This document shows, one piece after another, positions 1-46,557 of a DNA stretch of 46,557 bases. Under the pieces are notes generated by a model that was not told the origin of the DNA, made no database searches, and worked only from the letters and a program-made list of their open reading frames with translations. The stretch is from Verrucomicrobiia bacterium. Lineage in GTDB: Bacteria; Verrucomicrobiota; Verrucomicrobiia; Limisphaerales; UBA11358. Position numbers and translations under genes: made by a program. The stretch spans positions 1-46,557 of the forward strand of contig DATEGR010000067.1 in assembly GCA_035279985.1 (NCBI GenBank), in the 5' to 3' direction. The number at the start of each line of letters is the position of its first letter. Within the stretch, counting starts at the first letter, position 1.

Positions 1-258
1 ACCTTCAAGCCCGTTAAAATAACTACTATCTTTTGCACGATAACATGAGATTTCTGCACTGAATTCAGCCGGCCTTCTTTCTACCCGTGAATCATGGGCC
101 TGACGGGCACCCTGGCTTCCCCCTGTGTACCATAAAACCGCGGAGTTGATTCCGTTTATCTCCGCCGTCGAGCGAATAATCCTGAGGGAAACGTCGACAA
201 CTGATTTCCTGGAGGATTGCCGGAAGGCACCCCGAATGGTCCTTTTACCCGGGTCAGC

Positions 259-2835
259 TCATTGGGCGTGAATGGCCATGCTGGCTGATTTCAAGCCATC
301 TGCGACCGCCGTGAGTTTGATGGCTCCGGTCTGTCCGGCTTTGGAGCGAACGATGGTGAGGCAAAGGCCGTTGAAAGCCTTGCGCTCGCGGGAGGGAAAC
401 GAGACCAAATCCGTCGGGTCACCGTTATCGGTAGCCACAATTTCGCCCGGCCCGGAAATTTCGAAATGAATGGTGTTGTTCGCGCGCGGCGCTATCAAGC
501 CATGCTTGTCTTCGACCATCAAGGTGACGAAGGATAAATCCTCGCCGTCAGCGTGAATTTTTTTGCGATCCGGCTGCAAGGCGAGTTTCGCGGCCGGGCC
601 GGTGGTTTGCACCAGGTCGGTTGCCCACGGTCTGCCGTTTTTGTATGCAACCGCCTTGAGCTCGCCCGGTGCGTATTTCACGTCATTCCAACACAGGCGA
701 TATTGGTATTCTTCTTTTTTCTTCAGCCCGAGCGACTTGCCGTTCAGGAACAGTTCGGCTGCATCACCGGAAGTATAAACAAATACGAGGGTAACCTGGC
801 CGGCGCGGTCCGGCCAGTTCCAGCATTGGGGAACAAGGTGCGCCATGGGCAGGTCGGGTCGCCAGCGGGCCTGATACAGGTAAAAACGGTCTTTTTTGAG
901 ACCGGCCAGGTCAACAATCCCGAAATAAGAACTGCGCGAAGGATCGTTATGGGCATCGTAAGGTGTCGGTTCGCCGAGGTAATCGAAACCCGTCCATACG
1001 AACTCGCCGGCCACGAAGGGATTTTCGTCCTGGCCTTTGAATTCGGTGTCCGGGATCGTCGCCCAATATGGGGCGGAGAGGTCATAGGAACTCATTTGAA
1101 AGTCGGACTTGCCATCGTCCTTGTTCGTGCTGACGGGGTAGAAGTACTCACCGCGCGAGCTGATGCAGGAGGCGGTTTCACTGCCAAAGATCGGCAGACC
1201 GGGATTGGCGGCATGGACCTTGGTGTACAGGAAAGGTTTGTAGTTATAGCCGAAAACATCCAGGTTCGTCTGAAAACCGTCAAATCCCGACGCGATGTGA
1301 TCGCATGCGGCGGTGGTCGGGCGCGTCGGGTCTTCCTCGTGCGCAATCCGGGTCAGCTCCGCCGCAATCCGTGGCCCGGCCGGTGTTCCCTGGTCGGGCA
1401 CTTCATTACCAATGCTCCAGAGAATGATGCTGGGATGATTCCGGTCGCGACGCAGTTCCGCGCGCCAGTCCTTTTCATGCCAATCATTGAACAGCAGGTG
1501 ATAATCGTTAGGCCGCTTGCCGCGCTGCCAGCAATCGAATGACTCATCCATCACCAATATCCCCAGGCGGTCGCACAAATCGAGCAATTCCGGGGCCGGC
1601 GGATTATGGCTGGTCCGGATCGCATTGCAGCCCATCTCCTGCAGGATTTGGATTTGACGTTCCAGCGCCCGGTCATTGATGGCCGTGCCGAGCGCGCCCA
1701 GGTCGGCATGGTCGCAAACGCCGTTGAGACGGACATGTTCACCGTTCAGAAAGAAGCCCCGGTTGGGATCGAATTTGATGGTGCGGATGCCAAAAGGAGT
1801 CTCGTCGTGATCCAACAATTTGCCGTCCTGTTCAATGGAAGTGACCACCACATAGCGCTGGGGCTTCGCCAGGCTCCAAAGCAGCGGGTTTTTGACCGTT
1901 GCCTGCGCTTGGATCGTTTGGCGATTGTGCGGCGCAACTTCTATCGCGTCGGTGGCGGTTGAAGCAACGGACTCACCCCGGGTACCGTCGGCCTTGAGTT
2001 CGTAAATATCGTTTTTCACTGACACGGCCGCGACCGCATCAGCATCGTTCTCCACGGAAACCTGTATTCTCACCGTGGCAGTGGAAGAATTGATTTCTGG
2101 CGTGGTGACATAGGTGCCCCAATGTTCCACATGCACGGGTCCGGTCTTCACCAGCCAGACATTGCGGTAAATGCCGCCGCCGGGATACCAGCGCGAGGAA
2201 TCCGGCGGATTGTCCAGACGGATGGCGAGAACATTGTCCGCGCCGGCCTTGACAAATGGCGTCAGGTCAAGTTCCCAGGAAGAATATCCGTAGGGCCAAC
2301 CGCCGACGTATTGGCCATTAAGCCAGACATTCGCGTAAGACATGGCGCCATCCACGGCCAGATAAAGTCGACCACCGTTCCCGGAGGCAGGTAACGTGAA
2401 GTGCTTGCGATACCAGCCGATGCCTTCCCAGGGCAGCTTGCCGGTTGCGCCGGGCGCTGCCTGCTTGAATGGCCCTTCAATGCCCCAGTCGTGGGGAAGA
2501 TTCAGTTGGCGCCAGCCGTTATCATCATATCCGGTTTGGGTGTAGGCGACCTGTTCACCCGGGTTGCCCGGCGGGCGCGTCTCGGGTTGGCCGTCCAACA
2601 CAAACTCATTACCGGTGGCCATCACCCAGGGTTTGATGTTGGTATAACTGAGTTCGTCACCGGTTCCGGGCGGATCGCCCCTGGTAAAACGCCAGCCGGA
2701 GTCGAATAAAAGGCGTTCCCGAACGAGACCGGTTGCGGGAGCAGCAATGGTGAACATATTTAGAGTAAAGAGGCTAACGACAACCAGATGCCTCCAGCCA
2801 GGTTGAGAAAAACTGACGTGAGTTGTTCCTTTCAT
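259..2835 (-). CDS. Glycoside hydrolase family 2 (beta-galactosidase-like), secreted
   Basis: 858-aa ORF. GH2 TIM-barrel motifs NAIRTSHNPPAPELLDLCDRLGILVMDE and NHPSIILWSIGNE (acid/base Glu). Hydrophobic N-terminal signal-like segment LVVVSLFTLNMFTIAAP. Confidence 0.85.
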   Translation of the reverse strand: MKGTTHVSFSQPGWRHLVVVSLFTLNMFTIAAPATGLVRERLLFDSGWRFTRGDPPGTGDELSYTNIKPWVMATGNEFVLDGQPETRPPGNPGEQVAYTQTGYDDNGWRQLNLPHDWGIEGPFKQAAPGATGKLPWEGIGWYRKHFTLPASGNGGRLYLAVDGAMSYANVWLNGQYVGGWPYGYSSWELDLTPFVKAGADNVLAIRLDNPPDSSRWYPGGGIYRNVWLVKTGPVHVEHWGTYVTTPEINSSTATVRIQVSVENDADAVAAVSVKNDIYELKADGTRGESVASTATDAIEVAPHNRQTIQAQATVKNPLLWSLAKPQRYVVVTSIEQDGKLLDHDETPFGIRTIKFDPNRGFFLNGEHVRLNGVCDHADLGALGTAINDRALERQIQILQEMGCNAIRTSHNPPAPELLDLCDRLGILVMDESFDCWQRGKRPNDYHLLFNDWHEKDWRAELRRDRNHPSIILWSIGNEVPDQGTPAGPRIAAELTRIAHEEDPTRPTTAACDHIASGFDGFQTNLDVFGYNYKPFLYTKVHAANPGLPIFGSETASCISSRGEYFYPVSTNKDDGKSDFQMSSYDLSAPYWATIPDTEFKGQDENPFVAGEFVWTGFDYLGEPTPYDAHNDPSRSSYFGIVDLAGLKKDRFYLYQARWRPDLPMAHLVPQCWNWPDRAGQVTLVFVYTSGDAAELFLNGKSLGLKKKEEYQYRLCWNDVKYAPGELKAVAYKNGRPWATDLVQTTGPAAKLALQPDRKKIHADGEDLSFVTLMVEDKHGLIAPRANNTIHFEISGPGEIVATDNGDPTDLVSFPSRERKAFNGLCLTIVRSKAGQTGAIKLTAVADGLKSASMAIHAQ

Positions 2836-2938
2836 AAGTATCGTCTTTTCAAGTTGTTAATTCCGAAGGGAAGGATTCCGTTTCGACAACTTCATGGTGG
2901 CCATTGATTAAATGGCAACCTTTTGGAGGGGTTTTGCA

Positions 2939-2954
2939 TAGCCTCACAAATGTA
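2939..2954 (-). promoter_or_regulatory. Copy C of conserved upstream motif (minus-strand reading TACATTTGTGAGGCTA, followed by TGCAAAA)
   Basis: The plus strand reads TAGCCTCACAAATGTA. Its reverse complement matches the 16-nt core of the 29-nt repeats at 13246 and 14381. It lies in the divergent GH2/GH53 intergenic region, oriented toward the minus-strand GH2 gene about 100 nt downstream. Confidence 0.4.
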
Positions 2955-3126
2955 TGGTTTTGGCACTTTGGTTAATTTCCTGATGCAACAACTTGATTTG
3001 CGGGTGTAACATCGGTCCATGTGCACGGTTTTTTCCGGCCTGGCGGCGCCGAGGTTACGTTATCGGCGACTTCACACATTCACCAGCGCTGCCAAACAAT
3101 ACGACAACCCGGGAATATCAAGGAAG

Positions 3127-4377
3127 ATGAAAATTTCATCTGCAGTTTTGTCCTGGAACAGCATTCCATGGGGCATCTGGATGATCGCCGCAATTCTTAT
3201 GTTCCCGACCACCGGACCTGCGAGTGGCTCCGCTCCTCAAGCGGCGCCCAAGGTCAATCCTTCACCGTTTTATTTAGGCGCGGATATTTCCACCCTCTCG
3301 GAGGTTGATCGGCGCGGCGGAGTTTACATGGACGGCGACAAGCCCGGTGACGCGCTGGCCATTTTTATGAAAAATGGCTGGACGTGTTTTCGTTTGCGGA
3401 TTTGGGTTGATCCCCGCAATGGGGTCAATGGTCTTGAATACACGACAAAACTGGCCAAACGCATCAAGGACGCCGGTGGGACGTTCATGCTTGATTTCCA
3501 TTATTCTGACTGGTGGGCCGATCCACAGAAACAGAACAAGCCCGCCGCGTGGGCGAATCTGGATTTTGACGCGCTGGTCAGACAAACGCAGACCTACACC
3601 GCCCACGTGATCCGGACGTTGAAAGCAGCCGGCGCCACGCCGGATTTCGTACAGATCGGCAACGAAATCACTGGCGGTATGCTATGGCCGGATGGTCAAG
3701 TGAAGGTTCCGCTTTCCACGGTCAAGGTGTTTGGCGGTGACGTGACCGTAATCAAACCGCCGGAACCTTACGACGATGCCAGACAATGGGATCATCTGAT
3801 CCGTCTTTTGAAAGCCGATGCCGAAGGTGTCCGTTCAGCCACGACGCCTGAAGACCACGTCCGAATCGTTGTTCATATTGATTGCGGCGGTGACTGGCCT
3901 GTCACCAGATGGTATTTTGACCATCTTACGCAGGCCGGGGTTGACTATGATGTCATAGGCCAGAGTTATTACCCGAACTGGCATGGCACCCTGGAAAATG
4001 TCCGCGTCAACCTGCGCCATACGATTGAACGGTACCACAAGGACGTGATGATCGTCGAAACCGCATACCCGTCCCGGGATGTTCATCCCTCACCGGATGC
4101 GGCCAGAAATATGGTCTGGCCCATGACACCGGAGGGGCAGGAACGGTTCCTGGCTGATCTCATCCGGGTGGTCAAGCAAGCGCCCGAAGGGCGAGGCATC
4201 GGCGTAAACTACTGGCATCCCGAGGCCACTTTCATTCCGGGTTCCACCAATCGTTGGAGTGGACCGGATGCCAACGCGCTTTTCGATGCCAGGGGCAACC
4301 CGCTTCCCGCCATGAACGTATTAGGCCTGCAACCCGCGATGCGAACAGCGCATGCCGAAACGGTTGAACGACATTAA
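3127..4377 (+). CDS. Glycoside hydrolase family 53 (arabinogalactan endo-beta-1,4-galactanase)
   Basis: GH53 motifs FMLDFHYSDWWADPQKQNKPAAW, QIGNEITGGMLW (acid/base Glu) and MIVETAYP (nucleophile Glu). Start moved from the track's 3019 to the ATG at 3127, which follows AGGAAG and begins a signal peptide (MKISSAVLSWNSIPWGIWMIAAILMF). Confidence 0.85.
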   Translation: MKISSAVLSWNSIPWGIWMIAAILMFPTTGPASGSAPQAAPKVNPSPFYLGADISTLSEVDRRGGVYMDGDKPGDALAIFMKNGWTCFRLRIWVDPRNGVNGLEYTTKLAKRIKDAGGTFMLDFHYSDWWADPQKQNKPAAWANLDFDALVRQTQTYTAHVIRTLKAAGATPDFVQIGNEITGGMLWPDGQVKVPLSTVKVFGGDVTVIKPPEPYDDARQWDHLIRLLKADAEGVRSATTPEDHVRIVVHIDCGGDWPVTRWYFDHLTQAGVDYDVIGQSYYPNWHGTLENVRVNLRHTIERYHKDVMIVETAYPSRDVHPSPDAARNMVWPMTPEGQERFLADLIRVVKQAPEGRGIGVNYWHPEATFIPGSTNRWSGPDANALFDARGNPLPAMNVLGLQPAMRTAHAETVERH

Positions 4378-4494
4378 AAGCAAACAGACATTCTCCGACG
4401 ATGGATCGAACCGTTCCGGCGGAGAACTGGGACCTGAATTATGTGCGGAGTCTTAGGGCGTATTCTCTTCCACCGGCCGGCTCCGGCGTGGCAG

Positions 4495-6723
4495 ATGAAA
4501 ATTCAAACGACCGGATGGATTTTTCTTTTCGCACTACTAACTGCCTCACCGGTGCTTGCCCAGAACGGTGCGCCGCCAGCCGGTGGACAAACACCAGCCA
4601 TCGGGCCGGGCACAAATAACGTAAAGGCTGCGCTGCGTTGGCGGCCTGATTTATTCAGGCGGTTCTTCGGGCCGACCACGCCATTCGAGACACCGGGCAT
4701 CGGGCTTAAGCCGTTTGTCATAGATCATCGCCACGCCACCCACTCGGTCATTGATTTGTCTTTCCTGCTGGATGCGCCCGCGGGCAAGCACGGTTTTATC
4801 CGTGCGCGGGGTGACCAGCTGGTCAAAGGAGACAGCGGGCCGATTCGTTTCTGGGGATTCAACGTTACCGAGTGGAGCCATGGCTCAACCGAGGTTCCCG
4901 CCAAAGCAGATGCGCCCCTGTGGGCGGAGGCGCTGGCGCGCGCCGGCGTGAACATGGTGCGTCTGCAATTTCTTGATCTGGCGGCGCCGCGGGGATTGAT
5001 CGACGGCACCCGCAATGACAGTCAGCACTTCGATCCGGCGCAACTCGACAACGAAGATTTTTTCCTCGCCGAATTAATGAAGCGCGGCATCTACATTGAC
5101 TTCAATCTTAATGTCGGCCGGGCGTTCAAACCGGGAGACAACGTCCCCGCCTTACGGGAAGGGAAAGGCCCGCTGCTTTTCGACAGGCGCCTGATTGAAC
5201 TCGAAAAAGACTACGCCAGACAATTGTTGACCCACGTGAATCCGTATACCAAAAGGGCCTACGTTGATGACCCGGGCGTTGCCATCGTCGAAATCGTAAA
5301 CGAGGATGCCATTGGCGTCGGCTGGAAGGGAAACAAGGCCTATGATGATGAGCTGACCGATCTCTTCAACGGATGGTTGCTCAAAAACGTATCCACCGAA
5401 AAACTGGCCGAGTTCCGCAAAGCGGCCGGGGTCGGCCCCGATCAACCCATTCCCCGCCTCACCGGCCCGGCTGTGCCGAGCGCGGCCCCGGACCGGTATT
5501 ACGCTGAATGCAGGTTCTACTCTGAATTGGAGTCCGGCTTCTTCAAGGAAATGAGTTCCTATTTAAGGGCCGACTTGGGTGTGAAATGCGCGCTGATTGC
5601 CACCGCCGACCACAGTCATTCGGGCAGCGGCTACCCGCTGGAAGCCGACGCGCAACAACTGGATATCATGGACGGTCATGATTACTGGCGGCATCCGGGC
5701 GTCCCGCCTTTCCGGCATAATCCCATGGTAAATGAACCGTTCAATTCGACCGTGGTCGAACTTTCACGAACGGCCATCGCCGGCAAACCGTACACGGTCA
5801 GCGAGGTAAACAATCCGTGGCCCAATCAATTCGATTGCGAAGGAATTCCAATTCTGGCGGCTTATGGCGACTTTCAAGGCTGGAATGGCATCATGTGGTA
5901 TACGTTTGAGCCGAAACGAAATGCCGATTGGCAGCCCGTGCTTACCGACCCGTTCGACATGTCGCACGATCCCGTCAAGATGCCGGAAATGGCGGCCGGG
6001 GCACTGATGTTTCTCCGCGGCGACATCGAGCCGGCGCGAAAGACCGTCGCGCGTTCCTATACACCGCAAGAAGTCAGGGACAGCAGAAGGCTGGCGGGCA
6101 TGGACCGCCCTTACTTTACGCCGGGTTTTCCATTATCCTTGCCGTTGCTACACGCTTCGCGCATCCAATCGCTGGATGGACAGCCCACAGCCCGCATCAC
6201 GGCCGACCTTGCCAGTCCCTGCCGGAGCGACACCGGCCAATTGACCTGGTACACCAACCCGGTTGACAAGGGTCTGGTAACCATTGACAGTCCGTGCTCG
6301 CAGGCGCTGGTTGGTTTCGTCAAAGCCAACGGCAAAAGTGTCAGCAATCTTTCCGCGGATGTCTCAAACACTTTTTGCGCGATCATTCTCAGTTCCCTCG
6401 AGGCCAAACCCATCTCAACGTCAAGCCGGATGCTCCTGGTCACCGGCTCGCGGGTCGAAAATACCGGCATGACTTGGAATGCCGAGAAGTCTCTTCCGGC
6501 CAATTGGGGCGGGACGCCAACGGTGATTGAACCTGTGACCGGCACCATTACGCTGCGCGACCTCGCCCGGGCAAACGCGGTTTCGGCCAGAGCTTTGGAC
6601 GGTTCGGGCCGTCCCATTGGCGACCCGATTATCGCCCAAAAAACCGGCGTGGGTTGGGAGATCGCCGTCGGCCAGATCGTTACACCCTGGTATGAGTTGA
6701 CGGTCGAGCGCAGCCGGAGATGA
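4495..6723 (+). CDS. Secreted TIM-barrel glycoside hydrolase, clan GH-A-like, family not assignable by eye
   Basis: Signal peptide MKIQTTGWIFLFALLTASPVLAQ at the internal ATG 4495 (track start 4441). Clan-A style acid/base segment VAIVEIVNEDAIG and candidate nucleophile segment YTVSEVNNPW. Flanked by GH53 and GH2 genes. Confidence 0.55.
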   Translation: MKIQTTGWIFLFALLTASPVLAQNGAPPAGGQTPAIGPGTNNVKAALRWRPDLFRRFFGPTTPFETPGIGLKPFVIDHRHATHSVIDLSFLLDAPAGKHGFIRARGDQLVKGDSGPIRFWGFNVTEWSHGSTEVPAKADAPLWAEALARAGVNMVRLQFLDLAAPRGLIDGTRNDSQHFDPAQLDNEDFFLAELMKRGIYIDFNLNVGRAFKPGDNVPALREGKGPLLFDRRLIELEKDYARQLLTHVNPYTKRAYVDDPGVAIVEIVNEDAIGVGWKGNKAYDDELTDLFNGWLLKNVSTEKLAEFRKAAGVGPDQPIPRLTGPAVPSAAPDRYYAECRFYSELESGFFKEMSSYLRADLGVKCALIATADHSHSGSGYPLEADAQQLDIMDGHDYWRHPGVPPFRHNPMVNEPFNSTVVELSRTAIAGKPYTVSEVNNPWPNQFDCEGIPILAAYGDFQGWNGIMWYTFEPKRNADWQPVLTDPFDMSHDPVKMPEMAAGALMFLRGDIEPARKTVARSYTPQEVRDSRRLAGMDRPYFTPGFPLSLPLLHASRIQSLDGQPTARITADLASPCRSDTGQLTWYTNPVDKGLVTIDSPCSQALVGFVKANGKSVSNLSADVSNTFCAIILSSLEAKPISTSSRMLLVTGSRVENTGMTWNAEKSLPANWGGTPTVIEPVTGTITLRDLARANAVSARALDGSGRPIGDPIIAQKTGVGWEIAVGQIVTPWYELTVERSRR

Positions 6724-6798
6724 GAACTAAGTCCTATGACACGCTCATGCGAAGCTGATGCAATGGCGTCAGACCCAACCGATTGCCGGAAACTCCCG

Positions 6799-9342
6799 AT
6801 GACTCGGGCAATTTCTTTCCTCACGATCGTTGTCGGTGTTCTGGCCGTACTGTCTGGCAACCCTCCGCTACGAGCCGCCGAGCAGCCCCGCCAGCGGCTC
6901 AGCGCGGACTTTAATTGGAAGTTCATCAAGGGCGACCAACCTGGTGCCGACAAATCTGATTTTGATGACTCGGCCTGGCGCATCGTAAACCTGCCGCACG
7001 ATTGGAGCATTGAAGGGCCTTACACACAATCCGACCCGACTGGCGGTAGCGGCGGCTACCTGCCAACTGGAATCGGTTGGTATCGCCGCACCTTTACCGC
7101 GCCGGAAACCTGGCACGGAAAGAAGGTGTTCGTGGAATTCGACGGGGTCTATATGAACAGCGATGTCTGGATCAACGGCCAGCACCTCGGACATCGGCCG
7201 TCCGGTTACCTCGGTTTTGAATATGACCTCACGCCGTATTTGAATTTTGGCGCAACCAACGTTCTCGCGGTGCGCGTGGACAACTCCCGCCAGCCCAACA
7301 GCCGCTGGTATTCCGGGTCCGGCATCTATCGGCATGTGTGGGTCACGATCTGCGAACCGCTCCATGTCGCGCATTGGGGCACTTATGTGACCACCTCGAT
7401 CGTTTCAACCAACTTGGCAACGGTGCGTATCCGCACGCAGGTTCAAAACGATTTGCCGAAGCGGCGTGAAATCACGTTGGTCAGTCAGGTTGTCACTGCC
7501 GAAGGAACCGTCGTGGCAACGGCTGAATCGAAGAAAAGGATCGCTGCGGGAACGACCCGCACTTTTGACCAGAGCGTCGAGGTGCCCCAACCGGGTCTAT
7601 GGTCGCTCGACTCGCCAAACCTTTACTGCGTTCGCACGCTGGTGAAGACCGCGAACAACGTCATGGATGATTACGAAACCGCCTTTGGCATTCGCGGGAT
7701 TTACTACGATGTCAACCAGGGTTTTCTCCTGAACGGCCAGCGCGTCAAAATGCAGGGCATGTGTCTGCATCAGGATGGCGGTTCGGTTGGAGCAGCGGTG
7801 CCCGTTGGAGTCTGGGAGCGGCGTTTGAAAGAGTTGAAAGACATTGGCTGCAACGCCATTCGCATGAGTCACAATCCCCCTGCGCCGGAAGTGCTTGATC
7901 TGTGCGACCGCATGGGTTTTCTCGTCATGGACGAAGCGTTTGACGAATGGACAATATCGAAGGCACAAGTGCGCCACGGCTATGCAGACTATTTCAAGGA
8001 ATGGTCCCAACGTGATCTGATTGATATGCTGCAGCGCGACCGCAACCATCCCGGCATCGTTATTTGGGGCGTCGGCAACGAAATTCCCGAACAGACCGTC
8101 ACCAACGGCGCTGACATTCTCCGTCCGCTCGTCGAGACTTGCCATCAGGAAGACCCGACGCGTCCCGTTACCGCGGCTTGCGACAACGTTTACACGGATA
8201 CCAAGAGTGCGACACCGGCGTTCCTGAATCTTCTGGACATCGTGGGCTACAATTACGTGGACCGCTGGGGAACCCGGCGAGAGACCTTTTATGACGATGA
8301 CCGACATGCCTTTCCGCAACGAAAGTTCATCGGAACGGAAAGCGTGGTGGTGGGCGCGCGCGGCGATTACTCGCTCACCAATGGTGGCTTTGGCTTTTGG
8401 GGCGATTTCGGAAGTTCTGGTGGTGCTCCCGCCGGAGTCACGATAAGAAGGCCGCCGGCTTATACCATGTCCATGATCCGCGCCGAGCAGCTTTGGAAGT
8501 TTGTTAAAGTCCATGATTACGTCATTGGTGATTTCGGATGGACGGGGATTGATTATCTGGGTGAATCGCGTTGGCCTGGCAAGTTGTCGCCCAGCGGCAT
8601 GCTCGACACCTGCGGGTTTCCCAAGGACAACTACTATTTTTATCAAAGCCAGTGGACGACCAATTTGATGCTGCACCTGTTTCCGCATTGGAATTGGAAA
8701 GGACATGAAGGCCAGGTTATTCCGGTGATTTGCTACACCAGTTGCGACACGGTGGAACTTTTTCTGAACGGAAAAAGTTTTGGCGTCAAGTCGTTGGAAT
8801 TCCCGCGTCAAGGCAATGCCGGGGGTTGGGCCACTTATGCCCGACCGCAACAGCCCACCGGTACCACCGCCGACTTGCATCTGACGTGGGATGTTCCCTA
8901 CGAGTCTGGAACCCTCAAAGCGGTCGGGTACAAATACGGCCAAAAAGTCTGCGAGGAGGAGGTCCATACCACCGGTGATCCGGCCGCCATCGTGATGACC
9001 GCGGACTGTACCAACTTGAATGCCAATGGACGTGATGTCGCCCAGCTGACGGTCAGAATTGTTGATGACCAGGGTTACACCGTGCCGGGAGCCACCAACC
9101 GGGTGTCGTTTGATCTGCAAGGTGCAGCTTCAATGATCGGCGTGGACAACGGCAATCCCATCAGCCATGAAGATTACAAGGCAAAACAAAGACTTGCCTT
9201 CCATGGCCGTTGCCTCGCCATCGTGCAAGCCGGCCGCGAAGCCGGATCGGTTCGCCTCGGCGCCTCGGCGGCGGGGCTCCAGGGAACCACTGTTGAATTG
9301 GAGGTTGGAGTCTCGACAAACTCAGTCCCGGTCCTACCATGA
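6799..9342 (+). CDS. Glycoside hydrolase family 2 (beta-galactosidase-like), secreted
   Basis: Motifs NAIRMSHNPPAPEVLDLCDRMGFLVMDE and NHPGIVIWGVGNE. Paralog of the 259..2835 protein. ATG at 6799 begins the signal peptide MTRAISFLTIVVGVLAVLSG; the track start 6736 remains possible. Confidence 0.85.
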   Translation: MTRAISFLTIVVGVLAVLSGNPPLRAAEQPRQRLSADFNWKFIKGDQPGADKSDFDDSAWRIVNLPHDWSIEGPYTQSDPTGGSGGYLPTGIGWYRRTFTAPETWHGKKVFVEFDGVYMNSDVWINGQHLGHRPSGYLGFEYDLTPYLNFGATNVLAVRVDNSRQPNSRWYSGSGIYRHVWVTICEPLHVAHWGTYVTTSIVSTNLATVRIRTQVQNDLPKRREITLVSQVVTAEGTVVATAESKKRIAAGTTRTFDQSVEVPQPGLWSLDSPNLYCVRTLVKTANNVMDDYETAFGIRGIYYDVNQGFLLNGQRVKMQGMCLHQDGGSVGAAVPVGVWERRLKELKDIGCNAIRMSHNPPAPEVLDLCDRMGFLVMDEAFDEWTISKAQVRHGYADYFKEWSQRDLIDMLQRDRNHPGIVIWGVGNEIPEQTVTNGADILRPLVETCHQEDPTRPVTAACDNVYTDTKSATPAFLNLLDIVGYNYVDRWGTRRETFYDDDRHAFPQRKFIGTESVVVGARGDYSLTNGGFGFWGDFGSSGGAPAGVTIRRPPAYTMSMIRAEQLWKFVKVHDYVIGDFGWTGIDYLGESRWPGKLSPSGMLDTCGFPKDNYYFYQSQWTTNLMLHLFPHWNWKGHEGQVIPVICYTSCDTVELFLNGKSFGVKSLEFPRQGNAGGWATYARPQQPTGTTADLHLTWDVPYESGTLKAVGYKYGQKVCEEEVHTTGDPAAIVMTADCTNLNANGRDVAQLTVRIVDDQGYTVPGATNRVSFDLQGAASMIGVDNGNPISHEDYKAKQRLAFHGRCLAIVQAGREAGSVRLGASAAGLQGTTVELEVGVSTNSVPVLP

Positions 9343-12300
9343 TTGAATTCTTGAAGCCTTTCTCCACATCTGCCCGCAGAGTGTTTGGGACGTCACGTTG
9401 GAGCGTCACGATCGGCTGCGGTTTGGTTTTTGGTGCGGGACTGGCTCTGCCCGCCAACGTTTGGGCGGATCAGGTTCCGGCAAAGCCAGACTCGCCCGAA
9501 GTGACAAACCTGGTGCAACTTTCCCGGCTCGGCTCCCAGAACCCGAATATCAGCCATCTTATCCGTTTGGAAGGAGATGTTTTGTGGGCGGACCCGGCGC
9601 AGGGAAAATTTGTTTTACAGGATGCGTCCGGGACAGACGAGTTGGAAATGGAGTTGCGCGGCCAATCCCTCCAGCCGGGCCAGCGGGTGCGATTGGAGGG
9701 CGAGAGCACCATTACCCGGCGCGACGCGGGTGTTCAACTCGGCGTCATGGGCCCGGTGGTGGACGACGACGGCATCCATACGATGATCGAAAAATCCGGC
9801 GCGGTCTATCTTCAGGCGGGTCGCCATCCCCTTCGCGTTGATTGGTTTAATGGCGTTGAGAGATATGGATTGGAAGTAGACTATCAAGGGCCCGCTTTGC
9901 TCCGTCAAAGAATTCCTGATGCAGCGCTCTTTCGTGTTCAAATGGATGCCACTGGCGCAACGAATTTTGCAAACGGATTGAATTATGCCTGTTACGAAGC
10001 TGACGGCGAAGTCTTGCCTGACTTCGCGGAGCTGGTACCTCTCAAAACCGGGATCGTTTCCAACTTTGATCTGGGTGTCATGAGCCGCAACGAGCACGTC
10101 GGGTTGCAGTTTACAGGCTATCTTCAAATTCCGCGTGACGGTCTCTATACCTTTTACCTTACCTCGGATGATGGCAGTCAATTATTCATCAGCGAACGGC
10201 CGCTCCGGCTGGAAACGATTGGACAGATTGAATTGCCGACACCGCACCGGATGATAATCGGGCAGACCTTAAGCGAGAGCGGGGGTTATCAATGGGTTGA
10301 GGTTGAAGGAAAGGTCACCTTTGTCGGTGAACGGAAAGACGGATGGGATTTGGAATTAACCTCGGAAACCGGCCGCCTGAAACTCAAGGTGGCGGATGGC
10401 TCAGGATTGTCGGCGGACCAGCTTTTGAACAGCCGGGTCCGGGTTACCGGGGTTTGTCAGAGTGTTTACGATGCCGAGGGAGAAAAAGTTGGCGGTATCC
10501 TGTTGGTTTCAGACAAACGCGAGATCAAAATCATCGGGGCAGCCAATCCAGCGACAAATAACCAGGACACCGGCCTGGGAACACTGCCGGTGTTGACCAC
10601 CGCCAGTGAAGTTCATCAATTGAACCGGGAGGAGGCACAACGGGGCTATTCTGTGAAAATCCAGGGTGTGGTTACCTGTGTCCTGCCCGAACGCCAGGCC
10701 TTCACCATTCAAGATGCGACCCGGGGGTTGTATGTGGTTGATTCTTCCGAGAGCCGGTCGGTGCCGCCGAAGATCGGTGAGTATCTGGAGGTCGCAGGCA
10801 AGACCGATCCGAGCCTGTTTGCTCCCATTGTTGACGCAGACCATGTCGGGAATCTCGGCGCGGGGCGTTTGCCGCAGCCGGTCCACCCGGCCTGGGAGCA
10901 GTTGATGAACGGAAGCCTGGATGCCCAGTATGTCGAGTTGCAGGGCATCGTCACTTCGGTCAGTTCCAATAGCGTTACGCTGTTTACGGGCGATGGCCAA
11001 CTCAAATTGGAGTTAAGGGTGATCGGGATTAAAACGGCGGATTTGGAACGCTACGAAGATGCCGTGGTCCGCGTGCGGGGTTGTTTGCTGGCATCGTGGG
11101 ATTATGTGACGCATCAGGTAAAAGTGGGCGAAATCCGGGTTTATGGCGCGGAAATTTCGGTGGATCAGCCGGCCCCGACGGATTTGTTTTCGCTTCCGCT
11201 GAAGACCGTTGCCGAACTGTTGCAGTTCAACCCGCAAGCCGGCGTATTCCAACGGGTGAAAATTTCCGGACAGATTATTTATGCGCAAGCGCCCGAGTAT
11301 TATCTGATGGATGGCAAATATGGCGTGCAATTTATTTTGAAGAAACCGGTTCCGGGGCTGGAAGCTGGTGATCGGGTGGAAGTGGTCGGCTTCCCGGGTT
11401 TGAGCGGGGCTTCGCCGCTCCTGCATGAAGCTGTGGCGCGCAAAACCGGCCACGCCACCCTGCCAAAGGCCCGCAAGCTGCAACCGGACAACTTGATCCA
11501 TGCGGAGTATGACTCGACGCTCGTCACCGTGGACGGATTGCTCGTGAGTGTGAGGGAAACGCCGGCCGGCCAGGCTTTGGAAATGCGGAGCGGCGTCCGC
11601 ACTTTTATGGCCCGGCTCAATACCAGGAATGATTCCGTGCATTCGCTGGCGCCAGGCACCCGTTTGAAGCTGGTCGGGGTTTATCTGGGTGAAGGCGGGA
11701 ACCGGGCAGTGGGGCAGGATATTACCTCCTTCGAATTGCTGCTCAATTCACCGGGGGATATCAAAGTATTGGCCCGGCCACCGTGGTGGACGCTGGAACG
11801 ATTACTGGTCATGATGGGTGTGCTGGTGTGCGTGCTGGCGGCGGCCGCGTTATGGATCACTCAATTGCATCGGCAGGTGGAACAACGCACCCGGGAACTC
11901 GAAGCTCAAATCCGGCAACGCCAGAATGTCGAGCACCAGCGGGCCATGGAGCAGGAGCGCGCCCGGATTGCCCAGGACTTGCACGACGAACTCGGCTCCG
12001 GCATTACGGAAATCAGCATGTTGGCCGCCCGGTCGAGATCGACGACCGCTCCCGACGAAAAACGGAACCATTACCTGGAACAAGCGCGCGAAAAAGCCCG
12101 CGAAATGGTCACCGCGCTGGATGAAATTGTCTGGGCGATGAATCCGAAACACGATTCCCTTGCGTCGCTGGTCAGTTATTTTTGTCTTTACGCGGATCGT
12201 TTTCTGGGTCTGGCCAACATCGCCTGGCGCCTGGAAGGCATGCCTGGGACGCCTGATCCCACGGTGGATTCACGGCACCGGCATCAGTTGTTTCTGGCGT

Positions 12301-12557
12301 TCAAGGAAGCATTGACCAACGTGGTGCGTCACGCCGACGCGTCGGAAGTCCGCTTGCGCATCCAGGCCGAACAGGGTCAGGTGCGGTTGATCGTTGCCGA
12401 CAACGGGCGCGGATTCTCCCCGGGAATTCACACCGAGGAAATGGACGGCGTGGCCAACATGCGGGCGCGCATCGAAAAATTGGGTGGAAGATTTGAAATC
12501 GCCAGCGAAGCCGGTCACGGCACGACGGTACGGTTTTACATGCCTTTAAGTTCATGA
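9339..12557 (+). CDS. Sensor histidine kinase (HisKA_3 + HATPase_c) with a large periplasmic region of about 800 aa containing a PA14-like segment and six OB-like repeats
   Basis: N-terminal signal/TM segment and a second TM (LLVMMGVLVCVLAAAALWI). Coiled coil followed by the His box IAQDLHDELGSG. ATPase motifs LTNVVRHADAS, VADNGRGF and GHGTTVRFYMP. PA14-like GLQFTGYLQIPRDGLYTFYLTSDDGSQLFI. Its ATG overlaps the GH2 stop (ATGA at 9339-9342). Confidence 0.85.
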   Translation: MIEFLKPFSTSARRVFGTSRWSVTIGCGLVFGAGLALPANVWADQVPAKPDSPEVTNLVQLSRLGSQNPNISHLIRLEGDVLWADPAQGKFVLQDASGTDELEMELRGQSLQPGQRVRLEGESTITRRDAGVQLGVMGPVVDDDGIHTMIEKSGAVYLQAGRHPLRVDWFNGVERYGLEVDYQGPALLRQRIPDAALFRVQMDATGATNFANGLNYACYEADGEVLPDFAELVPLKTGIVSNFDLGVMSRNEHVGLQFTGYLQIPRDGLYTFYLTSDDGSQLFISERPLRLETIGQIELPTPHRMIIGQTLSESGGYQWVEVEGKVTFVGERKDGWDLELTSETGRLKLKVADGSGLSADQLLNSRVRVTGVCQSVYDAEGEKVGGILLVSDKREIKIIGAANPATNNQDTGLGTLPVLTTASEVHQLNREEAQRGYSVKIQGVVTCVLPERQAFTIQDATRGLYVVDSSESRSVPPKIGEYLEVAGKTDPSLFAPIVDADHVGNLGAGRLPQPVHPAWEQLMNGSLDAQYVELQGIVTSVSSNSVTLFTGDGQLKLELRVIGIKTADLERYEDAVVRVRGCLLASWDYVTHQVKVGEIRVYGAEISVDQPAPTDLFSLPLKTVAELLQFNPQAGVFQRVKISGQIIYAQAPEYYLMDGKYGVQFILKKPVPGLEAGDRVEVVGFPGLSGASPLLHEAVARKTGHATLPKARKLQPDNLIHAEYDSTLVTVDGLLVSVRETPAGQALEMRSGVRTFMARLNTRNDSVHSLAPGTRLKLVGVYLGEGGNRAVGQDITSFELLLNSPGDIKVLARPPWWTLERLLVMMGVLVCVLAAAALWITQLHRQVEQRTRELEAQIRQRQNVEHQRAMEQERARIAQDLHDELGSGITEISMLAARSRSTTAPDEKRNHYLEQAREKAREMVTALDEIVWAMNPKHDSLASLVSYFCLYADRFLGLANIAWRLEGMPGTPDPTVDSRHRHQLFLAFKEALTNVVRHADASEVRLRIQAEQGQVRLIVADNGRGFSPGIHTEEMDGVANMRARIEKLGGRFEIASEAGHGTTVRFYMPLSS

Positions 12558-13201
12558 CCAAGATTGCCATTGTTGAAGATAACAAAGTAATTCGTGAGAG
12601 TCTCATGGAATTCATCCACGCGGACCCGGAATGCCGCTGTGTCTGCGCCTGTGCGACGGCGGAAGAGGCGTTGAAGGTGATTCCCAAACACGAGCCTGAA
12701 ATCGTGCTGATGGACATTCAGCTGCCCAACATGTCGGGAATTGATTGTCTCGCTCAATTGAAACAGCTGCTGCCCTCGGTCCATATTATCATGGTGACGG
12801 TCTATGAAGACACCGAGCGGATCTTCAAAGCATTGCGCCTGGGGGCATGCGGTTACCTGTTAAAACGTTGTGCGCCCGAAGAACTCATCGCCGCCATCCG
12901 TGAAGTCCGGCAGGGGGGTGCTCCGATGTCGCGCGAGATCGCGCGCAAGGTGATCGCTTCGTTTCAAGAACCGCTGGCAACCGCCATGGAAGTGGAAGAC
13001 CTTACGGCTCGCGAGCGGGAGATTTTGGAATTGCTGGCCAACGGGTTCCCTAACAAACAAATCGCCGACCGCCTGGGGTTGACCGATGGCACGGTGCGTT
13101 GGCATCTCCGGCACGTGTATAATAAACTACATGTCCGCTCCCGCACCGAAGCCGCCCTCAAGTTCCGCTCAACCAAACAGGAAAAACAGGATAGTCGTTA
13201 A
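12554..13201 (+). CDS. Response regulator, NarL/FixJ family (REC domain + LuxR-type HTH)
   Basis: Receiver acidic pocket (IVEDN ... VLMDIQLP). C-terminal HTH LTAREREILELLANGFPNKQIADRLGLTDGTVRWHLRHVYNKLHVRSRTEA. ATGA overlap with the kinase stop at 12554-12557. Confidence 0.9.
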   Translation: MTKIAIVEDNKVIRESLMEFIHADPECRCVCACATAEEALKVIPKHEPEIVLMDIQLPNMSGIDCLAQLKQLLPSVHIIMVTVYEDTERIFKALRLGACGYLLKRCAPEELIAAIREVRQGGAPMSREIARKVIASFQEPLATAMEVEDLTAREREILELLANGFPNKQIADRLGLTDGTVRWHLRHVYNKLHVRSRTEAALKFRSTKQEKQDSR

Positions 13202-13245
13202 TTCACAATAATTTACACCGTTTTCCAACTCTGGGGACTGGTTGG

Positions 13246-13274
13246 AATACTCTACATTTGTGAGGCTAGGCAAA
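13246..13274 (+). promoter_or_regulatory. Copy A of conserved upstream motif AATACTCTACATTTGTGAGGCTAGGCAAA
   Basis: 29 nt identical to 14381..14409. Lies 56 nt upstream of the PEP-CTERM gene start and directly downstream of the response-regulator gene. Contains TACATTTG, which fits the TAnnTTTG pattern. Confidence 0.45.
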
Positions 13275-13329
13275 CTCAGGGATTCCGGGCATAATTAATG
13301 GAATTAGCGAACCCGTAAAACAATCATCT

Positions 13330-14094
13330 ATGAAAACTGTTTCTTTGGTTACTACTGTTATTGCTGCGTTCACACTGGCCGTTTTGCCGGCAAAAGCTCA
13401 GGTCACTTATGTGGGTCCCGGTACCGCCAATGGCGGCGGCGGAAATGGGGAGGGGATCAGCAGCGTTGTCATCAACAACACTGCCAGCAGCATCACCTTT
13501 ACCATCAATACGAGCGCGGCGCAGAGCGCATACGTTCAATATTATGTCCTGCTGCAGGATGTTGGCCAGGGTGCCAGTGGAAGCAGTGCGCTCTTTAACT
13601 CTGCGGGAGCCCTCAACGGGTGGGGTCCCAGTCTGGGCATCAGCACTGGTGAAAACGCCTTTGCTGCCACTTATAATACGGGCGCCAATTCAGCGTACTA
13701 TAGCGGTGGTGTTTGGACGATGGGTTCGGGAGCCGCCTATGATTCCGGCGGCACTGGATTTAATTTCGTCACCTTCACAAGGCCGTTAAGCAGCCTCGGA
13801 TTGAGCGTCGGTGGCAGTTTCTACTTCGACGTTGTGTCCTCCTATCCTAATGGTATCGGTCAATCCGCCTATGGTTCATTGCTCAGCAGTTATCCTGCGG
13901 AGACAGATAATGCCTACACCCCTTACAATGGCACCTCCGCTTATGACGCTGCGACAGATGCAGGGGGAGCAGCCTCGAAGTTCGGCACGGCGGCGTATAT
14001 GTACACCGTGGTACCCGAACCGGTTGCCAGCGCATTCCTTGGTTTGGGCGCGCTGCTTTTGATTGTGCGCCGAAGGGTATTCCCTGCCCGTTAG
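13330..14094 (+). CDS. PEP-CTERM sorting-domain secreted protein, function unknown
   Basis: Signal peptide MKTVSLVTTVIAAFTLAVLPAKAQ. Gly/Ser/Ala-rich body. C-terminal VPEP + hydrophobic helix + RRR (TVVPEPVASAFLGLGALLLIVRRR). Confidence 0.8.
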   Translation: MKTVSLVTTVIAAFTLAVLPAKAQVTYVGPGTANGGGGNGEGISSVVINNTASSITFTINTSAAQSAYVQYYVLLQDVGQGASGSSALFNSAGALNGWGPSLGISTGENAFAATYNTGANSAYYSGGVWTMGSGAAYDSGGTGFNFVTFTRPLSSLGLSVGGSFYFDVVSSYPNGIGQSAYGSLLSSYPAETDNAYTPYNGTSAYDAATDAGGAASKFGTAAYMYTVVPEPVASAFLGLGALLLIVRRRVFPAR

Positions 14095-14126
14095 TTTTGA
14101 TTTTGCGGATCGTGAACATCACAAAG

Positions 14127-14158
14127 TGCCGCTTGTGCCAACAGGCGGCATTTTCGTT
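14127..14158 (+). terminator. Rho-independent terminator candidate downstream of the PEP-CTERM gene
   Basis: Stem TGCCGCTT / AGGCGGCA (8 bp including one G-U pair), 8-nt loop GTGCCAAC, then TTTTCGTT. Lies 33 nt after the stop codon. Confidence 0.55.
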
Positions 14159-14380
14159 CCGGTCGTTAAGTTCATCGGTTCTCCCTGCCGAAATTCACCG
14201 CACCGACCGGCTCAACCAAAGATCGTAAGACCGTAGTTCCATCATGCTTAAAACAAACATGCCACCGTTATAGGTCCAAACTGCGCTCAAATCCATTCCC
14301 GCAAGACAAAAAGGGCATCGAAAACAGCCCTTGATTCAAAAGCGGTTATGCCGCTTGTCAGTTCAGGCTACGTCGGCCCT

Positions 14381-14409
14381 AATACTCTACATTTGTGAGG
14401 CTAGGCAAA
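14381..14409 (+). promoter_or_regulatory. Copy B of conserved upstream motif AATACTCTACATTTGTGAGGCTAGGCAAA
   Basis: Identical 29-mer to 13246..13274, about 175 nt upstream of the prepilin-like gene ATG at 14585. Confidence 0.45.
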
Positions 14410-14584
14410 GCGGGAAAAAGCAACTACGTTTGCCCTGATTAATCATGCAGCAGGTGAAACAATGCGCACGTTGTCATCTCGACGGTGAAACAAATAATGC
14501 TAAACTGTCCTGTTCATTGTTTATGTGAAATCACGTAAAGAGCCGTATATCGAATACGCAATACGGATAATTCATTCACAACCG

Positions 14585-15481
14585 ATGCCGATACCCAATT
14601 TGAAACCATCAAAGTCAAATAACAACTCACCGTTGCCATCGGGCTTCACGCTGATTGAATTGCTGGTGGTGATTGCCATCATCGCGATTTTGGCGGCGTT
14701 ATTGCTGCCGGCCCTGTCCGCCGCGAAGATCAGGGCGCAGCGGATTGTATGCGTATCAAATCTGAGGCAATGGGGGGTGGCCTTTCCGATGTATGCCGGC
14801 GACCACCATGACAGTCTGCCGTTGGGTTGGTATGATCCGAATGGGATGTGGATGTTTGCGTTGCAGCCATACATGCCTGGATCCGTTAGCGGGACCGGCA
14901 TGGGCGGAAAGCTATGCTACTGTCCAGCGGCAACAAAGATGCGCAGTTCACTTGCGAATTTTTGGGTTACTTCCGGCACCACCTTTCTGGCCTGGGGCAT
15001 CATGGGCACGAACGGCTATCCGGTTGCGACTCCGTGGGGCCGTGCCGGCATGGCCGGCAGTTATGGATTTAACGGCTGGCTGGCCAATCCCCCGGATGCG
15101 GAATTGGCTGCTGCTGGTGCCGCTGCGGTAGCGGATTCGCCAGGATATTGGCGGACAATGACAGGAGCCGGCAGGTACGCGTCGCGGACACCCTTATTTG
15201 CTGATTGTGTGTGGCAGGGAAGCAACCCGCACGCTGGCGGCAGCTACAATACCACACTCGATGCAGCGCCTGCGAACGAAGGTGATTGTGGGGCTTTCGA
15301 TGAGTTGCCGTCTTTTTGCATTCCCAGACACGCCAGCAGAAAGCCTGTGGACATGACGTTCGTGGATGGTTCGGTCAGGTTCGTGGGCTTGAAGGAGCTT
15401 TGGCAAATGCCTTGGAGCAAGATTTACGATCCGACCCAAGCCCTGAGCAGGTTTCGCGCCTGGATGAACAGTTACGATTAG
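14585..15481 (+). CDS. Prepilin-type N-terminal cleavage/methylation domain protein, DUF1559-like with H-X(n)-DG tail
   Basis: G|[28 protein letters not shown] prepilin motif. DUF1559-like [22 protein letters not shown]-terminal [19 protein letters not shown] (H-X11-DG variant). ATG 14585 preferred over the track's GTG at 14525. Confidence 0.8.
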
Positions 15482-15572
15482 TCAAAACCATGGCTCCCGG
15501 ATTTCCCAATGCCTGTGACTTTGCTGCTATCAGCCTGCACAAAAAAGATAAGCCAAACAAACCCATAAAACC

Positions 15573-18299
15573 ATGAAAAAAATTCTATCCATCGCCGTCA
15601 TCGGCAGCGTTCTTTTGAGCGCGGTTCCGTTTGCATCTGCGGTGACTATTTACACCGAAAACTGGGGCACGGGTAACAGTGGTGTTACCGGGAACGGCAA
15701 TATCAATACGGTTGGGTGGACAGCGATTGCCGCGTCACAGAGTGCCGGGCCCTACGTCGGCATCTATACGGCCACCGGCGCGAGCGATCCCACGCTCGGT
15801 CTGGCCTTGCCCGCAAACACGGTTTATTTTACGGGCTTTCAGACCACCAACCTGCCGGGGATGCTTTATACCACAAGCGCTGCGGGATCGGGTGCTGGGG
15901 GTAATTCCAGTTTCGCCAATATTGATCCGACGCTGTACACGAACCTGACCTTTAACCTGGAGGTTCGGGATCCCAATGGAGGCAATCCAGCCACCAACTA
16001 TTTTGCAGTTCAAGTGGGAGGACAATGGTATGTGGCGACCTCTTACCAGTTGCCCGAATACACTGCCGGGTATCCGCAATTTACGAATGCTTCCCTGGTT
16101 TATACCAATCCGGCCAATGTCTGGCAAACCCTGACCATAAACGGTACCACCAATGTAACAATCGGTTCTGTGGCATCTCCCAACTTGACCTCACTCATCA
16201 CCGGCATCGGTATTGTTGAAATCAATACTCCGGGTGGTTTTAATTATAACGAGCTGCTCATCAACCAGGGACCGGGCGATTTCCCGCAGATCGCGCCCAC
16301 CAATACCGCCGTGGCGGTGACCCCGCAATACGTCTACGTTGGCGGCGGGGCCGCGTTTGTATCCACCTTTGCCGGTCCACTGTTGGTTTACCAATGGCAG
16401 ACCAATGGCGTGAATATTAATGGAGGAAGATACCTCGGCACAGCCGGCAACACGATGACTATCACCAACTGTAACCTCGGCGATGCGGGTTCCTTCTACA
16501 TGGTGGTCGTGACGAACAAATTTGGCAGTGCTACCAATAGCGGTCTGCAGTTGATCGTCAGCAATGTGCCTCCTGGTCTTTTGTATGCGGAGAATTTTCC
16601 TTATCTTGGACCTAACGGCAACACCCCTATCACCGGTGTGGGCTGGGTCGTCGCGGCACCGGCCAGCACAGGCATCGGCATTTACCAGGCTGGCGGTGGT
16701 CTTGGCGACGTCTTTTCATATTCTCCCATTGCCACCACCAACGCTTATTACACAACGGATACCAATGACGCAGGAATCTCCGGACTGCCGTTTGTCGATA
16801 TCAATCCCGCCAGTTATCCTTTCGTAACTTTCCAGGCCGGTTTCGTCCCCGGGAATGGCCCCGGGCAGGTTTCCGGAGCCATCTCGGTTTATTGGGCGGT
16901 TAAGATGACGAACGGCTGGTTCTGCTCTGCCCAGCCTCAAGCGATCGATCTCTCGGCGCTAAGCCCTTATCAAAACTATCAATATGGATTCAACCCCGCG
17001 GCGAGCAATTGGAATAACCTCACCATTACCAGCGGCAGTGCCGTAATCGGTGCTCCGGCTGCAAGCCCGTTGACCGGCAATATCATTGGTGCCGGCCTGG
17101 TGGTTGCTCACAATACCGGAACTGGTTCAGACATGAATTTCCAGAGTTTCGAAATCATCACCAACCAGGCGGTGGGCAGGCCGCCGAACATCAACCAGAA
17201 CTATCCGCTTGACGTAACTGTCGCCTCAGGCGGTGGCGCCAGTTTTGGCGTTTCCGCCAGTGGAACATCACCTTTCACTTATAGTTGGACGACAAATGGC
17301 GTCCCTGTTTCCAATGGGGGCAGAATTTCCGGCGCAACCACGCCGACTTTGACAATCGCCGATTTAAATACCAACGATAATAGTCTGCAGATAGTTGCGT
17401 ATGTCACCAACGCTGCTGGCGGTGATAACAGCACTTTATCAGCTGCCGGTGGGCCTACTACACTGACGGTAACCAGCCCTCCCGTTGGCTTCATTTATTC
17501 AGAAGTGTTTCCGTTTGTCGGCCCGGTTGCAGGCAACTACTCGATTAGCGGTGTCGGGTGGACCGAAGCGGTTCCCAGCACTCCCAACGCTCTATTCCAG
17601 GCCGGTACGCCCGGAACGAGCTCGGCAAGCCAGGGAGCAGTTTTTGCCTTTCTGGGAAGCGCGGGCACCACTGTGTATTACGCAACTGCTGCCTCCGATA
17701 CCAATCAATCTGGACTGCCTTTCCCGAATATCGACCTGGCAGCTTATCCAAACTTGAGCATTTCGGCGAGTATTGCGCCAAACTCGGCGTCATCCACCAA
17801 CGTCGCGGCTTACGTGGCGGTGCAACTTAATGGCAACAATTGGTACGTTTCCGCGAATGCCTTGTTGGGGCCGAATGTGGCTTCGAACTCGGTGTACTCC
17901 ACCTACACAATGAGCTTTAATCCGGCCGCGGCGAACTGGAATAATTTGACCGTAACCAGTTCGGGCGGGCTGATCGGGTCGCCGGCAGCCGGCAACTTGA
18001 GCGGTGTCATGACCGGGGCCGGTCTGGTATTCGTCACCGTAGGAAGCGGAGGCACCTTCAACTTTAATAATTTCCAGGTCTCGGACCTCGGAGTCGTGGG
18101 CGGCATCAATGTCGGCGGGGTGACGGGCGGCAACCTCAATCTGTCCTGGGTTGGAAACCCGGCAGTGAGGTTGCAGAGTTCCACCAATTTGAGCAGCAGC
18201 TTGAATTGGCAGGATGTGCCGAACACATACGGGCTGTATTCGCTGCCTGCGCCTGTCACCGGATCCCAGAAATTTTTCCGGTTGAAGAACGGTCCGTAA
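15573..18299 (+). CDS. Large secreted protein: three copies of an unassigned ~200-aa module separated by two Ig-like domains, plus the shared C-terminal FYR-type domain
   Basis: Signal peptide MKKILSIAVIGSVLLSAVPFASA. Modules at residues ~24-232, ~333-532 and ~636-838 share IY[TAS]E..F/W, VGW, SGLPF..ID...YP and FNPAA.NWNNLT[IV]TS. Ig-like segments contain YQWQTNG and YSWTTNG. Tail is LNLSW...LQSSTNLSSSLNWQDV...KFFRLKNGP. Confidence 0.8.
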   Translation: MKKILSIAVIGSVLLSAVPFASAVTIYTENWGTGNSGVTGNGNINTVGWTAIAASQSAGPYVGIYTATGASDPTLGLALPANTVYFTGFQTTNLPGMLYTTSAAGSGAGGNSSFANIDPTLYTNLTFNLEVRDPNGGNPATNYFAVQVGGQWYVATSYQLPEYTAGYPQFTNASLVYTNPANVWQTLTINGTTNVTIGSVASPNLTSLITGIGIVEINTPGGFNYNELLINQGPGDFPQIAPTNTAVAVTPQYVYVGGGAAFVSTFAGPLLVYQWQTNGVNINGGRYLGTAGNTMTITNCNLGDAGSFYMVVVTNKFGSATNSGLQLIVSNVPPGLLYAENFPYLGPNGNTPITGVGWVVAAPASTGIGIYQAGGGLGDVFSYSPIATTNAYYTTDTNDAGISGLPFVDINPASYPFVTFQAGFVPGNGPGQVSGAISVYWAVKMTNGWFCSAQPQAIDLSALSPYQNYQYGFNPAASNWNNLTITSGSAVIGAPAASPLTGNIIGAGLVVAHNTGTGSDMNFQSFEIITNQAVGRPPNINQNYPLDVTVASGGGASFGVSASGTSPFTYSWTTNGVPVSNGGRISGATTPTLTIADLNTNDNSLQIVAYVTNAAGGDNSTLSAAGGPTTLTVTSPPVGFIYSEVFPFVGPVAGNYSISGVGWTEAVPSTPNALFQAGTPGTSSASQGAVFAFLGSAGTTVYYATAASDTNQSGLPFPNIDLAAYPNLSISASIAPNSASSTNVAAYVAVQLNGNNWYVSANALLGPNVASNSVYSTYTMSFNPAAANWNNLTVTSSGGLIGSPAAGNLSGVMTGAGLVFVTVGSGGTFNFNNFQVSDLGVVGGINVGGVTGGNLNLSWVGNPAVRLQSSTNLSSSLNWQDVPNTYGLYSLPAPVTGSQKFFRLKNGP

Positions 18300-18323
18300 A
18301 CAACTGGAACGCAAGTTTGGGAC

Positions 18324-18372
18324 GAAGCTGGAGTTGTTCACACAAAACTGGAATGACTCCAGCTTCAGTTTT
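18324..18372 (+). terminator. Hairpin terminator candidate after the 908-aa gene
   Basis: Perfect 11-bp stem GAAGCTGGAGT / ACTCCAGCTTC with a 21-nt loop, followed by AGTTTT. The long loop lowers confidence. Confidence 0.4.
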
Positions 18373-18409
18373 AGGTTGTAACGGCTGGATCGAGCTAAGC
18401 ATTATTGGA

Positions 18410-19738
18410 ATGAAATTTGCCTGTTTCACTTTAGCGATAGCGGCGCTTTTTGCGCCGGGCGTATCACTCGCGCAGAACAGCTTTATCGCCGGGGCGGACT
18501 TTTCCGATCTGAAATTTTTCGAAGCTCGGGGTATTGCCTACAAGGATGGCGGACAGGTTCAGGACGGGATTCAGATTCTCAAAAATCACGGTATTAATTG
18601 TATCAGGCTGCGGCTCTGGACCAGCAGCCCGGCTCAGGCCAGCGCGGACCCATACAACTACGGCAATAATACCAACTACACCGTGCCACTGGCGGTGCGG
18701 GTCAAAAACGCCGGCTTGCAGTTCATGCTGGATTTTCATTATTCCGACACCTGGGCCGATCCGGGTCATCAAACCACCCCGGCGGCCTGGGCCGGCCTGA
18801 CTTTCGTCCAACTGGTGTCGCAGATGCGCACTTACAACAGCAACACCATCGTCGCTTTCGCGGCCGCGGGGGCAATGCCGGACTACGTCCAGATTGGCAA
18901 TGAAATCACCCACGGCATGTTGTGGACCAATGGACAGCTTACGGGCCCGTGGAGCAGTTCCAACCCATCGTGGATCCGGCTCGGCCAATTGATGAATGCG
19001 GCCATCCAGGGAATCGAGGATGCGACGAATGCTACGGGCGCTAAAATGCCTAAAATCATCGTTCATATTGACAGAGGCGGCGACTGGGGCACGACCCAGG
19101 CGTATTTTGAAAACCTGAATGCTCAAGGAGTGCCTTACGATATCATCGGCGAGAGTTATTACCCCTTCTACCATGGATCACCCACAAATCTGAATATTTG
19201 TCTCAGCAATGCAGCGGTTGAATTCGGCAAACCCATCATCGTCGCTGAGGACGCTTTTCCCTACACCAATACTTGTCCGTCCGCCTGGCTTGGCCAGCTT
19301 TTTGGCTATCCGCCTACGCCGGCTGGTCAGGTCAGTTTCATCGCCGCGCTGGCCAGGATTGTGGAAAGTGTGCCCAACCACCTCGGGGCGGGCTTCGTCT
19401 ATTGGGGAGCAGAGTATCAAGCGGCCAGCGGTGTCAATGAAGCCGGTTTCAATACGGCGTCGTTTTTTGATGCCGGTGGCAATGTTCTGCCGGTGGCCAG
19501 CGCCGTTGGCGGAATGGCCGCCCCACTTTTGATCAGCCCCTCGCTGAATGGTTCGAATCTACAGTTACAGTGGCCATTCAGTGGAGCTGCTTTGACCTTG
19601 ACGACCACAACCACCTTGGCGCCTTCAACCGTCTGGTCGTCGGTGCCCAATACGCCCCAAACCACGGGAGCAGTGTTTACCGTCACCCTGCCGGTGGATT
19701 CCAGCCAAACCCGTTTTTACCGCTTGCAACCGAACTGA
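18410..19738 (+). CDS. Glycoside hydrolase family 53 endo-beta-1,4-galactanase with the shared C-terminal FYR-type domain
   Basis: Signal peptide MKFACFTLAIAALFAPGVSLAQ at ATG 18410 (the track ORF starts at 18206, inside the upstream gene). Motifs FMLDFHYSDTWADPGHQTTPAAW and QIGNEITHGMLW. Tail is LQLQWPFSG...TVWSSVPN...TRFYRLQPN. Confidence 0.85.
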   Translation: MKFACFTLAIAALFAPGVSLAQNSFIAGADFSDLKFFEARGIAYKDGGQVQDGIQILKNHGINCIRLRLWTSSPAQASADPYNYGNNTNYTVPLAVRVKNAGLQFMLDFHYSDTWADPGHQTTPAAWAGLTFVQLVSQMRTYNSNTIVAFAAAGAMPDYVQIGNEITHGMLWTNGQLTGPWSSSNPSWIRLGQLMNAAIQGIEDATNATGAKMPKIIVHIDRGGDWGTTQAYFENLNAQGVPYDIIGESYYPFYHGSPTNLNICLSNAAVEFGKPIIVAEDAFPYTNTCPSAWLGQLFGYPPTPAGQVSFIAALARIVESVPNHLGAGFVYWGAEYQAASGVNEAGFNTASFFDAGGNVLPVASAVGGMAAPLLISPSLNGSNLQLQWPFSGAALTLTTTTTLAPSTVWSSVPNTPQTTGAVFTVTLPVDSSQTRFYRLQPN

Positions 19739-19855
19739 CCGGAGGCAACCGGCAGAGAGATGGATTCCGTGGCAAAAATTTGAATTTAGACGGAATCCAA
19801 CCGATCTCCGATTATTTTGCAAATTGTTGCTGCTCAGTTAGGCTGATGGCAGCCT

Positions 19856-20227
19856 ATGAAAAGGAACATTCGCTCCGCCGCCCGACCGGAGCTGCGCCCG
19901 CGCTTCCGCATCGCCTGTGGAACAAGAATCGCTTTTGGGCCCGGCAAAGCGGATTTGCTGGAGCAAATAGCAGAAACCGGTTCCATCGTCGCGGCTGCCG
20001 CACGCATGGGCATGTCCTATATGCGCGCCTGGTCACTCATCCAGGAAATGAACAAATGCTTTAAACAATCGGTCATTAAAGCCGCCCGCGGCGGTCATGA
20101 GCACGGTGGCGCGGAATTGACTCCGGCAGGGCGCAAAGTGCTGGCATTATACCGGCAGATGGAACACGACAGTCTGAAGGTGATTCGGGTGGACTGGCGG
20201 GCCCTGCAAAAACTGTTGCGTGTATAG
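19856..20227 (+). CDS. ModE-like winged-helix regulator, N-terminal DNA-binding domain only (no Mop domains)
   Basis: 123 aa. GPGKADLLEQIAETGSIVAAAARMGMSYMRAWSLIQEMN ... GGAELTPAGRKVL matches the ModE N-terminal HTH family pattern. Sits immediately upstream of a ModE-box-like palindrome and modABC. Confidence 0.7.
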   Translation: MKRNIRSAARPELRPRFRIACGTRIAFGPGKADLLEQIAETGSIVAAAARMGMSYMRAWSLIQEMNKCFKQSVIKAARGGHEHGGAELTPAGRKVLALYRQMEHDSLKVIRVDWRALQKLLRV

Positions 20228-20267
20228 CTGAAACCATGTGCCCTTCCCGGACAAATGGAAAATAAGT

Positions 20268-20291
20268 CGTTATATTTGACAAAGTATAACG
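20268..20291 (+). promoter_or_regulatory. ModE-box-like palindromic operator CGTTATA-N10-TATAACG
   Basis: Perfect 7-10-7 inverted repeat CGTTATATTTGACAAAGTATAACG. Its 24-nt length and CG-n-TATAT-type half-sites resemble the proteobacterial ModE operator. A TTGACA hexamer sits in its centre. It ends 19 nt before the first gene of the mod operon. Confidence 0.55.
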
Positions 20292-20309
20292 GTCCGGTAA
20301 GTTCGCCCG

Positions 20310-21212
20310 ATGCGAATGATCAAGGGTCGGATTTTTCCCGATATTTCAGTCAACTTACTGCTGTGGGCGCTGATGGCGGTGGTGCCCTGTCGGGCCGATG
20401 GCCTTGAAGGCAACGGTCAGAGGGTTCCGCCCGCTGCGTCACCGGCGGAAAAGTATTTCAGCGACTGGTTTGCGCGCGTGTCCAGAACCCAGGCGGAGCA
20501 GCCGCATTGGATCACCCCGCTGGTGACTGTCACGCCCCGCCTGGAACAGGAACTTCGTTATGACCAGTCATGGGAAACCGTGCCGGGAGGTGCTACTTTG
20601 AAAAGTTTCGGCGGCGGCAAAGGACTGGAGCTGATCCCGGCGGAACCCATCGAGCTGATTTTTGGGGTGCCGGCGTGGGAATCCGAAGACACCTCGCCGC
20701 ACAAGCAAGGCTGGGCCGATGAGAGCTTCCTGCTTAAATACCGCTTCTTGTCCGCCAATGAGGAAGCAGGCAACTACATCCTCACGGCGTTCCTGGGTCT
20801 TTCAGTGCCCACCGGGAGTGCCGACTTCACAACCCATCACTATGCCGTCACTCCCACCATCGCCTTTGGCAAAGGCTGGGGCGATTTCGATTTCCAGACA
20901 ACTTTCGGCGTGTCCGTGCCTGATGAGGGCAGCGCGCCGGCTGGCGCAGGAACGCCGCTATTGCTGAACACGGCGTTTCAATATCGGGTGATGAAAAATC
21001 TTTGGCCGGAAGTGGAAGTCAATTACACTCACTGGCCCAATGGCAAACACGATGGACTGGACCAGGCTTTCATTACCCCGGGGCTGGTGGTTGGGAAAAT
21101 TCCCATCGCAGGTCGCGTGGGACTGACTGTGGGGGCGGGCTATCAGGCCGCCGTGACCGACCATCCGCTTTATCGCCACAATTTTATCCTGACCGTGCGG
21201 GTTCCATTTTAG
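20310..21212 (+). CDS. Putative outer-membrane beta-barrel channel (MetA-pathway/transporter-like fold), first gene of the mod operon
   Basis: Signal peptide. Alternating hydrophobic beta-strand pattern. C-terminal aromatic residue (FILTVRVPF). About 300 aa. Only 9 nt separate it from modA. Confidence 0.5.
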   Translation: MRMIKGRIFPDISVNLLLWALMAVVPCRADGLEGNGQRVPPAASPAEKYFSDWFARVSRTQAEQPHWITPLVTVTPRLEQELRYDQSWETVPGGATLKSFGGGKGLELIPAEPIELIFGVPAWESEDTSPHKQGWADESFLLKYRFLSANEEAGNYILTAFLGLSVPTGSADFTTHHYAVTPTIAFGKGWGDFDFQTTFGVSVPDEGSAPAGAGTPLLLNTAFQYRVMKNLWPEVEVNYTHWPNGKHDGLDQAFITPGLVVGKIPIAGRVGLTVGAGYQAAVTDHPLYRHNFILTVRVPF

Positions 21213-21221
21213 CGGGAATTT

Positions 21222-22019
21222 ATGACAAACCACCGATCCTCCTCGCGGCAGCGAACGGGAAGGATATACCTGTTCTCCCTGGTTATCTGGGCGGGTACCT
21301 TCTTGCTGCCACTGCATTCCGCCTCCTCCAAAGAAGTCATGGTCTTTGCTGCTGCCAGTTTGACCGATAGCCTGAAACAAATTGCCGCCGCCTACAAAAA
21401 AACATCCGGCGATGCCATCACGTTCAACTTCGGCGCCTCCAGCACGCTGGCGCGGCAAATCAAAGCCGGCGCGCCCGCCGACATTTTCTTTTCCGCTGAC
21501 GAAGCGCAAATGAACGCGCTGGCGAAGCGAGGATTGATCAACCCCGCCACGCGCAAGGACCGCCTGGGCAATTCATTGGTCGTCGTCACCCCCCAAGCCA
21601 GTTCGCTGCAAATCACATCAGCGAACGATCTTACCAATGCCGGCATCAAACGCCTCGCGCTCGCCGATCCCGGGGCCGTGCCGGCGGGCGTTTACGCCAA
21701 AGCCTGGCTGGGAAAACGACACCTCTGGTCGGTCATCGAGCCGAAAGTTATTCCGACGGAAAATGTCCGTGCCGCGCTCGCTGCCGTCGCGTCCGGTAAC
21801 GTGGACGCCGGGGTCGTCTATAAAACCGATGCCGTCATCTCCAAACGCGTCAAAATCGCTTATGAAGTTCCGCGCGCTGATGGTCCGGACATCCGTTACC
21901 CGATGGCCTTGGTGAAGGGCTCGCCACAACCCGAGGCCGCCAAAAAGTTGCTGAACTACCTTACCTCCGAAGAAGCTGGACAGGTCTTCACGCGGTATGG
22001 CTTCCTGTTACGGCAATGA
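21222..22019 (+). CDS. modA: Molybdate ABC transporter substrate-binding protein
   Basis: VFAAASLTDSLKQIAAAYKKTSGDAITFNFGASSTLARQIKAGAPADIFFSADE is a typical ModA sequence. Followed by modB and modC. Confidence 0.9.
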   Translation: MTNHRSSSRQRTGRIYLFSLVIWAGTFLLPLHSASSKEVMVFAAASLTDSLKQIAAAYKKTSGDAITFNFGASSTLARQIKAGAPADIFFSADEAQMNALAKRGLINPATRKDRLGNSLVVVTPQASSLQITSANDLTNAGIKRLALADPGAVPAGVYAKAWLGKRHLWSVIEPKVIPTENVRAALAAVASGNVDAGVVYKTDAVISKRVKIAYEVPRADGPDIRYPMALVKGSPQPEAAKKLLNYLTSEEAGQVFTRYGFLLRQ

Positions 22020-22690
22020 CGGCCGTGGAATGGCAGATTGTCGGATTCACGGTGTGGGTAGCTGCGCTGAGCACGGTTGTGATCCTGCCGTTTGGTTTGG
22101 CGCTTGCCTGGGCGCTGGCGCGAGGCAATTGGCCGGGCAAATCTCTCGTGGAAACCATCGTCACGCTGCCGCTCGTCATGCCGCCCGTGGCGGTCGGTTT
22201 GATCCTGCTTCAAGTTTTCGGCCGGCGCGGTCCGGTCGGCGGTTTTCTGCATGACCGCCTCGGCCTCGATATCATCTTCACCTGGCGGGCGGTGTTGCTG
22301 GCGCTGAGTGTGATGTCGGTGCCGCTGCTGATCCGCTCCGCGCGTGTAGCGTTTGAAGAGGTCAACCCGCGTTTGGAGCAGATCGCTCGCACCCTCGGCG
22401 CCGGTGGCTGGCGCGTTTTTTTCACCATTACCCTCCCGCTGGCCGCGCGCGGCATCGTCGGTGGCATGCTCCTCGCGTTCGCCCGCGCGCTGGGCGAATT
22501 CGGCGCCACCATCATGGTTGCCGGTTATCTGCCGGGCAAAACCGCGACGATCTCCCTTGCCATTTTTGAAAACGTGCAACTCGGCCAGGACGCTCACGCT
22601 TTCCGCCTGCTGGGTGTCTCGGTCGTACTGGCCTTCGCCGCCGTCTGGTGCAGCGAATTTTTCCTGCGCCGGAAAAAAGCAAGAGCATGA
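22016..22690 (+). CDS. modB: Molybdate ABC transporter permease
   Basis: Multi-TM protein with ModB-like TLPLVMPPVAVGLILL and the EAA-loop region ARTLGAGGWRVFFTITLPLA. ATGA overlap with modA. Confidence 0.9.
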   Translation: MTAVEWQIVGFTVWVAALSTVVILPFGLALAWALARGNWPGKSLVETIVTLPLVMPPVAVGLILLQVFGRRGPVGGFLHDRLGLDIIFTWRAVLLALSVMSVPLLIRSARVAFEEVNPRLEQIARTLGAGGWRVFFTITLPLAARGIVGGMLLAFARALGEFGATIMVAGYLPGKTATISLAIFENVQLGQDAHAFRLLGVSVVLAFAAVWCSEFFLRRKKARA

Positions 22691-23751
22691 GTCTGCTTCT
22701 GAAAAACATTTCGCTGCCGCTCGCCGGTTTCACGCTCGAGGTTGACATCGAGGCGCGTAACCGGGTCACGGCCGTTTTTGGTCCTTCCGGTGCGGGCAAA
22801 ACGTCGCTGCTCGATCTCATCGCCGGATTGCGGACCGCGCATTCGGCATTCATCCAGCTCGACCAGACCGTTTTGGCTGACACGGCAAAAAATGTTTTCG
22901 TGCCAACGCGCCGGCGGGGCATCGGCTACGTGCCGCAGGACCTCGCGCTGTTCCCGCATCTGTCTGTCCGGCAGAATCTGCTTTACGGCCAGCATCCCCG
23001 GGCCACCGGCCCGTGGTTCACCCTTGAACACGTGGCCGAAGTGCTGGAAATCCAGCCGTTGGTTGCACGCAGCGTGACAGAGCTTTCCGGCGGCGAAAAA
23101 CAACGCGTCGCCCTCGCCCGCGCTCTTCTCGCGTCGCCGCGCCTGTTGTTGCTGGACGAGCCACTCGCCAGTCTCGACGTGGCTTTGAAGGAAAAAATCA
23201 TTCCTTACCTCGCCCGCGTCCGCGACGAATTCCGGATTCCGATGCTGTGCGTGACGCACGATCGCTTCGAGGCCCTCACGTTGGCGGACGAGCTTGTCGT
23301 TTTGGTCCACGGCAAGGTCATGCAAACCGGGCCGGTGGCCGACGTCTTTGCCCGTCCGGCCAACGCGGAAGTTGCCAAATTTGTCGGCGTGGAAACTCTG
23401 CAACCCGGGCAGATCACGGGCATCAACGAAGGGCTCGCCACCGTGAGCCTCAATCGCGTCACGCTCACCGCCCTGGCGCCCGCGACACCGGCCCGTGCGG
23501 TTTTTGTCTGCATTCGCGGCGAGGACGTGGTGCTTCAGCGCGACGTGGCCATAAGCAGCGTGCGCAATCGCCTGCCTGCGGAAATCGTTTCCTTCCGGCC
23601 AGCGGGCGCGCTCGTACGCGTTGAGCTGGACGCTGGATTCCCCTTGTTCGCGCTGGTGACGCGCGCGGCCTGTGCCGAACTGGCCTTGCGCGAGGGCGAA
23701 ACCATCACCGCCCTCATCAAAACCCCGGCCATCCATCTTGTGCCGCGCTGA
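22687..23751 (+). CDS. modC: Molybdate ABC transporter ATP-binding protein with C-terminal Mop/TOBE-like domain
   Basis: Walker A GPSGAGKTS, signature LSGGEKQRVALARAL, Walker B LLLLDEP. ATG 22687 overlaps the modB stop (ATGA); the track start 22648 lies inside modB. Confidence 0.9.
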   Translation: MSLLLKNISLPLAGFTLEVDIEARNRVTAVFGPSGAGKTSLLDLIAGLRTAHSAFIQLDQTVLADTAKNVFVPTRRRGIGYVPQDLALFPHLSVRQNLLYGQHPRATGPWFTLEHVAEVLEIQPLVARSVTELSGGEKQRVALARALLASPRLLLLDEPLASLDVALKEKIIPYLARVRDEFRIPMLCVTHDRFEALTLADELVVLVHGKVMQTGPVADVFARPANAEVAKFVGVETLQPGQITGINEGLATVSLNRVTLTALAPATPARAVFVCIRGEDVVLQRDVAISSVRNRLPAEIVSFRPAGALVRVELDAGFPLFALVTRAACAELALREGETITALIKTPAIHLVPR

Positions 23752-23772
23752 AACTGCTGCTAAAAACTTCCC

Positions 23773-24012
23773 ATGCGCGTGCTTTTTTTCACCCAACTCA
23801 AGGACGCCACCGGTTGCGATTCGGTTGAACTCGCGCCAGCCTCGCCGCTGAACGGCGAACAGCTTTGGGCGGAATTGCTGAAGCAGTTTCCAAAGCTTGC
23901 GGCATATCGATCCTGTGTCCGGCTCGCAAAAAATTACGAGTACGCCGCGCCCGAAACAACATTTGTCAACGCCGACGAGGTGGCATTGATTCCGCCCGTG
24001 TCGGGTGGCTGA
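23773..24012 (+). CDS. moaD: Molybdopterin synthase sulfur-carrier subunit
   Basis: 79 aa with ubiquitin-like size and a C-terminal Gly-Gly (IPPVSGG). Lies next to the MoaE domain gene. Confidence 0.8.
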   Translation: MRVLFFTQLKDATGCDSVELAPASPLNGEQLWAELLKQFPKLAAYRSCVRLAKNYEYAAPETTFVNADEVALIPPVSGG

Positions 24013-24021
24013 ATTTCTCGC

Positions 24022-25755
24022 ATGAATAGCGAAATCCAAATCACGCGCGGGCCGATACCGGAGAACATTTCGCCGCCACCGTCAATGGAGACGCACGGTG
24101 CGTGGCTGGAATTTCGGGGTGTCGTTCGCGGCGAGGAAAATGACCAGGCCATTTCCGCCCTGGAATATGAGGCCTATCCCGAAATGGCTGTACGCGAAAT
24201 CCGGCGGCGGCTTGAACAAATTTCATCGCGGCATCCGTGTCTCGCGGCGAAAGTCATTCATCGCGTCGGCGTCATTCCGGTGGGTGAGACGGCGATTTAC
24301 GTTGGCGTTGCGGCCAGTCACCGTGGCGAGGCCATTGCTCTGCTCGCGGAATTCATGGATCGGCTGAAGCAGGACGTGCCCATCTGGAAACGGCGGGCGT
24401 TGCCGGTCGAAGCTGAATCAAAAGAAAATCGCGCGCCCCTCGCCCCATCGCTCTCCCCGCCGGGCGGGGAGAAGGTGGCCGCAAGGCCGGCTGAGGGGAA
24501 ATCGGCGGCTAAACCTTCACGGATGTCCCTGGAGGAGGCGCTGGCTGAAATCGTTTCCCGTTGCCAGCCTCGGCCCGCGATGCGCGTGCCGCTGGCCGAG
24601 GCCTTTGGCCGTGTGCTGCGCGAAACCGTTTGTGCCTCCGAAGATTTTCCCGATTGCGACCGCTCCACCCGCGACGGTTATGCGATTTTGCAGAACGACG
24701 ATTCAGAATCTTTCCGGGTCGTGGACACGCTGCACGCCGCCGATTGGCAGCCGCGCGCGTTGAAGGCCGGCGAAACCGTCCGCGTTGCTACCGGTGCATC
24801 TCTGCCGTGCGAAAATTTACAGGTGGTCATGCAGGAAAATGTCGAACGCACGGGCGACAAAATCCGGATCGTCAGGCACGAAGAGGCTTTGAACCTGCGC
24901 CAACGCGGCGAAGATGTCAGGGCAGGGCAGCCGCTCGTGCAAACGGGCGCGCGGCTCGATGCGGGCAAACTCGCTTTGCTCGCCTCTGCCGGTTGTACTC
25001 AACCGCTGGTCAGCCCGCGTTTGCGCGTGGTTCATTTCACGACCGGCGATGAGATCATACCGCCGGAACAAACCCCCCGGCCGGGCCAGATCCGTGACAG
25101 CAATTCCATTTTGATCCGCAGCCTGCTCCAGGGATTCTCCGGCGACCTGGAACAGGCGCATTTGCCGGAAAATTTCGAACTGGCGAAATCGGCAACCGGC
25201 AATCGGCAACCGGCATTCGAAAATTCGGACCTGCTTCTGGTTTCCGGCGGCGCCAGTGTGGGCGACAAGGATTTCACGCGTTCATTGCTGGAATGGCTCG
25301 GCTTTGAAATCATTTTTTCGCAGGTCAATGTTCGTCCCGGCCGGCCATTGATTTTTGGAATCGCCGGTGGGGCGAGCGTCCCCGCTAGCCGGCTCGTCAA
25401 TAGCCTCGCCCCACCGGATAAAATCCGTATTGCCTTTGGGTTGCCTGGCAATCCCCTGTCGCATTTTGTTTGCTTTCATCTGTTCGTGGCGTCGGCTCTG
25501 GCCAGACTGGCTGGCGGCGAGGGGCCAACCTTCCAACGCGGAACGCTGGCGGCGAAGCTTGAAGACGGGCCGAATCCGCGCGAAACTCTATGGCCGGCCC
25601 GGCTGGATACGGCGGGTTTGCATCCGCTGGCCTGGGCGAGTTCCGGCGATGTGACCTGTTTGGCCGAAACCAACGCCTTGATTCTGGTGTCGGCGAATCG
25701 GGGTTCCCTTGAACCAGGCACCGAAGTCGAGTTTTTGCCGACAACCATCGAATAA
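24022..25755 (+). CDS. moaE-moeA: Fusion protein: MoaE (molybdopterin synthase catalytic subunit) + MoeA (molybdopterin molybdotransferase)
   Basis: Residues ~20-125 are MoaE-like (GAWLEFRGVVRGE ... HRVGVIPVGETAIYVGVAASHRGEA ... DVPIWKR). Residues ~125-167 form a low-complexity linker. The remainder is MoeA-like (LEEALAEI ... DCDRSTRDGYAI ... LLLVSGGASVGDKDF ... GLPGNPLS). Single uninterrupted 577-aa frame. Confidence 0.8.
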   Translation: MNSEIQITRGPIPENISPPPSMETHGAWLEFRGVVRGEENDQAISALEYEAYPEMAVREIRRRLEQISSRHPCLAAKVIHRVGVIPVGETAIYVGVAASHRGEAIALLAEFMDRLKQDVPIWKRRALPVEAESKENRAPLAPSLSPPGGEKVAARPAEGKSAAKPSRMSLEEALAEIVSRCQPRPAMRVPLAEAFGRVLRETVCASEDFPDCDRSTRDGYAILQNDDSESFRVVDTLHAADWQPRALKAGETVRVATGASLPCENLQVVMQENVERTGDKIRIVRHEEALNLRQRGEDVRAGQPLVQTGARLDAGKLALLASAGCTQPLVSPRLRVVHFTTGDEIIPPEQTPRPGQIRDSNSILIRSLLQGFSGDLEQAHLPENFELAKSATGNRQPAFENSDLLLVSGGASVGDKDFTRSLLEWLGFEIIFSQVNVRPGRPLIFGIAGGASVPASRLVNSLAPPDKIRIAFGLPGNPLSHFVCFHLFVASALARLAGGEGPTFQRGTLAAKLEDGPNPRETLWPARLDTAGLHPLAWASSGDVTCLAETNALILVSANRGSLEPGTEVEFLPTTIE

Positions 25756-25757
25756 TT

Positions 25758-25781
25758 GTAGCAGCGGACGTGAGTCCGCTC
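25758..25781. repeat. REP-like element: GTAG followed by a hairpin (AGCGGAC-GTGA-GTCCGCT)
   Basis: GTAGCAGCGGACGTGAGTCCGCTC lies 3 nt after the moaE-moeA stop. 7-bp stem with a GTGA tetraloop and no U-tract. Confidence 0.4.
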
Positions 25782-25833
25782 TAACCTTTCGACGAAGATT
25801 CGAGAATGAGCCGTTCACATCGGCTGCTGCGAA

Positions 25834-26286
25834 GTGAAAACACATACTTTTTCGCATCTGGACGAAGCCGGCGGTGCGCGCATGGTCAATGTCGGCCACA
25901 AACCGGTGCAGCGCCGCCGCGCCATCGCTGAAGGCAGATTGATTTGCCAGCCCACAACCATTCGCGCCCTTAAAAAGAACGCGCTGCCTAAAGGTGATGT
26001 TCTGACTGTGGCGCAAATCGCCGGCATTCAGGCGGCCAAGCGGACCGGGGAGCTGATTCCACTATGCCATCCGCTGGCGCTCAACCACGTAGAAATAAAA
26101 TTTCGTGTCCGGGCTGCGGCCATCGAAATTGTTTGCACGGCGGAAACGCATTCGCAGACCGGTGTCGAACTGGAAGCGCTGACCGGCGTCAGTGTCGCGG
26201 CGTTAACGCTTTACGATATGTGCAAGGCGGTGGACAAAACAATGCGCATCGGGGACATTCATCTTGTGAAGAAAATCAAGGAATGA
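25834..26286 (+). CDS. moaC: Cyclic pyranopterin monophosphate synthase
   Basis: THLDEAGGARMVNVGHK ... LIPLCHPL ... TGVELEALTGVSVAALTLYDMCKAVDK are classic MoaC motifs. GTG start as given in the track. Confidence 0.9.
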   Translation: MKTHTFSHLDEAGGARMVNVGHKPVQRRRAIAEGRLICQPTTIRALKKNALPKGDVLTVAQIAGIQAAKRTGELIPLCHPLALNHVEIKFRVRAAAIEIVCTAETHSQTGVELEALTGVSVAALTLYDMCKAVDKTMRIGDIHLVKKIKE

Positions 26287-26771
26287 AAATCGGGCGCATC
26301 ACCGTCAGCGACCGCGCCTCGGCCGGGATTTACGAGGACCGCAGCGGGCCGGAGATCGAGAAGGTCTTGAGGGAGTTTTTGGGCAGCGAGGCAACATTTG
26401 AACCGGTGGTGGTGCCGGATGAAGTGGAAAAAATTTCAGGAACATTGAAAAAATTCGCGGATGAATTAAACTGTGATTTGGTTGTGACAACGGGAGGCAC
26501 AGGAATTGCCGCCCGCGACGTAACGCCGGAGGCGACCCGCCCGATTTTGGAAAAGGAATTGCCGGGTTTCAGCGAGGCAATGCGGATGCAGTCGCTGGCC
26601 AGGGTGAAAACGGCGATATTATCGCGTGCGCTGGCTGGCACCCGCGGGAAAACGTTGATTGTTAATCTGCCGGGCAAGCCTTCGGCGGTTCGCGAGTGTC
26701 TGGAGATTCTCGCGCCGGCGATCCGCGAGGGCATGGCCCATTTGCGGGGCGAAGACCCGCACACAACATGA
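26283..26771 (+). CDS. mog: MoaB/Mog family molybdopterin adenylyltransferase
   Basis: MKIGRITVSDRASAGIYEDRSGP ... LVVTTGGTGIAARDVTPEAT ... LPGKPSAV. ATG 26283 overlaps the moaC stop (ATGA); the track start 26064 lies inside moaC. Confidence 0.85.
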   Translation: MKIGRITVSDRASAGIYEDRSGPEIEKVLREFLGSEATFEPVVVPDEVEKISGTLKKFADELNCDLVVTTGGTGIAARDVTPEATRPILEKELPGFSEAMRMQSLARVKTAILSRALAGTRGKTLIVNLPGKPSAVRECLEILAPAIREGMAHLRGEDPHTT

Positions 26772-26775
26772 GAAA

Positions 26776-27753
26776 ATGAACGATACGTTTGGCCGCACTG
26801 TTGATTATTTGCGCATCTCGATTACCGATCGATGCAACGAACGGTGTCTCTACTGCATGCCGGAAGGCTACAAAGGCTGGGAAAGCAGGCAGGACCATCT
26901 GACCGCGGACGAAATCATCCGGGCGGTGCGCGTGGCGGCAGAACTGGGCTTCCGAAAATTCCGGCTGACGGGCGGCGAACCGCTGGTGCGCGGCGATATT
27001 TTGGAAATCATCCGGGGCATGAAACAAATTTCCGGCGTGGAAGTGATTGGGCTTTCGACGAACGGGATCAAGCTCGCCGGGCTGGCGCAGCCGCTGCGCG
27101 ACGCGGGAGCCAACACGGTCAACATCAGTCTCGATGCACTGGATCCGCGGGTTTACCGGCAGGTGACCGGCGGCGACGTGAATGCCGTCATTGCCGGCAT
27201 CCGCGCCGCCGTAGCGGCGGGTTTCGACCGCGTGAAACTGAACTGCGTGCTCATGCGCGGCGTCAATGAGCAGGAACTCTGGCCGCTCGTTCTGTTTGCG
27301 GCTGAACACCGCCTGCCGTTGCGGTTGATCGAGCTGATGCCCTTGACGCGAACGGACGTCCTGACGGAGAAGAACTTTCTGCCGGTCGGCGAAGCGATGC
27401 AGTTGCTGGGCCAGCGCGACGAATTGATTCCCCGGCCGGACGTGAAGATTGGCCATGGCCCGGCAAAGTATTTTCTGTTGAAACAAACCGGCGCACTGGT
27501 GGGTTTCGTCGGGGCGCTGACGAATCTTCAATTTTGCGAGAACTGCAACAAAATGAGGCTCACGTCGGACGGGAAAATCCGTCCCTGTCTCGGGGATCAC
27601 GGCGAAATTGATTTGCGCGAGGCCCTGCGCAATCACAGTGACGATACGGTATTGCGGCAATTATTCCTGGAAGCCTTGCGTTTGAAACCCCAGGAACATC
27701 AATTCCGCGACCTCTACCAGCCGCTGCGTCCGATGACGGCCATCGGCGGATGA
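26776..27753 (+). CDS. moaA: GTP 3',8-cyclase (radical SAM)
   Basis: YLRISITDRCNERCLYCMPE (CxxxCxxC radical-SAM cluster), LTGGEPL, and C-terminal cluster CENCNKMRLTSDGKIRPCL. Start at ATG 26776 rather than the track's 26659. Confidence 0.9.
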   Translation: MNDTFGRTVDYLRISITDRCNERCLYCMPEGYKGWESRQDHLTADEIIRAVRVAAELGFRKFRLTGGEPLVRGDILEIIRGMKQISGVEVIGLSTNGIKLAGLAQPLRDAGANTVNISLDALDPRVYRQVTGGDVNAVIAGIRAAVAAGFDRVKLNCVLMRGVNEQELWPLVLFAAEHRLPLRLIELMPLTRTDVLTEKNFLPVGEAMQLLGQRDELIPRPDVKIGHGPAKYFLLKQTGALVGFVGALTNLQFCENCNKMRLTSDGKIRPCLGDHGEIDLREALRNHSDDTVLRQLFLEALRLKPQEHQFRDLYQPLRPMTAIGG

Positions 27754-27801
27754 CCTGACCCCGCCGGAACCTGTATCAGGAAGCCGCAACCGGGCAATGG
27801 T

Positions 27802-27915
27802 TTAAGGGGCGTGACTGACCACGACGCGGCGAAACGCCTGCATACTGAACGTCAGCTGAGTTCGAAGAAGCGAACCGAAGGACAAAAAATAACCCCCAGG
27901 AAAGTCAAACAGCTT
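27802..27915 (-). pseudogene. Decayed 3' remnant of a gene encoding the shared C-terminal FYR-type domain
   Basis: The minus-strand frame reads ...LTFSMQAFRRVVVSHAP*, matching the GH5 C-terminus ...GFYRVVVSHAP*. At DNA level, 27786..27828 matches 34341..34383 at 37 of 43 positions, including the stop codon and 3' flank. No plausible start codon or upstream domain. Confidence 0.45.
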
Positions 27916-28067
27916 TTACACATTATTAGTTGGTCGGCGGACTTTGTTTACTTTAACTTCCGACATTCAAGAAAAAACCCATCCTCCCCAAATTATTTTA
28001 GAGGTTGCATTTTCTGATTTGGAGCTTTCCTGCAAGAAAGCTATCTTCGTTGACGAGTATTCAATAT

Positions 28068-28709
28068 ATGACTCAACCAATGACTTTATTGGCGGACGAC
28101 TCGATTCCGACCCGATACAGTTTGCTGAGCCGGTTGCAGAATTGGGATGACCAGGAAAGTTGGAAGGATTTTTTTGACACCTATTGGCGGCTGATCTATT
28201 CGAGCGCGCTCAAATCAGGTTTGACGGAATCCGAGGCTCAGGACGTGGTTCAGGAAACGGTCATTTCCGTGGCCAAGGACATCCACAAGTTCAAACGTGA
28301 CCGGGCGCTGGGTTCCTTCAAGGGTTGGTTGCGGAACGTAACCCGCTGGCGAATTGCGGATCAATTGCGAAAGCGAACACGGCACGGGCGGGTAGAAAAC
28401 CCGGAAAGCCAAGGGGAGAGCCGGGCCGTGGACGTCGCTCAAATTCCTGAACCGGCTGGCGATGAGTTGGAGTCCGTTTGGGAAGCTGACTGGCAGGCAA
28501 ATTTGTTGGAGGCAGCGATTGCAAAGGTCAAGCGTTCCGTCAAGGAAGAGCATTTTCAAATGTTTGATTTGTATGTGATTCAGCAATGGCCGGCCGGGAA
28601 AGTGGCCCGGACGCTGGGCGTGAATGTCGGGCAGGTTTATCTGGCCAAACACCGCGTTTCCGCGTTAATCAAGCACGAAGCACGCCGGTTGGAGAAAAAA
28701 TGGGAGTGA
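28068..28709 (+). CDS. ECF-type sigma-70 family RNA polymerase sigma factor
   Basis: Region 2 DVVQETVISVAKDIHKFKRDRALGSFKGWLRNVTRWRIADQLRKR. Region 4 HTH AGKVARTLGVNVGQVYLAKHRVSALIK. N-terminal TRYSLLSRLQNWDDQESWKDFFDTYWRLIY typical of PVC-type ECFs. ATG 28068 chosen over the track's 28005. Confidence 0.8.
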   Translation: MTQPMTLLADDSIPTRYSLLSRLQNWDDQESWKDFFDTYWRLIYSSALKSGLTESEAQDVVQETVISVAKDIHKFKRDRALGSFKGWLRNVTRWRIADQLRKRTRHGRVENPESQGESRAVDVAQIPEPAGDELESVWEADWQANLLEAAIAKVKRSVKEEHFQMFDLYVIQQWPAGKVARTLGVNVGQVYLAKHRVSALIKHEARRLEKKWE

Positions 28710-29794
28710 AACGGAGTCGAACACGGGATAGAACGTTCTTTGTTACCAGAATGAGGCAGCGTGGTGGTATGGTTTGCCGATTATTTAAAGCGGGACCTTT
28801 TATGCAGGAGCCATTGGAACCGGCCCGAGATGCCGAGGCAGTTTCTCCCAAAACCTCGCAGTTGCCTGCCGTTCCCGATCACCAGATGGTTCGCTTGATT
28901 GGCAGCGGCAGCGGTGGCGACGTGTGGCTGGCAAAAAATGCGCTCGGCACCTACCGCGCCGTCAAAATCGTGCAAGAGCGGTCGTTCAAACAGCGCCGGC
29001 CTTTCGAACGGGAGTTCAATGGTGTGTTGAAATTCGAGCCGGTGTCGCGCTTGCACGACGGATTGGTAAATGTCCTCCAGGTGGGACACAATGAAGCGGC
29101 GGGATATTTTTACTGCGTGATGGAACTGGCGGATGACATTGCCACCGGCCAGCTGATTATTCCTGAATGCTATTATCCCCGCACTCTCGAATACGATTTT
29201 CGCCAGCGCGGCCGCTTGCCCATCGGCGAATGTGTCCGGCTGGGTGCGGCTATTGCGTCAGCCCTCGGTTTCCTGCATCGGCACGGCTTGATCCATCGCG
29301 ACATCAAACCCTCCAACATCATTTTTGTGAACGGCTTTCCCAAACTGGCAGATATGGGATTGGTCACGGAATCGTCCGAAACCACCATGCGCGTGGGCAC
29401 CGAAGGCTTTATGCCGCCGGAAGGGGCCGGCACCGCCCAGGCGGACATTTACTCCCTGGGAAAAGTCCTGTACGAAATCAGCACCGGTTTGGATCGGAAC
29501 GATTACCCGTCGCTGCCGACGCCGTTAGCGGACACCCCCGAGGACCGGGATATGCTCTCGCTTAATCGAATCGTCCTGAACGCCTGCCGCGGCGATACGA
29601 GCCGCCGTTATCAAACTGCGGAAGAGCTGTTGGCCGCCTTGCTGTCCTTACAGTTCTCCCACTACAACCCGGGCCGTGAGCGGTTTAATCTGCGCCTGAT
29701 CAAAATCATCGGAATTATCGGCGCCATTGTTGGATTCACGGTTGTCATCGCCGCGGTTTGGCGCCTCCTCTGGCTTTTGGAACATGGCCCATGA
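28700..29794 (+). CDS. Ser/Thr protein kinase, tail-anchored by a single C-terminal TM helix
   Basis: Gly loop IGSGSGGDVW, catalytic Lys in YRAVKIV, catalytic loop HRDIKPSNI, DMG in place of DFG, GTEGFMPPE. C-terminal TM IKIIGIIGAIVGFTVVIAAVWRLLWLL with about 5 residues beyond it. ATG 28700 follows GGAGA and overlaps the sigma stop; a later start at 28802 is possible. Confidence 0.8.
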   Translation: MGVKRSRTRDRTFFVTRMRQRGGMVCRLFKAGPFMQEPLEPARDAEAVSPKTSQLPAVPDHQMVRLIGSGSGGDVWLAKNALGTYRAVKIVQERSFKQRRPFEREFNGVLKFEPVSRLHDGLVNVLQVGHNEAAGYFYCVMELADDIATGQLIIPECYYPRTLEYDFRQRGRLPIGECVRLGAAIASALGFLHRHGLIHRDIKPSNIIFVNGFPKLADMGLVTESSETTMRVGTEGFMPPEGAGTAQADIYSLGKVLYEISTGLDRNDYPSLPTPLADTPEDRDMLSLNRIVLNACRGDTSRRYQTAEELLAALLSLQFSHYNPGRERFNLRLIKIIGIIGAIVGFTVVIAAVWRLLWLLEHGP

Positions 29795-30019
29795 CAGGCA
29801 GCGTTCTTTTTGGAGAAAAAGTTTTGAAAGAACCGTTGTTGTTCGCACGAGTTAATAGTAGATAACCAGGTTGAGTGGCATTGAAAGTTGGGCACTGAAT
29901 GCGTCGTATGAACCAGGACAGTTGAGTCTATGACAAAACAACACGCGCTATGGGGTTCGGTTCGGGCAAGACATTGCGGCCCAAGGGATTCCGGTTGCGC
30001 CCCAAATCATCCAGCCTTT

Positions 30020-31000
30020 ATGAAGACTTTTACTGACTTTCTCGCTCATCCGGAAAACACCCGGCGAACATCATTGGCTGGCGGTTGTCCTGACCGCGGT
30101 TTTACGCTCGTTGAACTGCTGGTAGTGCTGGGAACGGTCGCCGTGCTGGCATTGGTGCTGGTGCCGGCGCTGGCGAGCACCAAAACAGACACTTGGCTAA
30201 TCCAATGCCAAAACAACCTGAAACAGCTCCAGGTGGGCTTCCAACTTTTTGCGCGAGACCACAATGATATGTTCCCGCCTGCCGGAGACCAGACGTTGAG
30301 CGGCAGACAATTGGCGTGGGACGCCTATATTCACCACTATTTTGGCGATACCAATTCAGACGCTTCGTGGACCGCTGGAATTCTGCTTGCCGGCTCCTCA
30401 CCAACGATGGCAAGGCTCGAATTATGCCCGGCGGATCGATTTCCAAAAGTGATCTGGCTGACCAGCCCGCCTGCATTCGCGCTAAGGTCTTATGCTGTGA
30501 ACAGTGTGGGGCCCAATTATGGAACTCAATTCCAGATCAGTACCTCGGGCGGGACCTATCCCTTGCCCGATTTAAACCAGCCGGGTTATCATGGTGTCGG
30601 AATTTATTGGCAGAGCTCGGGTGTGTTGCCGGACTGGGATGCGAAAGGTTACAAATCGTCCGTGGTAAAGGACCCCGGCGGCACCATCCTGTTGTGCGAA
30701 GAAACCGGCGGCCAGCAGTGTGTAGGCAACATTTGGACCTGCATTTGCAACGGCCCGCAAACCTCGCAACATGGCGGCGTCAATGGCAACCTTTACCAGA
30801 TTGACACGACCTCCATCCCTCAAAATCCCAATAGCAGCGCCGGTGTAAATCAGGGGAATCTATTATACAACTCGCATGGAGGCCGATTCAACTACGCTTT
30901 CCACGATGGTCACGTGGCCGCGCTCAAAATCGAGCAAACGGTCGGCAGCGGAACCATCAGCGCACCTGAAGGCATGTGGACCGTGACGCCGGGGGACTGA
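30020..31000 (+). CDS. Prepilin-type N-terminal cleavage/methylation domain protein, DUF1559-like with exact H-X9-DG motif
   Basis: G|FTLVELLVVLGTVAVLALVLVPALASTK. CQNNLKQLQVGFQLFARDHND. C-terminal HGGRFNYAFHDGHV (H-X9-DG). ATG 30020 preferred over the track's 29930. Confidence 0.8.
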   Translation: MKTFTDFLAHPENTRRTSLAGGCPDRGFTLVELLVVLGTVAVLALVLVPALASTKTDTWLIQCQNNLKQLQVGFQLFARDHNDMFPPAGDQTLSGRQLAWDAYIHHYFGDTNSDASWTAGILLAGSSPTMARLELCPADRFPKVIWLTSPPAFALRSYAVNSVGPNYGTQFQISTSGGTYPLPDLNQPGYHGVGIYWQSSGVLPDWDAKGYKSSVVKDPGGTILLCEETGGQQCVGNIWTCICNGPQTSQHGGVNGNLYQIDTTSIPQNPNSSAGVNQGNLLYNSHGGRFNYAFHDGHVAALKIEQTVGSGTISAPEGMWTVTPGD

Positions 31001-31003
31001 ACG

Positions 31004-34000
31004 ATGGCGATTCATGAACTATCCCGGCAGCGATTAAGCAAAGCAAAACTATTAATGACACAAGCCATGAAAACGAGAACTGACATCGGCAGCGAATTCA
31101 CGTTCCGAAACGTGCGCATCGGGCTGGCAGTCGCGAAGTTTTTCGGCAGGAATCTCATTGTGGCGGTCTGGTTGTCCGTGTTCGGTATTTTCGTTGCCTC
31201 GGTCAGTGCGCTGCCCGTGGCGTTGATCTCGGCGCGAAACCCCTCCGTGCCGCTGTCCACAGGGGGCGACGGCAATTCCATCGTTTCCAGCGTGAGTCCC
31301 AATGGCCGTTTTGTGGTTTTTACCAGCGCAGCCAATGACTTGACGCCCGGCGGCAACAATCTTTACAGCCTGAACGTTTTTCTCCGTGATCGGACCGGCC
31401 AAACCACCACGCTGATCAGCGGCAACTCGAATGGCACTGGCGGCGGAAACGGCGATTCGATGTCCGGCCAGGTTTCCGCCAATGGCCGCTATGTTGTGTT
31501 TCAAAGCGATGCCAGCGACCTCGTGCCCGGAGATACCAACGGGGCCAGCGACATCTTCGTGCATGATACCTATACGGACACAACCCGGCTCATCAGCGTG
31601 GCGATGGACGGCGGTTTTGCCAATGGGGCTTCCACCGACCCGGTTATGACGCCGGACGGCACCTGCGTGGCCTTCATCAGCAGTGCGTCGGACCTGGTTC
31701 CGAACGACACCAATGGCATACCCGATGTGTTCGTGCGGGATTTGCTTACCCAAACGACCTGGCTGGTGAGCGTCGGGGCGCTCCTTCCCTCCGGCAGCCT
31801 CAACCCGATCATGGCGACATCGGTCATCACGCCGGATGGCCGGTACGTGGCATTTTTCAGTCTCGCCACAAATCTGGTGCCTGGAGTTCCCGGCACCTCC
31901 GCCGGCGAGGTGTATGTGCGCGACCGGGCAACCGGGAAGACGACCTGGGCCAGCACCAATGCTGCGGCGATTGTGTCTGCCGCACTCGGCCTGAGCAATG
32001 CGCCGGCTTATCATCCGCGGCTGAGCGACGACGGTCGCGACGTTGCCTTCAAAGCCGGCTCAACCAGTCAGACTGGCGCGGTGGTCATCCTGGAATATGA
32101 TTCGACAACCGCCACGACAACGGTGATCAACACGAATGGTATTGGTTGGTACCCCGATCTCAATGACGACTATGGCCCGGTAATGACGCCAGACGGCCGT
32201 TTCATTGCCTTTGCCACACACGAGGGTACCGTCGATTCGGGTTATTCCAGTGTTCATGTTTGGGATACCCAAAGCGCAATAGACACACTTGTCAGCGGCA
32301 GTGGCAGCGGCGGCCTGACCAATACGGTTTCCTATATGCCGGTCATCAGCACGAACGGCCAGTTCGTGGTGTTCTTGAGCAATGCCACCAATCTGACCGC
32401 CAACGCGGTGTCCAATGGCTTTCATATTTACCGGCGTAATCTGCAATCCGGCACCAAGCAATTGGCAGACGTGGACACCAATGGCGTCGGTTCGACCGAT
32501 GACGAACTGACATCCTTAAGCCTGAGCGCGGATGGCCAATTCGTTGCCTTCAGCAGCCCGGACGGGAGCCTTGTCAACCTGGATATAAACCATGCAGACG
32601 ACGTTTTCGGTCGCGACTTCGTTGCCGGGGCCACGGAAATAATTTCAGAACGCGACCCGGCGGTGATTCCTCAGTCGGGCGACGGCTTCAGCGTATTGGG
32701 TCAATGGTCAGTCAGTGCCAACGGGCAGTGGGCGGCGTTTGCCAGCGCGGCAGATGATCTGGTGCCAAATGAGACGAACCAGGAGCCCGACGTTTTCGTG
32801 CGTGACCGGGTGAACGGTACCAATCTGCTGGTCAGCGCCGGGCTGAACGGCAGTTCGGCCCTGGGTGGCGGTTCTGGAAACGCGGTCATCAGCCCGGATG
32901 GCCGTTATGTGGCGTTCCTCAGCGGGGCCAGCAACCTGGTCGCCGGTCCAATCAACACCTGCGCCAACGTGTTCCGCCGCGATCTGCAAACGGGCGCCAC
33001 TGTGCTGGTCAGTGTTGGAACTGATGGCATCAGCCCCGGGAACAGCGACGCTTCCGATTTGGCCATGAGTTCAGATGGGCAGTATATTGCTTTTGTCAGC
33101 CGGGCCATTAATCTGGTTTCGGGAATCACCAGCGGGGTGAACACGTATTGGCGGGACGTGAACTTGGGACAGACCGTGGGACTGAAAGGTGCCAATTATT
33201 ATGCTTTTGGTCCTTCCCTGAGCAGCGACGGTCGTTATGTCGCCTACGCGTTTGGTGTTTCTGCTTCAACCGTCAGATTACAAATCCGGGATACCCAAGT
33301 GGGAACCGACATCTATACCAATTCGGGAACAGTAACGTCGGCAGCGATTGACCCGACCGGGAGCAAAATCTTTTATCGCATTGCCAACACTCTCTACGTG
33401 GACAACATCAATCCCAGAACAAATCTTTTCTCGATTTCGACTACATCCACCTCTCCGATTCGGAATGGCGGCGGCTGGAGCGATGATGGCCGCTGGCTGA
33501 CATTTGTATCCACCGCCAACTTGACAGGTGGAGACGACGGCACCAACAAGGTTTACCTGCTCGATTTCCAGACCGGCACGCTCACCCTGGTCGGTCTGGC
33601 CGGTCCGGGGACCGGCAGCATGGATGCGCTTTCGGACGGGCCGGTCATGAGCGGCAACGGCCGGTTCGTCGCCTATCGCAGCGTCGTGGTCAACACGGTC
33701 ATCGGGGACAACACGGCACCCCCGAACCTGTTTCTGCTCGACCGCCTGACGGGGTCCAGCACGGTGCTGGCCATCGGGCCGAACAGTTCGGGCCCGATAG
33801 TATGGACGTCCCGACCGGTGATCTGCGACAATGGGGCGACGGTGGCTTTCCTGGATATGGGTTCGAGTCTGGTGGTCGGCGACCTCAATCGGGAACCCGA
33901 TGTCTTCGGCGCTTCCGTGGATATCAATGCCGCCCTCGTGGACAGTGATGCCGATGGAATTCCAGACTGGTGGATGATGAAATATTTCGGTCATCTGACC

Positions 34001-34324
34001 GGACAGACCAATGACCTGTCGCTCGCGCAGGATGACGCCGACGGCGATGGCGTTTCCAACTTGCAGGAATATCTGGCCGGCACCAGCCCGATTGACCCCA
34101 CCTCGGTGTTCAAGCTTGCACCAACAGTGCCGGTCAACAACACCGTGGGCCTGACCTGGCCCGCGGTGATGGGCCGGAGCTACCAAATCCAGTTCAAGAC
34201 CAATTTGACCGATTCCGTGTGGTTCACCCTGCCAAGTGGTGCCTGGGTAATGGGCGGGCAAGGTCACTATCTTGCCCCGGCACCTGTACCCAACGGCTTT
34301 TACCGTGCCATGGAGTCGAATTAA
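31004..34324 (+). CDS. Giant secreted/anchored protein with ~16 PD40/TolB-like beta-propeller repeats, a TSP3-like acidic Ca-binding segment and the shared C-terminal FYR-type domain
   Basis: N-terminal TM/signal anchor. Repeats of the form [VS][MIS][ST].[DN]G[RQ][FY][VI][AV]F.S.A..L and ...DVFVRD. DSDADGIPDWW ... DDADGDGVSNLQEYLAGTSPIDP. Tail VGLTWPAVMGRSYQIQFKTNLTDSVWFTL...NGFYRAMESN. Starts 4 nt after the DUF1559 gene stop. Confidence 0.8.
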   Translation: MAIHELSRQRLSKAKLLMTQAMKTRTDIGSEFTFRNVRIGLAVAKFFGRNLIVAVWLSVFGIFVASVSALPVALISARNPSVPLSTGGDGNSIVSSVSPNGRFVVFTSAANDLTPGGNNLYSLNVFLRDRTGQTTTLISGNSNGTGGGNGDSMSGQVSANGRYVVFQSDASDLVPGDTNGASDIFVHDTYTDTTRLISVAMDGGFANGASTDPVMTPDGTCVAFISSASDLVPNDTNGIPDVFVRDLLTQTTWLVSVGALLPSGSLNPIMATSVITPDGRYVAFFSLATNLVPGVPGTSAGEVYVRDRATGKTTWASTNAAAIVSAALGLSNAPAYHPRLSDDGRDVAFKAGSTSQTGAVVILEYDSTTATTTVINTNGIGWYPDLNDDYGPVMTPDGRFIAFATHEGTVDSGYSSVHVWDTQSAIDTLVSGSGSGGLTNTVSYMPVISTNGQFVVFLSNATNLTANAVSNGFHIYRRNLQSGTKQLADVDTNGVGSTDDELTSLSLSADGQFVAFSSPDGSLVNLDINHADDVFGRDFVAGATEIISERDPAVIPQSGDGFSVLGQWSVSANGQWAAFASAADDLVPNETNQEPDVFVRDRVNGTNLLVSAGLNGSSALGGGSGNAVISPDGRYVAFLSGASNLVAGPINTCANVFRRDLQTGATVLVSVGTDGISPGNSDASDLAMSSDGQYIAFVSRAINLVSGITSGVNTYWRDVNLGQTVGLKGANYYAFGPSLSSDGRYVAYAFGVSASTVRLQIRDTQVGTDIYTNSGTVTSAAIDPTGSKIFYRIANTLYVDNINPRTNLFSISTTSTSPIRNGGGWSDDGRWLTFVSTANLTGGDDGTNKVYLLDFQTGTLTLVGLAGPGTGSMDALSDGPVMSGNGRFVAYRSVVVNTVIGDNTAPPNLFLLDRLTGSSTVLAIGPNSSGPIVWTSRPVICDNGATVAFLDMGSSLVVGDLNREPDVFGASVDINAALVDSDADGIPDWWMMKYFGHLTGQTNDLSLAQDDADGDGVSNLQEYLAGTSPIDPTSVFKLAPTVPVNNTVGLTWPAVMGRSYQIQFKTNLTDSVWFTLPSGAWVMGGQGHYLAPAPVPNGFYRAMESN

Positions 34325-34356
34325 TCGCCCCTGGAAATCGGCGACCGGGTTGCGGT

Positions 34357-35697
34357 TTAAGGCGCGTGACTGACCACGACGCGATAGAAGCCTTGCGGAT
34401 CTGATCCCAGACTTACCTTGAAAGGCGCATTGGTGCCCACGGAGCCCGGGGAGGCCACGTTGGTAACGGCCGAACCCAAATTTATCCAATTGGCGCTGGA
34501 CGTCAGGTCGGTTGAATACTGGACCTGATAGACAAAACCCTGTGGAGCAGCGTATTGAAATTGGGTGTTGTTGTTGACGAGTTGCAGTGTGGGGACTGGC
34601 AGCGGGAAGAACTGTTTAATGATGCTCATGGTCGGCTGGTCCTGCTGGCCAGACGTGCCGATGTTCGATGGTTCTATCGGGAAGGTGGGACTGCTGCCCC
34701 ACCACGGGCCGCCGCCCCAATAGGTCCAGCCAAGCCACACGTCCGCATTGGTTGAAATGTACGAGAGCATATTGGTCAACGCCGTACCACCATTCGGTAC
34801 TGAACCGAGGGTATTGCCGGGAACGGCGTACTCGCCAAGGAAAGCTTTCACATTGTAGGCCCTGGCCCAAGCGGTGAAATTGGTCAGGCGCTGCCAACCG
34901 ATATCCGTGCTGACGATGCCGTCGTTGCTGCCTGACCCGTCGGTATCCAGGTATTGATGAACCTCGACAACATAATTGTTGGCCGGATCCACAAGGTTAA
35001 GCATGGCATTGGAGTTCGCTGCTCCATAACTGTCGGATTGCGACCAGGTCCACGCGCCGGTCCATCGGTTGCCGGGTACAAAAATCAGATTACTGGCGCC
35101 CGCCGCCCGAATGCCCGCGATGGCCGCGTTTTCAGCCGCAATCATTTGCGTTTGTTGCAAAGCGTTCGGCTCGTTCATCAGGCCGAAAATGACATTGGGA
35201 TTATTCTTAAAGCTGCTGATATTGGCGACCTGATACCAGAAATTGGAAAACGCTGAGTTGGGCACAACGGAATTTCCGATTACACCGACGGTGCCGCTCT
35301 GCATGGTAGGGTACGTACTGTTGTCCGGCCAGTAGCGCTGGAAGTTGTGAGGATCGAGAATGACGCTCATACCCTGACCGCTGGCGTAAGAAACAAAAGA
35401 CACCAGCCGGTTGGATTCGGCGGAGTTGAACGCCGCGTTGTTGGTACGCTGTAACCGTTCCCAACGAAACGGGAGCCGGATGATGTTCATCCCCTTGCTC
35501 TGGTAGTAATTTACTTCCGTGTTGTTCGGATAAATATATTGGCTGCCATACGCGCCGGGTAAAGCTCCACCCGAAGAGATGACATCGCCGAATTCGGCCC
35601 CGGAAAGATTGACACCGGCGTATTGGATGTCGGCGGAACTGGAAAAAACGAAGGCAAAGCCAAAAAGAACTAAACTCGAGAGAATGCGCTTGTTCAC
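34357..35697 (-). CDS. Glycoside hydrolase family 5 endoglucanase-like enzyme with the shared C-terminal FYR-type domain
   Basis: Signal peptide (GTG start). GVNLSGAEFG, IIRLPFRWERLQ, LMNEPN (acid/base), FLGEYA (nucleophile). Tail YQVQYSTDLTSSANWINL...QGFYRVVVSHAP. Confidence 0.85.
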   Translation of the reverse strand: MNKRILSSLVLFGFAFVFSSSADIQYAGVNLSGAEFGDVISSGGALPGAYGSQYIYPNNTEVNYYQSKGMNIIRLPFRWERLQRTNNAAFNSAESNRLVSFVSYASGQGMSVILDPHNFQRYWPDNSTYPTMQSGTVGVIGNSVVPNSAFSNFWYQVANISSFKNNPNVIFGLMNEPNALQQTQMIAAENAAIAGIRAAGASNLIFVPGNRWTGAWTWSQSDSYGAANSNAMLNLVDPANNYVVEVHQYLDTDGSGSNDGIVSTDIGWQRLTNFTAWARAYNVKAFLGEYAVPGNTLGSVPNGGTALTNMLSYISTNADVWLGWTYWGGGPWWGSSPTFPIEPSNIGTSGQQDQPTMSIIKQFFPLPVPTLQLVNNNTQFQYAAPQGFVYQVQYSTDLTSSANWINLGSAVTNVASPGSVGTNAPFKVSLGSDPQGFYRVVVSHAP

Positions 35698-35860
35698 AAG
35701 TAAAACAATGTCGGGTGAATGTAGAGAGGTTAACCGGTCCTTCAGCCCGGTTCAATCAAAAATGCACAAAATCCCGATATTTTCCCTCAAGTTTTCACCA
35801 AAAGGGTTTGACTCCGCCGATTATTCTCTGTCGAAGCAGATGGAGTTTTCGCTGATATGC

Positions 35861-37354
35861 CTAACGCTTCAGTTTTCTTTCCAGAATCTCGCCGGCCAGC
35901 GCCGGATTGGCTTTGCCCTTGCTCAATTTCATGACCTGACCCTTGAGGAAATTCAGCGCGGCGGTTTTTCCGGCCTTGAAATCGGCCACCGGACCGGGAT
36001 TGGCCGCCATCGCCTCATCACAGAATTTTTCGATCGCACCGGTGTCGCTGACCTGGGCGAGGCCTTTTTCCTGAACGATCGTTGTGGGTGATTTGCCCGT
36101 GTCGAACATTTCAGCAAACACCTGTTGTGCCGTGGAACTGCTGATGGTTTTGGCTTCAACGAGATTAACCAATTCAATGAATGCCTCCGGCTTGAATTTC
36201 AAATGCTGTAGGACAGGCGTCGCGCCTGTCTCTAACTTTTCTGTTTTGCCTTGAATGGAGACAGGCGCGACGCCTGTCCTACACTCATTCGCCTCCGCCA
36301 GTTTGGCCCGCAAATTATTGATGACCCAGTTCGCCACGGCCTTCGGATTCTTCGATTGCTTTGCAATGCCTTCAAAATAATTGCCCAACGATACATCGTT
36401 CTTGAATGTCTCGGCGTCACCGGCGGGCAGGCTGTAATCTTTCATAAACCGCTGCTTGCGCGCCAGCGGCAATTCGACCGCCCGGGATTTTACGTCGGCC
36501 ACCCATTGTTCCGTCGGTTCAAACGGCATCAGGTCCGGGTCGGGGAAATAGCGGTAATCGTGCGCGAATTCCTTGGTGCGCATTTCTTCGGTCACCCCCG
36601 CCACGTCGTCCCAACGGCGCGTGGATTGAATCAGTTTGCCGCCCTTTTTCAGCACTTCAATCTGGCGCGGGATTTCGTATTCCAGCGCGCGGCGCACGCC
36701 GGAGAAACTGTTCATGTTCTTGATTTCAATCTTAGCGCCCAACTCCTTCGTGCCGACCGGGCGCACGCTCACGTTCACGTCGCAGCGCACCATGCCCTTT
36801 TCCATGTCGCCATCACTGATGTTTCCATAACGAAGAATCTCCACCAACGCATTGAGGTATGCGTAGGCCATGTCCGCGCCGCTGAGGTCGGGTTCGGAGA
36901 CAATTTCCATAAGCGGCACGCCGGCGCGGTTGAAATCCACGCCGCTGTTGCGCTCGAAATGGAAGCTCTTGCCCACGTCTTCCTCCAGATGCGCGCGGGT
37001 AATGCGGATGCGGGAGATGCCGCCGTTGAACTCGAAATCCACGTAGCCATTCGTGGTGGACGGTTGGTCGTATTGGGTGATCTGGTAATTCTTCGGCATG
37101 TCCGGATAGAAATAATTCTTCCGGTCGAACTTCGCGCGCGCGGGAATCTGACAGTTCAACAACAAACCGGTGAGCGCGGTGAGCCTCAGCGCTTCCGCGT
37201 TGGCGGCGGGCAGCACCCCCGGCAAGCCGAGACAGACGGGGCAGACGTTGGTGTTGGGCGGCGCGCCGAAGGCGTTGGCGCAGCCGCACCACATCTTCGA
37301 TTTGGTTTTAAGCTGGACGTGGGTTTCCAGGCCGATGACCGCTTCGTAATCCAT
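35861..37354 (-). CDS. gatB: Asp-tRNA(Asn)/Glu-tRNA(Gln) amidotransferase subunit B, carrying a 25-aa in-frame insertion
   Basis: YEAVIGLETHVQLKTKSKMWCGC ... NVCPVCLGLPGVLP ... RITRAHLEEDVGK ... C-terminal GatB/YqeY tail KGKANPALAGEILERKL. The insertion is described under 36208..36282. Confidence 0.92.
   Translation of the reverse strand: MDYEAVIGLETHVQLKTKSKMWCGCANAFGAPPNTNVCPVCLGLPGVLPAANAEALRLTALTGLLLNCQIPARAKFDRKNYFYPDMPKNYQITQYDQPSTTNGYVDFEFNGGISRIRITRAHLEEDVGKSFHFERNSGVDFNRAGVPLMEIVSEPDLSGADMAYAYLNALVEILRYGNISDGDMEKGMVRCDVNVSVRPVGTKELGAKIEIKNMNSFSGVRRALEYEIPRQIEVLKKGGKLIQSTRRWDDVAGVTEEMRTKEFAHDYRYFPDPDLMPFEPTEQWVADVKSRAVELPLARKQRFMKDYSLPAGDAETFKNDVSLGNYFEGIAKQSKNPKAVANWVINNLRAKLAEANECRTGVAPVSIQGKTEKLETGATPVLQHLKFKPEAFIELVNLVEAKTISSSTAQQVFAEMFDTGKSPTTIVQEKGLAQVSDTGAIEKFCDEAMAANPGPVADFKAGKTAALNFLKGQVMKLSKGKANPALAGEILERKLKR
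36208..36282. repeat. REPIN-like double palindrome (two inverted 25-nt GTAG-hairpin arms + 25-nt spacer) inside gatB
   Basis: 36208..36232 GTAGGACAGGCGTCGCGCCTGTCTC is the exact reverse complement of 36258..36282. Each arm is itself GTAG + hairpin (GACAGGCG-TCG-CGCCTGTC). Total length is 75 nt (25 codons) with no stop codon, read as CRTGVAPVSIQGKTEKLETGATPVLQ. Confidence 0.85.
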
Positions 37355-37480
37355 AATTGCGGGAGAAGTTTAGCCGTGGACGGACGCGGATGCACACGGA
37401 TTTTTCAATCGCAGGAAAGACAGTGCGACAATTCCAGGGCGGCCATGTTGTCTGTTTACGGAAGAACTGACCGGAAGTCT

Positions 37481-39916
37481 TCATGGAAACGTTCTGGCCC
37501 GATAGAAGCGATCAGGGAAAAGTGCCGCATCCGGGTCGAGGAAATCAAACGGGCTTGAGCTGTTTGTGGCCAATGGTGCCCAGGACGTGAGATTAGTCGA
37601 CGCTTCGATCGTATAGGTTGTGCCGAGACTGGCGGTGACGCGACACTGGAACGGGCCGCCGGCTGACCACATGGGATGGTCCAAACGTGTTACCGCCGGG
37701 GGAGTGAATGTCAATTGTCCGTTATATCGACCGATGCCGGAGGAGGGTTTGTCTCCGGCCACAAGTAACCGGCCACCCGCATAGATGTCGTTTCCGGCGT
37801 TAGCCACCGCAGTCATGAAAGCGGGACTGAGGCCGGACGCGCTTCTCTGGAGTCCGCCGCCGCCCAAAGCGGACCAGCTTGCCCCATCCCATTTTGCGAT
37901 GCCGTTGGCCGTCACGCCACCGGCATTGGTAAAGCTCCCGACGATATACAGATTGGCACCGTCATACGCCATGGCCAAGACTGCCGGAGAACTGCCGCCG
38001 GTCACCCCGCTGCCCAATCCCGACCAACTGCTGTAACCTTGGGCCAGGCGATTGACGCTGGTGCCGCCGGCCGTGGTGAAAGTGCCACCGATGTACAGGG
38101 CGGTCGGGGTGATCGGAATAATGGAATTCACCGTGCCGTTGACACCATTACTCGAAGTACTATTCAGCGGTCCCCAGGTGGTTCCGTTCCATTGGGCGAT
38201 GTGGTTGGCGTTGACCCCGCCGGCAATGGTGAAATTTCCACCGACAAAAGAAACCCCGGGAGTGATGGCAATGGCCGTCACGTTGCTGTTCAAGCCACTG
38301 CCCAAGGCCAACCAGCTGCTCCCGTCCCATTTCGCAATGTAATTCGCACTGCCACCGCCTGCGCTGGTAAAACTTCCGCCGACGTAAACATCACTGCCGC
38401 TGAGCGCGATGGCTGACGCAGGTCCGTTCAGACCGGAGCCCAAGGCCGACCAGCCGCTGCCATCCCATTTGGCCACATTATTGGCGCTGACCCCGCCGGC
38501 ATTGGTAAAATTTCCTCCCACATAGACATTGCTGCCGCTGACCGCGATGGCTGAAACAACTGTGGTCGAAAAATCATTGGATCCTCTTACTCCGCTGCCC
38601 AAGGGTGACCAATTCGTTCCGTCCCATCGGGCGATGTAATTGGCCTCCACCCTCCCCACCGATCGGAAAAACCCGCCGGCGTAGATGTCAGCTCCATTTA
38701 CTGCCAGAGCGCGCACGGAATTCAGCACCGGACTGGGACCAAAAGCCCCTTCGTCAAAGCCGTCGCCAATTGTTGCCCAGCTCGAACCGTTCCAAATCGC
38801 CAGGCCGCCGGCTGGCAAAGCTCCAGCCTGATCAAAAATTCCTCCAACGTAAATCTGCCCGCCTGACCCAACGGCCAGGCTAAGCACATAGCCCGGTTGG
38901 GTTTCGCTCGTAATGCCGGCGGACAAGTTCGTCCAGGAATTACCATTCCACCCGGCAATGTTTTGGGCAGACACGCCACCCGCATTGGTGAAACCGCCCC
39001 CGACCAGAAGTTCATTGCCGATACGGGCAATGGTATAAATCACACCGAAGCCTCCCGAAACTCCGCCGCCGAGTGCCGACCAATTGCTTCCATCCCATTT
39101 CGCAATATTGGTCACGGCAACGTTTCCGGCAGTCACAAACTGGCCGCCAACATAGATATTGCTGCCGTCGAGCAGGATGTCCCCAACGCCGCCAGTGGTG
39201 TCCCCGATGCCACCGTTAAACCCGGACCAATTCGTGCCATCCCATTTGGCCAGATTGATCGCCGCCACACCGCCGGCGTTGGTGAACGTGCCGCCGACAT
39301 AAAGGTTTGTCCCGTCGGTCCTCAATACTTTTACCAACACGTTGCTCGCTCCGACGACACCGCTGCCCAACGGCAACCAGTTCGTTCCGTCCCACCGGGC
39401 AAGGTGGTTGATCGCCACGGCTCCGGCGTTGGTGAAATCACCCCCGGCGTAAAGAACGCCGCCGAAAAACGTCAGGGTGAACACATTGCCATGAAGCCCC
39501 GACCCCAATGAAGACCAATTTGTGCCGTCCCACCGGGCAACATTGGTCACACTCAGGCCCCCGGCGCTGATCATGGATCCGCCAACATATACATCGCTGC
39601 CGCGATACACCATTGCCCACGCAATGTCGGTGGCTCCCAGGCCGCTCCCCAGGGCTGACCAGCGCAACCCATCGAATCTCGCCACCCCGTTGACGATGAC
39701 CCCTCCAACCGTTCTAAAATTACCACCCACGTAAACGTCACTGCCGTTCGTGGAAACCGTATAAACATCCGCATCGGTGCCCGGCGGACCAAACTGGAAG
39801 TCCCAATGTTCATCACCGCTGACGCCGCGCGTGCTTACCGGCAGCCCGAAAGCGGCCACCACTAGCAGCAAAACCGGGAATACAGAATTCGAAGCTGGTC
39901 TTTCCTTGATCGACAT
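37481..39916 (-). CDS. Secreted beta-propeller repeat protein (~14 Kelch/galactose-oxidase-like blades) with the shared C-terminal FYR-type domain
   Basis: Signal peptide. Repeats of ~45-50 aa with the pattern YVGG.FT.AGGV.A..IA.WDG..WS.LGSG. Tail YTIEASTNLTSWAPL...DRFYRARTFP. Confidence 0.8.
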   Translation of the reverse strand: MSIKERPASNSVFPVLLLVVAAFGLPVSTRGVSGDEHWDFQFGPPGTDADVYTVSTNGSDVYVGGNFRTVGGVIVNGVARFDGLRWSALGSGLGATDIAWAMVYRGSDVYVGGSMISAGGLSVTNVARWDGTNWSSLGSGLHGNVFTLTFFGGVLYAGGDFTNAGAVAINHLARWDGTNWLPLGSGVVGASNVLVKVLRTDGTNLYVGGTFTNAGGVAAINLAKWDGTNWSGFNGGIGDTTGGVGDILLDGSNIYVGGQFVTAGNVAVTNIAKWDGSNWSALGGGVSGGFGVIYTIARIGNELLVGGGFTNAGGVSAQNIAGWNGNSWTNLSAGITSETQPGYVLSLAVGSGGQIYVGGIFDQAGALPAGGLAIWNGSSWATIGDGFDEGAFGPSPVLNSVRALAVNGADIYAGGFFRSVGRVEANYIARWDGTNWSPLGSGVRGSNDFSTTVVSAIAVSGSNVYVGGNFTNAGGVSANNVAKWDGSGWSALGSGLNGPASAIALSGSDVYVGGSFTSAGGGSANYIAKWDGSSWLALGSGLNSNVTAIAITPGVSFVGGNFTIAGGVNANHIAQWNGTTWGPLNSTSSNGVNGTVNSIIPITPTALYIGGTFTTAGGTSVNRLAQGYSSWSGLGSGVTGGSSPAVLAMAYDGANLYIVGSFTNAGGVTANGIAKWDGASWSALGGGGLQRSASGLSPAFMTAVANAGNDIYAGGRLLVAGDKPSSGIGRYNGQLTFTPPAVTRLDHPMWSAGGPFQCRVTASLGTTYTIEASTNLTSWAPLATNSSSPFDFLDPDAALFPDRFYRARTFP

Positions 39917-39939
39917 GAGTCGCGTTCTGAAGCCCCAAA

Positions 39940-39968
39940 GCTATAAACTTTCTTCCGTTACTTGTCAA
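39940..39968 (-). promoter_or_regulatory. Sigma-70-like promoter candidate for the propeller gene
   Basis: The minus strand reads TTGACA, a 17-nt spacer, then TATAGC, ending 24 nt upstream of the ATG at 39916. Confidence 0.3.
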
Positions 39969-40008
39969 TGAAAATGGCGGCAAGAGGAGTTGACCGGCAT
40001 ATGGGGAA

Positions 40009-41871
40009 TTGCATAATCCGCCAATGCCGCTCGTCACCAGCAGCAAAACCAGGCCCGCGTACGATGTCATCATCGTCGGCTCCGGCGCGGCGGGTGGGCA
40101 GAGCGCGTACGTGCTGACGGCGGCCGGGGCCCGGGTGCTGATGCTGGAGGCGGGCCGGAATTATGATCCGATTTCGGAGACGCCGATGTTCAATCCGCCA
40201 CTGCAGGCGCCGTTGCGCGGCGCCGGAACGCCGGACAAACCGTTCGGCTTTTATGACGCCACGGTCAATGGCGGTTGGACGGTTCCCAAAGAGCCGTACA
40301 TGGTCAAAAACCACAAGCGGGGAAACGGCTGGTACGAGGCAACCGACATCGACCTCTGGTCCACGGGACAAAATTTCATGTGGTGGCGGCCGCGGATGTT
40401 GGGCGGGCGTACGAACCATTGGGCGCGTTTCTCCTTCCGGATGGGTCCATACGATTTCAAACCCAAAAGCCGTGATGGCCTCGGTATGGATTGGCCGATT
40501 ACCTATGAAGACATGGCGCCGTACTACGATAAGGTCGAGGCGTTGATTGGCGTTTATGGCACCAATGAAGGATTGGAAAACACGCCCAATTCATCACCGG
40601 GCATCCTTTTGCCGCCGCCCAAGCCCCGCGCCAACGAATTGCTGGCGAAAAAATTCTGCGCCAAACTCGGCATCCCCGTCATTCCGTCGCACGTGGCGGT
40701 TCTGAGCCAACCGCAGGATGCCAATAAAATTCCAGCCCGGTTGCACCCGGACAATCCGGCCGCGGCCCGGGCGCTGGCCGACAACATGCGGACGCGGCTC
40801 GGCTGTTTCTGGGCGACGTCGTGCGGCCGCGGTTGCTCCATCAAGGCCAATTACCAGTCCACCACCGTTCACCTGCCGCCGGCGCTGGCGTCCGGCAACC
40901 TCGACATCATCACCGACGCCATGGTGCGCGAGGTGACGGTTGACGAAAAGGGGAAGGCGACCGGCGTTCATTACATTGACAAGACCACCGGCAAGGAATG
41001 TCACGCATCGGCCCGCGTGGTGGTGCTGGCTGCCAGTGGCTGTGAATCGGCGCGGATTTTGTTGAATTCGAAAACTGCACAGTTTCCAAACGGCCTCGCC
41101 AATCGCAGCGGCAAGGTCGGCCGTTATCTCATGGACACCGTTGGAGCGGGACTGGGCGGCCAGATTCCGATGCTGGAAAACTGCCCGCCTTATAACGAGG
41201 ACGGCGCGTCGGTCATGCATATGTACATGCCGTGGTGGCTTTATCGGGAACAACACGCGGGCCGGTTGAATTTCCCGCGCGGCTACCACATCGAGTTCGG
41301 CGGCGGCCGGCGCATGCCGGAAGCAGGGATGTTTGACGATCTGGAAAATTTCACCGGCGGCAGCTACGGGAAAAAATTCAAGGAGGACATGCGCCGGTAT
41401 TACGGCAGTTTCATGGGCTTTGCCGGCCGCGGCGAAATGATTCCCAATGAGGACAGTTATTGCGAAATTGACCCGGCCAGGAAAGATGCCTGGGGCATTC
41501 CGGTGCTGCGCTTCCATTTCAAATGGTCGGAGCACGAAATCCGGCAGGCAGCCCACATGCAGAAAACCTTCGCCGGAATCATCGAAGCCATGGGCGGCAA
41601 GGTCCTGAGCCCGCCGCAAAGTGACGGCAGAAAGGCCATCGCGCCCGGTGGTGGCATCATTCATGAGGTCGGAACGACCTGCATGGGATTCGATTCCCAA
41701 ACCTCCGTGCTCAACCAGCATTGCCAGTCTTGGGACGTGAAAAATTTGTTTGTCACCGACGGCGGGCCGTTCGTGTCCAACGCGGACAAAAATCCCACGC
41801 TGACCATCATGGCCAATGCCTGGCGCGCGTGTGATTATCTGGCCGGCGAGATGAAGAAAGGAAATCTCTGA
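40009..41871 (+). CDS. GMC-family FAD-dependent oxidoreductase (gluconate 2-dehydrogenase flavoprotein-like)
   Basis: Rossmann motif YDVIIVGSGAAGG. GMC-type C-terminal HEVGTTCMG ... NLFVTDGGPFVSNADKNPTLTIMA. An alternative start at 40024 is possible. Confidence 0.85.
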   Translation: MHNPPMPLVTSSKTRPAYDVIIVGSGAAGGQSAYVLTAAGARVLMLEAGRNYDPISETPMFNPPLQAPLRGAGTPDKPFGFYDATVNGGWTVPKEPYMVKNHKRGNGWYEATDIDLWSTGQNFMWWRPRMLGGRTNHWARFSFRMGPYDFKPKSRDGLGMDWPITYEDMAPYYDKVEALIGVYGTNEGLENTPNSSPGILLPPPKPRANELLAKKFCAKLGIPVIPSHVAVLSQPQDANKIPARLHPDNPAAARALADNMRTRLGCFWATSCGRGCSIKANYQSTTVHLPPALASGNLDIITDAMVREVTVDEKGKATGVHYIDKTTGKECHASARVVVLAASGCESARILLNSKTAQFPNGLANRSGKVGRYLMDTVGAGLGGQIPMLENCPPYNEDGASVMHMYMPWWLYREQHAGRLNFPRGYHIEFGGGRRMPEAGMFDDLENFTGGSYGKKFKEDMRRYYGSFMGFAGRGEMIPNEDSYCEIDPARKDAWGIPVLRFHFKWSEHEIRQAAHMQKTFAGIIEAMGGKVLSPPQSDGRKAIAPGGGIIHEVGTTCMGFDSQTSVLNQHCQSWDVKNLFVTDGGPFVSNADKNPTLTIMANAWRACDYLAGEMKKGNL

Positions 41872-41872
41872 T

Positions 41873-42505
41873 ATGAACGATCCGCAACGCCTGGACCGGC
41901 GCGAAGCCATCAAATGGATGCTGGCCGCGACCGCCACGGTGTCTTTGATGAACTTTCGGAGTTTCGGCCCGCCAGCCCCGGCCGCCACCGGCTACGGTAC
42001 CGATCCCGATTTGTTGAAGGATTACAAACCCGGCGATTTATGGCCGCTGACATTCAGCCGGGAGCAGCGCCGCGCGGTCGCGGCGTTGTGCGACGTCATT
42101 ATTCCTGCCGATGACAAGTCGCCCGGCGCCGGCGGTCTCGGCGTGCCGGATTTCATTGACGAATGGATCAGTGCCCCGTACCCCGGCCAGCAGGCTGACC
42201 GGGAGGAAATTTTACAAGGCCTGGCCTGGCTCGACAAAGAGTCCAAAAGGCGATTTGAGAGAGAGTTTGCGGATTTGAATGACGGCCAAAAGCACCACAT
42301 CTGCGACGACATTTGTTTTGTGCCCAGAGCGAAGCCCCGATTCAAAACCGCTGCCAATTTTTTTGCAAAATTCCGGAACCTGACGGCGGGCGGATTTTAC
42401 ACGACGCCACAGGGCTGGAAGGACATTCAGTATCTCGGCAACGTGGCGCTGGCCAAATTCGAAGGCCCGCCACCGGAAGTGTTGAAGTATTTGAATCTGG
42501 ATTAA
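41873..42505 (+). CDS. Gluconate 2-dehydrogenase subunit 3 family protein (Tat-like signal)
   Basis: N-terminal LDRREAIKWMLAATATVSL. CDVIIPADDKSPGAGGLGVPDFIDEWI is typical of the small subunit paired with GMC flavoproteins. Starts 2 nt after the GMC stop. Confidence 0.75.
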   Translation: MNDPQRLDRREAIKWMLAATATVSLMNFRSFGPPAPAATGYGTDPDLLKDYKPGDLWPLTFSREQRRAVAALCDVIIPADDKSPGAGGLGVPDFIDEWISAPYPGQQADREEILQGLAWLDKESKRRFEREFADLNDGQKHHICDDICFVPRAKPRFKTAANFFAKFRNLTAGGFYTTPQGWKDIQYLGNVALAKFEGPPPEVLKYLNLD

Positions 42506-42579
42506 CGGAGTTCTTTCTTCAGAAAGGCCTGGACTCCGTTCATCATGAATTCGTCTCTCAACTGGTTGCTCTCACCATT

Positions 42580-44124
42580 ATGAAAACATTCATTGTCACC
42601 GCGTTCTTTGCCGGTCTGGGTGTGGTTGGCGCTTCGGCGGAAAGTGCATCCTTGCCGCGCAGCACGCCGGAAGAGCAGGGCATTTCTTCCGCGGCCATTC
42701 TGGCCTTCGTCAAGGCCGCCGATGAGCAATCCACCACCACCCATGCCATCCAAAGTTTCATTCTGGTGCGGCACGGTCACGTCGTGGCCGAAGGCTGGTG
42801 GTCGCCCTATGGCCCGGACAGTCCCCACAAGCTGTTTTCATTGAGCAAGAGCTTTACGTCCACCGCCGTCGGGCTGGCCGTTGCCGAAGGGAAACTCAGC
42901 CTGGAGGCTCCGGTGCTTTCCTTCTTCCCGGAGGATGCGCCGCCGAACCCCGGCACTTATTTGAAGGCCATGCGGGTGCGCGATTTATTGATCATGTCGA
43001 GTGGCCAGGACTCGAACACCGTGGCCCAGGTGGATGAGCGGATGCGCAACTCGGCCCGTTCGGGGGAAAATATAATCAGGACGTTCCTCGCCGCGCCGGT
43101 GGCCTGCAAGCCCGGCACGCTGTTCGTCTATAACACGCCGGGCAGTTACATGCTGTCCGCCATTGTGCAAAAGGTGACCGGTCAAACTGTGTTCAATTAT
43201 CTCCAACCACGGCTTTTCAAACCGCTCGGCATTGAGCGTCCAACCTGGGATGCGAGCCCGCAGGGCATCACGTTCGGCGGCGTTGGGTTGAATATCCGGA
43301 CGGAAGACATCGCGCGGTTTGGGCTGCTTTATTTGCAGAAGGGCGAGTGGAACGGGAAACAATTGTTGCCGGCGTCGTGGGTGGAAACGGCGACCGCGCG
43401 GCAGACTTCCAACGGCAGCGAACCGACCAGCGATTGGGACCAGGGCTACGGCTATCAATTCTGGCGCTGCCGCCACGGACTTTATCGCGGTGACGGCGCG
43501 TTCGGACAGTTCTGCATCGTGATGCCGCAACAGGATGCCGTGGTTGCCATCACCAGCGGGACCAGAGACATGCAGGCCGTCATGAACCTGGTCTGGGACA
43601 AACTGCTCCCCGCCATGCAGCCGACACCGTTGCCGGCAGATCCCGACACCGACCGGAAACTGGAACACGCACTGGCCGGCCTGACGTTGCATCTGCCGCA
43701 GGGTCCAGGCACCTCGGCCATCGCCGCACAAGCGTCGGGCCGGACTTATTTGTTTCCGACCAACGCCCAGAACATTGACGCGGTGACCCTGGAATTCAAA
43801 GGCAAGGACGCGACCCTTGTGGTACGCAGCCTCGGTCAGGAATATCGCATTGCCTGCGGTTCCGGTGTCTGGAAAAAGGAACGGACGGCCTTTACCGCCG
43901 GAGTGGATTCCTGGGTTGCGGCGCCAGTGGAACAACCCGTTGCCGCCAGCGGCGCGTGGACAACCGACGACACCTACGCCGTGAAACTGGCCTATTACGA
44001 AACGCCACTGGCCATCACGTTCACCTGCCGGTTCGCCGGAGACCGCGTGTTGTTGCTCAACGTCGAATACAGTGTGAACTTTGGCCCAACCAATCCGCCC
44101 TTGCTGGTTGGTGAGGCCCGATGA
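42580..44124 (+). CDS. Beta-lactamase-related serine hydrolase (class C/esterase family), secreted
   Basis: Signal peptide MKTFIVTAFFAGLGVVGASA at ATG 42580 (track start 42313). S-x-x-K motif in LFSLSKSFTSTAVG. Extended C-terminal beta domain. Confidence 0.75.
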   Translation: MKTFIVTAFFAGLGVVGASAESASLPRSTPEEQGISSAAILAFVKAADEQSTTTHAIQSFILVRHGHVVAEGWWSPYGPDSPHKLFSLSKSFTSTAVGLAVAEGKLSLEAPVLSFFPEDAPPNPGTYLKAMRVRDLLIMSSGQDSNTVAQVDERMRNSARSGENIIRTFLAAPVACKPGTLFVYNTPGSYMLSAIVQKVTGQTVFNYLQPRLFKPLGIERPTWDASPQGITFGGVGLNIRTEDIARFGLLYLQKGEWNGKQLLPASWVETATARQTSNGSEPTSDWDQGYGYQFWRCRHGLYRGDGAFGQFCIVMPQQDAVVAITSGTRDMQAVMNLVWDKLLPAMQPTPLPADPDTDRKLEHALAGLTLHLPQGPGTSAIAAQASGRTYLFPTNAQNIDAVTLEFKGKDATLVVRSLGQEYRIACGSGVWKKERTAFTAGVDSWVAAPVEQPVAASGAWTTDDTYAVKLAYYETPLAITFTCRFAGDRVLLLNVEYSVNFGPTNPPLLVGEAR

Positions 44125-44208
44125 TTTTTTTCGATTGGTGAGAGGAACGCCACCGGTAAGAACGTTTTTTGTGGTGAGCAATCCGGGTAGTGCCTTGATT
44201 TGAAGTTT

Positions 44209-44255
44209 GGAGTTCCGCGTTGACGCGGTTCGGGGCCGCCTGAAGGCGGAACTCC
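44209..44255. repeat. GC-rich nested palindrome in the intergenic spacer
   Basis: Outer stem GGAGTTCCGC / GCGGAACTCC encloses two competing hairpins, CCGCG-TTGA-CGCGG and CCGCC-TGAA-GGCGG. No U-tract. Confidence 0.4.
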
Positions 44256-44482
44256 GAGCAAATTCACGACAGTACCCAATCCCTTTGGCATTTGACTTTT
44301 CCACTCCGATTCCCTAAGCCGATGGCGATTTCCCATGAAATCAGGAATGCATTCCCGGTCCGTCGGCTCGTTTCAATTCAGCATGAAAAGGTATGTTCTT
44401 CTCCATGCGCTCGCTTTTGGTCGCGAGCGCCGGAATCAATTCTGAAATCAACAACGAAACCGTGAAGCCCAAGGAATAAACG

Positions 44483-44896
44483 ATGAGCACACCCTCCGTC
44501 TCGCTGGGATATGTCGTCCTGTATGTCAAGGATGTATCGGCCAGTCTTGCGTTTTACGAAAAGGCCTTCGGTTTTCCCCGACGCTTCTTCAATGATGACC
44601 ACGGGAAAGCCTACGGAGAGTTGGACGCCGGAGCGGCTCGTCTTGCGTTCTACAGCCTGGACCTGGTCAAAGCGGAATTGAAGTTGCCGGAAGTCGTGCT
44701 CGCCTCCCCGGACAAGCCGCCACTGGGATTCGAGATCGCCTTGCTGACCTCTGACGTCCCGGGAGCCTTTGCCCGGGCGGTGGAGGCCGGCGCTACCGCG
44801 GTGAGCGAACCGGCGACCAAGCCTTGGGGTCAGACCGTGGCGTGCCTGCGAGACAAGGACGGTCACCTGATTGAGCTTGCCACGCCCATGCCATGA
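44483..44896 (+). CDS. VOC-family protein (glyoxalase/bleomycin-resistance/dioxygenase fold)
   Basis: 137 aa. LGYVVLYVKDVSASLAFYEKAFGF ... PWGQTVACLRDKDGHLIEL, typical of the paired beta-alpha-beta-beta-beta VOC fold. Confidence 0.75.
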   Translation: MSTPSVSLGYVVLYVKDVSASLAFYEKAFGFPRRFFNDDHGKAYGELDAGAARLAFYSLDLVKAELKLPEVVLASPDKPPLGFEIALLTSDVPGAFARAVEAGATAVSEPATKPWGQTVACLRDKDGHLIELATPMP

Positions 44897-44917
44897 CGCC
44901 TGACAAATCGCAGGCAT

Positions 44918-44961
44918 TTGAACCATTGGAGAATTGGCGGAGCCAGGACGGCGGGTGCCCG
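44918..44961. repeat. Intergenic 44-nt repeat, copy 1
   Basis: TTGAACCATTGGAGAATTGGCGGAGCCAGGACGGCGGGTGCCCGC matches 45548..45591 at 37 of 44 positions. Begins 22 nt after the VOC gene stop. Confidence 0.6.
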
Positions 44962-45017
44962 CGCCCCGCGTGCCCGAGCTCAGAATGTTGGCCTGCCAGA
45001 AAGAGGATTATGAGACC

Positions 45018-45551
45018 ATGAATCCAAAGATCGTTATCCGGAACGAGACGCGTGATGATGTTGGCGCGATTACTGACGTGACGATCGCAGCTTTCAAGGC
45101 CCTGGAGATCAGCCACCACACGGAGCAGTTTATCATCGAGGCGCTACGTGCCGCCAAAGCGCTGACGGTATCGCTGGTCGCAGAAACGGATGGCGGGGTG
45201 ATCGGGCATATTGCTTTCTCTCCCGTGACCATTTCCGACGGCACCCCGAACTGGTACGGCCTTGGGCCGGTTTCAGTGTTGCCGGAGCACCAGCGGAAGG
45301 GCATCGGCAAAGCACTGATAACAGAAGGGTTGTCACGTCTGAAAGAGTTGAACGCTCAAGGATGTTGTCTCGTGGGGCACCCGGATTACTACAAGAAATT
45401 CGGATTTAAAAACATGTCTGGACTTGTGCATGAGGGAGTGCCACCGGAGGTCTTCTTCGCCCTGTCTTTCGACGGGCGTACTCCGCAGGGCACCGTCGCT
45501 TTTCACGAAGGATTCAAAGCGGATGGCCAACCTATCGTTGCCGGCAATTGA
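45018..45551 (+). CDS. GNAT-family N-acetyltransferase
   Basis: Acetyl-CoA binding motif HQRKGIGKALI and about 177 aa. ATG 45018 chosen because the track's upstream extension (from 44934) translates the intergenic repeat. Confidence 0.8.
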   Translation: MNPKIVIRNETRDDVGAITDVTIAAFKALEISHHTEQFIIEALRAAKALTVSLVAETDGGVIGHIAFSPVTISDGTPNWYGLGPVSVLPEHQRKGIGKALITEGLSRLKELNAQGCCLVGHPDYYKKFGFKNMSGLVHEGVPPEVFFALSFDGRTPQGTVAFHEGFKADGQPIVAGN

Positions 45552-45591
45552 GCCATTGGGGAAATGGCGAAGCCGGAACGGCGGGTGGCCG
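45548..45591. repeat. Intergenic 44-nt repeat, copy 2
   Basis: TTGAGCCATTGGGGAAATGGCGAAGCCGGAACGGCGGGTGGCCGC. Overlaps the GNAT stop codon at 45549-45551. Confidence 0.6.
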
Positions 45592-45814
45592 CCTGTCCCA
45601 TCGGTTCGTTGCGCCGAAGCCCGACGAAAACGGAAACCTCAGAGCGAAAACGGATGCTGAGTCACGGCGTGCGCGGCGAGGATTGAAACCATCCAATGCC
45701 AGAGGTTCCTCCCTTTCAAACTGCATCATTTTTTGGCATAAAATTCCCCATATTGGTGGATTGTCAGACTTAAAAGCAGGGTTAAGATAAGAAGCAGTTC
45801 TGATAGGACAATCC

Positions 45815-46557
45815 ATGACAGCGCGGCGGCCATCCCGTTTACGTCTGGCGGTTTGTTTGTTCGCTATAGGTTTTCTTTTCCCGCACACCAGCCGCGGCGC
45901 CAATGCCCAGGTTCTGGGTTGGAACAACCTCGGCATGCACTGCATGGACAGCGATTACTCGGTGTTTTCCATCCTGCCCCCCTACAACACCATCGAAGCC
46001 CAGCTCATCGTCGGCGGACTGCTGGTTACGAACGGCGGCTACACCGTCACCTACCAGGCGGTGGCCGACCCCGCCGGTTCGTTCAATTCCACCGCGGCGG
46101 GCAAAGGCAATTTCTTCAACTTCGCGCTGCCGCTGTTTGGCGCCAATCTCCCTGCCGACGCCGGATTGGCCGGTTGGAATATGCCCGGCCTCAACAACAC
46201 GCCACAAGGCATGTTGTTCGAGCAAACCAACACACCCGTTCCGCCGCTTCCCGGCGTCACCACACCGGTCAACTGGTGGCGCGCCGAGGGAATTCCGATT
46301 TCACCTTACGACGATGCCCTCAAAAAAAATCCTTATCCGCTCATGTTGCTCGTGGCGCGTGACGCCGGGAACAACATCATCGCGACGAACCAGATTGTCC
46401 TGCCCATCTCCGATGAAATGGATTGCCGTGCCTGTCATGGTTCGGGCACGCAAACGGCCGCCGAGCCGCTGGCCGGCTGGGTCTGGGACGGCTTGCCCGA
46501 ACGCGATTTCCGGCTGAACATCCTTCGCCTGCACGACGAGCGACAGTTCTCGCAGTT
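45815..46557 (+). CDS. Secreted protein with a CxxCH haem-binding motif, 3'-truncated by the window edge (absent from the ORF track)
   Basis: By manual translation the frame is open from ATG 45815 to the last base. It reads MTARRPSRLRLAVCLFAIGFLFPHTSRGANAQVLGWNNLGMHCMDSDYSVFSILPPYN ... DEMDCRACHGSG ... NILRLHDERQFSQ. Signal peptide present. CRACH lies at 46424..46438. Confidence 0.7.
   Translation, partial: MTARRPSRLRLAVCLFAIGFLFPHTSRGANAQVLGWNNLGMHCMDSDYSVFSILPPYNTIEAQLIVGGLLVTNGGYTVTYQAVADPAGSFNSTAAGKGNFFNFALPLFGANLPADAGLAGWNMPGLNNTPQGMLFEQTNTPVPPLPGVTTPVNWWRAEGIPISPYDDALKKNPYPLMLLVARDAGNNIIATNQIVLPISDEMDCRACHGSGTQTAAEPLAGWVWDGLPERDFRLNILRLHDERQFSQ

Follow-up and report, generated by a model that had tools for sequence, protein, structure and literature searches.

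In the Escherichia coli NarX/NarL system, a HisKA_3 kinase is paired with a regulator that combines a receiver with a GerE/LuxR helix-turn-helix (HTH), and NarL occupies 16-bp 7-2-7 inverted repeats directly 5' of the -35 hexamer, as at yeaR and ogt, where the sites are centred at -43.5 and -44.5, respectively (PMC10853779). Base contacts are made by NarL Lys188, Val189 and Lys192 (PMC10853779). As a mechanism, a NarL-type 7-2-7 site abutting a -35 element is textbook knowledge. Palindromes for GerE/LuxR-HTH dimers are also found in the lux and tra boxes of LuxR and TraR, which are 18-20 bp long, are centred in the low -40s and partly replace the -35 element; LuxR and TraR, however, bind ligands and have no receiver domain. 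In Bacteroides, glycan loci such as the galactan PUL of B. thetaiotaomicron possess a private HTCS sensor, a fused protein with a large periplasmic domain and an AraC-type output that turns on the neighbouring GH2, GH53 and surface-protein genes.

Soil and peat Verrucomicrobiota are abundant degraders of plant polymers, and to our knowledge almost nothing is known about the regulation of their CAZyme loci. The window analysed here is a 46,557-nt stretch (contig DATEGR010000067.1 of assembly GCA_035279985.1) from a Verrucomicrobiota/Limisphaerales MAG. It contains a 29-bp box that is probably the operator of an adjacent two-component system, built into three predicted activator-dependent sigma-70-type promoters. 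As a whole, the reading of the box as an operator of the known NarL-type kind is well supported in silico; a literature search found no paper describing the box or its regulon.

The probable galactan locus and its two-component system

The sensor histidine kinase (9339..12557, + strand; 1072 aa) possesses PF07730 (HisKA_3) and PF02518 (HATPase_c), and its stop overlaps the start of a NarL/FixJ-family response regulator (12554..13201, + strand) with a receiver (PF00072, 2.7e-27) and a GerE/LuxR helix-turn-helix (PF00196, 1.8e-19). The regulator aligns over its full length with the NarL structure 1a04 (E 3.3e-36) and scores 162.5 bits against the NCBIfam NarL model (NF007935), under the equivalog cut-off of 250, indicating that it is a member of the family and not a NarL orthologue. 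Its recognition helix is GTVRWHLRHVYNKL. The kinase is the proposed glycan sensor. Its N-terminal signal/TM segment (residues ~22-42) precedes an extracytoplasmic domain of ~770 residues that includes a PA14 segment, and then come a second TM segment at ~818-840, HisKA_3 and HATPase_c. The domain pairing is that of NarX/NarL, but NarX/NarL differs in lacking this PA14-containing sensor domain, and the NarL regulon is global and respiratory, whereas a single glycan locus forms the regulon here.

Upstream, a GH53 gene (with its true start probably at 3128), a gene for an unknown 760-aa protein and a second GH2 gene (3019..9342, + strand) lead into the kinase and regulator genes, and a GH2 beta-galactosidase-type gene identified by Pfam lies at 259..2835 on the - strand. 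Downstream of the regulator is a gene for a secreted PEP-CTERM protein of 254 aa with VPEP, TM and a basic tail (13330..14094, + strand), after which comes a terminator-like hairpin (14135-14151). A gene train then encodes a prepilin-type (N_methyl) pilin-like protein (14525/14585-15481), a 908-aa Ig-containing protein and a second GH53 enzyme (14525..19738 overall, + strand). The locus resembles the Bacteroides HTCS loci in its private sensor with a large extracytoplasmic domain and in its adjacent GH2, GH53 and surface-protein genes, but sensor and NarL-type output are two separate proteins, the co-regulated surface genes are of the PEP-CTERM and prepilin types, the phylum is Verrucomicrobiota, and no SusC or SusD gene was seen among those given here by general annotation.

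Sequence and genomic position of the box

An initial annotation of this DNA had reported a repeated 29-nt motif with a third, reverse-oriented core, and the window search reproduced these copies. The 29-mer AATACTCTACATTTGTGAGGCTAGGCAAA occurs in identical form at 13246-13274 (box 2, + strand), 5' of the PEP-CTERM gene, and at 14381-14409 (box 3, + strand), 5' of the pilin-like/908-aa/GH53 train. The 16-mer TACATTTGTGAGGCTA is present exactly at 13253-13268 (+), at 14388-14403 (+) and at 2939-2954 (-), where it points towards the minus-strand GH2 gene as part of the 29-bp copy AAAACCATACATTTGTGAGGCTATGCAAA (box 1, 2933..2961, - strand; 49.8 bits). All three copies are intergenic and in the same orientation as the next gene, as had been claimed. 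Shuffled windows contained a mean of 0.02 matches to the 16-mer at two or fewer mismatches, and three or more matches occurred in 0/100 shuffles.

The genome-wide search at the same tolerance that had been proposed as a check returned no further copies anywhere in the draft assembly, which amounts to 4.09 Mb in 560 contigs and is 83% complete. A 29-nt weight matrix made from the sites of other species gives strong scores only for the three window boxes (46.9-49.8 bits), with one additional weak site (17.7 bits) on contig C484 that adjoins a paralogous two-component system, and even at a looser cut-off of 12 bits only 4 sites are found in the entire 8.2-Mb double-stranded genome.

The conserved unit is a 29-bp box in which a 7-2-7 inverted repeat is followed by a constant CTAGGCAAA containing the -35-like TAGGCA. 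In the window, the 16-bp repeat has the form CC/CT-nTACA-TT-TGTGAGG, reading CCATACA-TT-TGTGAGG in box 1 (2957-2942, -) and CTCTACA-TT-TGTGAGG in box 2 (13250-13265, +), and lying at 14385-14400 (+) in box 3. The left half-site is imperfect in these copies (4-5/7 pairs). Across sites, 5.26/7 pairs are complementary in register, compared with 1.8-2.7 at shifts of 1-3 nt, and nine of the distinct sites are perfect palindromes. The proposed half-site is TGT[G/A][A/T]GG, and the TGTGAGG of the window differs from the E. coli NarL half-site TACYYMT. A dimer seated on the palindrome does not account for the constant CTAGGCAAA, an invariant block that NarL sites do not have and that is no generic -35 of the source genome. 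The inverted-repeat nature of the site was absent from the initial annotation.

Predicted promoter geometry

The conserved element downstream of the box is a -10-like nAnnnT hexamer that starts 21-22 nt past the 16-mer and 16-17 bp beyond the -35-like TAGGCA. Its start falls at position 37 or 38 in 97/125 unique sites, compared with 1-17 at other offsets, and position 50 is an A in 39/54 sites. Footprint columns -6..0 and 17-22, which played no part in site selection, carry 0.8-1.8 bits. The intergenic columns around them mostly stay at 0-0.4 bits, apart from the downstream columns in the -10 register and position 50.

In box 2, TAGGCA (13267-13272, +) is separated by a 17-nt spacer from the -10 CATAAT (13290-13295), and a generic sigma-70 scan independently returned TAGGCA-17-CATAAT at 13267-13295; the predicted start at ~13302 (+) would leave a leader of ~28 nt. 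Box 3 combines TAGGCA (14402-14407, +) with a -10-like TACGTT (14425-14430), for a predicted start at ~14437 and a leader of ~150 nt to the ATG at 14585. Box 1 possesses a -35-like TATGCA (2940-2935, -) and an in-register -10 candidate TGCCAT (2917-2912), for a predicted start at ~2905 (-) and a leader of ~70 nt to the ATG at 2835; TGCCAT, without an A at position 2, occupies the -10 register in GH2-class boxes. All start positions are derived from the predicted -10. The fixed offset of the -10-like hexamer, together with TAGGCA, would place the centre of the repeat near -44.5.

Alternatively, this regulator, either as such or in unphosphorylated form, might act as a repressor that sits over the -35 region and blocks RNA polymerase as long as galactan is absent. 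The overlap between the box and the -35-like hexamer would also fit occlusion, and NarL-family proteins are able to repress. This is nonetheless unlikely, given that the palindrome lies just 5' of the -35 hexamer and not over the -35/-10 region or the start, that the hexamers (TAGGCA, TACGTT, TGCCAT) are weak, as is typical of activator-dependent promoters, and that the predicted geometry is the same as at the NarL-activated yeaR and ogt promoters.

Two further elements had been proposed in the initial annotation. One was a TAnnTTTG -7 element of the Bacteroidota type within the core, an element that Bacteroidota sigma-A promoters combine with a -33 TTTG. It is not supported: the host is a member of Verrucomicrobiota, the TA is not retained in sister clades, which read GACATTTG, CACAATTG or CACCTTGG, and TTTG is the inner part of the 7-2-7 palindrome. 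The distance from the first T to the sigma-70-like -10 downstream is ~37 nt, which would put TACATTTG near -49..-42 and not at -7. The other, an ATTAAT/ATCAAT box after each copy, is present, but its spacing varies (19, 28 and 24 nt) and it is not a conserved element across species.

Conservation with the regulator across Limisphaerales

When 100 genomes from the same group were sampled, 25 proved to carry the 16-mer at one or no mismatch, in 1-4 copies each clustered within 5-10 kb, although related genomes are not independent samples; a reversed-pattern control over the sampled genomes gave one match in total. On synteny maps, every copy lies between genes, 5' of and co-oriented with a gene for a secreted, glycan-related product (GH2, GH53, PEP-CTERM, pilin-like, CBM20 or beta-helix), and the mapped boxes adjoin kinase/regulator orthologues of 49-98% identity. 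Orthologous boxes are present 5' of GH2a in at least 12 other species, the positions of boxes are orthologous between species while their flanks have diverged, and the pilin-like/908-aa/GH53 order after the box is unchanged in relatives. Among 80 loci chosen by regulator similarity alone (71-98%), with the motif ignored, 56 possess at least one box of more than 15 bits within 3 kb downstream, and all but one of the ~90 boxes altogether lie on the regulator's strand. This conservation alongside the regulator supports the earlier proposals of a shared cis-regulatory element and of a local regulon, albeit a small one, that joins hydrolases to PEP-CTERM and pilin-like genes.

Regulators with the helix RWHLRHVY pair with the half-site TGTGAGG. 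The helix RWHLENIY occurs with the perfect palindrome CCTGACA-TT-TGTCAGG, both in a sister clade with 71% identity and in the C484 paralogue; CCACACC-TT-GGTGTGG is another perfect palindrome among sister clades. The changed residues (R-H to E-N) align with NarL Lys192/His193, so that the specificity differences map to the equivalent of Lys192, a base-contacting residue of NarL. The operator variant appears to track the recognition helix, although this covariation is suggestive and not statistical, since it represents essentially one evolutionary event. Co-occurrence across species and the helix/half-site covariation give indirect support to the adjacent NarL-type regulator, suggested earlier as a possible binder, as the best candidate and most likely the protein that binds the boxes.

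Another transcription factor, encoded elsewhere, might bind the box, the linkage to the kinase/regulator pair then reflecting shared membership of a galactan locus only. Boxes in genomes G025 and G056 do lie on contigs without the two-component system, and in G021, a 92% complete genome with two good boxes, no regulator comes closer than 69% identity. G025 and G056, however, encode regulator orthologues of 80-85% identity elsewhere, boxes sit immediately downstream of the regulator in most of the regulator-selected loci, the operator variant follows the helix, and the NarL-type family is characterised by 7-2-7 repeats (PMC10853779), all of which make a different factor quite improbable. It is very unlikely that the 29-mer is an ECF-type sigma promoter with AAC at -4..-2 as the -35 and GCAAA as the -10. 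AAnAC and GCAAA loosely recall promoters of the GGAAC-N16-TCAAA type, and an ECF sigma gene is present elsewhere in the window (~28005-28709), but conservation within the box is highest in the supposedly non-conserved spacer, which is also palindromic, a sigma-70-like -10 lies at a fixed downstream offset, and across species it is the kinase/regulator pair, and no sigma gene, that is linked to boxes. The identity of two copies across 29 nt could suggest a dispersed repeat, the end of a mobile element or a motif acting in transcribed RNA, in each case without a promoter role; this is extremely improbable and already largely refuted by the three local copies in the genome and their orthologous positions in diverged flanks, with no Rfam matches in window positions 1-20000 and no flanking repeats or transposase genes seen at the boxes in the ORF and Pfam annotation.

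Proposed mechanism and significance

In the activator mechanism proposed here, the PA14-containing extracytoplasmic domain of the kinase would presumably detect galactan or its oligosaccharides, and phosphorylation of the NarL-family regulator by the kinase would follow. The regulator would occupy, as a dimer, the 7-2-7 repeat directly abutting the -35-like TAGGCA and bring in RNA polymerase in the manner of NarL at yeaR and ogt. GH2, the PEP-CTERM protein and the pilin-like/908-aa/GH53 train are predicted to be co-induced, so that in these soil Verrucomicrobia galactan-degrading enzymes would be switched on along with surface proteins of the PEP-CTERM and pilin-like types.

A sequence-defined operator delimits a galactan regulon without cultivation, and it ties a PEP-CTERM protein of unknown function and the pilin-like/giant-protein pair to one substrate, making their roles testable. 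It also yields a simple specificity hypothesis, in which an R-H or E-N helix corresponds to G or C at half-site position 4. A tentative and rather doubtful extension is that an operator code applies throughout the regulator family, both in Limisphaerales and in further PVC bacteria. Each paralogous glycan-sensing kinase/NarL-type pair would then have a private 7-2-7 half-site, set by the Lys192/His193 equivalents and fused to the shared, unusual and non-generic CTAGGCAAA module. If such a code were true, sequence alone could reveal the regulons to which members of the large, function-unknown PEP-CTERM and H-X9-DG pilin-like protein families belong, and through them the glycan substrates.

The GH53-to-regulator genes are divergent from box 1, and this operon may also be induced, which would amount to autoregulation. 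A TTGGCA hexamer is present at 2960-2965 on the other flank of the box 1 palindrome, suggesting that this site may work in both directions, and in more distant species the GH53 gene possesses its own co-oriented box.

Distribution of the box in the window and its genome

A 29-bp box occurs three times in the window, at 2933-2961 (-; box 1), 13246-13274 (+; box 2) and 14381-14409 (+; box 3), and each copy is intergenic and in the same orientation as the next gene. The 16-mer TACATTTGTGAGGCTA is repeated exactly at 2939-2954 (-), 13253-13268 (+) and 14388-14403 (+); shuffled versions of the window contain on average 0.02 matches when two mismatches are allowed. Boxes 2 and 3 are identical over 29 nt (AATACTCTACATTTGTGAGGCTAGGCAAA), and box 1 reads AAAACCATACATTTGTGAGGCTATGCAAA on the minus strand. 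ORF and Pfam annotation places box 1 between a GH2 gene (259-2835, -) and the first GH53 gene (3019-4377 or, more likely, 3128-4377), which is followed by genes for a 760-aa unknown protein and a second GH2, a 1072-aa PA14/HisKA_3 kinase (9339-12557) and a NarL-family receiver and GerE regulator (12554-13201). A gene for a 254-aa PEP-CTERM protein lies between boxes 2 and 3, and genes for a prepilin-type protein, a 908-aa Ig-containing protein and a second GH53 lie 3' of box 3. A terminator-like hairpin with a T-run (14135-14151, +) is present 3' of the PEP-CTERM gene, as would be expected if boxes 2 and 3 each drove a transcript of their own.

The initial annotation proposed that the motif is a shared promoter or operator. 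A genome-wide search for the 16-mer at up to two mismatches revealed no scattered copies, and only the three intergenic, co-oriented ones are present in the 4.09-Mb draft genome (83% complete), of which the window is contig C67. A 29-nt weight matrix, constructed with the window's own sites left out, scored the window boxes at 46.9-49.8 bits and returned one other site at 17.7 bits, on contig C484, compared with a top score of 13.6 bits for the reversed-matrix control on the same genome. Apart from this paralogue site, the scan detected no further candidate for the regulon in the rest of the genome. The motif is a real, well-delimited cis-regulatory box.

Conservation of the box among related genomes

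Near-identical loci are present in peat, palsa and soil MAGs labelled Verrucomicrobiia, Verrucomicrobiota or Limisphaerales; the binning labels of a few are evidently wrong. Of 100 genomes sampled from the same group, 25 contain the 16-mer at up to one mismatch. Each carrier has 1-4 copies clustered in 5-10 kb, and the usual arrangement is that of the window, with a single copy on one strand and the others on the opposite strand; a reversed-pattern control gave a single match over all genomes sampled. When the window's proteins were placed on 20 box-carrying regions from other genomes, the boxes on sufficiently long contigs were seen to flank an orthologous kinase/regulator pair (kinase 49-98% identity). 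The genes that follow the boxes, in the same orientation, are GH2, GH53, the PEP-CTERM gene or the pilin-like train. Further genes with a box in front of them in the relatives likewise specify exported glycan-related products, namely a multi-CBM20 protein, small right-handed beta-helix proteins and a 767-aa GH53.

A motif-independent test was performed on 80 loci retrieved by regulator similarity alone (71-98% identity), in 56 of which one or more boxes score above 15 bits in the 3-kb downstream flank; all but one of the approximately 90 boxes lie on the regulator's strand, although these counts over related genomes represent non-independent samples. Conservation, co-orientation and exclusivity to the locus support the proposed shared cis-regulatory operator and its local regulon.

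Boxes also precede small secreted right-handed beta-helix genes at L046 (G025:C71; 7215 and 8853) and L050 (G056:C145; 6873), loci on contigs without the two-component system, and an 80-85% identical regulator is encoded elsewhere in both genomes. In the Limisphaera isolate genomes (regulator approximately 80% and kinase 43-47% identical), no box lies within 3 kb of the regulator, and so these isolates are not an obvious model for the exact system.

Anatomy of the box and predicted promoter geometry

A sequence alignment was performed on 54 instances of the box, with position 1 set at the T of TACATTTG. Columns -6 to 0 (AAWACYM) and 17-22 (GGCAAA), which were unused in site picking, hold 0.8-1.8 bits, and most flanking intergenic columns hold 0-0.4 bits, the exceptions being the downstream -10-register columns and position 50, which is A in 39 of the 54 sites. 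A 7-2-7 inverted repeat occupies positions -2 to 13 and reads CCATACA-TT-TGTGAGG in box 1 and CTCTACA-TT-TGTGAGG in boxes 2 and 3. Across 90 distinct boxes, a mean of 5.26 of the 7 pairs are complementary in register versus 1.8-2.7 with a frame shift of 1-3 nt, nine boxes are perfect palindromes, and the half-site consensus is TGT(G/A/C)(A/T)GG.

Directly 3' of the repeat, and outside the palindrome, lies an almost invariant CTAGGCAAA, which contains TAGGCA, a 4/6 match to TTGACA. With four occurrences genome-wide, this element is too rare to be a generic -35 flavour. Words that contain CTAG are strongly depleted in the genome of the window (24 occurrences of CTAGGCA versus 319 of the reversed word), and the invariant CTAGG of the box therefore stands out.

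An nAnnnT hexamer lies 16-17 bp 3' of TAGGCA; among 125 unique sites, 97 have its first base at position 37 or 38, compared with 1-17 for any other offset. At this fixed offset, the -10-like hexamers are CATAAT (13290-13295, +) for box 2, TACGTT (14425-14430, +) for box 3 and TGCCAT (2917-2912, -) for box 1, and in GH2-class boxes the in-register hexamer lacks A at position 2. A generic sigma-70 scan independently gives TAGGCA-17-CATAAT at 13267-13295. If transcription starts approximately 7 nt 3' of the hexamer, as predicted, the repeat would extend from approximately -52 to approximately -37 and be centred near -44.5. The initial annotation had fitted the core to a Bacteroidota TAnnTTTG -7 pattern and had noted an ATTAAT/ATCAAT-like box after each copy. 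The former is not upheld, given that the host phylum is wrong (Verrucomicrobiota/Limisphaerales), sister clades do not keep the TA, and the pattern is wrongly placed with respect to the -10 box; as a -10, the latter is replaced by the conserved fixed-offset hexamer, as its spacing varies and it is not itself conserved, the ATTAAT of box 2 merely overlapping CATAAT.

A sigma-54 reading of TGGCAC at 2961-2966 was rejected by inspection, as the -12 GC is absent (TTAA) and the site varies in relatives; NarL-type regulators are also not known to drive sigma-54 promoters.

The adjacent regulator as candidate binder

The regulator aligns full-length to NarL (PDB 1a04, E 3.3e-36) and scores 162.5 bits against NCBIfam NarL (cut-off 250), indicating that it is not a NarL orthologue. 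NarL binds 7-2-7 palindromes and makes base contacts via Lys188, Val189 and Lys192 of helix alpha-9 (PMC10853779). By alignment, the window helix TVRWHLRH possesses R, W and R at the equivalent positions. A sister clade with syntenic galactan loci (kinase 63-65% and regulator 71% identity) has the box CCTGACA-TT-TGTCAGG-CTAGGCAAA, a perfect palindrome, in the same places as the window boxes, and its regulator helix, TVRWHLEN, exhibits Glu at the Lys192-equivalent Arg and Asn at the next His, with the rest of the helix conserved.

A paralogous kinase/regulator pair is encoded on C484 of the window's own genome (locus L132, 484-3210), with a 71% identical regulator and a 55% identical kinase whose resemblance to that of the window begins only at residue 408. 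The variant box on this contig, CCTGACA-TT-CGTCAGG-CTAGGCAGG (6696-6724), retains CTAGGCA after the repeat and lies 78 nt upstream of the gene for a 1961-aa exported repeat protein, and the C484 recognition helix, RWHLENIY, has the same E-N as the sister clade. The window-type, sister-clade and C484 pairs suggest that half-site position 4 (G/A versus C) tracks the recognition helix, a covariation that probably reflects a single evolutionary event and therefore counts as suggestive and not as a statistical test. This tracking, along with co-occurrence in the regulator-selected loci, supports the adjacent NarL-type regulator as the candidate binder, as initially proposed. A crude search near the genome's 12 other NarL-type paralogues, for a palindrome with CT[AGT][GT]nCA after it, found nothing convincing.

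Proposed mechanism and alternatives

From sequence comparison, the box is most likely an operator of the NarL 7-2-7 type that serves a glycan-sensing two-component system in uncultured Limisphaerales. Galactan-derived ligands would be sensed by the kinase, and a phosphorylated regulator dimer would bind the 7-2-7 repeat abutting the weak -35 and recruit RNA polymerase in the manner of NarL, resulting in joint induction of the GH2 gene, the PEP-CTERM gene and the pilin-like/908-aa/GH53 train. Operators of this kind are already known, the box and regulon being a new member, and literature searches found no description of either. The practical value of the box is the substrate context it offers for PEP-CTERM and pilin-like proteins of unknown function.

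The box may instead be a repressor operator, a possible reading that is disfavoured by the weak hexamers and the NarL-like position of the repeat. Binding by a different, unlinked factor is disfavoured by the co-occurrence in regulator-selected loci and by the half-site tracking the regulator's helix; the one awkward case is genome G021 (92% complete), which has two boxes and a best regulator just 69% identical. An ECF-type promoter fails because the supposed 'spacer' would be where the box is most conserved and palindromic. A dispersed repeat or RNA element is excluded by copy number and orthologous positions, and there is no Rfam match at E ≤1 in 1-20000.

In more distant species (L041, L042 and L134-L136), a separate box precedes the GH53-kinase-regulator operon in the same orientation, implying positive autoregulation. 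The operon is divergent to box 1 in the clade of the window. A conserved TTGGCA (2960-2965, +) lies on the other flank of the box 1 palindrome and the next 40 nt are conserved across species, so box 1 is possibly used both ways; 2958-2990 (+) may be a divergent promoter of the operon that shares the single operator. A separate sigma-70-like TTCACA-18-AACAAT is present at 3071-3100.

Hydropathy of the kinase indicates an N-terminal signal/TM segment (approximately residues 22-42), an extracytoplasmic domain of approximately 770 residues that contains the PA14 segment, and a second TM segment (approximately 818-840) followed by HisKA_3 and then HATPase_c, a predicted topology that is that of a sensor of external ligands. 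Many paralogous kinases in the group match the window's kinase only from approximately residue 280-415 onward, suggesting a modular sensor with an exchangeable N-terminal region of approximately 300-400 residues.

A 27-aa CxxC small ORF at 14445, 3' of box 3, was rejected as a leader peptide because the protein is not conserved in relatives. A leader of approximately 150 nt (14437-14585) is predicted for the pilin-like gene. A CGGATAATTCAT block in it (14564-14575), some 10-20 nt ahead of the ATG (14585), is kept across species and may be the -10 (GATAAT) of a second promoter or a translation signal.

Follow-up and report, generated by a model that had tools for sequence, protein, structure and literature searches.

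Two loci stand out in the window (the whole 46,557-nt stretch of DNA that was analysed, a soil-type Verrucomicrobiota contig), and each consists of regulator genes followed by a gene for a prepilin-type protein and then by one for a giant exported protein. The preliminary description had listed both gene sets, all of which were recovered at or close to the positions it gave, and at both loci regulator, prepilin-like gene and giant exported protein form, in this order, a conserved unit. It had also spoken of a twice-repeated cassette; the loci are instead analogous and not duplicates, as their pilins are 25% identical and their giants resemble each other only in the C-terminal domain (CTD).

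Gene content of the two loci

Locus 1 is surrounded by galactan genes. A GH2 beta-galactosidase-like gene (259..2835, minus strand; Pfam Glyco_hydro_2 domains), with a copy of the 16-nt motif described below lying upstream, is followed on the plus strand by a GH53 endo-beta-1,4-galactanase gene without the CTD (3019..4377; Pfam PF07745, 306 bits), a gene for a 760-aa protein with no Pfam match (4441..6723) and a second GH2 gene (6736..9342). The 760-aa protein shares 27% identity over 549 aa with the protein encoded after a pilin-like gene in the planctomycete locus L055. Next come, on the same strand, a sensor histidine kinase carrying PA14 in its large N-terminal region (9339..12557; Pfam PA14, HisKA_3 and HATPase_c) and a LuxR/NarL-type response regulator (12554..13201; Pfam Response_reg and GerE). 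Orthologs of the kinase (58-63% identity) adjoin the pair in the related loci L001-L003, where those of the regulator reach 71-80%. A PEP-CTERM protein (13330..14094, plus strand), recognised by a C-terminal VPEP, a hydrophobic stretch and RRR, is another conserved member, with orthologs in L001 (68%) and L002 (54%). Downstream of the pair lies a GH53 galactanase ending in the CTD (18410..19738, plus strand, CTD at 19523-19735 by alignment; Pfam GH53, 286.6 bits), which has orthologs in L001-L003.

Prepilin-type protein 1 (14585..15481, plus strand) passes the cut-offs of N_methyl (30.2 bits) and TIGR02532 (32.7 bits), and comprises a class III signal peptide and a head domain of about 250 aa. 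Residues F21, T22, L23, I24 and E25, which include Phe+1 and Glu+5, are invariant in an alignment of 66 orthologs. In the AF2 model (pLDDT 81.6) residues 23-73 form a helix, and a PDB profile search matched type IV pilins and GspG over this N-terminal helix (E = 4e-11). No structural relative of the head domain was found with Foldseek or the PDB profile search, so that its fold is silent on function. Both pilins had been described as DUF1559 proteins with an H-X9-DG motif. This holds for pilin 2 (30020..31000, plus strand; N_methyl 25.7 bits, PF07596 25.6 bits), in which the motif is literal, whereas pilin 1 remains below the DUF1559 gathering threshold (17.0 vs 23.3 bits) and carries H-X11-DG. 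TIGR04294 is missed by both (12 vs 19 bits). The partner of pilin 1 is a 908-aa exported protein (15573..18299, plus strand) with the architecture signal peptide-[M-Ig]x2-M-CTD; its three M modules are 30-42% identical to one another, and the alignment places its CTD, of about 65 aa, at 18102..18296. In L001 and L089, GH53 proteins bear an M+CTD module that matches residues 640-908 of this protein at about 39% identity.

Locus 2, likewise on the plus strand, opens with an ECF sigma factor (28068..28709; TIGR02937, 66.8 bits vs a cut-off of 42.9) and a Ser/Thr kinase (28700..29794; Pkinase, 88.4 bits) whose single C-terminal hydrophobic stretch may anchor it in the membrane. No domain besides Pkinase was detected in the kinase ORF, the true start of which is uncertain because it overlaps the sigma gene; the orthologs measure 326-331 aa. 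Pilin 2 is followed by a 1085-aa PD40/Tricorn-like beta-propeller protein (31067..34324; PD40, 71.7 bits) with an aspartate-rich stretch before its CTD (34109-34321). The PD40 gene had been placed 4 nt after pilin 2, but since the public (NCBI) protein has 1085 aa and the orthologs are of about that length, the start is most likely 31067 and the gap therefore 66 nt. The GH5 gene on the other side (34357..35697, minus strand; Cellulase, 161.7 bits) does carry the CTD (34360-34599), as does the GH53 of locus 1, in agreement with the preliminary description. It is nevertheless a mere neighbour and not part of the locus 2 unit: it is convergent and has no promoter motif, relatives have PL22, GDSL lipase or Lipase_3 genes in its place, and no homolog of it was found in the related loci L004-L006.

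The CTD, about 70 aa long, was rightly described as shared. It ends five proteins of the window, whose copies of it are 24-31% identical when aligned and keep T, L, W, F and R invariant. As a marker of the cassette it fails. An 811-aa Rax2/DUF5122 beta-propeller protein (37481..39916, minus strand) carries it too (37484-37699, by alignment), which marks it as general; its profile matches 8,723 protein clusters, many with tandem copies, and other proteins bear arrays of up to 12. Judged by these matches, the CTD is a very widespread module and not cassette-specific. Within the loci examined it sits C-terminally in 22 of 23 cases.

Conservation of the pairs and candidate cis-elements

The locus 1 pair recurs in 7/7 loci, each time within a GH53/GH2/GH35 galactan locus that also holds a PA14 histidine kinase and a regulator. 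A pilin ortholog lies directly 5' of the 908-aa ortholog, on the same strand, both in L001-L003, which were located via the giant, and in L087-L089, located via the pilin; the kinase and regulator genes are inverted in L002 and L003. Of the 69 homologs of pilin 1 that sit on contigs of 5 kb or more, 30 lie on a contig identical in size to one bearing a top-120 homolog of the 908-aa protein. At locus 2 the pairing holds in L004, L005 and L006, where all PD40 orthologs (5/5) directly follow a gene encoding a GFTLxELLVV signal and a DG motif; in L004 and L005 the pair stands in tandem duplicate. Both pairs are retained at 50-72% protein identity, while the flanking enzymes vary (GH53, GH35, PL22, lipases). 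The two pairs exceed what chance would give, being kept across relatives with rearranged flanks.

The pairing is not strict as to kind. PD40 paralogs are 55-66% identical mutually, yet the pilins paired with them are only 22-23% identical to pilin 2, so that on these comparisons pilin type is not strictly bound to partner type. In L007 a 52% ortholog of pilin 2 precedes a GH2 gene instead of PD40, and GH53 comes directly after a pilin-like gene in the planctomycete locus L010. The preliminary description had looked to an enrichment, across PVC genomes, of large secreted genes with the CTD, and of CAZymes, after DUF1559 genes. In a count built on rough ORF calls, 11/79 sampled prepilin-like genes had a same-strand next gene of 600 aa or more, compared with 58/655 (8.9%) for other genes, which is not significant (p = 0.11). 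The partners are very mixed and often enzymes, including GH53, GH2, a sulfatase, a heparinase-like protein, Laminin_G_3 and a CBM9/GH5-like protein; a few elsewhere are ABC transporter components.

Two cis-elements are new in this analysis, a 16-nt motif at locus 1 and an ECF-type promoter-like element at locus 2. The former occurs as TTTGTGAGGCTAGGCA 5' of the PEP-CTERM gene (13257..13272, plus strand; same position in L001 and L087) and 5' of pilin 1 (14392..14407, plus strand; kept before the pilin gene in L001, L002, L003 and L087), and the motif scan returned a copy with one mismatch, TTTGTGAGGCTATGCA, pointing at the GH2 gene (2935..2950, minus strand). All three copies in the window thus lie upstream of locus genes and point at them. 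L001-L003, L087 and L088 carry the TTTGTGAGGCTAGGCA motif at equivalent positions, and it is absent from the other 83 loci searched. At locus 2, TTTGAAAGAA-N15-CGAGTTA lies 5' of pilin 2 (29823..29854, plus strand), and TGCAAGAAAG-N13-CGAGTAT immediately 5' of the sigma gene (28031..28060, plus strand) is a diverged copy sharing its register with elements before the L004 and L005 sigma genes. In L004 the TTTGAAAGAW-type pattern stands before the sigma gene as well as before each of the two pilin genes. Among the L005 copies one is exact and two have a single mismatch; one pilin gene there is preceded by the exact pattern, the other by a one-mismatch version. With both patterns defined post hoc, from alignments already inspected, the 16-nt motif matched the window three times vs 0.30 expected, and TTTGAAAGAW-N(12-20)-CGAGYTA once, before pilin 2, vs 0.00. 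No terminator-like site was found in either gap between pilin and giant. The common elements suggest that each unit is co-regulated.

Relation to known systems

The fimU-pilVWXY1 operons, in which at least one pilin-like gene directly precedes the gene for PilY1/PilC, an exported beta-propeller or beta-rich protein of about 1000 aa that is thought to ride on the filament, offer a close parallel in layout to a pilin-like gene with a large beta-rich partner, the PD40 partner being propeller-rich as well. The units described here differ in having a single pilin-like gene instead of four or five, a head of about 250 aa of the H-X9-DG type, no pilus assembly genes nearby, and their own regulator, and in occurring many times per genome; neither giant has a Pfam match to PilY1/PilC. 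The Verru_Chthon cassette (TIGR02596-TIGR02600), recurrent in Verrucomicrobia, likewise pairs a very large protein with prepilin-type ones. Pilin 1 weakly matches its protein D at the N-terminus (22.4 bits vs a cut-off of 70), but that cassette has four genes and the present unit two, and none of its other families appeared among the NCBIfam matches. With the T2SS pseudopilins GspG-K the pilins share a class III signal peptide, the N-methylation motif and a long hydrophobic N-terminal helix; their best NCBIfam equivalog matches are GspG and GspH over the N-terminus, and the PDB profile match is the helix of GspG (5wda). Unlike these, they score far under the equivalog cut-offs (31 vs 88.85 bits), have a head twice as big and without structural match, and are encoded in scattered catabolic loci and not in a gsp operon.

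Locus 1 resembles the SusC/D loci of Bacteroidota in that a sensor/regulator, a surface glycan-binding protein and glycoside hydrolases lie together, and are probably co-regulated, around a single glycan, which here is beta-1,4-galactan. Neither a SusC/TonB-dependent transporter nor SusD turned up among the window proteins scanned; the 908-aa M-module protein is the candidate for binding, and Sus-type loci have no counterpart of the pilin-like gene. The CTD recalls the T9SS C-terminal sorting domain as a beta-sandwich of about 70 aa that forms the very end of many exported proteins, enzymes and adhesin-like ones alike, which are otherwise unrelated, but it forms tandem arrays and has no Pfam or NCBIfam match to Por_Secre_tail. 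To our knowledge, sorting signals do not form tandem arrays, and T9SS is not a feature of Verrucomicrobiota. Within the same phylum, Verruconatronum alginivorum has an expanded family of 67 PulG-like pseudopilin paralogs, one of them in a polysaccharide-degradation operon induced by its substrate, alginate (PMC13274419). That paper, to which the pilins described here are likened by description, gives the gene and its up-regulation but reports no fixed pilin-giant pair, dedicated regulators with common cis-elements, or CTD.

A possible adaptor role and its alternatives

The best explanation, which we advance tentatively and as falling a little short of an even chance, is that two independent instances of a single operon type, found in Verrucomicrobiota relatives of this MAG (some titled Limisphaerales), are present in the window, and that in this type a pilin-like adaptor is made together with a giant partner. 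A dedicated regulator would drive the promoter of a prepilin-type protein and one large all-beta protein with a terminal beta-sandwich domain of about 70 aa. The giants, given their N-terminal signal peptide, are probably Sec-exported, and prepilin peptidase would cut the class III signal peptide of the pilin-like protein, which would then enter a type IV filament, either a T2SS pseudopilus or a T4P-like fibre. We infer this entry, and with it assembly into a pseudopilus, from the extended N-terminal helix and the invariance of Phe+1 and Glu+5, which are features of filament subunits; physical contact with the partner is likewise a proposal. No T2SS/T4P machinery or prepilin peptidase gene was found among the window ORFs scanned. 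On the filament the protein may act as an inducible adaptor that either aids the outer-membrane crossing of its partner or keeps it on the fibre. At locus 1 the three M modules would bind galactan, as fusion of an M module to GH53 in relatives suggests; on sensing galactan, the cell would thus add a substrate-specific capture protein to a common filament machine. Pili-like fibres of Planctomycetes bind dextran (PMC5394234). A glycan role, as the preliminary description proposed for both loci, is supported at locus 1 by the galactan locus, the 16-nt motif shared with GH2 and the M-GH53 fusion, and is unsupported for the PD40 partner. Placing one unit in a galactan-degradation regulon would provide a testable role for a huge family with no assigned function.

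A possible but less probable reading makes the pilin-like protein an operon-level T2SS specificity factor, which joins the pseudopilus on induction and adapts it for export of any exported protein of the operon or regulon (GH53, GH2, the giant), so that the giant is one cargo of several and no dedicated partner. The mixed PVC partners fit it, as do the GH53 and GH2 neighbours in L010 and L007; the V. alginivorum pseudopilin sits inside an alginate-lyase operon, for which T2SS export of the lyases was proposed (PMC13274419), and a planctomycete grown on fucoidan up-regulates T2SS (PMC11685898). A dedicated partnership is nevertheless better matched by an immediate neighbour that is constant in the lineage (7/7 and 5/5) while the adjoining enzymes vary, and by duplication of the pair as a unit. 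Rather unlikely is a pilin-like protein that does not polymerise and stays anchored in the inner membrane, acting in the periplasm, for example as a folding or holding factor for the giant or as a ligand-binding co-receptor of the regulator. Such a role would suit the regulator beside each unit and the locus 2 kinase, whose ORF call shows nothing beyond a kinase domain and a single C-terminal hydrophobic stretch, so that it would need a sensing partner. The family's Pfam name, SBP_bac_10, the ABC transporter components among partners elsewhere, and a head far larger than that of assembling pseudopilins, with GspG unmatched past the N-terminus (31 vs 88.85 bits), point the same way. However, invariant Glu+5 and Phe+1 are hallmarks of filament subunits, and the AF2 model lacks a solute-binding-protein fold (no Foldseek match).

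It is highly improbable that two of many pilin-like paralogs merely happen to precede large genes. Such paralogs are indeed abundant (68 DUF1559 paralogs in P. limnophila, PMC10632474; 67 pseudopilin paralogs in V. alginivorum, PMC13274419), and the PVC-wide count (11/79 vs 8.9%, p = 0.11) would suit chance adjacency. This view is already largely refuted by conservation at the ortholog level, with pairs kept at 50-72% protein identity amid rearranged flanks and duplicated in tandem, and by conserved cis-elements before the pairs that are common to other targets of the locus regulator.

The pilin-like proteins and their conserved partners

In PVC bacteria, phyla that, to our knowledge, break down complex glycans without Sus-type loci, few paralog families are as large as that of the DUF1559/H-X9-DG proteins. 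ORF listing together with Pfam and NCBIfam scans bore out the genes that the preliminary description had named at two loci of the window, each with a prepilin-type gene followed by a gene for a much larger protein (here, a giant). At locus 1, pilin 1 (14585-15481) precedes a 908-aa protein (15573-18299); at locus 2, pilin 2 (30020-31000, with a longer ORF from 29930 also possible) precedes a PD40 propeller protein. The latter had been thought to begin at 31004, 4 nt past the pilin gene, but its start is probably 31067, the public protein and all orthologs having about 1085 aa; the gene then spans 31067-34324 and the gap measures 66 nt.

Both pilin-like proteins carry a class III signal peptide with a G|F-x-x-x-E cleavage and methylation motif, scoring 30.2 bits (pilin 1) and 25.7 bits (pilin 2) against PF07963 (cut-off 21.2) and 32.7 and 20.3 bits against TIGR02532 (cut-off 16.3). 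Phe+1 and Glu+5 are invariant across 66 pilin 1 orthologs. The AF2 model of pilin 1 (overall pLDDT 81.6) has an N-terminal helix of about 50 residues (23-73, mostly pLDDT 86-97), and in a profile search of the PDB residues 20-75 matched type IV pilins and GspG with E down to 4e-11; the long alpha-1 helix with a globular head after it is that of the type IV pilin/pseudopilin superfamily. Foldseek returned a weak best match for the model (PilA4, E = 0.19), and the head of about 220 residues has no relative among solved structures by fold or profile, which leaves the solute-binding reading suggested by the Pfam name SBP_bac_10 unsupported. The two proteins do not match the T2SS major pseudopilin GspG in full length, reaching 31.0 and 23.1 bits against the 88.85 of TIGR01710 over the N-terminal 55 residues only. 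Membership of DUF1559/H-X9-DG, proposed for both, holds for pilin 2, with 25.6 bits to PF07596 over residues 62-302 (gathering threshold 23.3) and a literal motif, HGGRFNYAFHDG. Pilin 1 stays below that threshold, with 17.0 bits, and reads H-X11-DG, although several of its orthologs have a precomputed PF07596 match. Neither protein reaches the cut-off of the H-X9-DG-CTERM model TIGR04294 (12.0 and 12.3 bits against 19).

The pairing itself is conserved. In three relatives reached through homologs of the 908-aa protein (L001-L003, 59-72% identity), a prepilin-type gene lies directly upstream on the same strand in every case, and the pair is kept in the two where kinase and regulator are inverted. 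Three further loci reached through pilin 1 homologs (L087-L089) all have a 908-aa homolog directly downstream, frameshifted in two assemblies; the homologs of L087 and L088 are fragmented. Of 69 pilin 1 homologs whose contigs are 5 kb or longer, at least 30 sit on contigs identical in bp size to those of the best 120 homologs of the 908-aa protein. On these comparisons, the locus 1 pair is more than a product of chance.

For locus 2, each PD40 ortholog in the relatives L004-L006 has before it a gene whose product carries GFTLxELLVV and, near the C-terminus, a DG motif, and in L004 and L005 the pair stands in tandem, in two copies. The first PD40 copy of the L005 tandem (L005:3526-6779) is split across several frames, by pseudogenisation or assembly error. 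PD40 paralogs 55-66% identical to the window protein are paired with pilins just 22-23% identical to pilin 2, and at another locus (L007) the gene after a 52% identical pilin 2 ortholog encodes a GH2 protein. L004 and L005 also have the sigma factor and kinase of locus 2, both of which are missing from L006. A convergent GH5 gene with the shared C-terminal domain (34357-35697), counted earlier as part of locus 2, is not conserved; PL22-type, GDSL-lipase or Lipase_3 genes take its place in L004-L006. Nor is a single cassette repeated twice in the window: the loci are analogous rather than duplicated, their pilins being 25% identical and their giants having the C-terminal domain alone in common.

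Candidate regulatory elements and the galactan setting

Locus 1 contains the genes first listed for it and extends further than was supposed. It takes in a GH2 gene on the reverse strand (259-2835), a GH53 gene (3019-4377), a gene for a 760-aa protein of unassigned family (4441-6723) and a second GH2 gene (6736-9342), and continues with a histidine kinase bearing a PA14 domain (9339-12557), a LuxR-type response regulator (12554-13201), a PEP-CTERM protein (13330-14094), the pilin-giant pair and a second GH53 gene, with the C-terminal domain (18410-19738). The two GH53 proteins score 306 and 287 bits. GH53, GH2 or GH35, the PA14 kinase and the regulator accompany the pair in all of L001-L003 and L087-L089, so that GH53, beta-galactosidases and a sensor/regulator are conserved together; the galactan specificity of the enzymes is inferred from their family membership. 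TonB-dependent receptor and SusD domains were absent from the 20 larger window proteins scanned, and the locus does not qualify as a Sus-like PUL.

Alignment of the regions upstream of pilin 1 orthologs revealed an invariant block. The 16-mer TTTGTGAGGCTAGGCA has three window copies at up to 3 mismatches, with 0.30 expected, although this and the other cis-pattern were defined after inspection of alignments and their chance estimates are therefore indicative only. The copies lie upstream of pilin 1 (14392), upstream of the PEP-CTERM gene (13257) and, on the reverse strand with 1 mismatch, upstream of the GH2 gene (2935). The element recurs upstream of pilin, PEP-CTERM-like and GH53 genes in L001-L003, L087 and L088, and in none of the other 83 loci searched. 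This distribution points to one regulon that would include the pilin-908 operon, with the adjacent LuxR-type regulator as the candidate binder of the element.

Locus 2 has regulators of a different kind, namely an ECF sigma factor (28068-28709; TIGR02937, 66.8 bits, cut-off 42.9) and a Ser/Thr kinase (ORF 28586-29794). Since the longest kinase ORF shares 124 nt with the sigma gene, the true start must lie later; orthologs have 326-331 aa. In our own ORF call, the kinase domain is the only one detected, and a single hydrophobic stretch lies at the C-terminal end. Regions upstream of locus 2-type pilin genes have in common the pattern TTTGAAAGAW-N(12-20)-CGAGYTA, laid out as an ECF promoter. Its sole match in the window, TTTGAAAGAA-N15-CGAGTTA (29823-29854, upstream of pilin 2), has an indicative expectation of 0.00. 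The window sigma gene is immediately preceded by a diverged copy that keeps the register (28031-28060). In L004 the motif precedes the sigma gene and each of the two pilin genes, and in L005 there are one exact copy and two with one mismatch. Where a sigma gene has its promoter in common with the genes it controls, the ECF sigma factor is usually autoregulated; the window protein has ECF sigma domains, and the candidate promoter motif stands before sigma and pilin genes in L004, L005 and the window. From motif to pilin 2 start the distance is about 165 nt in the window (29855-30019) versus about 25 nt in both L004 and L005, which suggests an insertion in the leader of the window gene. No terminator-like site was found in either pilin-giant gap; sigma-70 and terminator scans were otherwise uninformative.

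Several neighbouring features deserve mention. Over 549 aa, the 760-aa protein of locus 1 shares 27% identity with the N-terminal portion of a planctomycete protein of 1384 aa (locus L055; weak GH5-like match plus CBM9) whose gene lies directly 3' of a pilin-like gene. In L002 (18872-22775) and L003 (1-3497), the galactan locus is adjoined by a cassette with another kind of regulator, an AraC-type protein with a periplasmic-binding-protein-like domain, followed by a prepilin-like gene and a large Ig/PATR protein. The stretch between the two window loci (20310-27753; GC up to 0.60-0.62) holds, as judged by eye, molybdate ABC transporter and molybdenum-cofactor synthesis genes and an outer-membrane-channel-like gene (MetA-pathway family), which appear unrelated to the cassettes.

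Architecture of the giants and the shared C-terminal domain

The 908-aa protein consists of a signal peptide, two M-Ig units, a third M module and the C-terminal domain (CTD). Its three M modules, of about 200 aa each, are 30-42% identical, and AF2 models the protein as all-beta (pLDDT 79.4). Pfam matches are restricted to I-set/Ig_3 in this protein and to PD40, DPPIV_N and TruB_C in the PD40 protein. A Foldseek search of the PDB with the whole 908-aa model matched nothing but multi-Ig proteins of eukaryotes; the two Ig domains account for these matches, which are uninformative for M, and an M-module profile matched nothing in PDB sequences or Pfam. The GH53 galactanases of L001 (11840-14149) and L089 (12761-15121) bear an N-terminal M module and a CTD-like domain that is here internal; module and domain together match residues 640-908 of the 908-aa protein at about 39% identity. 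The strongest case that M may act on, or bind, galactan comes from this fusion. The 760-aa and PEP-CTERM proteins had been candidates for kinship with M, but hhalign of M against each gave no relationship, and the weak BLAST similarity of the module is compositional.

The CTD closes five proteins of the window, spans about 65-80 aa and keeps T, L, W, F and R invariant (roughly 'STNL..W...FYR'). Even at E <= 10, none of the five copies gave a match in Pfam or NCBIfam, the Por_Secre_tail models of the T9SS C-terminal domain included. Searched against 1.84 billion representative proteins, a profile of the five matched 8,723 clusters (E <= 0.001), and the domain is accordingly not specific to the cassette. 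Among the loci fetched (Verrucomicrobiota, one labelled just 'bacterium'), 22 of 23 CTD proteins have a single copy at the very C-terminus, the exception being the L001 GH53 with its internal CTD. This wide spread and position make the CTD a common module of signal-peptide proteins in the lineage. The top database matches carry 2-12 tandem copies, and in 64 of 150 the best copy stands right at the C-terminus; the tandem copies weaken the reading as a strict C-terminal sorting signal, and anchoring, sorting and binding are candidate roles. The same CTD ends an 811-aa Rax2/DUF5122-type beta-propeller protein (37481-39916) that has no pilin-like neighbour.

Candidate roles and adjacency across PVC genomes

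The comparisons demonstrate conserved two-gene units, cis-elements that these units have in common with other targets of each locus regulator, and the membership of one unit in a galactan regulon. As to what the pilin-like protein does, it would, in the mechanism we tentatively prefer, be processed by prepilin peptidase, enter a T2SS pseudopilus or a T4P-like fibre and there, as an adaptor made on induction, export its partner or put it on display. The class III signal peptide and pilin-type helix are consistent with this sequence of steps, to which we give a little less than an even chance; prepilin peptidase, T2SS and T4P assembly genes were not seen among the window ORFs scanned. The adaptor idea, if true, would represent a new way of organising polysaccharide capture and would tie in with the fibres of planctomycetes that are reported to bind polysaccharide.

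The same pilin-like features could serve other functions. The protein might confer secretion specificity on the whole operon rather than on one partner; we consider this unlikely. It might instead remain a non-polymerising, membrane-anchored protein, a chaperone or a co-receptor, a suggestion we hold to be quite improbable. Mere chance adjacency, given pairs kept in all six relatives of locus 1 and before every PD40 ortholog in L004-L006, is hardly credible.

Minor pilin/PilY1 operons and the Verru_Chthon cassette are the closest formal analogues. The giants differ from the former in that neither matches the PilY1/PilC tip adhesins at E <= 0.01, and membership of the latter fails, with only TIGR02596 matching (pilin 1 N-terminus, 22.4 bits against 70) and the giants unmatched. 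Searches of the open literature brought up no account of a constant pilin-giant pair that has regulators and cis-elements of its own, nothing on the function of DUF1559 or H-X9-DG, and nothing relevant on prepilin and glycoside-hydrolase gene clusters in Verrucomicrobia or on pseudopilins and Kiritimatiellota. DUF1559 occurs in 68 copies in one planctomycete, two of them essential, and its function is not known (PMC10632474); dextran binds the pili-like fibres of planctomycetes (PMC5394234); and an alginate-induced operon of Verruconatronum alginivorum includes the gene of a PulG-like pseudopilin that has 67 paralogs (PMC13274419). We class our finding with the known attachment of type IV filament proteins to catabolic loci. 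Regulator, pilin-like gene and giant, with their cis-elements and beta-1,4-galactan context, offer a concrete, genetically tractable entry point.

The preliminary description had implied a general rule, by which pilin-like genes across PVC bacteria are followed by large ones. A scan of species-representative genomes gave 80 loci (Verrucomicrobiota, Planctomycetota, Lentisphaeria and others), in which, with our own rough ORF calling, 11/79 prepilin-like genes were followed on the same strand by a gene of 600 aa or more versus 58/655 other genes, a non-significant enrichment (Fisher p = 0.11); on the upstream side the count was 5/81. Downstream partners are mixed, including GH53, GH2, sulfatase, heparinase-like, Laminin_G_3, FG-GAP, LTD/CotH, porin and ABC components. 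Judging from these sequences, particular pairs are conserved in this lineage, whereas the general rule does not hold; there is a looser tendency for pilin-like genes to head operons of exported proteins. It is tempting, if speculative and on balance doubtful, to regard the hundreds of H-X9-DG/DUF1559 paralogs of Planctomycetota, Verrucomicrobiota and Lentisphaerota as interchangeable, separately regulated adaptors that each plug a different exported binding protein or enzyme into one type IV filament machine common to all. Such a system would be the filament-based equivalent of SusC/D loci for polysaccharides and would explain both the expansion of the family and the polysaccharide-binding fibres on planctomycete cells.

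Two observations from the sampled loci stand apart. In a Tepidisphaeraceae (Planctomycetota) MAG (L010:6942-8998), a GH53 gene directly follows a prepilin-like gene, with a second GH53 nearby, so the link between pilin-like genes and galactan enzymes crosses phyla. Small same-strand ORFs (120-210 aa) often lie 3' of prepilin-like genes (18/79 versus 9/81 upstream, p = 0.04), as in L060, L062, L066 and L082; in several Planctomycetota loci they are lipoprotein-like, and a few are mutually similar.

Follow-up and report, generated by a model that had tools for sequence, protein, structure and literature searches.

A shared all-beta C-terminal domain of exported Verrucomicrobiota proteins is a candidate surface-localisation module

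Results

Five exported proteins of one contig end in the same domain

The window analyzed here is a whole 46.5-kb contig of a member of the Verrucomicrobiae. It encodes five exported, otherwise unrelated proteins that share one ~70-residue all-beta C-terminal domain, referred to as the FYR domain (Table 1). Signal-peptide-like sequences were read directly from the N-termini of all five translations. For the GH53 enzyme, the ATG at 18407 is the likely start, with a signal peptide following it. The Pfam matches of the two glycoside hydrolases do not extend into their tails: GH53 (3e-85) covers residues 27-362, and GH5 is limited to residues 47-328. In the PD40-repeat protein the FYR domain is preceded by acidic TSP3-like repeats. 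A common pattern in these five tails had been proposed in a preliminary description of the sequence, and our analysis confirmed it in place, each tail ending its gene.

Table 1. Features of the window. FYR domains were located with a profile built from copies of other organisms only (foreign-only profile).
Feature	Coordinates	Strand	Basis
PEP-CTERM protein	13330..14094	+	C-terminus VVPEPVASAFLGLGALLLIVRRRVFPAR, then stop
Gene of 908-aa protein with Ig I-set matches	15573-18299	+	translation ends ...SQKFFRLKNGP, then stop
FYR domain of 908-aa Ig-containing protein	18114..18296	+	foreign-only profile i-E 2e-9, ORF residues 855-913
GH53 gene	18407-19738	+	translation ends ...TRFYRLQPN, then stop
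FYR domain of GH53 endo-galactanase	19517..19735	+	foreign-only profile i-E 1e-12
GH5-paralog remnant	27799..27888	-	translations, blastn, local alignments
PD40-repeat gene	31004-34324	+	translation ends ...NGFYRAMESN, then stop
FYR domain of 1106-aa PD40-repeat protein	34121..34321	+	foreign-only profile i-E 7.7e-16
GH5 gene	34357-35697	-	translation ends ...QGFYRVVVSHAP, then stop
FYR domain of GH5 cellulase-family enzyme	34360..34599	-	foreign-only profile i-E 3.5e-14
Rax2/DUF5122 propeller gene	37481-39916	-	translation ends ...DRFYRARTFP, then stop
FYR domain of 811-aa Rax2/DUF5122 beta-propeller protein	37484..37699	-	foreign-only profile i-E 4.2e-13

Homology of the tails was assessed with two kinds of profile. 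Leave-one-out HMMs built from the tails and run against 670 six-frame ORFs recovered four of the five (E 1e-4 to 1e-7), missing that of the propeller protein. The foreign-only HMM, for which 82 domain copies were taken from other organisms and no window sequence was used, found all five (i-E 2e-9 to 7.7e-16) and no further window ORF at E<1. Judged by these profile matches, the five tails are one homologous domain, beyond chance. The consensus reads ...L.W....G..Y.[LV][QE]..[ST][ND]L..W........T.........RFYR[VLA]xxx(P), with several near-invariant residues, among them the R at 98%.

A decayed sixth copy of the domain had been suspected at 27802. This did not hold up: the stretch contains only the last ~10 codons (FRRVVVSHAP, then stop) and is an internally deleted paralog of the GH5 gene, in which a sequence resembling the GH5 signal-peptide region is fused out of frame to the final 30 nt. 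In local alignments the 5' end matched the GH5 signal-peptide region at 38 of 55 nt and the 3' end matched the GH5 3' end at 29 of 30 nt; blastn gave 86% identity over 43 nt for the latter pair. The last strand is thus the sole surviving part of an FYR domain in this remnant.

The neighbourhood carries other export signals, as had been described. The protein encoded at 13330-14094 ends with VPEP, a hydrophobic stretch and RRR, and N_methyl matches in 14525-15481 and 29930-31000 mark prepilin-type signals. The PEP-CTERM protein shows that other exported proteins of the organism carry a sorting signal of the exosortase type. This protein has no similarity to the 908-aa carrier, so the two do not share a passenger. 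No genes for secretion machinery, including SprA, PorV and PorU, were found within the contig. Other genes of the window encode GMC oxidoreductase, beta-lactamase-fold, GNAT, molybdenum-cofactor and ABC-transporter proteins.

The FYR domain is abundant in Verrucomicrobiota and mostly terminal

Even a crude profile of the five window sequences hit 5,397 or more clusters of proteins (50% identity, E<=1e-3). No model of Pfam-A or NCBIfam covers the five tails, and literature searches on sorting or C-terminal domains of Verrucomicrobia, on choice-of-anchor domains and with the motif strings found no description of the domain. NCBI names for the carriers are either 'hypothetical' or refer to the catalytic part alone. 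The named carriers are all Verrucomicrobiota.

A genome sample was seeded on internal peptides of one consensus subfamily, without regard to their position in the protein, and comprised 80 loci with 92 carrier ORFs. Because of this one-subfamily seed, its taxonomic and positional statistics may not extend to the whole family: 70 of the 80 loci bore a Verrucomicrobiota label, 88 of the 92 ORFs had a single copy, and in 87 of them (95%) the stop followed the domain within 5 residues. The Verrucomicrobiota lineages represented include the genera Prosthecobacter, Luteolibacter, Chthoniobacter and Pedosphaera. Typically the stop codon lies 4-5 residues past F-Y-R. The domain was also terminal in 77/79 carriers of a second sample and in 132/149 by another count. 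Word-indexed searches with the tail profiles yielded short fragments and close orthologues, which added depth to the alignments and a sample of domain positions. By a crude test, 28 of 49 carriers had a signal-peptide-like N-terminus, compared with 41 of 214 other ORFs. The passengers include glycoside hydrolases, which are a minority, as well as propellers, PD40 proteins, subtilisin/P-domain proteases, esterases, FGE-sulfatase-like proteins, PATR adhesin-like proteins and giant adhesin-like proteins. On this point the preliminary description is borne out: the domain is a genuine, unassigned module that recurs widely on exported proteins whose passengers differ greatly.

The preliminary description had further proposed a C-terminal sorting or anchoring tag, for which matches should be strictly C-terminal, and had named profile matches at internal positions as evidence against this idea. 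The terminal preference stood, but its strictness did not. In 5 of the 92 carriers of the genome sample the domain lies right behind the signal peptide, ahead of the catalytic domain. It also forms tandem arrays of 2-10 copies, and 289 of 489 copies among the top profile matches are internal. In giant proteins it is a repeated unit that at times alternates with other domains.

F-Y-R-[VLI] shows the same degree of conservation whether a copy is internal or terminal, which makes it a strand motif belonging to the fold rather than a terminal recognition tag. The consensus of the terminal copies is practically identical to the internal one. Nevertheless, the two groups were moderately separable on held-out proteins (AUC 0.74-0.81), and a final proline was present in 40% of terminal copies versus 12% of internal ones. 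These differences hint at some specialisation of the terminal copies.

The domain is predicted to adopt an Fn3/Ig-like fold

AlphaFold2 modelled the PD40 tail (91 sequences) as an all-beta domain of six main strands, compared with seven in Fn3, with a pLDDT of 81.5, in line with the earlier description of a small beta-rich domain; the model of the GH5 tail (18 sequences) reached a pLDDT of 69. Foldseek searches of the PDB with both models gave no significant match (best E 0.07-0.3). The structural neighbours were Fn3/Ig domains (E 0.07-1, TM 0.4-0.6) and C-terminal beta-sandwiches of glycoside hydrolases.

Sequence comparisons were weak. With HMMER the family aligned to FN3con over nearly the full length (E 0.05), with the strand-B Trp and the strand-C Tyr in register. 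This alignment stops at the F strand, where RFYRV lies over YEFRV, a weakly supported lead that the FYR domain may be an Fn3 domain without the FG loop and G strand. By the same alignment, the conserved F would lie on the other face from Y and V, which point to the core. A similarly weak, near full-length alignment was obtained to a C. thermocellum Fn3-like protein (E 0.07). Against two Fn3 domains from locus L032, hhalign aligned strands A-C alone (probability 4%), and Pfam fn3 matched neither the five tails (E<=10) nor 87 diverse copies of the family (E<=1). We conclude that the FYR domain is an autonomous folded module of ~70 residues with a probable Fn3/Ig-like fold. It differs from the Fn3/Ig modules of PF00041 and relatives, likewise all-beta sandwiches capable of tandem repetition, in its length (~72 residues compared to ~90 for Fn3) and its strong C-terminal preference.

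On propeller homologues the FYR domain occupies the slot of T9SS sorting domains

We compared 120 homologues of the Rax2/DUF5122 propeller passenger by their C-terminal element. This was the FYR domain in 75, the T9SS domain PF18962 in at least 14 and a YLPLI motif in ~6. Thus, the FYR domain takes the place that established sorting domains hold in other lineages. Its analogy with the type A T9SS C-terminal domain (CTD; Por_Secre_tail, PF18962/TIGR04183) also extends to architecture: with the FYR fold as modelled, both are beta-sandwiches of ~70-90 residues that end signal-peptide-bearing proteins with very diverse passengers, in most carriers in the case of the FYR domain, and both are present in many copies per genome. 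Unlike the CTD, the FYR domain can also be arranged in tandem or placed N-terminally. To our knowledge, Verrucomicrobiota are not known to have a T9SS. No sequence relation was detected, since the five tails and the 87 diverse copies lacked Pfam or NCBIfam matches to PF18962/TIGR04183, and an hhalign comparison with 20 T9SS CTDs gave the family a probability of 0.5%. None of the sorting-domain models of NCBIfam matched the domain.

Like the FYR domain, PEP-CTERM is found at the C-terminus of many exported Verrucomicrobiota proteins that are otherwise unrelated, and it is present on the same contig. However, it is a short linear signal composed of a PEP motif, a transmembrane helix and a basic tail, whereas the FYR domain is predicted to be folded; all five FYR tails lack a PEP motif, a hydrophobic helix and an Arg-rich or basic tail. 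Of the analogy with T9SS and PEP-CTERM signals that had been drawn earlier, the shared slot on propeller homologues was therefore retained, but neither relatedness to the T9SS domain nor PEP-CTERM features.

SLH, LysM and CWB2, which anchor proteins non-covalently at the surface and occur singly or in terminal tandem arrays, and the bacterial pre-peptidase C-terminal domain (PPC, PF04151) are small autonomous modules, mostly terminal and sometimes repeated, on many unrelated exported enzymes. Their likeness to the FYR domain is one of architecture; phylum and envelope type differ. Pfam models for SLH, LysM, CWB2, PPC and dockerin matched neither the five tails nor the 87 copies. The best PDB sequence match of the FYR profile (2rv9/4zxe, E 1.2e-3) was confined to 45 residues of a Glucanase/Chitosanase chain of ~137 aa, which we take to be a discoidin-type (CBM32) chitosan-binding module. 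No full-length match to a carbohydrate-binding module (CBM) was found; F5_F8_type_C matched 1 of the 87 copies (E 0.05), and no Pfam CBM model was recurrent (AlcCBM31 in 3/87 copies, E>=0.008).

Discussion

The FYR domain qualifies as a good candidate module for localising proteins at the surface. Our preferred reading, which we put forward tentatively, is that it is an autonomous Fn3/Ig-like module retaining or localising exported proteins at the cell envelope. Verrucomicrobiota append it to Sec-exported proteins of every kind, almost always as the last element. After export, the module would bind a common envelope component, either a glycan or a protein, and thereby hold or position its passenger at the cell surface. 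Its role would then be the counterpart of that of T9SS C-terminal domains or of PEP-CTERM for other proteins. The binding, the nature of the ligand and the control of localisation are our inferences. Arrays of up to 10 copies, placement behind the signal peptide and a single consensus for internal and terminal copies are more easily reconciled with a module for binding or retention than with a signal that acts once. Of the roles offered by the preliminary description, cell-surface attachment suits the data better than a secretion tag. On the other hand, the preference for the extreme C-terminus is above what is usual for binding modules and would be expected of a signal that needs a free C-terminus, and the separability and Pro enrichment of the terminal copies likewise count against binding.

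These last observations speak for a dedicated secretion or sorting signal. The folded domain could be recognised, and perhaps removed, by a candidate outer-membrane translocon or sortase-like machinery of Verrucomicrobiota, as a functional analogue of the T9SS CTD, with internal copies serving as spacers of the same fold. The stop shortly after F-Y-R, the replacement of a T9SS CTD on homologous passengers, the many unrelated passengers and the very high usage, with five carriers in 46.5 kb, are all in accord with this. However, the motif is conserved equally in tandem arrays and N-terminal copies, the profile comparisons show neither a CTD relation nor a match to sorting-domain models, the window holds no candidate machinery, and a conserved cleavage motif was not noticed. 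We consider a dedicated signal possible but somewhat unlikely. Rather unlikely, in our judgement, is a passive Fn3-like domain acting in spacing, solubility or stability without targeting, which would be C-terminal because domain accretion at the 3' end is easy in this lineage. The weak alignments to Fn3 sequences, the Foldseek neighbours and the use as a building block of giant proteins would all be explained, but a spacer has nothing to keep apart when it is the last part of a protein. Moreover, neither the terminal preference nor the exchange with bona fide sorting domains would be expected of a neutral element. The near-invariance of several residues, such as the R and an F that the FN3con alignment places on the face away from the core, also speaks against this reading.

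A role in directing enzymes to plant or algal polysaccharide, as a substrate-binding CBM, could be suspected from the GH5 and GH53 enzymes among the window carriers, the chitosanase-chain match and the conserved W, Y, R, N/D and Q residues. We regard it as very improbable, given that most carriers are not glycoside hydrolases, that the PDB similarity spans part of a domain twice the size of the FYR domain, and that CBM models matched only sporadically. A more far-reaching proposal, which we hold with low confidence, casts the FYR domain as the part by which cargo is recognised or attached in a putative Verrucomicrobiota-specific pathway of surface display or secretion, as a functional counterpart of the T9SS CTD. 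Should the fold truly be Fn3 without the G strand, docking in such a pathway might use the edge that the last strand leaves open.

Verrucomicrobiota are major polysaccharide degraders in soil, water and the gut. Little is known about how their many exported enzymes and adhesin-like proteins come to be placed on the outer membrane or beyond it. Carriers of the FYR domain form a large set of exported proteins that is easy to recognise, with five on this contig and thousands of clusters in metagenomes. A profile of the domain would improve the annotation of its carriers and delimit the candidate surface and secreted proteome of the phylum. It would also provide a handle on the partner of the domain, which would be a ligand if the FYR domain is an anchor and a machinery if it is a signal.

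A terminal domain shared by five exported proteins

The window comprises an entire contig (46,557 bp; MAG labelled Verrucomicrobiae bacterium by NCBI; proteins HKW28126-HKW28143) encoding five carriers of the FYR domain, a ~70-residue all-beta domain named after its F-Y-R motif. Pfam matches are confined to the N-terminal parts of the carriers, and on alignment the 60-80 terminal residues of each fit the pattern that the preliminary description had reported. HMMs built from four tails at a time recovered the fifth in 4 of 5 cases among 670 six-frame ORFs (E 1e-4 to 1e-7); the propeller tail was not recovered from this set by the other four. A stricter profile, made of 82 domain copies from unrelated metagenome proteins and containing no window sequence, detected each of the five tails (i-E between 7.7e-16 and 2e-9); among the remaining window ORFs nothing matched at E<1. 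The common C-terminal pattern is thus borne out.

FYR-domain carriers and a GH5 remnant in the window
Feature	Position	Strand	Remarks
908-aa protein with Ig I-set hits	15573-18299	+	real ORF, signal-peptide-like N-terminus
GH53 galactanase	18407-19738	+	real ORF, signal-peptide-like N-terminus
1106-aa PD40-repeat protein	31004-34324	+	real ORF, signal-peptide-like N-terminus
GH5 enzyme	34357-35697	-	real ORF, signal-peptide-like N-terminus
811-aa Rax2/DUF5122 beta-propeller protein	37481-39916	-	real ORF, signal-peptide-like N-terminus
GH5 paralog remnant	27799-27888	-	intergenic, between MoaA-like gene and sigma-factor gene

A decayed sixth copy had also been proposed at 27802. This feature is instead a GH5 paralog emptied by an internal deletion, its two ends joined out of frame: 27799-27828 (-) is identical to the GH5 3' end at 29 of 30 nt and codes for FRRVVVSHAP followed by a stop, and the upstream 27834-27888, in a different frame, resembles the signal-peptide region at the GH5 5' end (38 of 55 nt identical).

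Three repeats of ~300 residues make up the 908-aa carrier, with Pfam coverage limited to the Ig I-set segments. The unit appears to be an uncharacterised domain, and metagenomes contain close orthologues of the protein (P0003-P0019). The longest GH53 ORF opens at a TTG at 18206 (+) within the preceding gene (extra stretch 18206-18406); a clear signal peptide (MKFACFTLAIAALFAPGVSLAQ) comes after the ATG at 18407, the more probable start. Directly upstream of its tail, the PD40 protein contains acidic repeats (DSDADGIPDWW...DDADGDGVSNLQEY; residues ~985-1035, window ~33956-34108, +) that look TSP3-like by our own reading. This region has a weak NCBIfam match to the Amuc_1099 pilus-like system family (E 6e-5, under the family cut-off); a similar arrangement is found in fragment P0002, and P0238 has a bacterial TSP3 Pfam match. 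Positions 259-12557 hold a galactan-utilisation-like cluster with a pair of GH2 genes, another GH53 (3019-4377) and a 760-aa protein without Pfam match, and then a PA14-containing histidine kinase and a LuxR-type response regulator. Neither this second GH53 nor the 760-aa protein has the tail, although both N-termini are signal-peptide-like, so the FYR domain is present on only some exported enzymes.

Distribution and position of the FYR domain

No model in Pfam-A or NCBIfam 20.0 matched the FYR domain in the five proteins, the isolated tails or 87 diverse copies scanned singly. Carriers are named by NCBI as 'hypothetical protein' or after the catalytic domain only, and no description of the domain was found in the literature searched. 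A crude five-sequence profile nevertheless matched at least 5,397 representatives of 50%-identity clusters (of 1.84 billion) at E<=1e-3. Scanning the consensus domain against one genome per GTDB species yielded 80 loci, skewed to one subfamily, of which 70 carry Verrucomicrobiota labels (Limisphaerales, Pedosphaera, Chthoniobacterales, Akkermansia, Prosthecobacter, Luteolibacter) and 10 are MAGs with other labels. All carriers with a source name are Verrucomicrobiota. A crude hydrophobicity heuristic scored 28 of 49 carriers as signal-peptide-like, compared with 41 of 214 other ORFs.

The 80-locus sample was seeded on internal domain peptides and is therefore blind to position. In 87 of its 92 carrier ORFs a stop codon lies within 5 residues past the domain, and 88 have one copy. 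The domain also ends 77 of 79 short metagenome proteins matched with a broad profile and 132 of the 149 best-scoring representatives, the usual protein end being 4-5 residues past the Arg of F-Y-R, frequently at Pro. Strict C-terminality does not hold: the best-scoring representatives are multi-copy, with 2-10 copies in tandem or interspersed and 289 of 489 copies more than 40 residues away from the C-terminus, and in 5 of the 92 ORFs the domain lies immediately behind the signal peptide. These five are the sole non-terminal single copies of the genome sample; the domain precedes an FGE-sulfatase/SUMF1-like domain in L051, L072 and L079 (by eye, GYRLPTEAEWE motif), an esterase-like domain in L077 and an unknown domain in L045.

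F-Y-R-[VLI] is no less conserved in internal copies than in terminal ones, and their consensus sequences are near-identical. F-Y-R thus belongs to the final beta-strand, the following '3-7 residues' being the strand end; F-Y-R as a terminal recognition motif was rejected.

Predicted fold

AlphaFold2, run on a 91-sequence alignment, modelled the domain confidently (pLDDT 81.5) as all-beta, with six main strands. Foldseek detected no significant neighbours of this model in the PDB; weak matches (E 0.07-1) were to Fn3 and Ig domains and to C-terminal beta-sandwiches of glycoside hydrolases. Against PDB sequences, the family profile produced a marginal 45-residue match (E 1.2e-3) to a ~137-aa Glucanase/Chitosanase chain, which we take to be a discoidin-type (CBM32) chitosan-binding module. 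It also aligned almost end to end with FN3con, at E 0.05, and with a C. thermocellum Fn3-like protein, at E 0.07. In the FN3con alignment, the conserved Trp is in Fn3 strand B, the conserved Tyr in strand C, and RFYRV lines up with YEFRV of strand F. Read from this alignment, the family would end at the start of the Fn3 FG loop, as though it were Fn3 minus the G strand, a lead rather than a result. With hhalign, only strands A-C were aligned to two Fn3 domains (probability 4%).

Alternative C-terminal modules on one passenger

The propeller protein minus its tail has thousands of homologues. Among the best 120, the FYR domain ends 75, the T9SS type A sorting domain PF18962 is present on 14, with several others T9SS-like at the end by eye, and the short motif [VI]YLP[LI]I[VL]R ends ~6. 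Because homologues end in any of these, a single passenger bears different C-terminal modules by lineage, and the FYR domain fills the place held in other lineages by a proven sorting domain. The short motif, followed by 1-3 residues in P0263, P0287, P0317, P0320, P0337 and P0360, is a third, apparently unnamed ending, perhaps a sorting signal of another lineage. In contrast to the shared slot, the FYR domain has no sequence relationship to T9SS domains (hhalign probability 0.5%) and lacks any PEP-CTERM feature; PEP-CTERM is used on another protein of the same contig.

Possible function of the FYR domain

The FYR domain is a real, phylum-wide, unannotated domain family that is carried by exported proteins and, with a preference of 95%, sits at their extreme C-terminus. 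Its function we infer. A secretion signal read by a putative machinery is a serious rival reading, if an improbable one: the terminal preference is very strong, terminal copies are partly separable from internal ones (AUC 0.74-0.81), and they frequently finish on Pro (40%, versus 12% of internal copies at the matching position). An Fn3-like module with a purely structural role fits more poorly and is somewhat less probable again, and a substrate-binding CBM appears very unlikely.

The sorting or anchoring tag of the preliminary description is partly supported, since attachment fits the data and a strictly C-terminal tag fails on that description's own terms. The FYR module, which can be multi-copy and lie at either end of a protein yet is nearly always terminal and joined to very diverse exported passengers, most resembles the modules by which other bacteria retain proteins non-covalently at the surface. 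Because of this likeness we tentatively favour a module that would retain or localise its carriers in the envelope through binding.

Follow-up and report, generated by a model that had tools for sequence, protein, structure and literature searches.

A GTAG-Type REP Doublet Translated within a Loop of GatB in a Verrucomicrobiia Bacterium

The gatB gene of a Verrucomicrobiia bacterium carries a perfect palindrome in its reading frame. This arrangement raises the question of how such a sequence came to lie within an essential gene, and whether the gene draws any benefit from it. The reading that we consider very probable is that the palindrome is a GTAG-type REP doublet translated in a permissive inter-helix loop of GatB, where it contributes a passenger peptide and where the loop is a hotspot for such elements throughout the clade.

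Anatomy of the palindrome and its place in gatB

The window (the whole 46,557-nt stretch of DNA that was analysed) encodes GatB on its minus strand (35861-37354; 497 aa), with the Pfam domains GatB_N (residues 6-285, E = 2.5e-112) and GatB_Yqey (residues 325-495, E = 2.1e-43). The first-pass annotation had described two exact 25-nt arms within this gene, GTAGGACAGGCGTCGCGCCTGTCTC at 36208-36232 being the exact reverse complement of 36258-36282, with a 25-nt spacer between them. The arms are indeed exact, and the perfect repeat extends by a further base at either edge, giving 26-nt arms (36207-36232 and 36258-36283, 100% identity) that extend to 28 nt if one mismatch is permitted. The complete doublet (36207-36283, without assigned strand) is arranged head-out (GTAG...CTAC) and corresponds to GatB residues ~358-383. 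Two arm matches occur in the window, versus none expected from 100 shuffles of it.

Each arm has its own hairpin behind a GTAG head, as had been claimed. REP unit 1 (36208-36230, plus strand, head-first) has an 8-bp stem (GACAGGCG/CGCCTGTC) and a 3-nt loop (TCG), is read on the gene strand as the peptide ETGATPVL, and matches exactly the arm seen most often for this family in Verrucomicrobia MAGs. REP unit 2 (36260-36282, minus strand, head-first) has the same 23-nt sequence, GTAGGACAGGCGTCGCGCCTGTC, and is read on the gene strand as RTGVAPVS. The GTAG head characteristic of REPs is present in both arms, and the hairpin of each (GACAGGCG-NNN-CGCCTGTC, 8 bp with a 3-nt loop) falls within the REP range of a 5-13-bp stem and a small loop. 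The spacer (36233-36257, without assigned strand) has gene-strand ends (TCCATTCAA... and ...AAGTTAGA) that fit the family's extended consensus TC[CT]A...[GT]T[AG]GA; its middle differs among gatB alleles (75-83% identity).

The suggestion that the RNA could form a long hairpin agrees with a predicted folding energy of -61.4 kcal/mol (z = -11.5); as single-stranded DNA the element is predicted to fold at -34.6 kcal/mol (z = -12.6). All Rfam matches to the element were sub-threshold, to generic long-hairpin miRNA precursors (best 34.6 bits versus a gathering score of 68), so it belongs to no known RNA family.

The in-frame, stop-free reading proposed earlier is demonstrated by the open reading frame itself (...AEANE-C-RTGVAPVS-IQGKTEKL-ETGATPVL-QH-LKFKPEAF...). 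The G+C-rich palindrome, whose length is divisible by three and which lacks stops in two frames out of three, is for these reasons translated as about 25 extra residues; tryptic peptides predicted to span it are TGVAPVSIQGK and LETGATPVLQHLK. The insertion site aligns to gap 355/365 of 3h0l_B and gap 363/369 of 3al0_B, and about 23 residues are absent at this point in the solved GatBs 3h0l_B, 3al0_B, and 2df4_B, which bears out the first-pass statement that the linker exceeds that of other GatBs by roughly 20-25 residues. The site had been placed in the connector before the YqeY-like tail; it actually lies inside the Pfam GatB_Yqey region, in a loop between predicted helices 337-357 and 390-400 of the window's GatB. 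An AlphaFold2 model built on 32 close homologues had low quality (mean pLDDT 53, pTM 0.33), and it was therefore used only for secondary structure near the site. Alignment to the solved GatBs, together with this low-confidence model, suggests that the insert occupies a surface loop.

The source is a short-read metagenome assembly (a k141 contig), and a palindrome in such a contig might have been created during assembly, or it might be a linker peculiar to the lineage whose symmetry is a coincidence. Both explanations are effectively excluded. The element occupies the identical position in gatB in L122, L208, and L211, which were assembled independently from other samples, and this rules out an artefact; 38 protein records from JGI, ENA, and NCBI show it; no chance matches to the arm were expected in the shuffled window; and more than 100 further loci carry identical arms. 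The version of this contig in an ENA record (L121, 99.98% identity) has the element as well.

A dispersed REP family and its transposases

A search for the arm pattern (GTAGGACAGGCGNNNCGCCTGTC) gave matches in at least 120 stretches from other genomes, the majority of them Verrucomicrobia, and these hold 223 arms and 42 head-out doublets that share the extended consensus; membership of the gatB element in this family is therefore demonstrated. Doublets fall into size classes of 63-94 and 130-134 nt, with the gatB copy in the short class. Relatives carry several arm copies per MAG, and one of them (L122) has two more doublets within 21.5 kb of its gatB copy, three in total there. Within the 46.5-kb window no further copies of this class were found besides the gatB doublet.

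The window also contains a degenerate doublet of a second REP family (GTAGCAGCGGACGTGAGTCCGCT...TCACATCGGCTGCTGC; 25758-25831, plus strand), related to the B2 family found in the gatB loop of other genomes. It is in the classical extragenic position, 3 nt past the stop of the ORF at 24022-25755.

The association of the family with RAYTs (REP-associated tyrosine transposases) is likewise demonstrated, at four loci where a Y1_Tnp gene is flanked by the cognate arms of the family. In Cylindrospermum (L004) the ORF (31.1 bits) lies between inverted exact arms, and in Verrucomicrobia arm-flanked genes were found in L094 (35.7 bits), L022 (24.9 bits), and L099 (23.0 bits). Neither a motif scan nor tblastn with the Cylindrospermum RAYT detected such a gene in the window. 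Target-site duplications and a clear target motif were absent at 35 doublets, the sole signal in the flanks being a preferred outer C...G pair (13 of 35).

REPINs had been described in the first-pass annotation as almost always intergenic. This was overstated, since intragenic GTAG REPs have been published (PMC3733652) and the same element was found in frame in genes for ValRS, LeuRS, Mfd, alpha-2-macroglobulin, peptidase U32, and others. As a whole the family is depleted in long ORFs, with 43% of arms inside ORFs of at least 200 aa versus 84% of random positions (stop-to-stop frames); since this test overestimates coding in G+C-rich DNA, only ten Pfam-checked cases are claimed as genes. The gatB copy, being inside a gene, departs from the predominantly extragenic location expected of REPs.

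In published REPINs two inverted REPs and their spacer form a unit, the cognate REP flanks a RAYT gene, and populations are long-lived and conserved in sequence within genomes (Bertels and Rainey 2011, PMC3116915; PMC3337134). The gatB element shares the inverted pair with spacer and, at the level of its family, the RAYT flanked by its cognate REP, whereas the classical REPINs of Pseudomonas and E. coli are described as extragenic and the gatB copy is translated. Also close are the GTAG REPs catalogued in 2013 by Di Nocera, De Gregorio, and Rocco, which are most numerous in the verrucomicrobium Opitutus terrae, are associated with RAYTs, and form head-to-head dimers with 20-100-bp spacers; some units lie wholly within ORFs of known proteins, where dimers encode 20-30 aa, and in Xanthomonas recB different REPs occupy about one site (PMC3733652). 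These repeats and the gatB element have in common the GTAG head, the short hairpin, dimers, RAYT genes, and intragenic copies. Peptides encoded by the O. terrae repeat GTAG-19 (GTGVPPV and TTGATPVL) resemble the RTGVAPVS and ETGATPVL of gatB in a comparison made through encoded peptides only, but the stem GACAGGCG differs from the one those peptides imply. The targets listed for GTAG REPs do not include gatB, and that study reports no case in which one loop is exchanged between seven or more families in alleles that are nearly identical (PMC3733652).

Rickettsia palindromic elements (RPEs), according to the summary of earlier work given in PMC3733652, are selfish palindromes that have inserted in frame into numerous housekeeping genes (Ogata et al. 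2002 Genome Res 12:808; Claverie and Ogata 2003), with host proteins that apparently still function and a location thought to be in surface loops. The same summary assigns the intragenic RPE-4 and RPE-6 of R. conorii to the CGTC type and describes RPE-1 as much longer (PMC3733652). In-frame insertion into ORFs of functional genes is common to RPEs and the gatB element. RPEs, however, are not known to have a dedicated RAYT and belong to a different phylum and a reductive-genome context, and the gatB element, which is GTAG-tagged, 75-77 nt long, and verrucomicrobial, is not a member of an RPE family. Bacterial MITEs such as Correia/NEMIS, ERIC, and Nezha have terminal inverted repeats derived from insertion sequences with DDE transposases and generate target-site duplications. 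Like the gatB element they are small, non-autonomous, hairpin-forming, and able to be co-transcribed with genes; unlike them, the gatB element has no target-site duplication, and its ends are GTAG-headed REP hairpins. Its arm in many other genomes, the frequent head-out doublets of that arm, and the arm-flanked RAYT genes identify the gatB element as a true REP doublet (REPIN) of the GTAG type.

Empty and filled alleles of the gatB loop

Comparison of 196 GatB sequences demonstrates orthologous empty and filled sites, as expected of a mobile element. The empty site (...AKLTESGTALADLKFKP...) is found in 39 GatBs, from more distant relatives. Alleles of the window's class (class A) in L122 and L208 consist of the empty site with exactly 75 nt (+25 aa) added, and the window allele differs from that site by +69 nt (+23 aa); the claim of a 25-codon insertion is thus right for the former two and not for the window allele itself. 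Alignment of orthologues confirms the insertion that had been predicted, but it is not special to this genome: class A occurs in 38 of the 196 sequences, and all 120 closest GatBs (81-89% identical, 490-543 aa in total length) have a long linker, which indicates that the insert is old and shared. Together with the head-out GTAG doublet, the dispersed identical arms, and the arm-flanked RAYTs, the empty-site alleles uphold the original view of a REPIN-like mobile palindrome tolerated as a loop.

The same loop accommodates at least seven unrelated palindromic families among these sequences, most of them ending in GTAG...CTAC; classes A, C, and E have an identical left junction, GAAGCNAATNNNN followed directly by GTAG. 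The classes are interleaved on a neighbour-joining tree. That tree, built from proteins 67-100% identical, has too low a resolution for counting replacement events, so nearest-neighbour and closest-pair statistics were used instead. One cluster of GatBs at 90% identity contains six linker classes, and at the protein level a class-D sequence (P0008) and a class-B sequence (P0013) that are 99.1% identical differ at 4 residues outside the linker. Identity per 50-nt segment is 84-98% in flanking DNA versus 18-40% in the segment that covers the cassette. Intermediates occur too: one allele (L209/P0067) is a chimera of a decayed class-A arm and a class-G doublet, and two others (P0014 and P0027) show the right arm alone.

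Such diversity might instead reflect old allelic cassettes shuffled between strains by homologous recombination of gatB, the window allele being ancient; we regard this as possible, although rather unlikely. It would explain why identity breaks sharply at the cassette edges, why class A occurs in backgrounds 75-100% identical, and why the class-A spacers of the window, L122, and L208 are homologous and have diverged about as much as the gene. Every cassette must nevertheless still originate in a dispersed REP family, and classes A, B, B2, and E also occur elsewhere in genomes; the L209 chimera, with its decayed class-A arm beside an intact class-G doublet, resembles insertion into or beside a resident element. 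Shuffling of cassettes and repeated new insertion of REPs are not mutually exclusive. In the 1.66 Mb sampled, no arm of class C, D, F, or G turned up anywhere but in gatB, which says little about their genomic abundance because the sample was gathered for class A and gatB loci.

Passenger peptide or exapted element

In the preferred reading, a non-autonomous REPIN would have been moved to gatB by a RAYT acting on single-stranded hairpins and would have landed in a short inter-helix loop that tolerates insertions. The loop is probably a clade-wide hotspot in which different REP families have repeatedly displaced each other, the likeliest reasons being that it is among the few permissive places in an essential gene and that REP hairpins already in residence would serve as favoured substrates or targets of later REP/RAYT events.

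The first-pass annotation also raised exaptation of the peptide, which is unsupported, since at least seven unrelated sequences fill the same loop. Viable alleles include these sequences as well as an empty one (L147), and decay of the arms is seen in L211 and L209, so the insert peptide is most probably a passenger, evolving neutrally, and not a functional module.

A different form of exaptation would have the hairpin or the added linker length kept because it benefits gatB: ribosomes might pause at the 26-bp mRNA stem, between the helical part and the tail; the stem might stabilise the mRNA or act in its processing; or a linker longer by ~20-25 aa might be needed, whatever its sequence. The window, L122, and L208 share their 23-nt arm cores without a single difference (100% identity), whereas fourfold sites of gatB are 58-63% identical and the spacers 75-83%. 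Pure neutrality does not predict this identity, which hints at selection or gene conversion acting on the arms; yet arm conservation is a property of the entire family across genomes, as expected of RAYT recognition or gene conversion and not specific to this locus. Stem codons are nearly invariant over 27 distinct class-A alleles, a count biased by the pattern that picked the arms. The stability of the RNA stem would suit a role in the mRNA, but in other alleles (L125, L126, and L127) the loop holds one REP unit, a different palindrome, or a 47-aa linker that is not palindromic, and the arms of L211 (2 substitutions) and L209 show decay. The 47-aa linker was considered as a decayed REPIN and rejected, no convincing residual inverted repeat being found in it.

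A need for length fits the nearly constant linker of the close clade, where about 99% of sites are occupied and the anchor-to-anchor distance is 43-58 aa. Only one empty allele (L147) was found inside this clade; it is 92% identical to a filled one, which weighs against such a need. We consider exaptation in either form improbable. The close clade may nonetheless now require the added length, in which case an essential enzyme would have come to depend on selfish DNA as a spacer whose sequence is free to vary.

The element is an ordinary member of a kind already known: translated palindromic repeats in housekeeping genes were reported for Rickettsia in 2000-2003, as cited in the 2013 study of GTAG REPs, and for GTAG REPs in that study itself (PMC3733652). 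What is new here is a hotspot with a cassette-like character. Pairs of mirror peptides (RTGVAPVS/ETGATPVL, VGQASRLS/DRRDACPT, and others) flag REP-derived insertions and should not be taken for functional motifs or phylogenetic signal. For protein engineering, the GatB loop after NWVINNLRAKLAEAN accepts in nature 15-30 residues of nearly any sequence. To our knowledge, direct observations of REPINs on the move are rare. The gatB locus, with its seven or more families, chimeras, decayed arms, and empty allele in proteins 90-99% identical, is a natural system for inferring REPIN insertion, replacement, and decay. We propose, tentatively and as a possibility well short of even odds, that the loop is a landing pad at which REPIN families undergo RAYT-dependent, site-directed exchange at their shared GTAG/CTAC ends, rather than just a permissive spot struck again and again by chance. 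If so, it would offer many independent filled, exchanged, and empty alleles with junctions at the nucleotide level, such as the one common to three families (GAAGCNAATNNNN/GTAG), and the mechanism of REPIN insertion would be readable from those junctions.

The gatB palindrome

A perfect inverted repeat of 26 nt (36207-36232 / 36258-36283; 100% identity, 25 nt between the arms) is present in the window, one base longer on each side than the exact reverse complements (36208-36232 and 36258-36282) reported in the first-pass annotation; the arms extend to 28 nt with one mismatch. Each arm consists of GTAG and then its own hairpin, GACAGGCG-NNN-CGCCTGTC, and the chance expectation for arm matches in the window is none. 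RNA folding gives the transcript of the element a 26-bp stem (-61.4 kcal/mol, z = -11.5); as single-stranded DNA it folds at -34.6 kcal/mol. The host ORF (35861-37354, minus strand, 497 aa) encodes GatB (GatB_N 6-285, GatB_Yqey 325-495), and the element is indeed in frame and stop-free within it, reading ...NWVINNLRAKLAEANE-C-RTGVAPVS-IQGKTEKL-ETGATPVL-QH-LKFKPEAF.... It follows directly from the arm sequence that two of three frames are open in the forward arm (VGQASRLS and RTGVAPVS; the third begins at TAG) and all three in the reverse arm (DRRDACPT, TGATPVL, and QARRLSY).

The element is found in the ENA record of the same contig (L121) and at the identical gatB position in three independent assemblies from other samples (L122, L208, and L211), confirming that it is real and not an assembly artefact. 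Approximately 23 residues at exactly this position are absent from the solved GatBs of Aquifex, Thermotoga, and Staphylococcus. The 120 closest GatBs (81-89% identity) have 490-543 aa; more distant relatives (≤79% identity) have 473 aa and read ...NWVINNLRAKLTESGTALADLKFKP..., an empty site. The predicted 25-aa insertion holds for L122 and L208, whose DNA is the empty site plus exactly 75 nt, but the window allele has gained 69 nt, with two codons lost at the right border (..PVLQH/LKFKP versus ..PVLRLDD/LKFKP). No target-site duplication was found at the gatB element or at 35 other doublets examined, and in those 35 the outer C...G pair is no more than the extension seen most often in the family.

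A GTAG REP family and the associated transposase genes

A scan for the arm pattern GTAGGACAGGCGNNNCGCCTGTC, with one genome per species, matched at least 120 stretches, mostly from Verrucomicrobia MAGs; the matches listed also include isolate cyanobacteria (Cylindrospermum NIES-4074 and Oscillatoria PCC 10802), Acidobacteriota, Nitrospirota, Planctomycetota, and others. These listed stretches (at least 120) contain 223 arms (≤2 mismatches) and 42 head-out doublets (GTAG...CTAC). The extended consensus GTAGGACAGGCGTCGCGCCTGTC-TC[CT]A...[GT]T[AG]GA-GACAGGCGCGACGCCTGTCCTAC is common to the Verrucomicrobia doublets, which form size classes of 63-94 and 130-134 nt, the gatB copy being a typical short one. 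An ORF with the Y1_Tnp domain of REP-associated tyrosine transposases (RAYTs) lies between two inverted exact arm copies in the Cylindrospermum locus L004, and homologous arm-flanked ORFs occur in Verrucomicrobia loci L094, L099, and L022. Because arm hairpins, dispersed doublets, and arm-flanked Y1_Tnp ORFs match the features that define GTAG-type REPs, REPINs, and RAYT transposases (PMC3733652; PMC3116915, PMC3337134), the element (class A) is assigned to this type, and its proposed REPIN-like identity stands.

Further arms and a RAYT, the genomic company expected of such an element, were both found in loci of relatives (L122 carries another two class-A doublets within 21.5 kb), but the 46.5 kb of the source genome covered by the window holds neither a second class-A copy nor a RAYT. 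A second family is represented in the window by a degenerate doublet (GTAGCAGCGGACGTGAGTCCGCT ... TCACATCGGCTGCTGC; 25758-25831), which lies 3 nt downstream of the stop codon of ORF 24022-25755 and is related, with a compensated stem change, to the B2 family of other genomes' gatB loop; the source genome thus hosts at least two REP families.

The Cylindrospermum sp. NIES-4074 locus (AP018269.1) is a REPtron (L004:3613-4227; RAYT ORF 3659-4189 between inverted exact class-A arms), with a further arm-like stretch (3935-3957, translated ..VNRRDACSTE..) within that same RAYT ORF and a class-E-like REP, GTAGCGCGGGCGTCTCGCCTGCGC, just upstream. The same 20 specified arm bases (L001-L120) are found in Verrucomicrobiota, Acidobacteriota (with many copies in MAG MFD02159.bin.2.26), cyanobacteria including isolates, Nitrospirota, Atribacterota, and Planctomycetota. 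'Bifidobacteriaceae' MAGs carry the verrucomicrobial consensus, an example of possible mis-binned contigs; the multi-phylum distribution may be due to the REP/RAYT pair having spread horizontally, to convergence, or to some such contigs.

Among the window, L122, and L208, gatB identity is 80-83% overall and 58-63% at fourfold sites; the 23-nt arm cores are identical and the spacers 75-83% identical. Across 27 distinct class-A alleles, a count skewed by the sequence pattern that selected the arms, stem codons are nearly invariant, loop codons are variable, and the spacer contributes 5-14 aa of free sequence. Since arms have decayed in L211 (two substitutions) and L209, and arm conservation is family-wide across genomes, this conservation is as compatible with RAYT recognition, or with short-tract conversion by copies elsewhere, as with a function specific to gatB, if not more so.

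REPs within reading frames

GTAG REPs wholly within ORFs were reported by Di Nocera et al. 2013 (PMC3733652): their number is highest in Opitutus terrae, a verrucomicrobium, more than half are dimers or groups encoding 20-30 aa, host genes include DNA-repair genes, RNA helicases, and tRNA synthetases, flexible linkers were suggested as sites, and Xanthomonas recB has different REPs at about the same site. The O. terrae family GTAG-19 encodes GTGVPPV and TTGATPVL, close to the gatB-element peptides when compared as peptides; GatB is absent from the table of that paper. With the older precedent of Rickettsia palindromic elements (Ogata 2002; Claverie and Ogata 2003, as cited in PMC3733652), this makes the window element one of an already-known sort. 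The class-A family is depleted in long ORFs, and in other Verrucomicrobia it occurs in frame in ValRS, LeuRS, Mfd/TRCF, alpha-2-macroglobulin, peptidase U32, a Reg_prop sensor, and DUF5107/TPR proteins. The intra-ORF REPs of PMC3733652 and the ValRS, LeuRS, and Mfd copies show that the earlier view of REPINs as almost always intergenic is overstated.

One ValRS ORF (L022:97-2340; VFJO01000280.1, Verrucomicrobia bacterium Bin_73_16) remains in frame across a class-A REP, then a complete RAYT (Y1_Tnp, 24.9 bits; HUH motif PNHVHAVF, Tyr motif YVETNAARAGL), then more REPs, after which the ValRS motif WTQDSDVLDTWFSS resumes. A direct repeat, VGQASRLSPENDHGRDARATF, brackets the insertion (~245 aa), and position 2340 is the last of the contig; an essential synthetase may carry a transposase gene within its frame, or the contig may be disrupted or chimeric. 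In L124, a called gene of 53 aa (13913-14074) that weakly matches GatB_Yqey lies 2.4 kb downstream of intact gatB and adjoins an rve-type transposase; it may be a gatB fragment left by rearrangement.

In GatB, a low-confidence structure model places the insert in a loop between predicted helices (337-357 and 390-400), which is also a gap in alignments to solved GatB structures, in keeping with the suggestion that it is tolerated there. The best-supported reading of the sequence is that a REPIN entered this permissive inter-helix loop and would be translated as a passenger within GatB.

One loop, many elements

Linkers of close GatB relatives, assigned by protein sequence patterns, sort into discrete, unrelated classes, most of which at the DNA level (four gatB alleles for class A) are different palindromic elements bounded by GTAG...CTAC. 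The insert is not confined to this genome: all 120 closest GatBs have long linkers, and among 196 GatBs class A (arm GTAGGACAGGCG...; peptides RTGVAPVS / ETGATPVL) accounts for 38, B (GTAGGAGCCGA...GGCTC; SRSRGNEA / SLLTSAPT) for 41, C (GTAGCCGCCGA...GGCGG; RRGNEAD / PPPHVGG) for 9, D (a single REP, GTAGGGCGGGCTGTCCTCAGCCCGCC; AEDSPPYQ) for 7, E (GTAGGGCAGGCGTCTCGCCTGC, differing from A by a compensated stem pair) for 14, F (a hairpin without the GTAG head; SPSDGERV) for 9, and G (GTAGGGACG...; ..RVPT) for 7; 20 are non-palindromic (47 aa) and 39 empty. Class B2 has GTAGCAGCCGACGTGAGTCGGCTC. The left junction GAAGCNAATNNNN/GTAG is common to classes A, C, and E, and the right flank (x)ACGCTGGCCGACCTCAAATTC to all classes.

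The non-palindromic linker (L126, L144, L151, L152, L161, L163, L177, and L181) is conserved, 19-20 aa longer than the empty site, and has both borders as in REP-filled alleles (EANEK/R..AEQxAxG..L-TLADL); it may descend from an ancient insert that has decayed, or from an insertion of an unrelated kind. Inside the cassette, class-B alleles L146 and L138 also encode a short repeat-like peptide (GEKSEIRNPKSEI / GEKSEIRGAKSEV), a hint that another small element is nested within the REP doublet.

Class agrees with that of the nearest non-identical neighbour in only 109 of 186 cases. The window allele's own nearest relatives are of classes B, C, and D; the empty allele L147 shares 92% identity with one of class A; 4 residues outside the linker distinguish GatB proteins P0008 (class D) and P0013 (class B); and one 90%-identity cluster holds classes A, A', B2, C, E, and G. 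Per 50-nt window, DNA identity between such relatives is 84-98% in both flanks versus 18-40% across the cassette. Intermediates include L209/P0067, in which an intact G doublet comes after a decayed A arm, and P0014 and P0027, with the right A arm only. We found no earlier description of at least seven REP families replacing one another in a single loop of an essential gene, in alleles that are 90-99% identical.

This pattern may be no more than what selection for a single tolerant site has left visible; linker length itself may be required, and allelic recombination between strains may contribute to the diversity. Exchange may be site-directed, through RAYT action at the shared GTAG/CTAC ends or with the resident hairpin as target. 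The best-supported interpretation of these alleles is that the gatB loop is a probable hotspot, occupied, exchanged, and occasionally emptied in many lineages.
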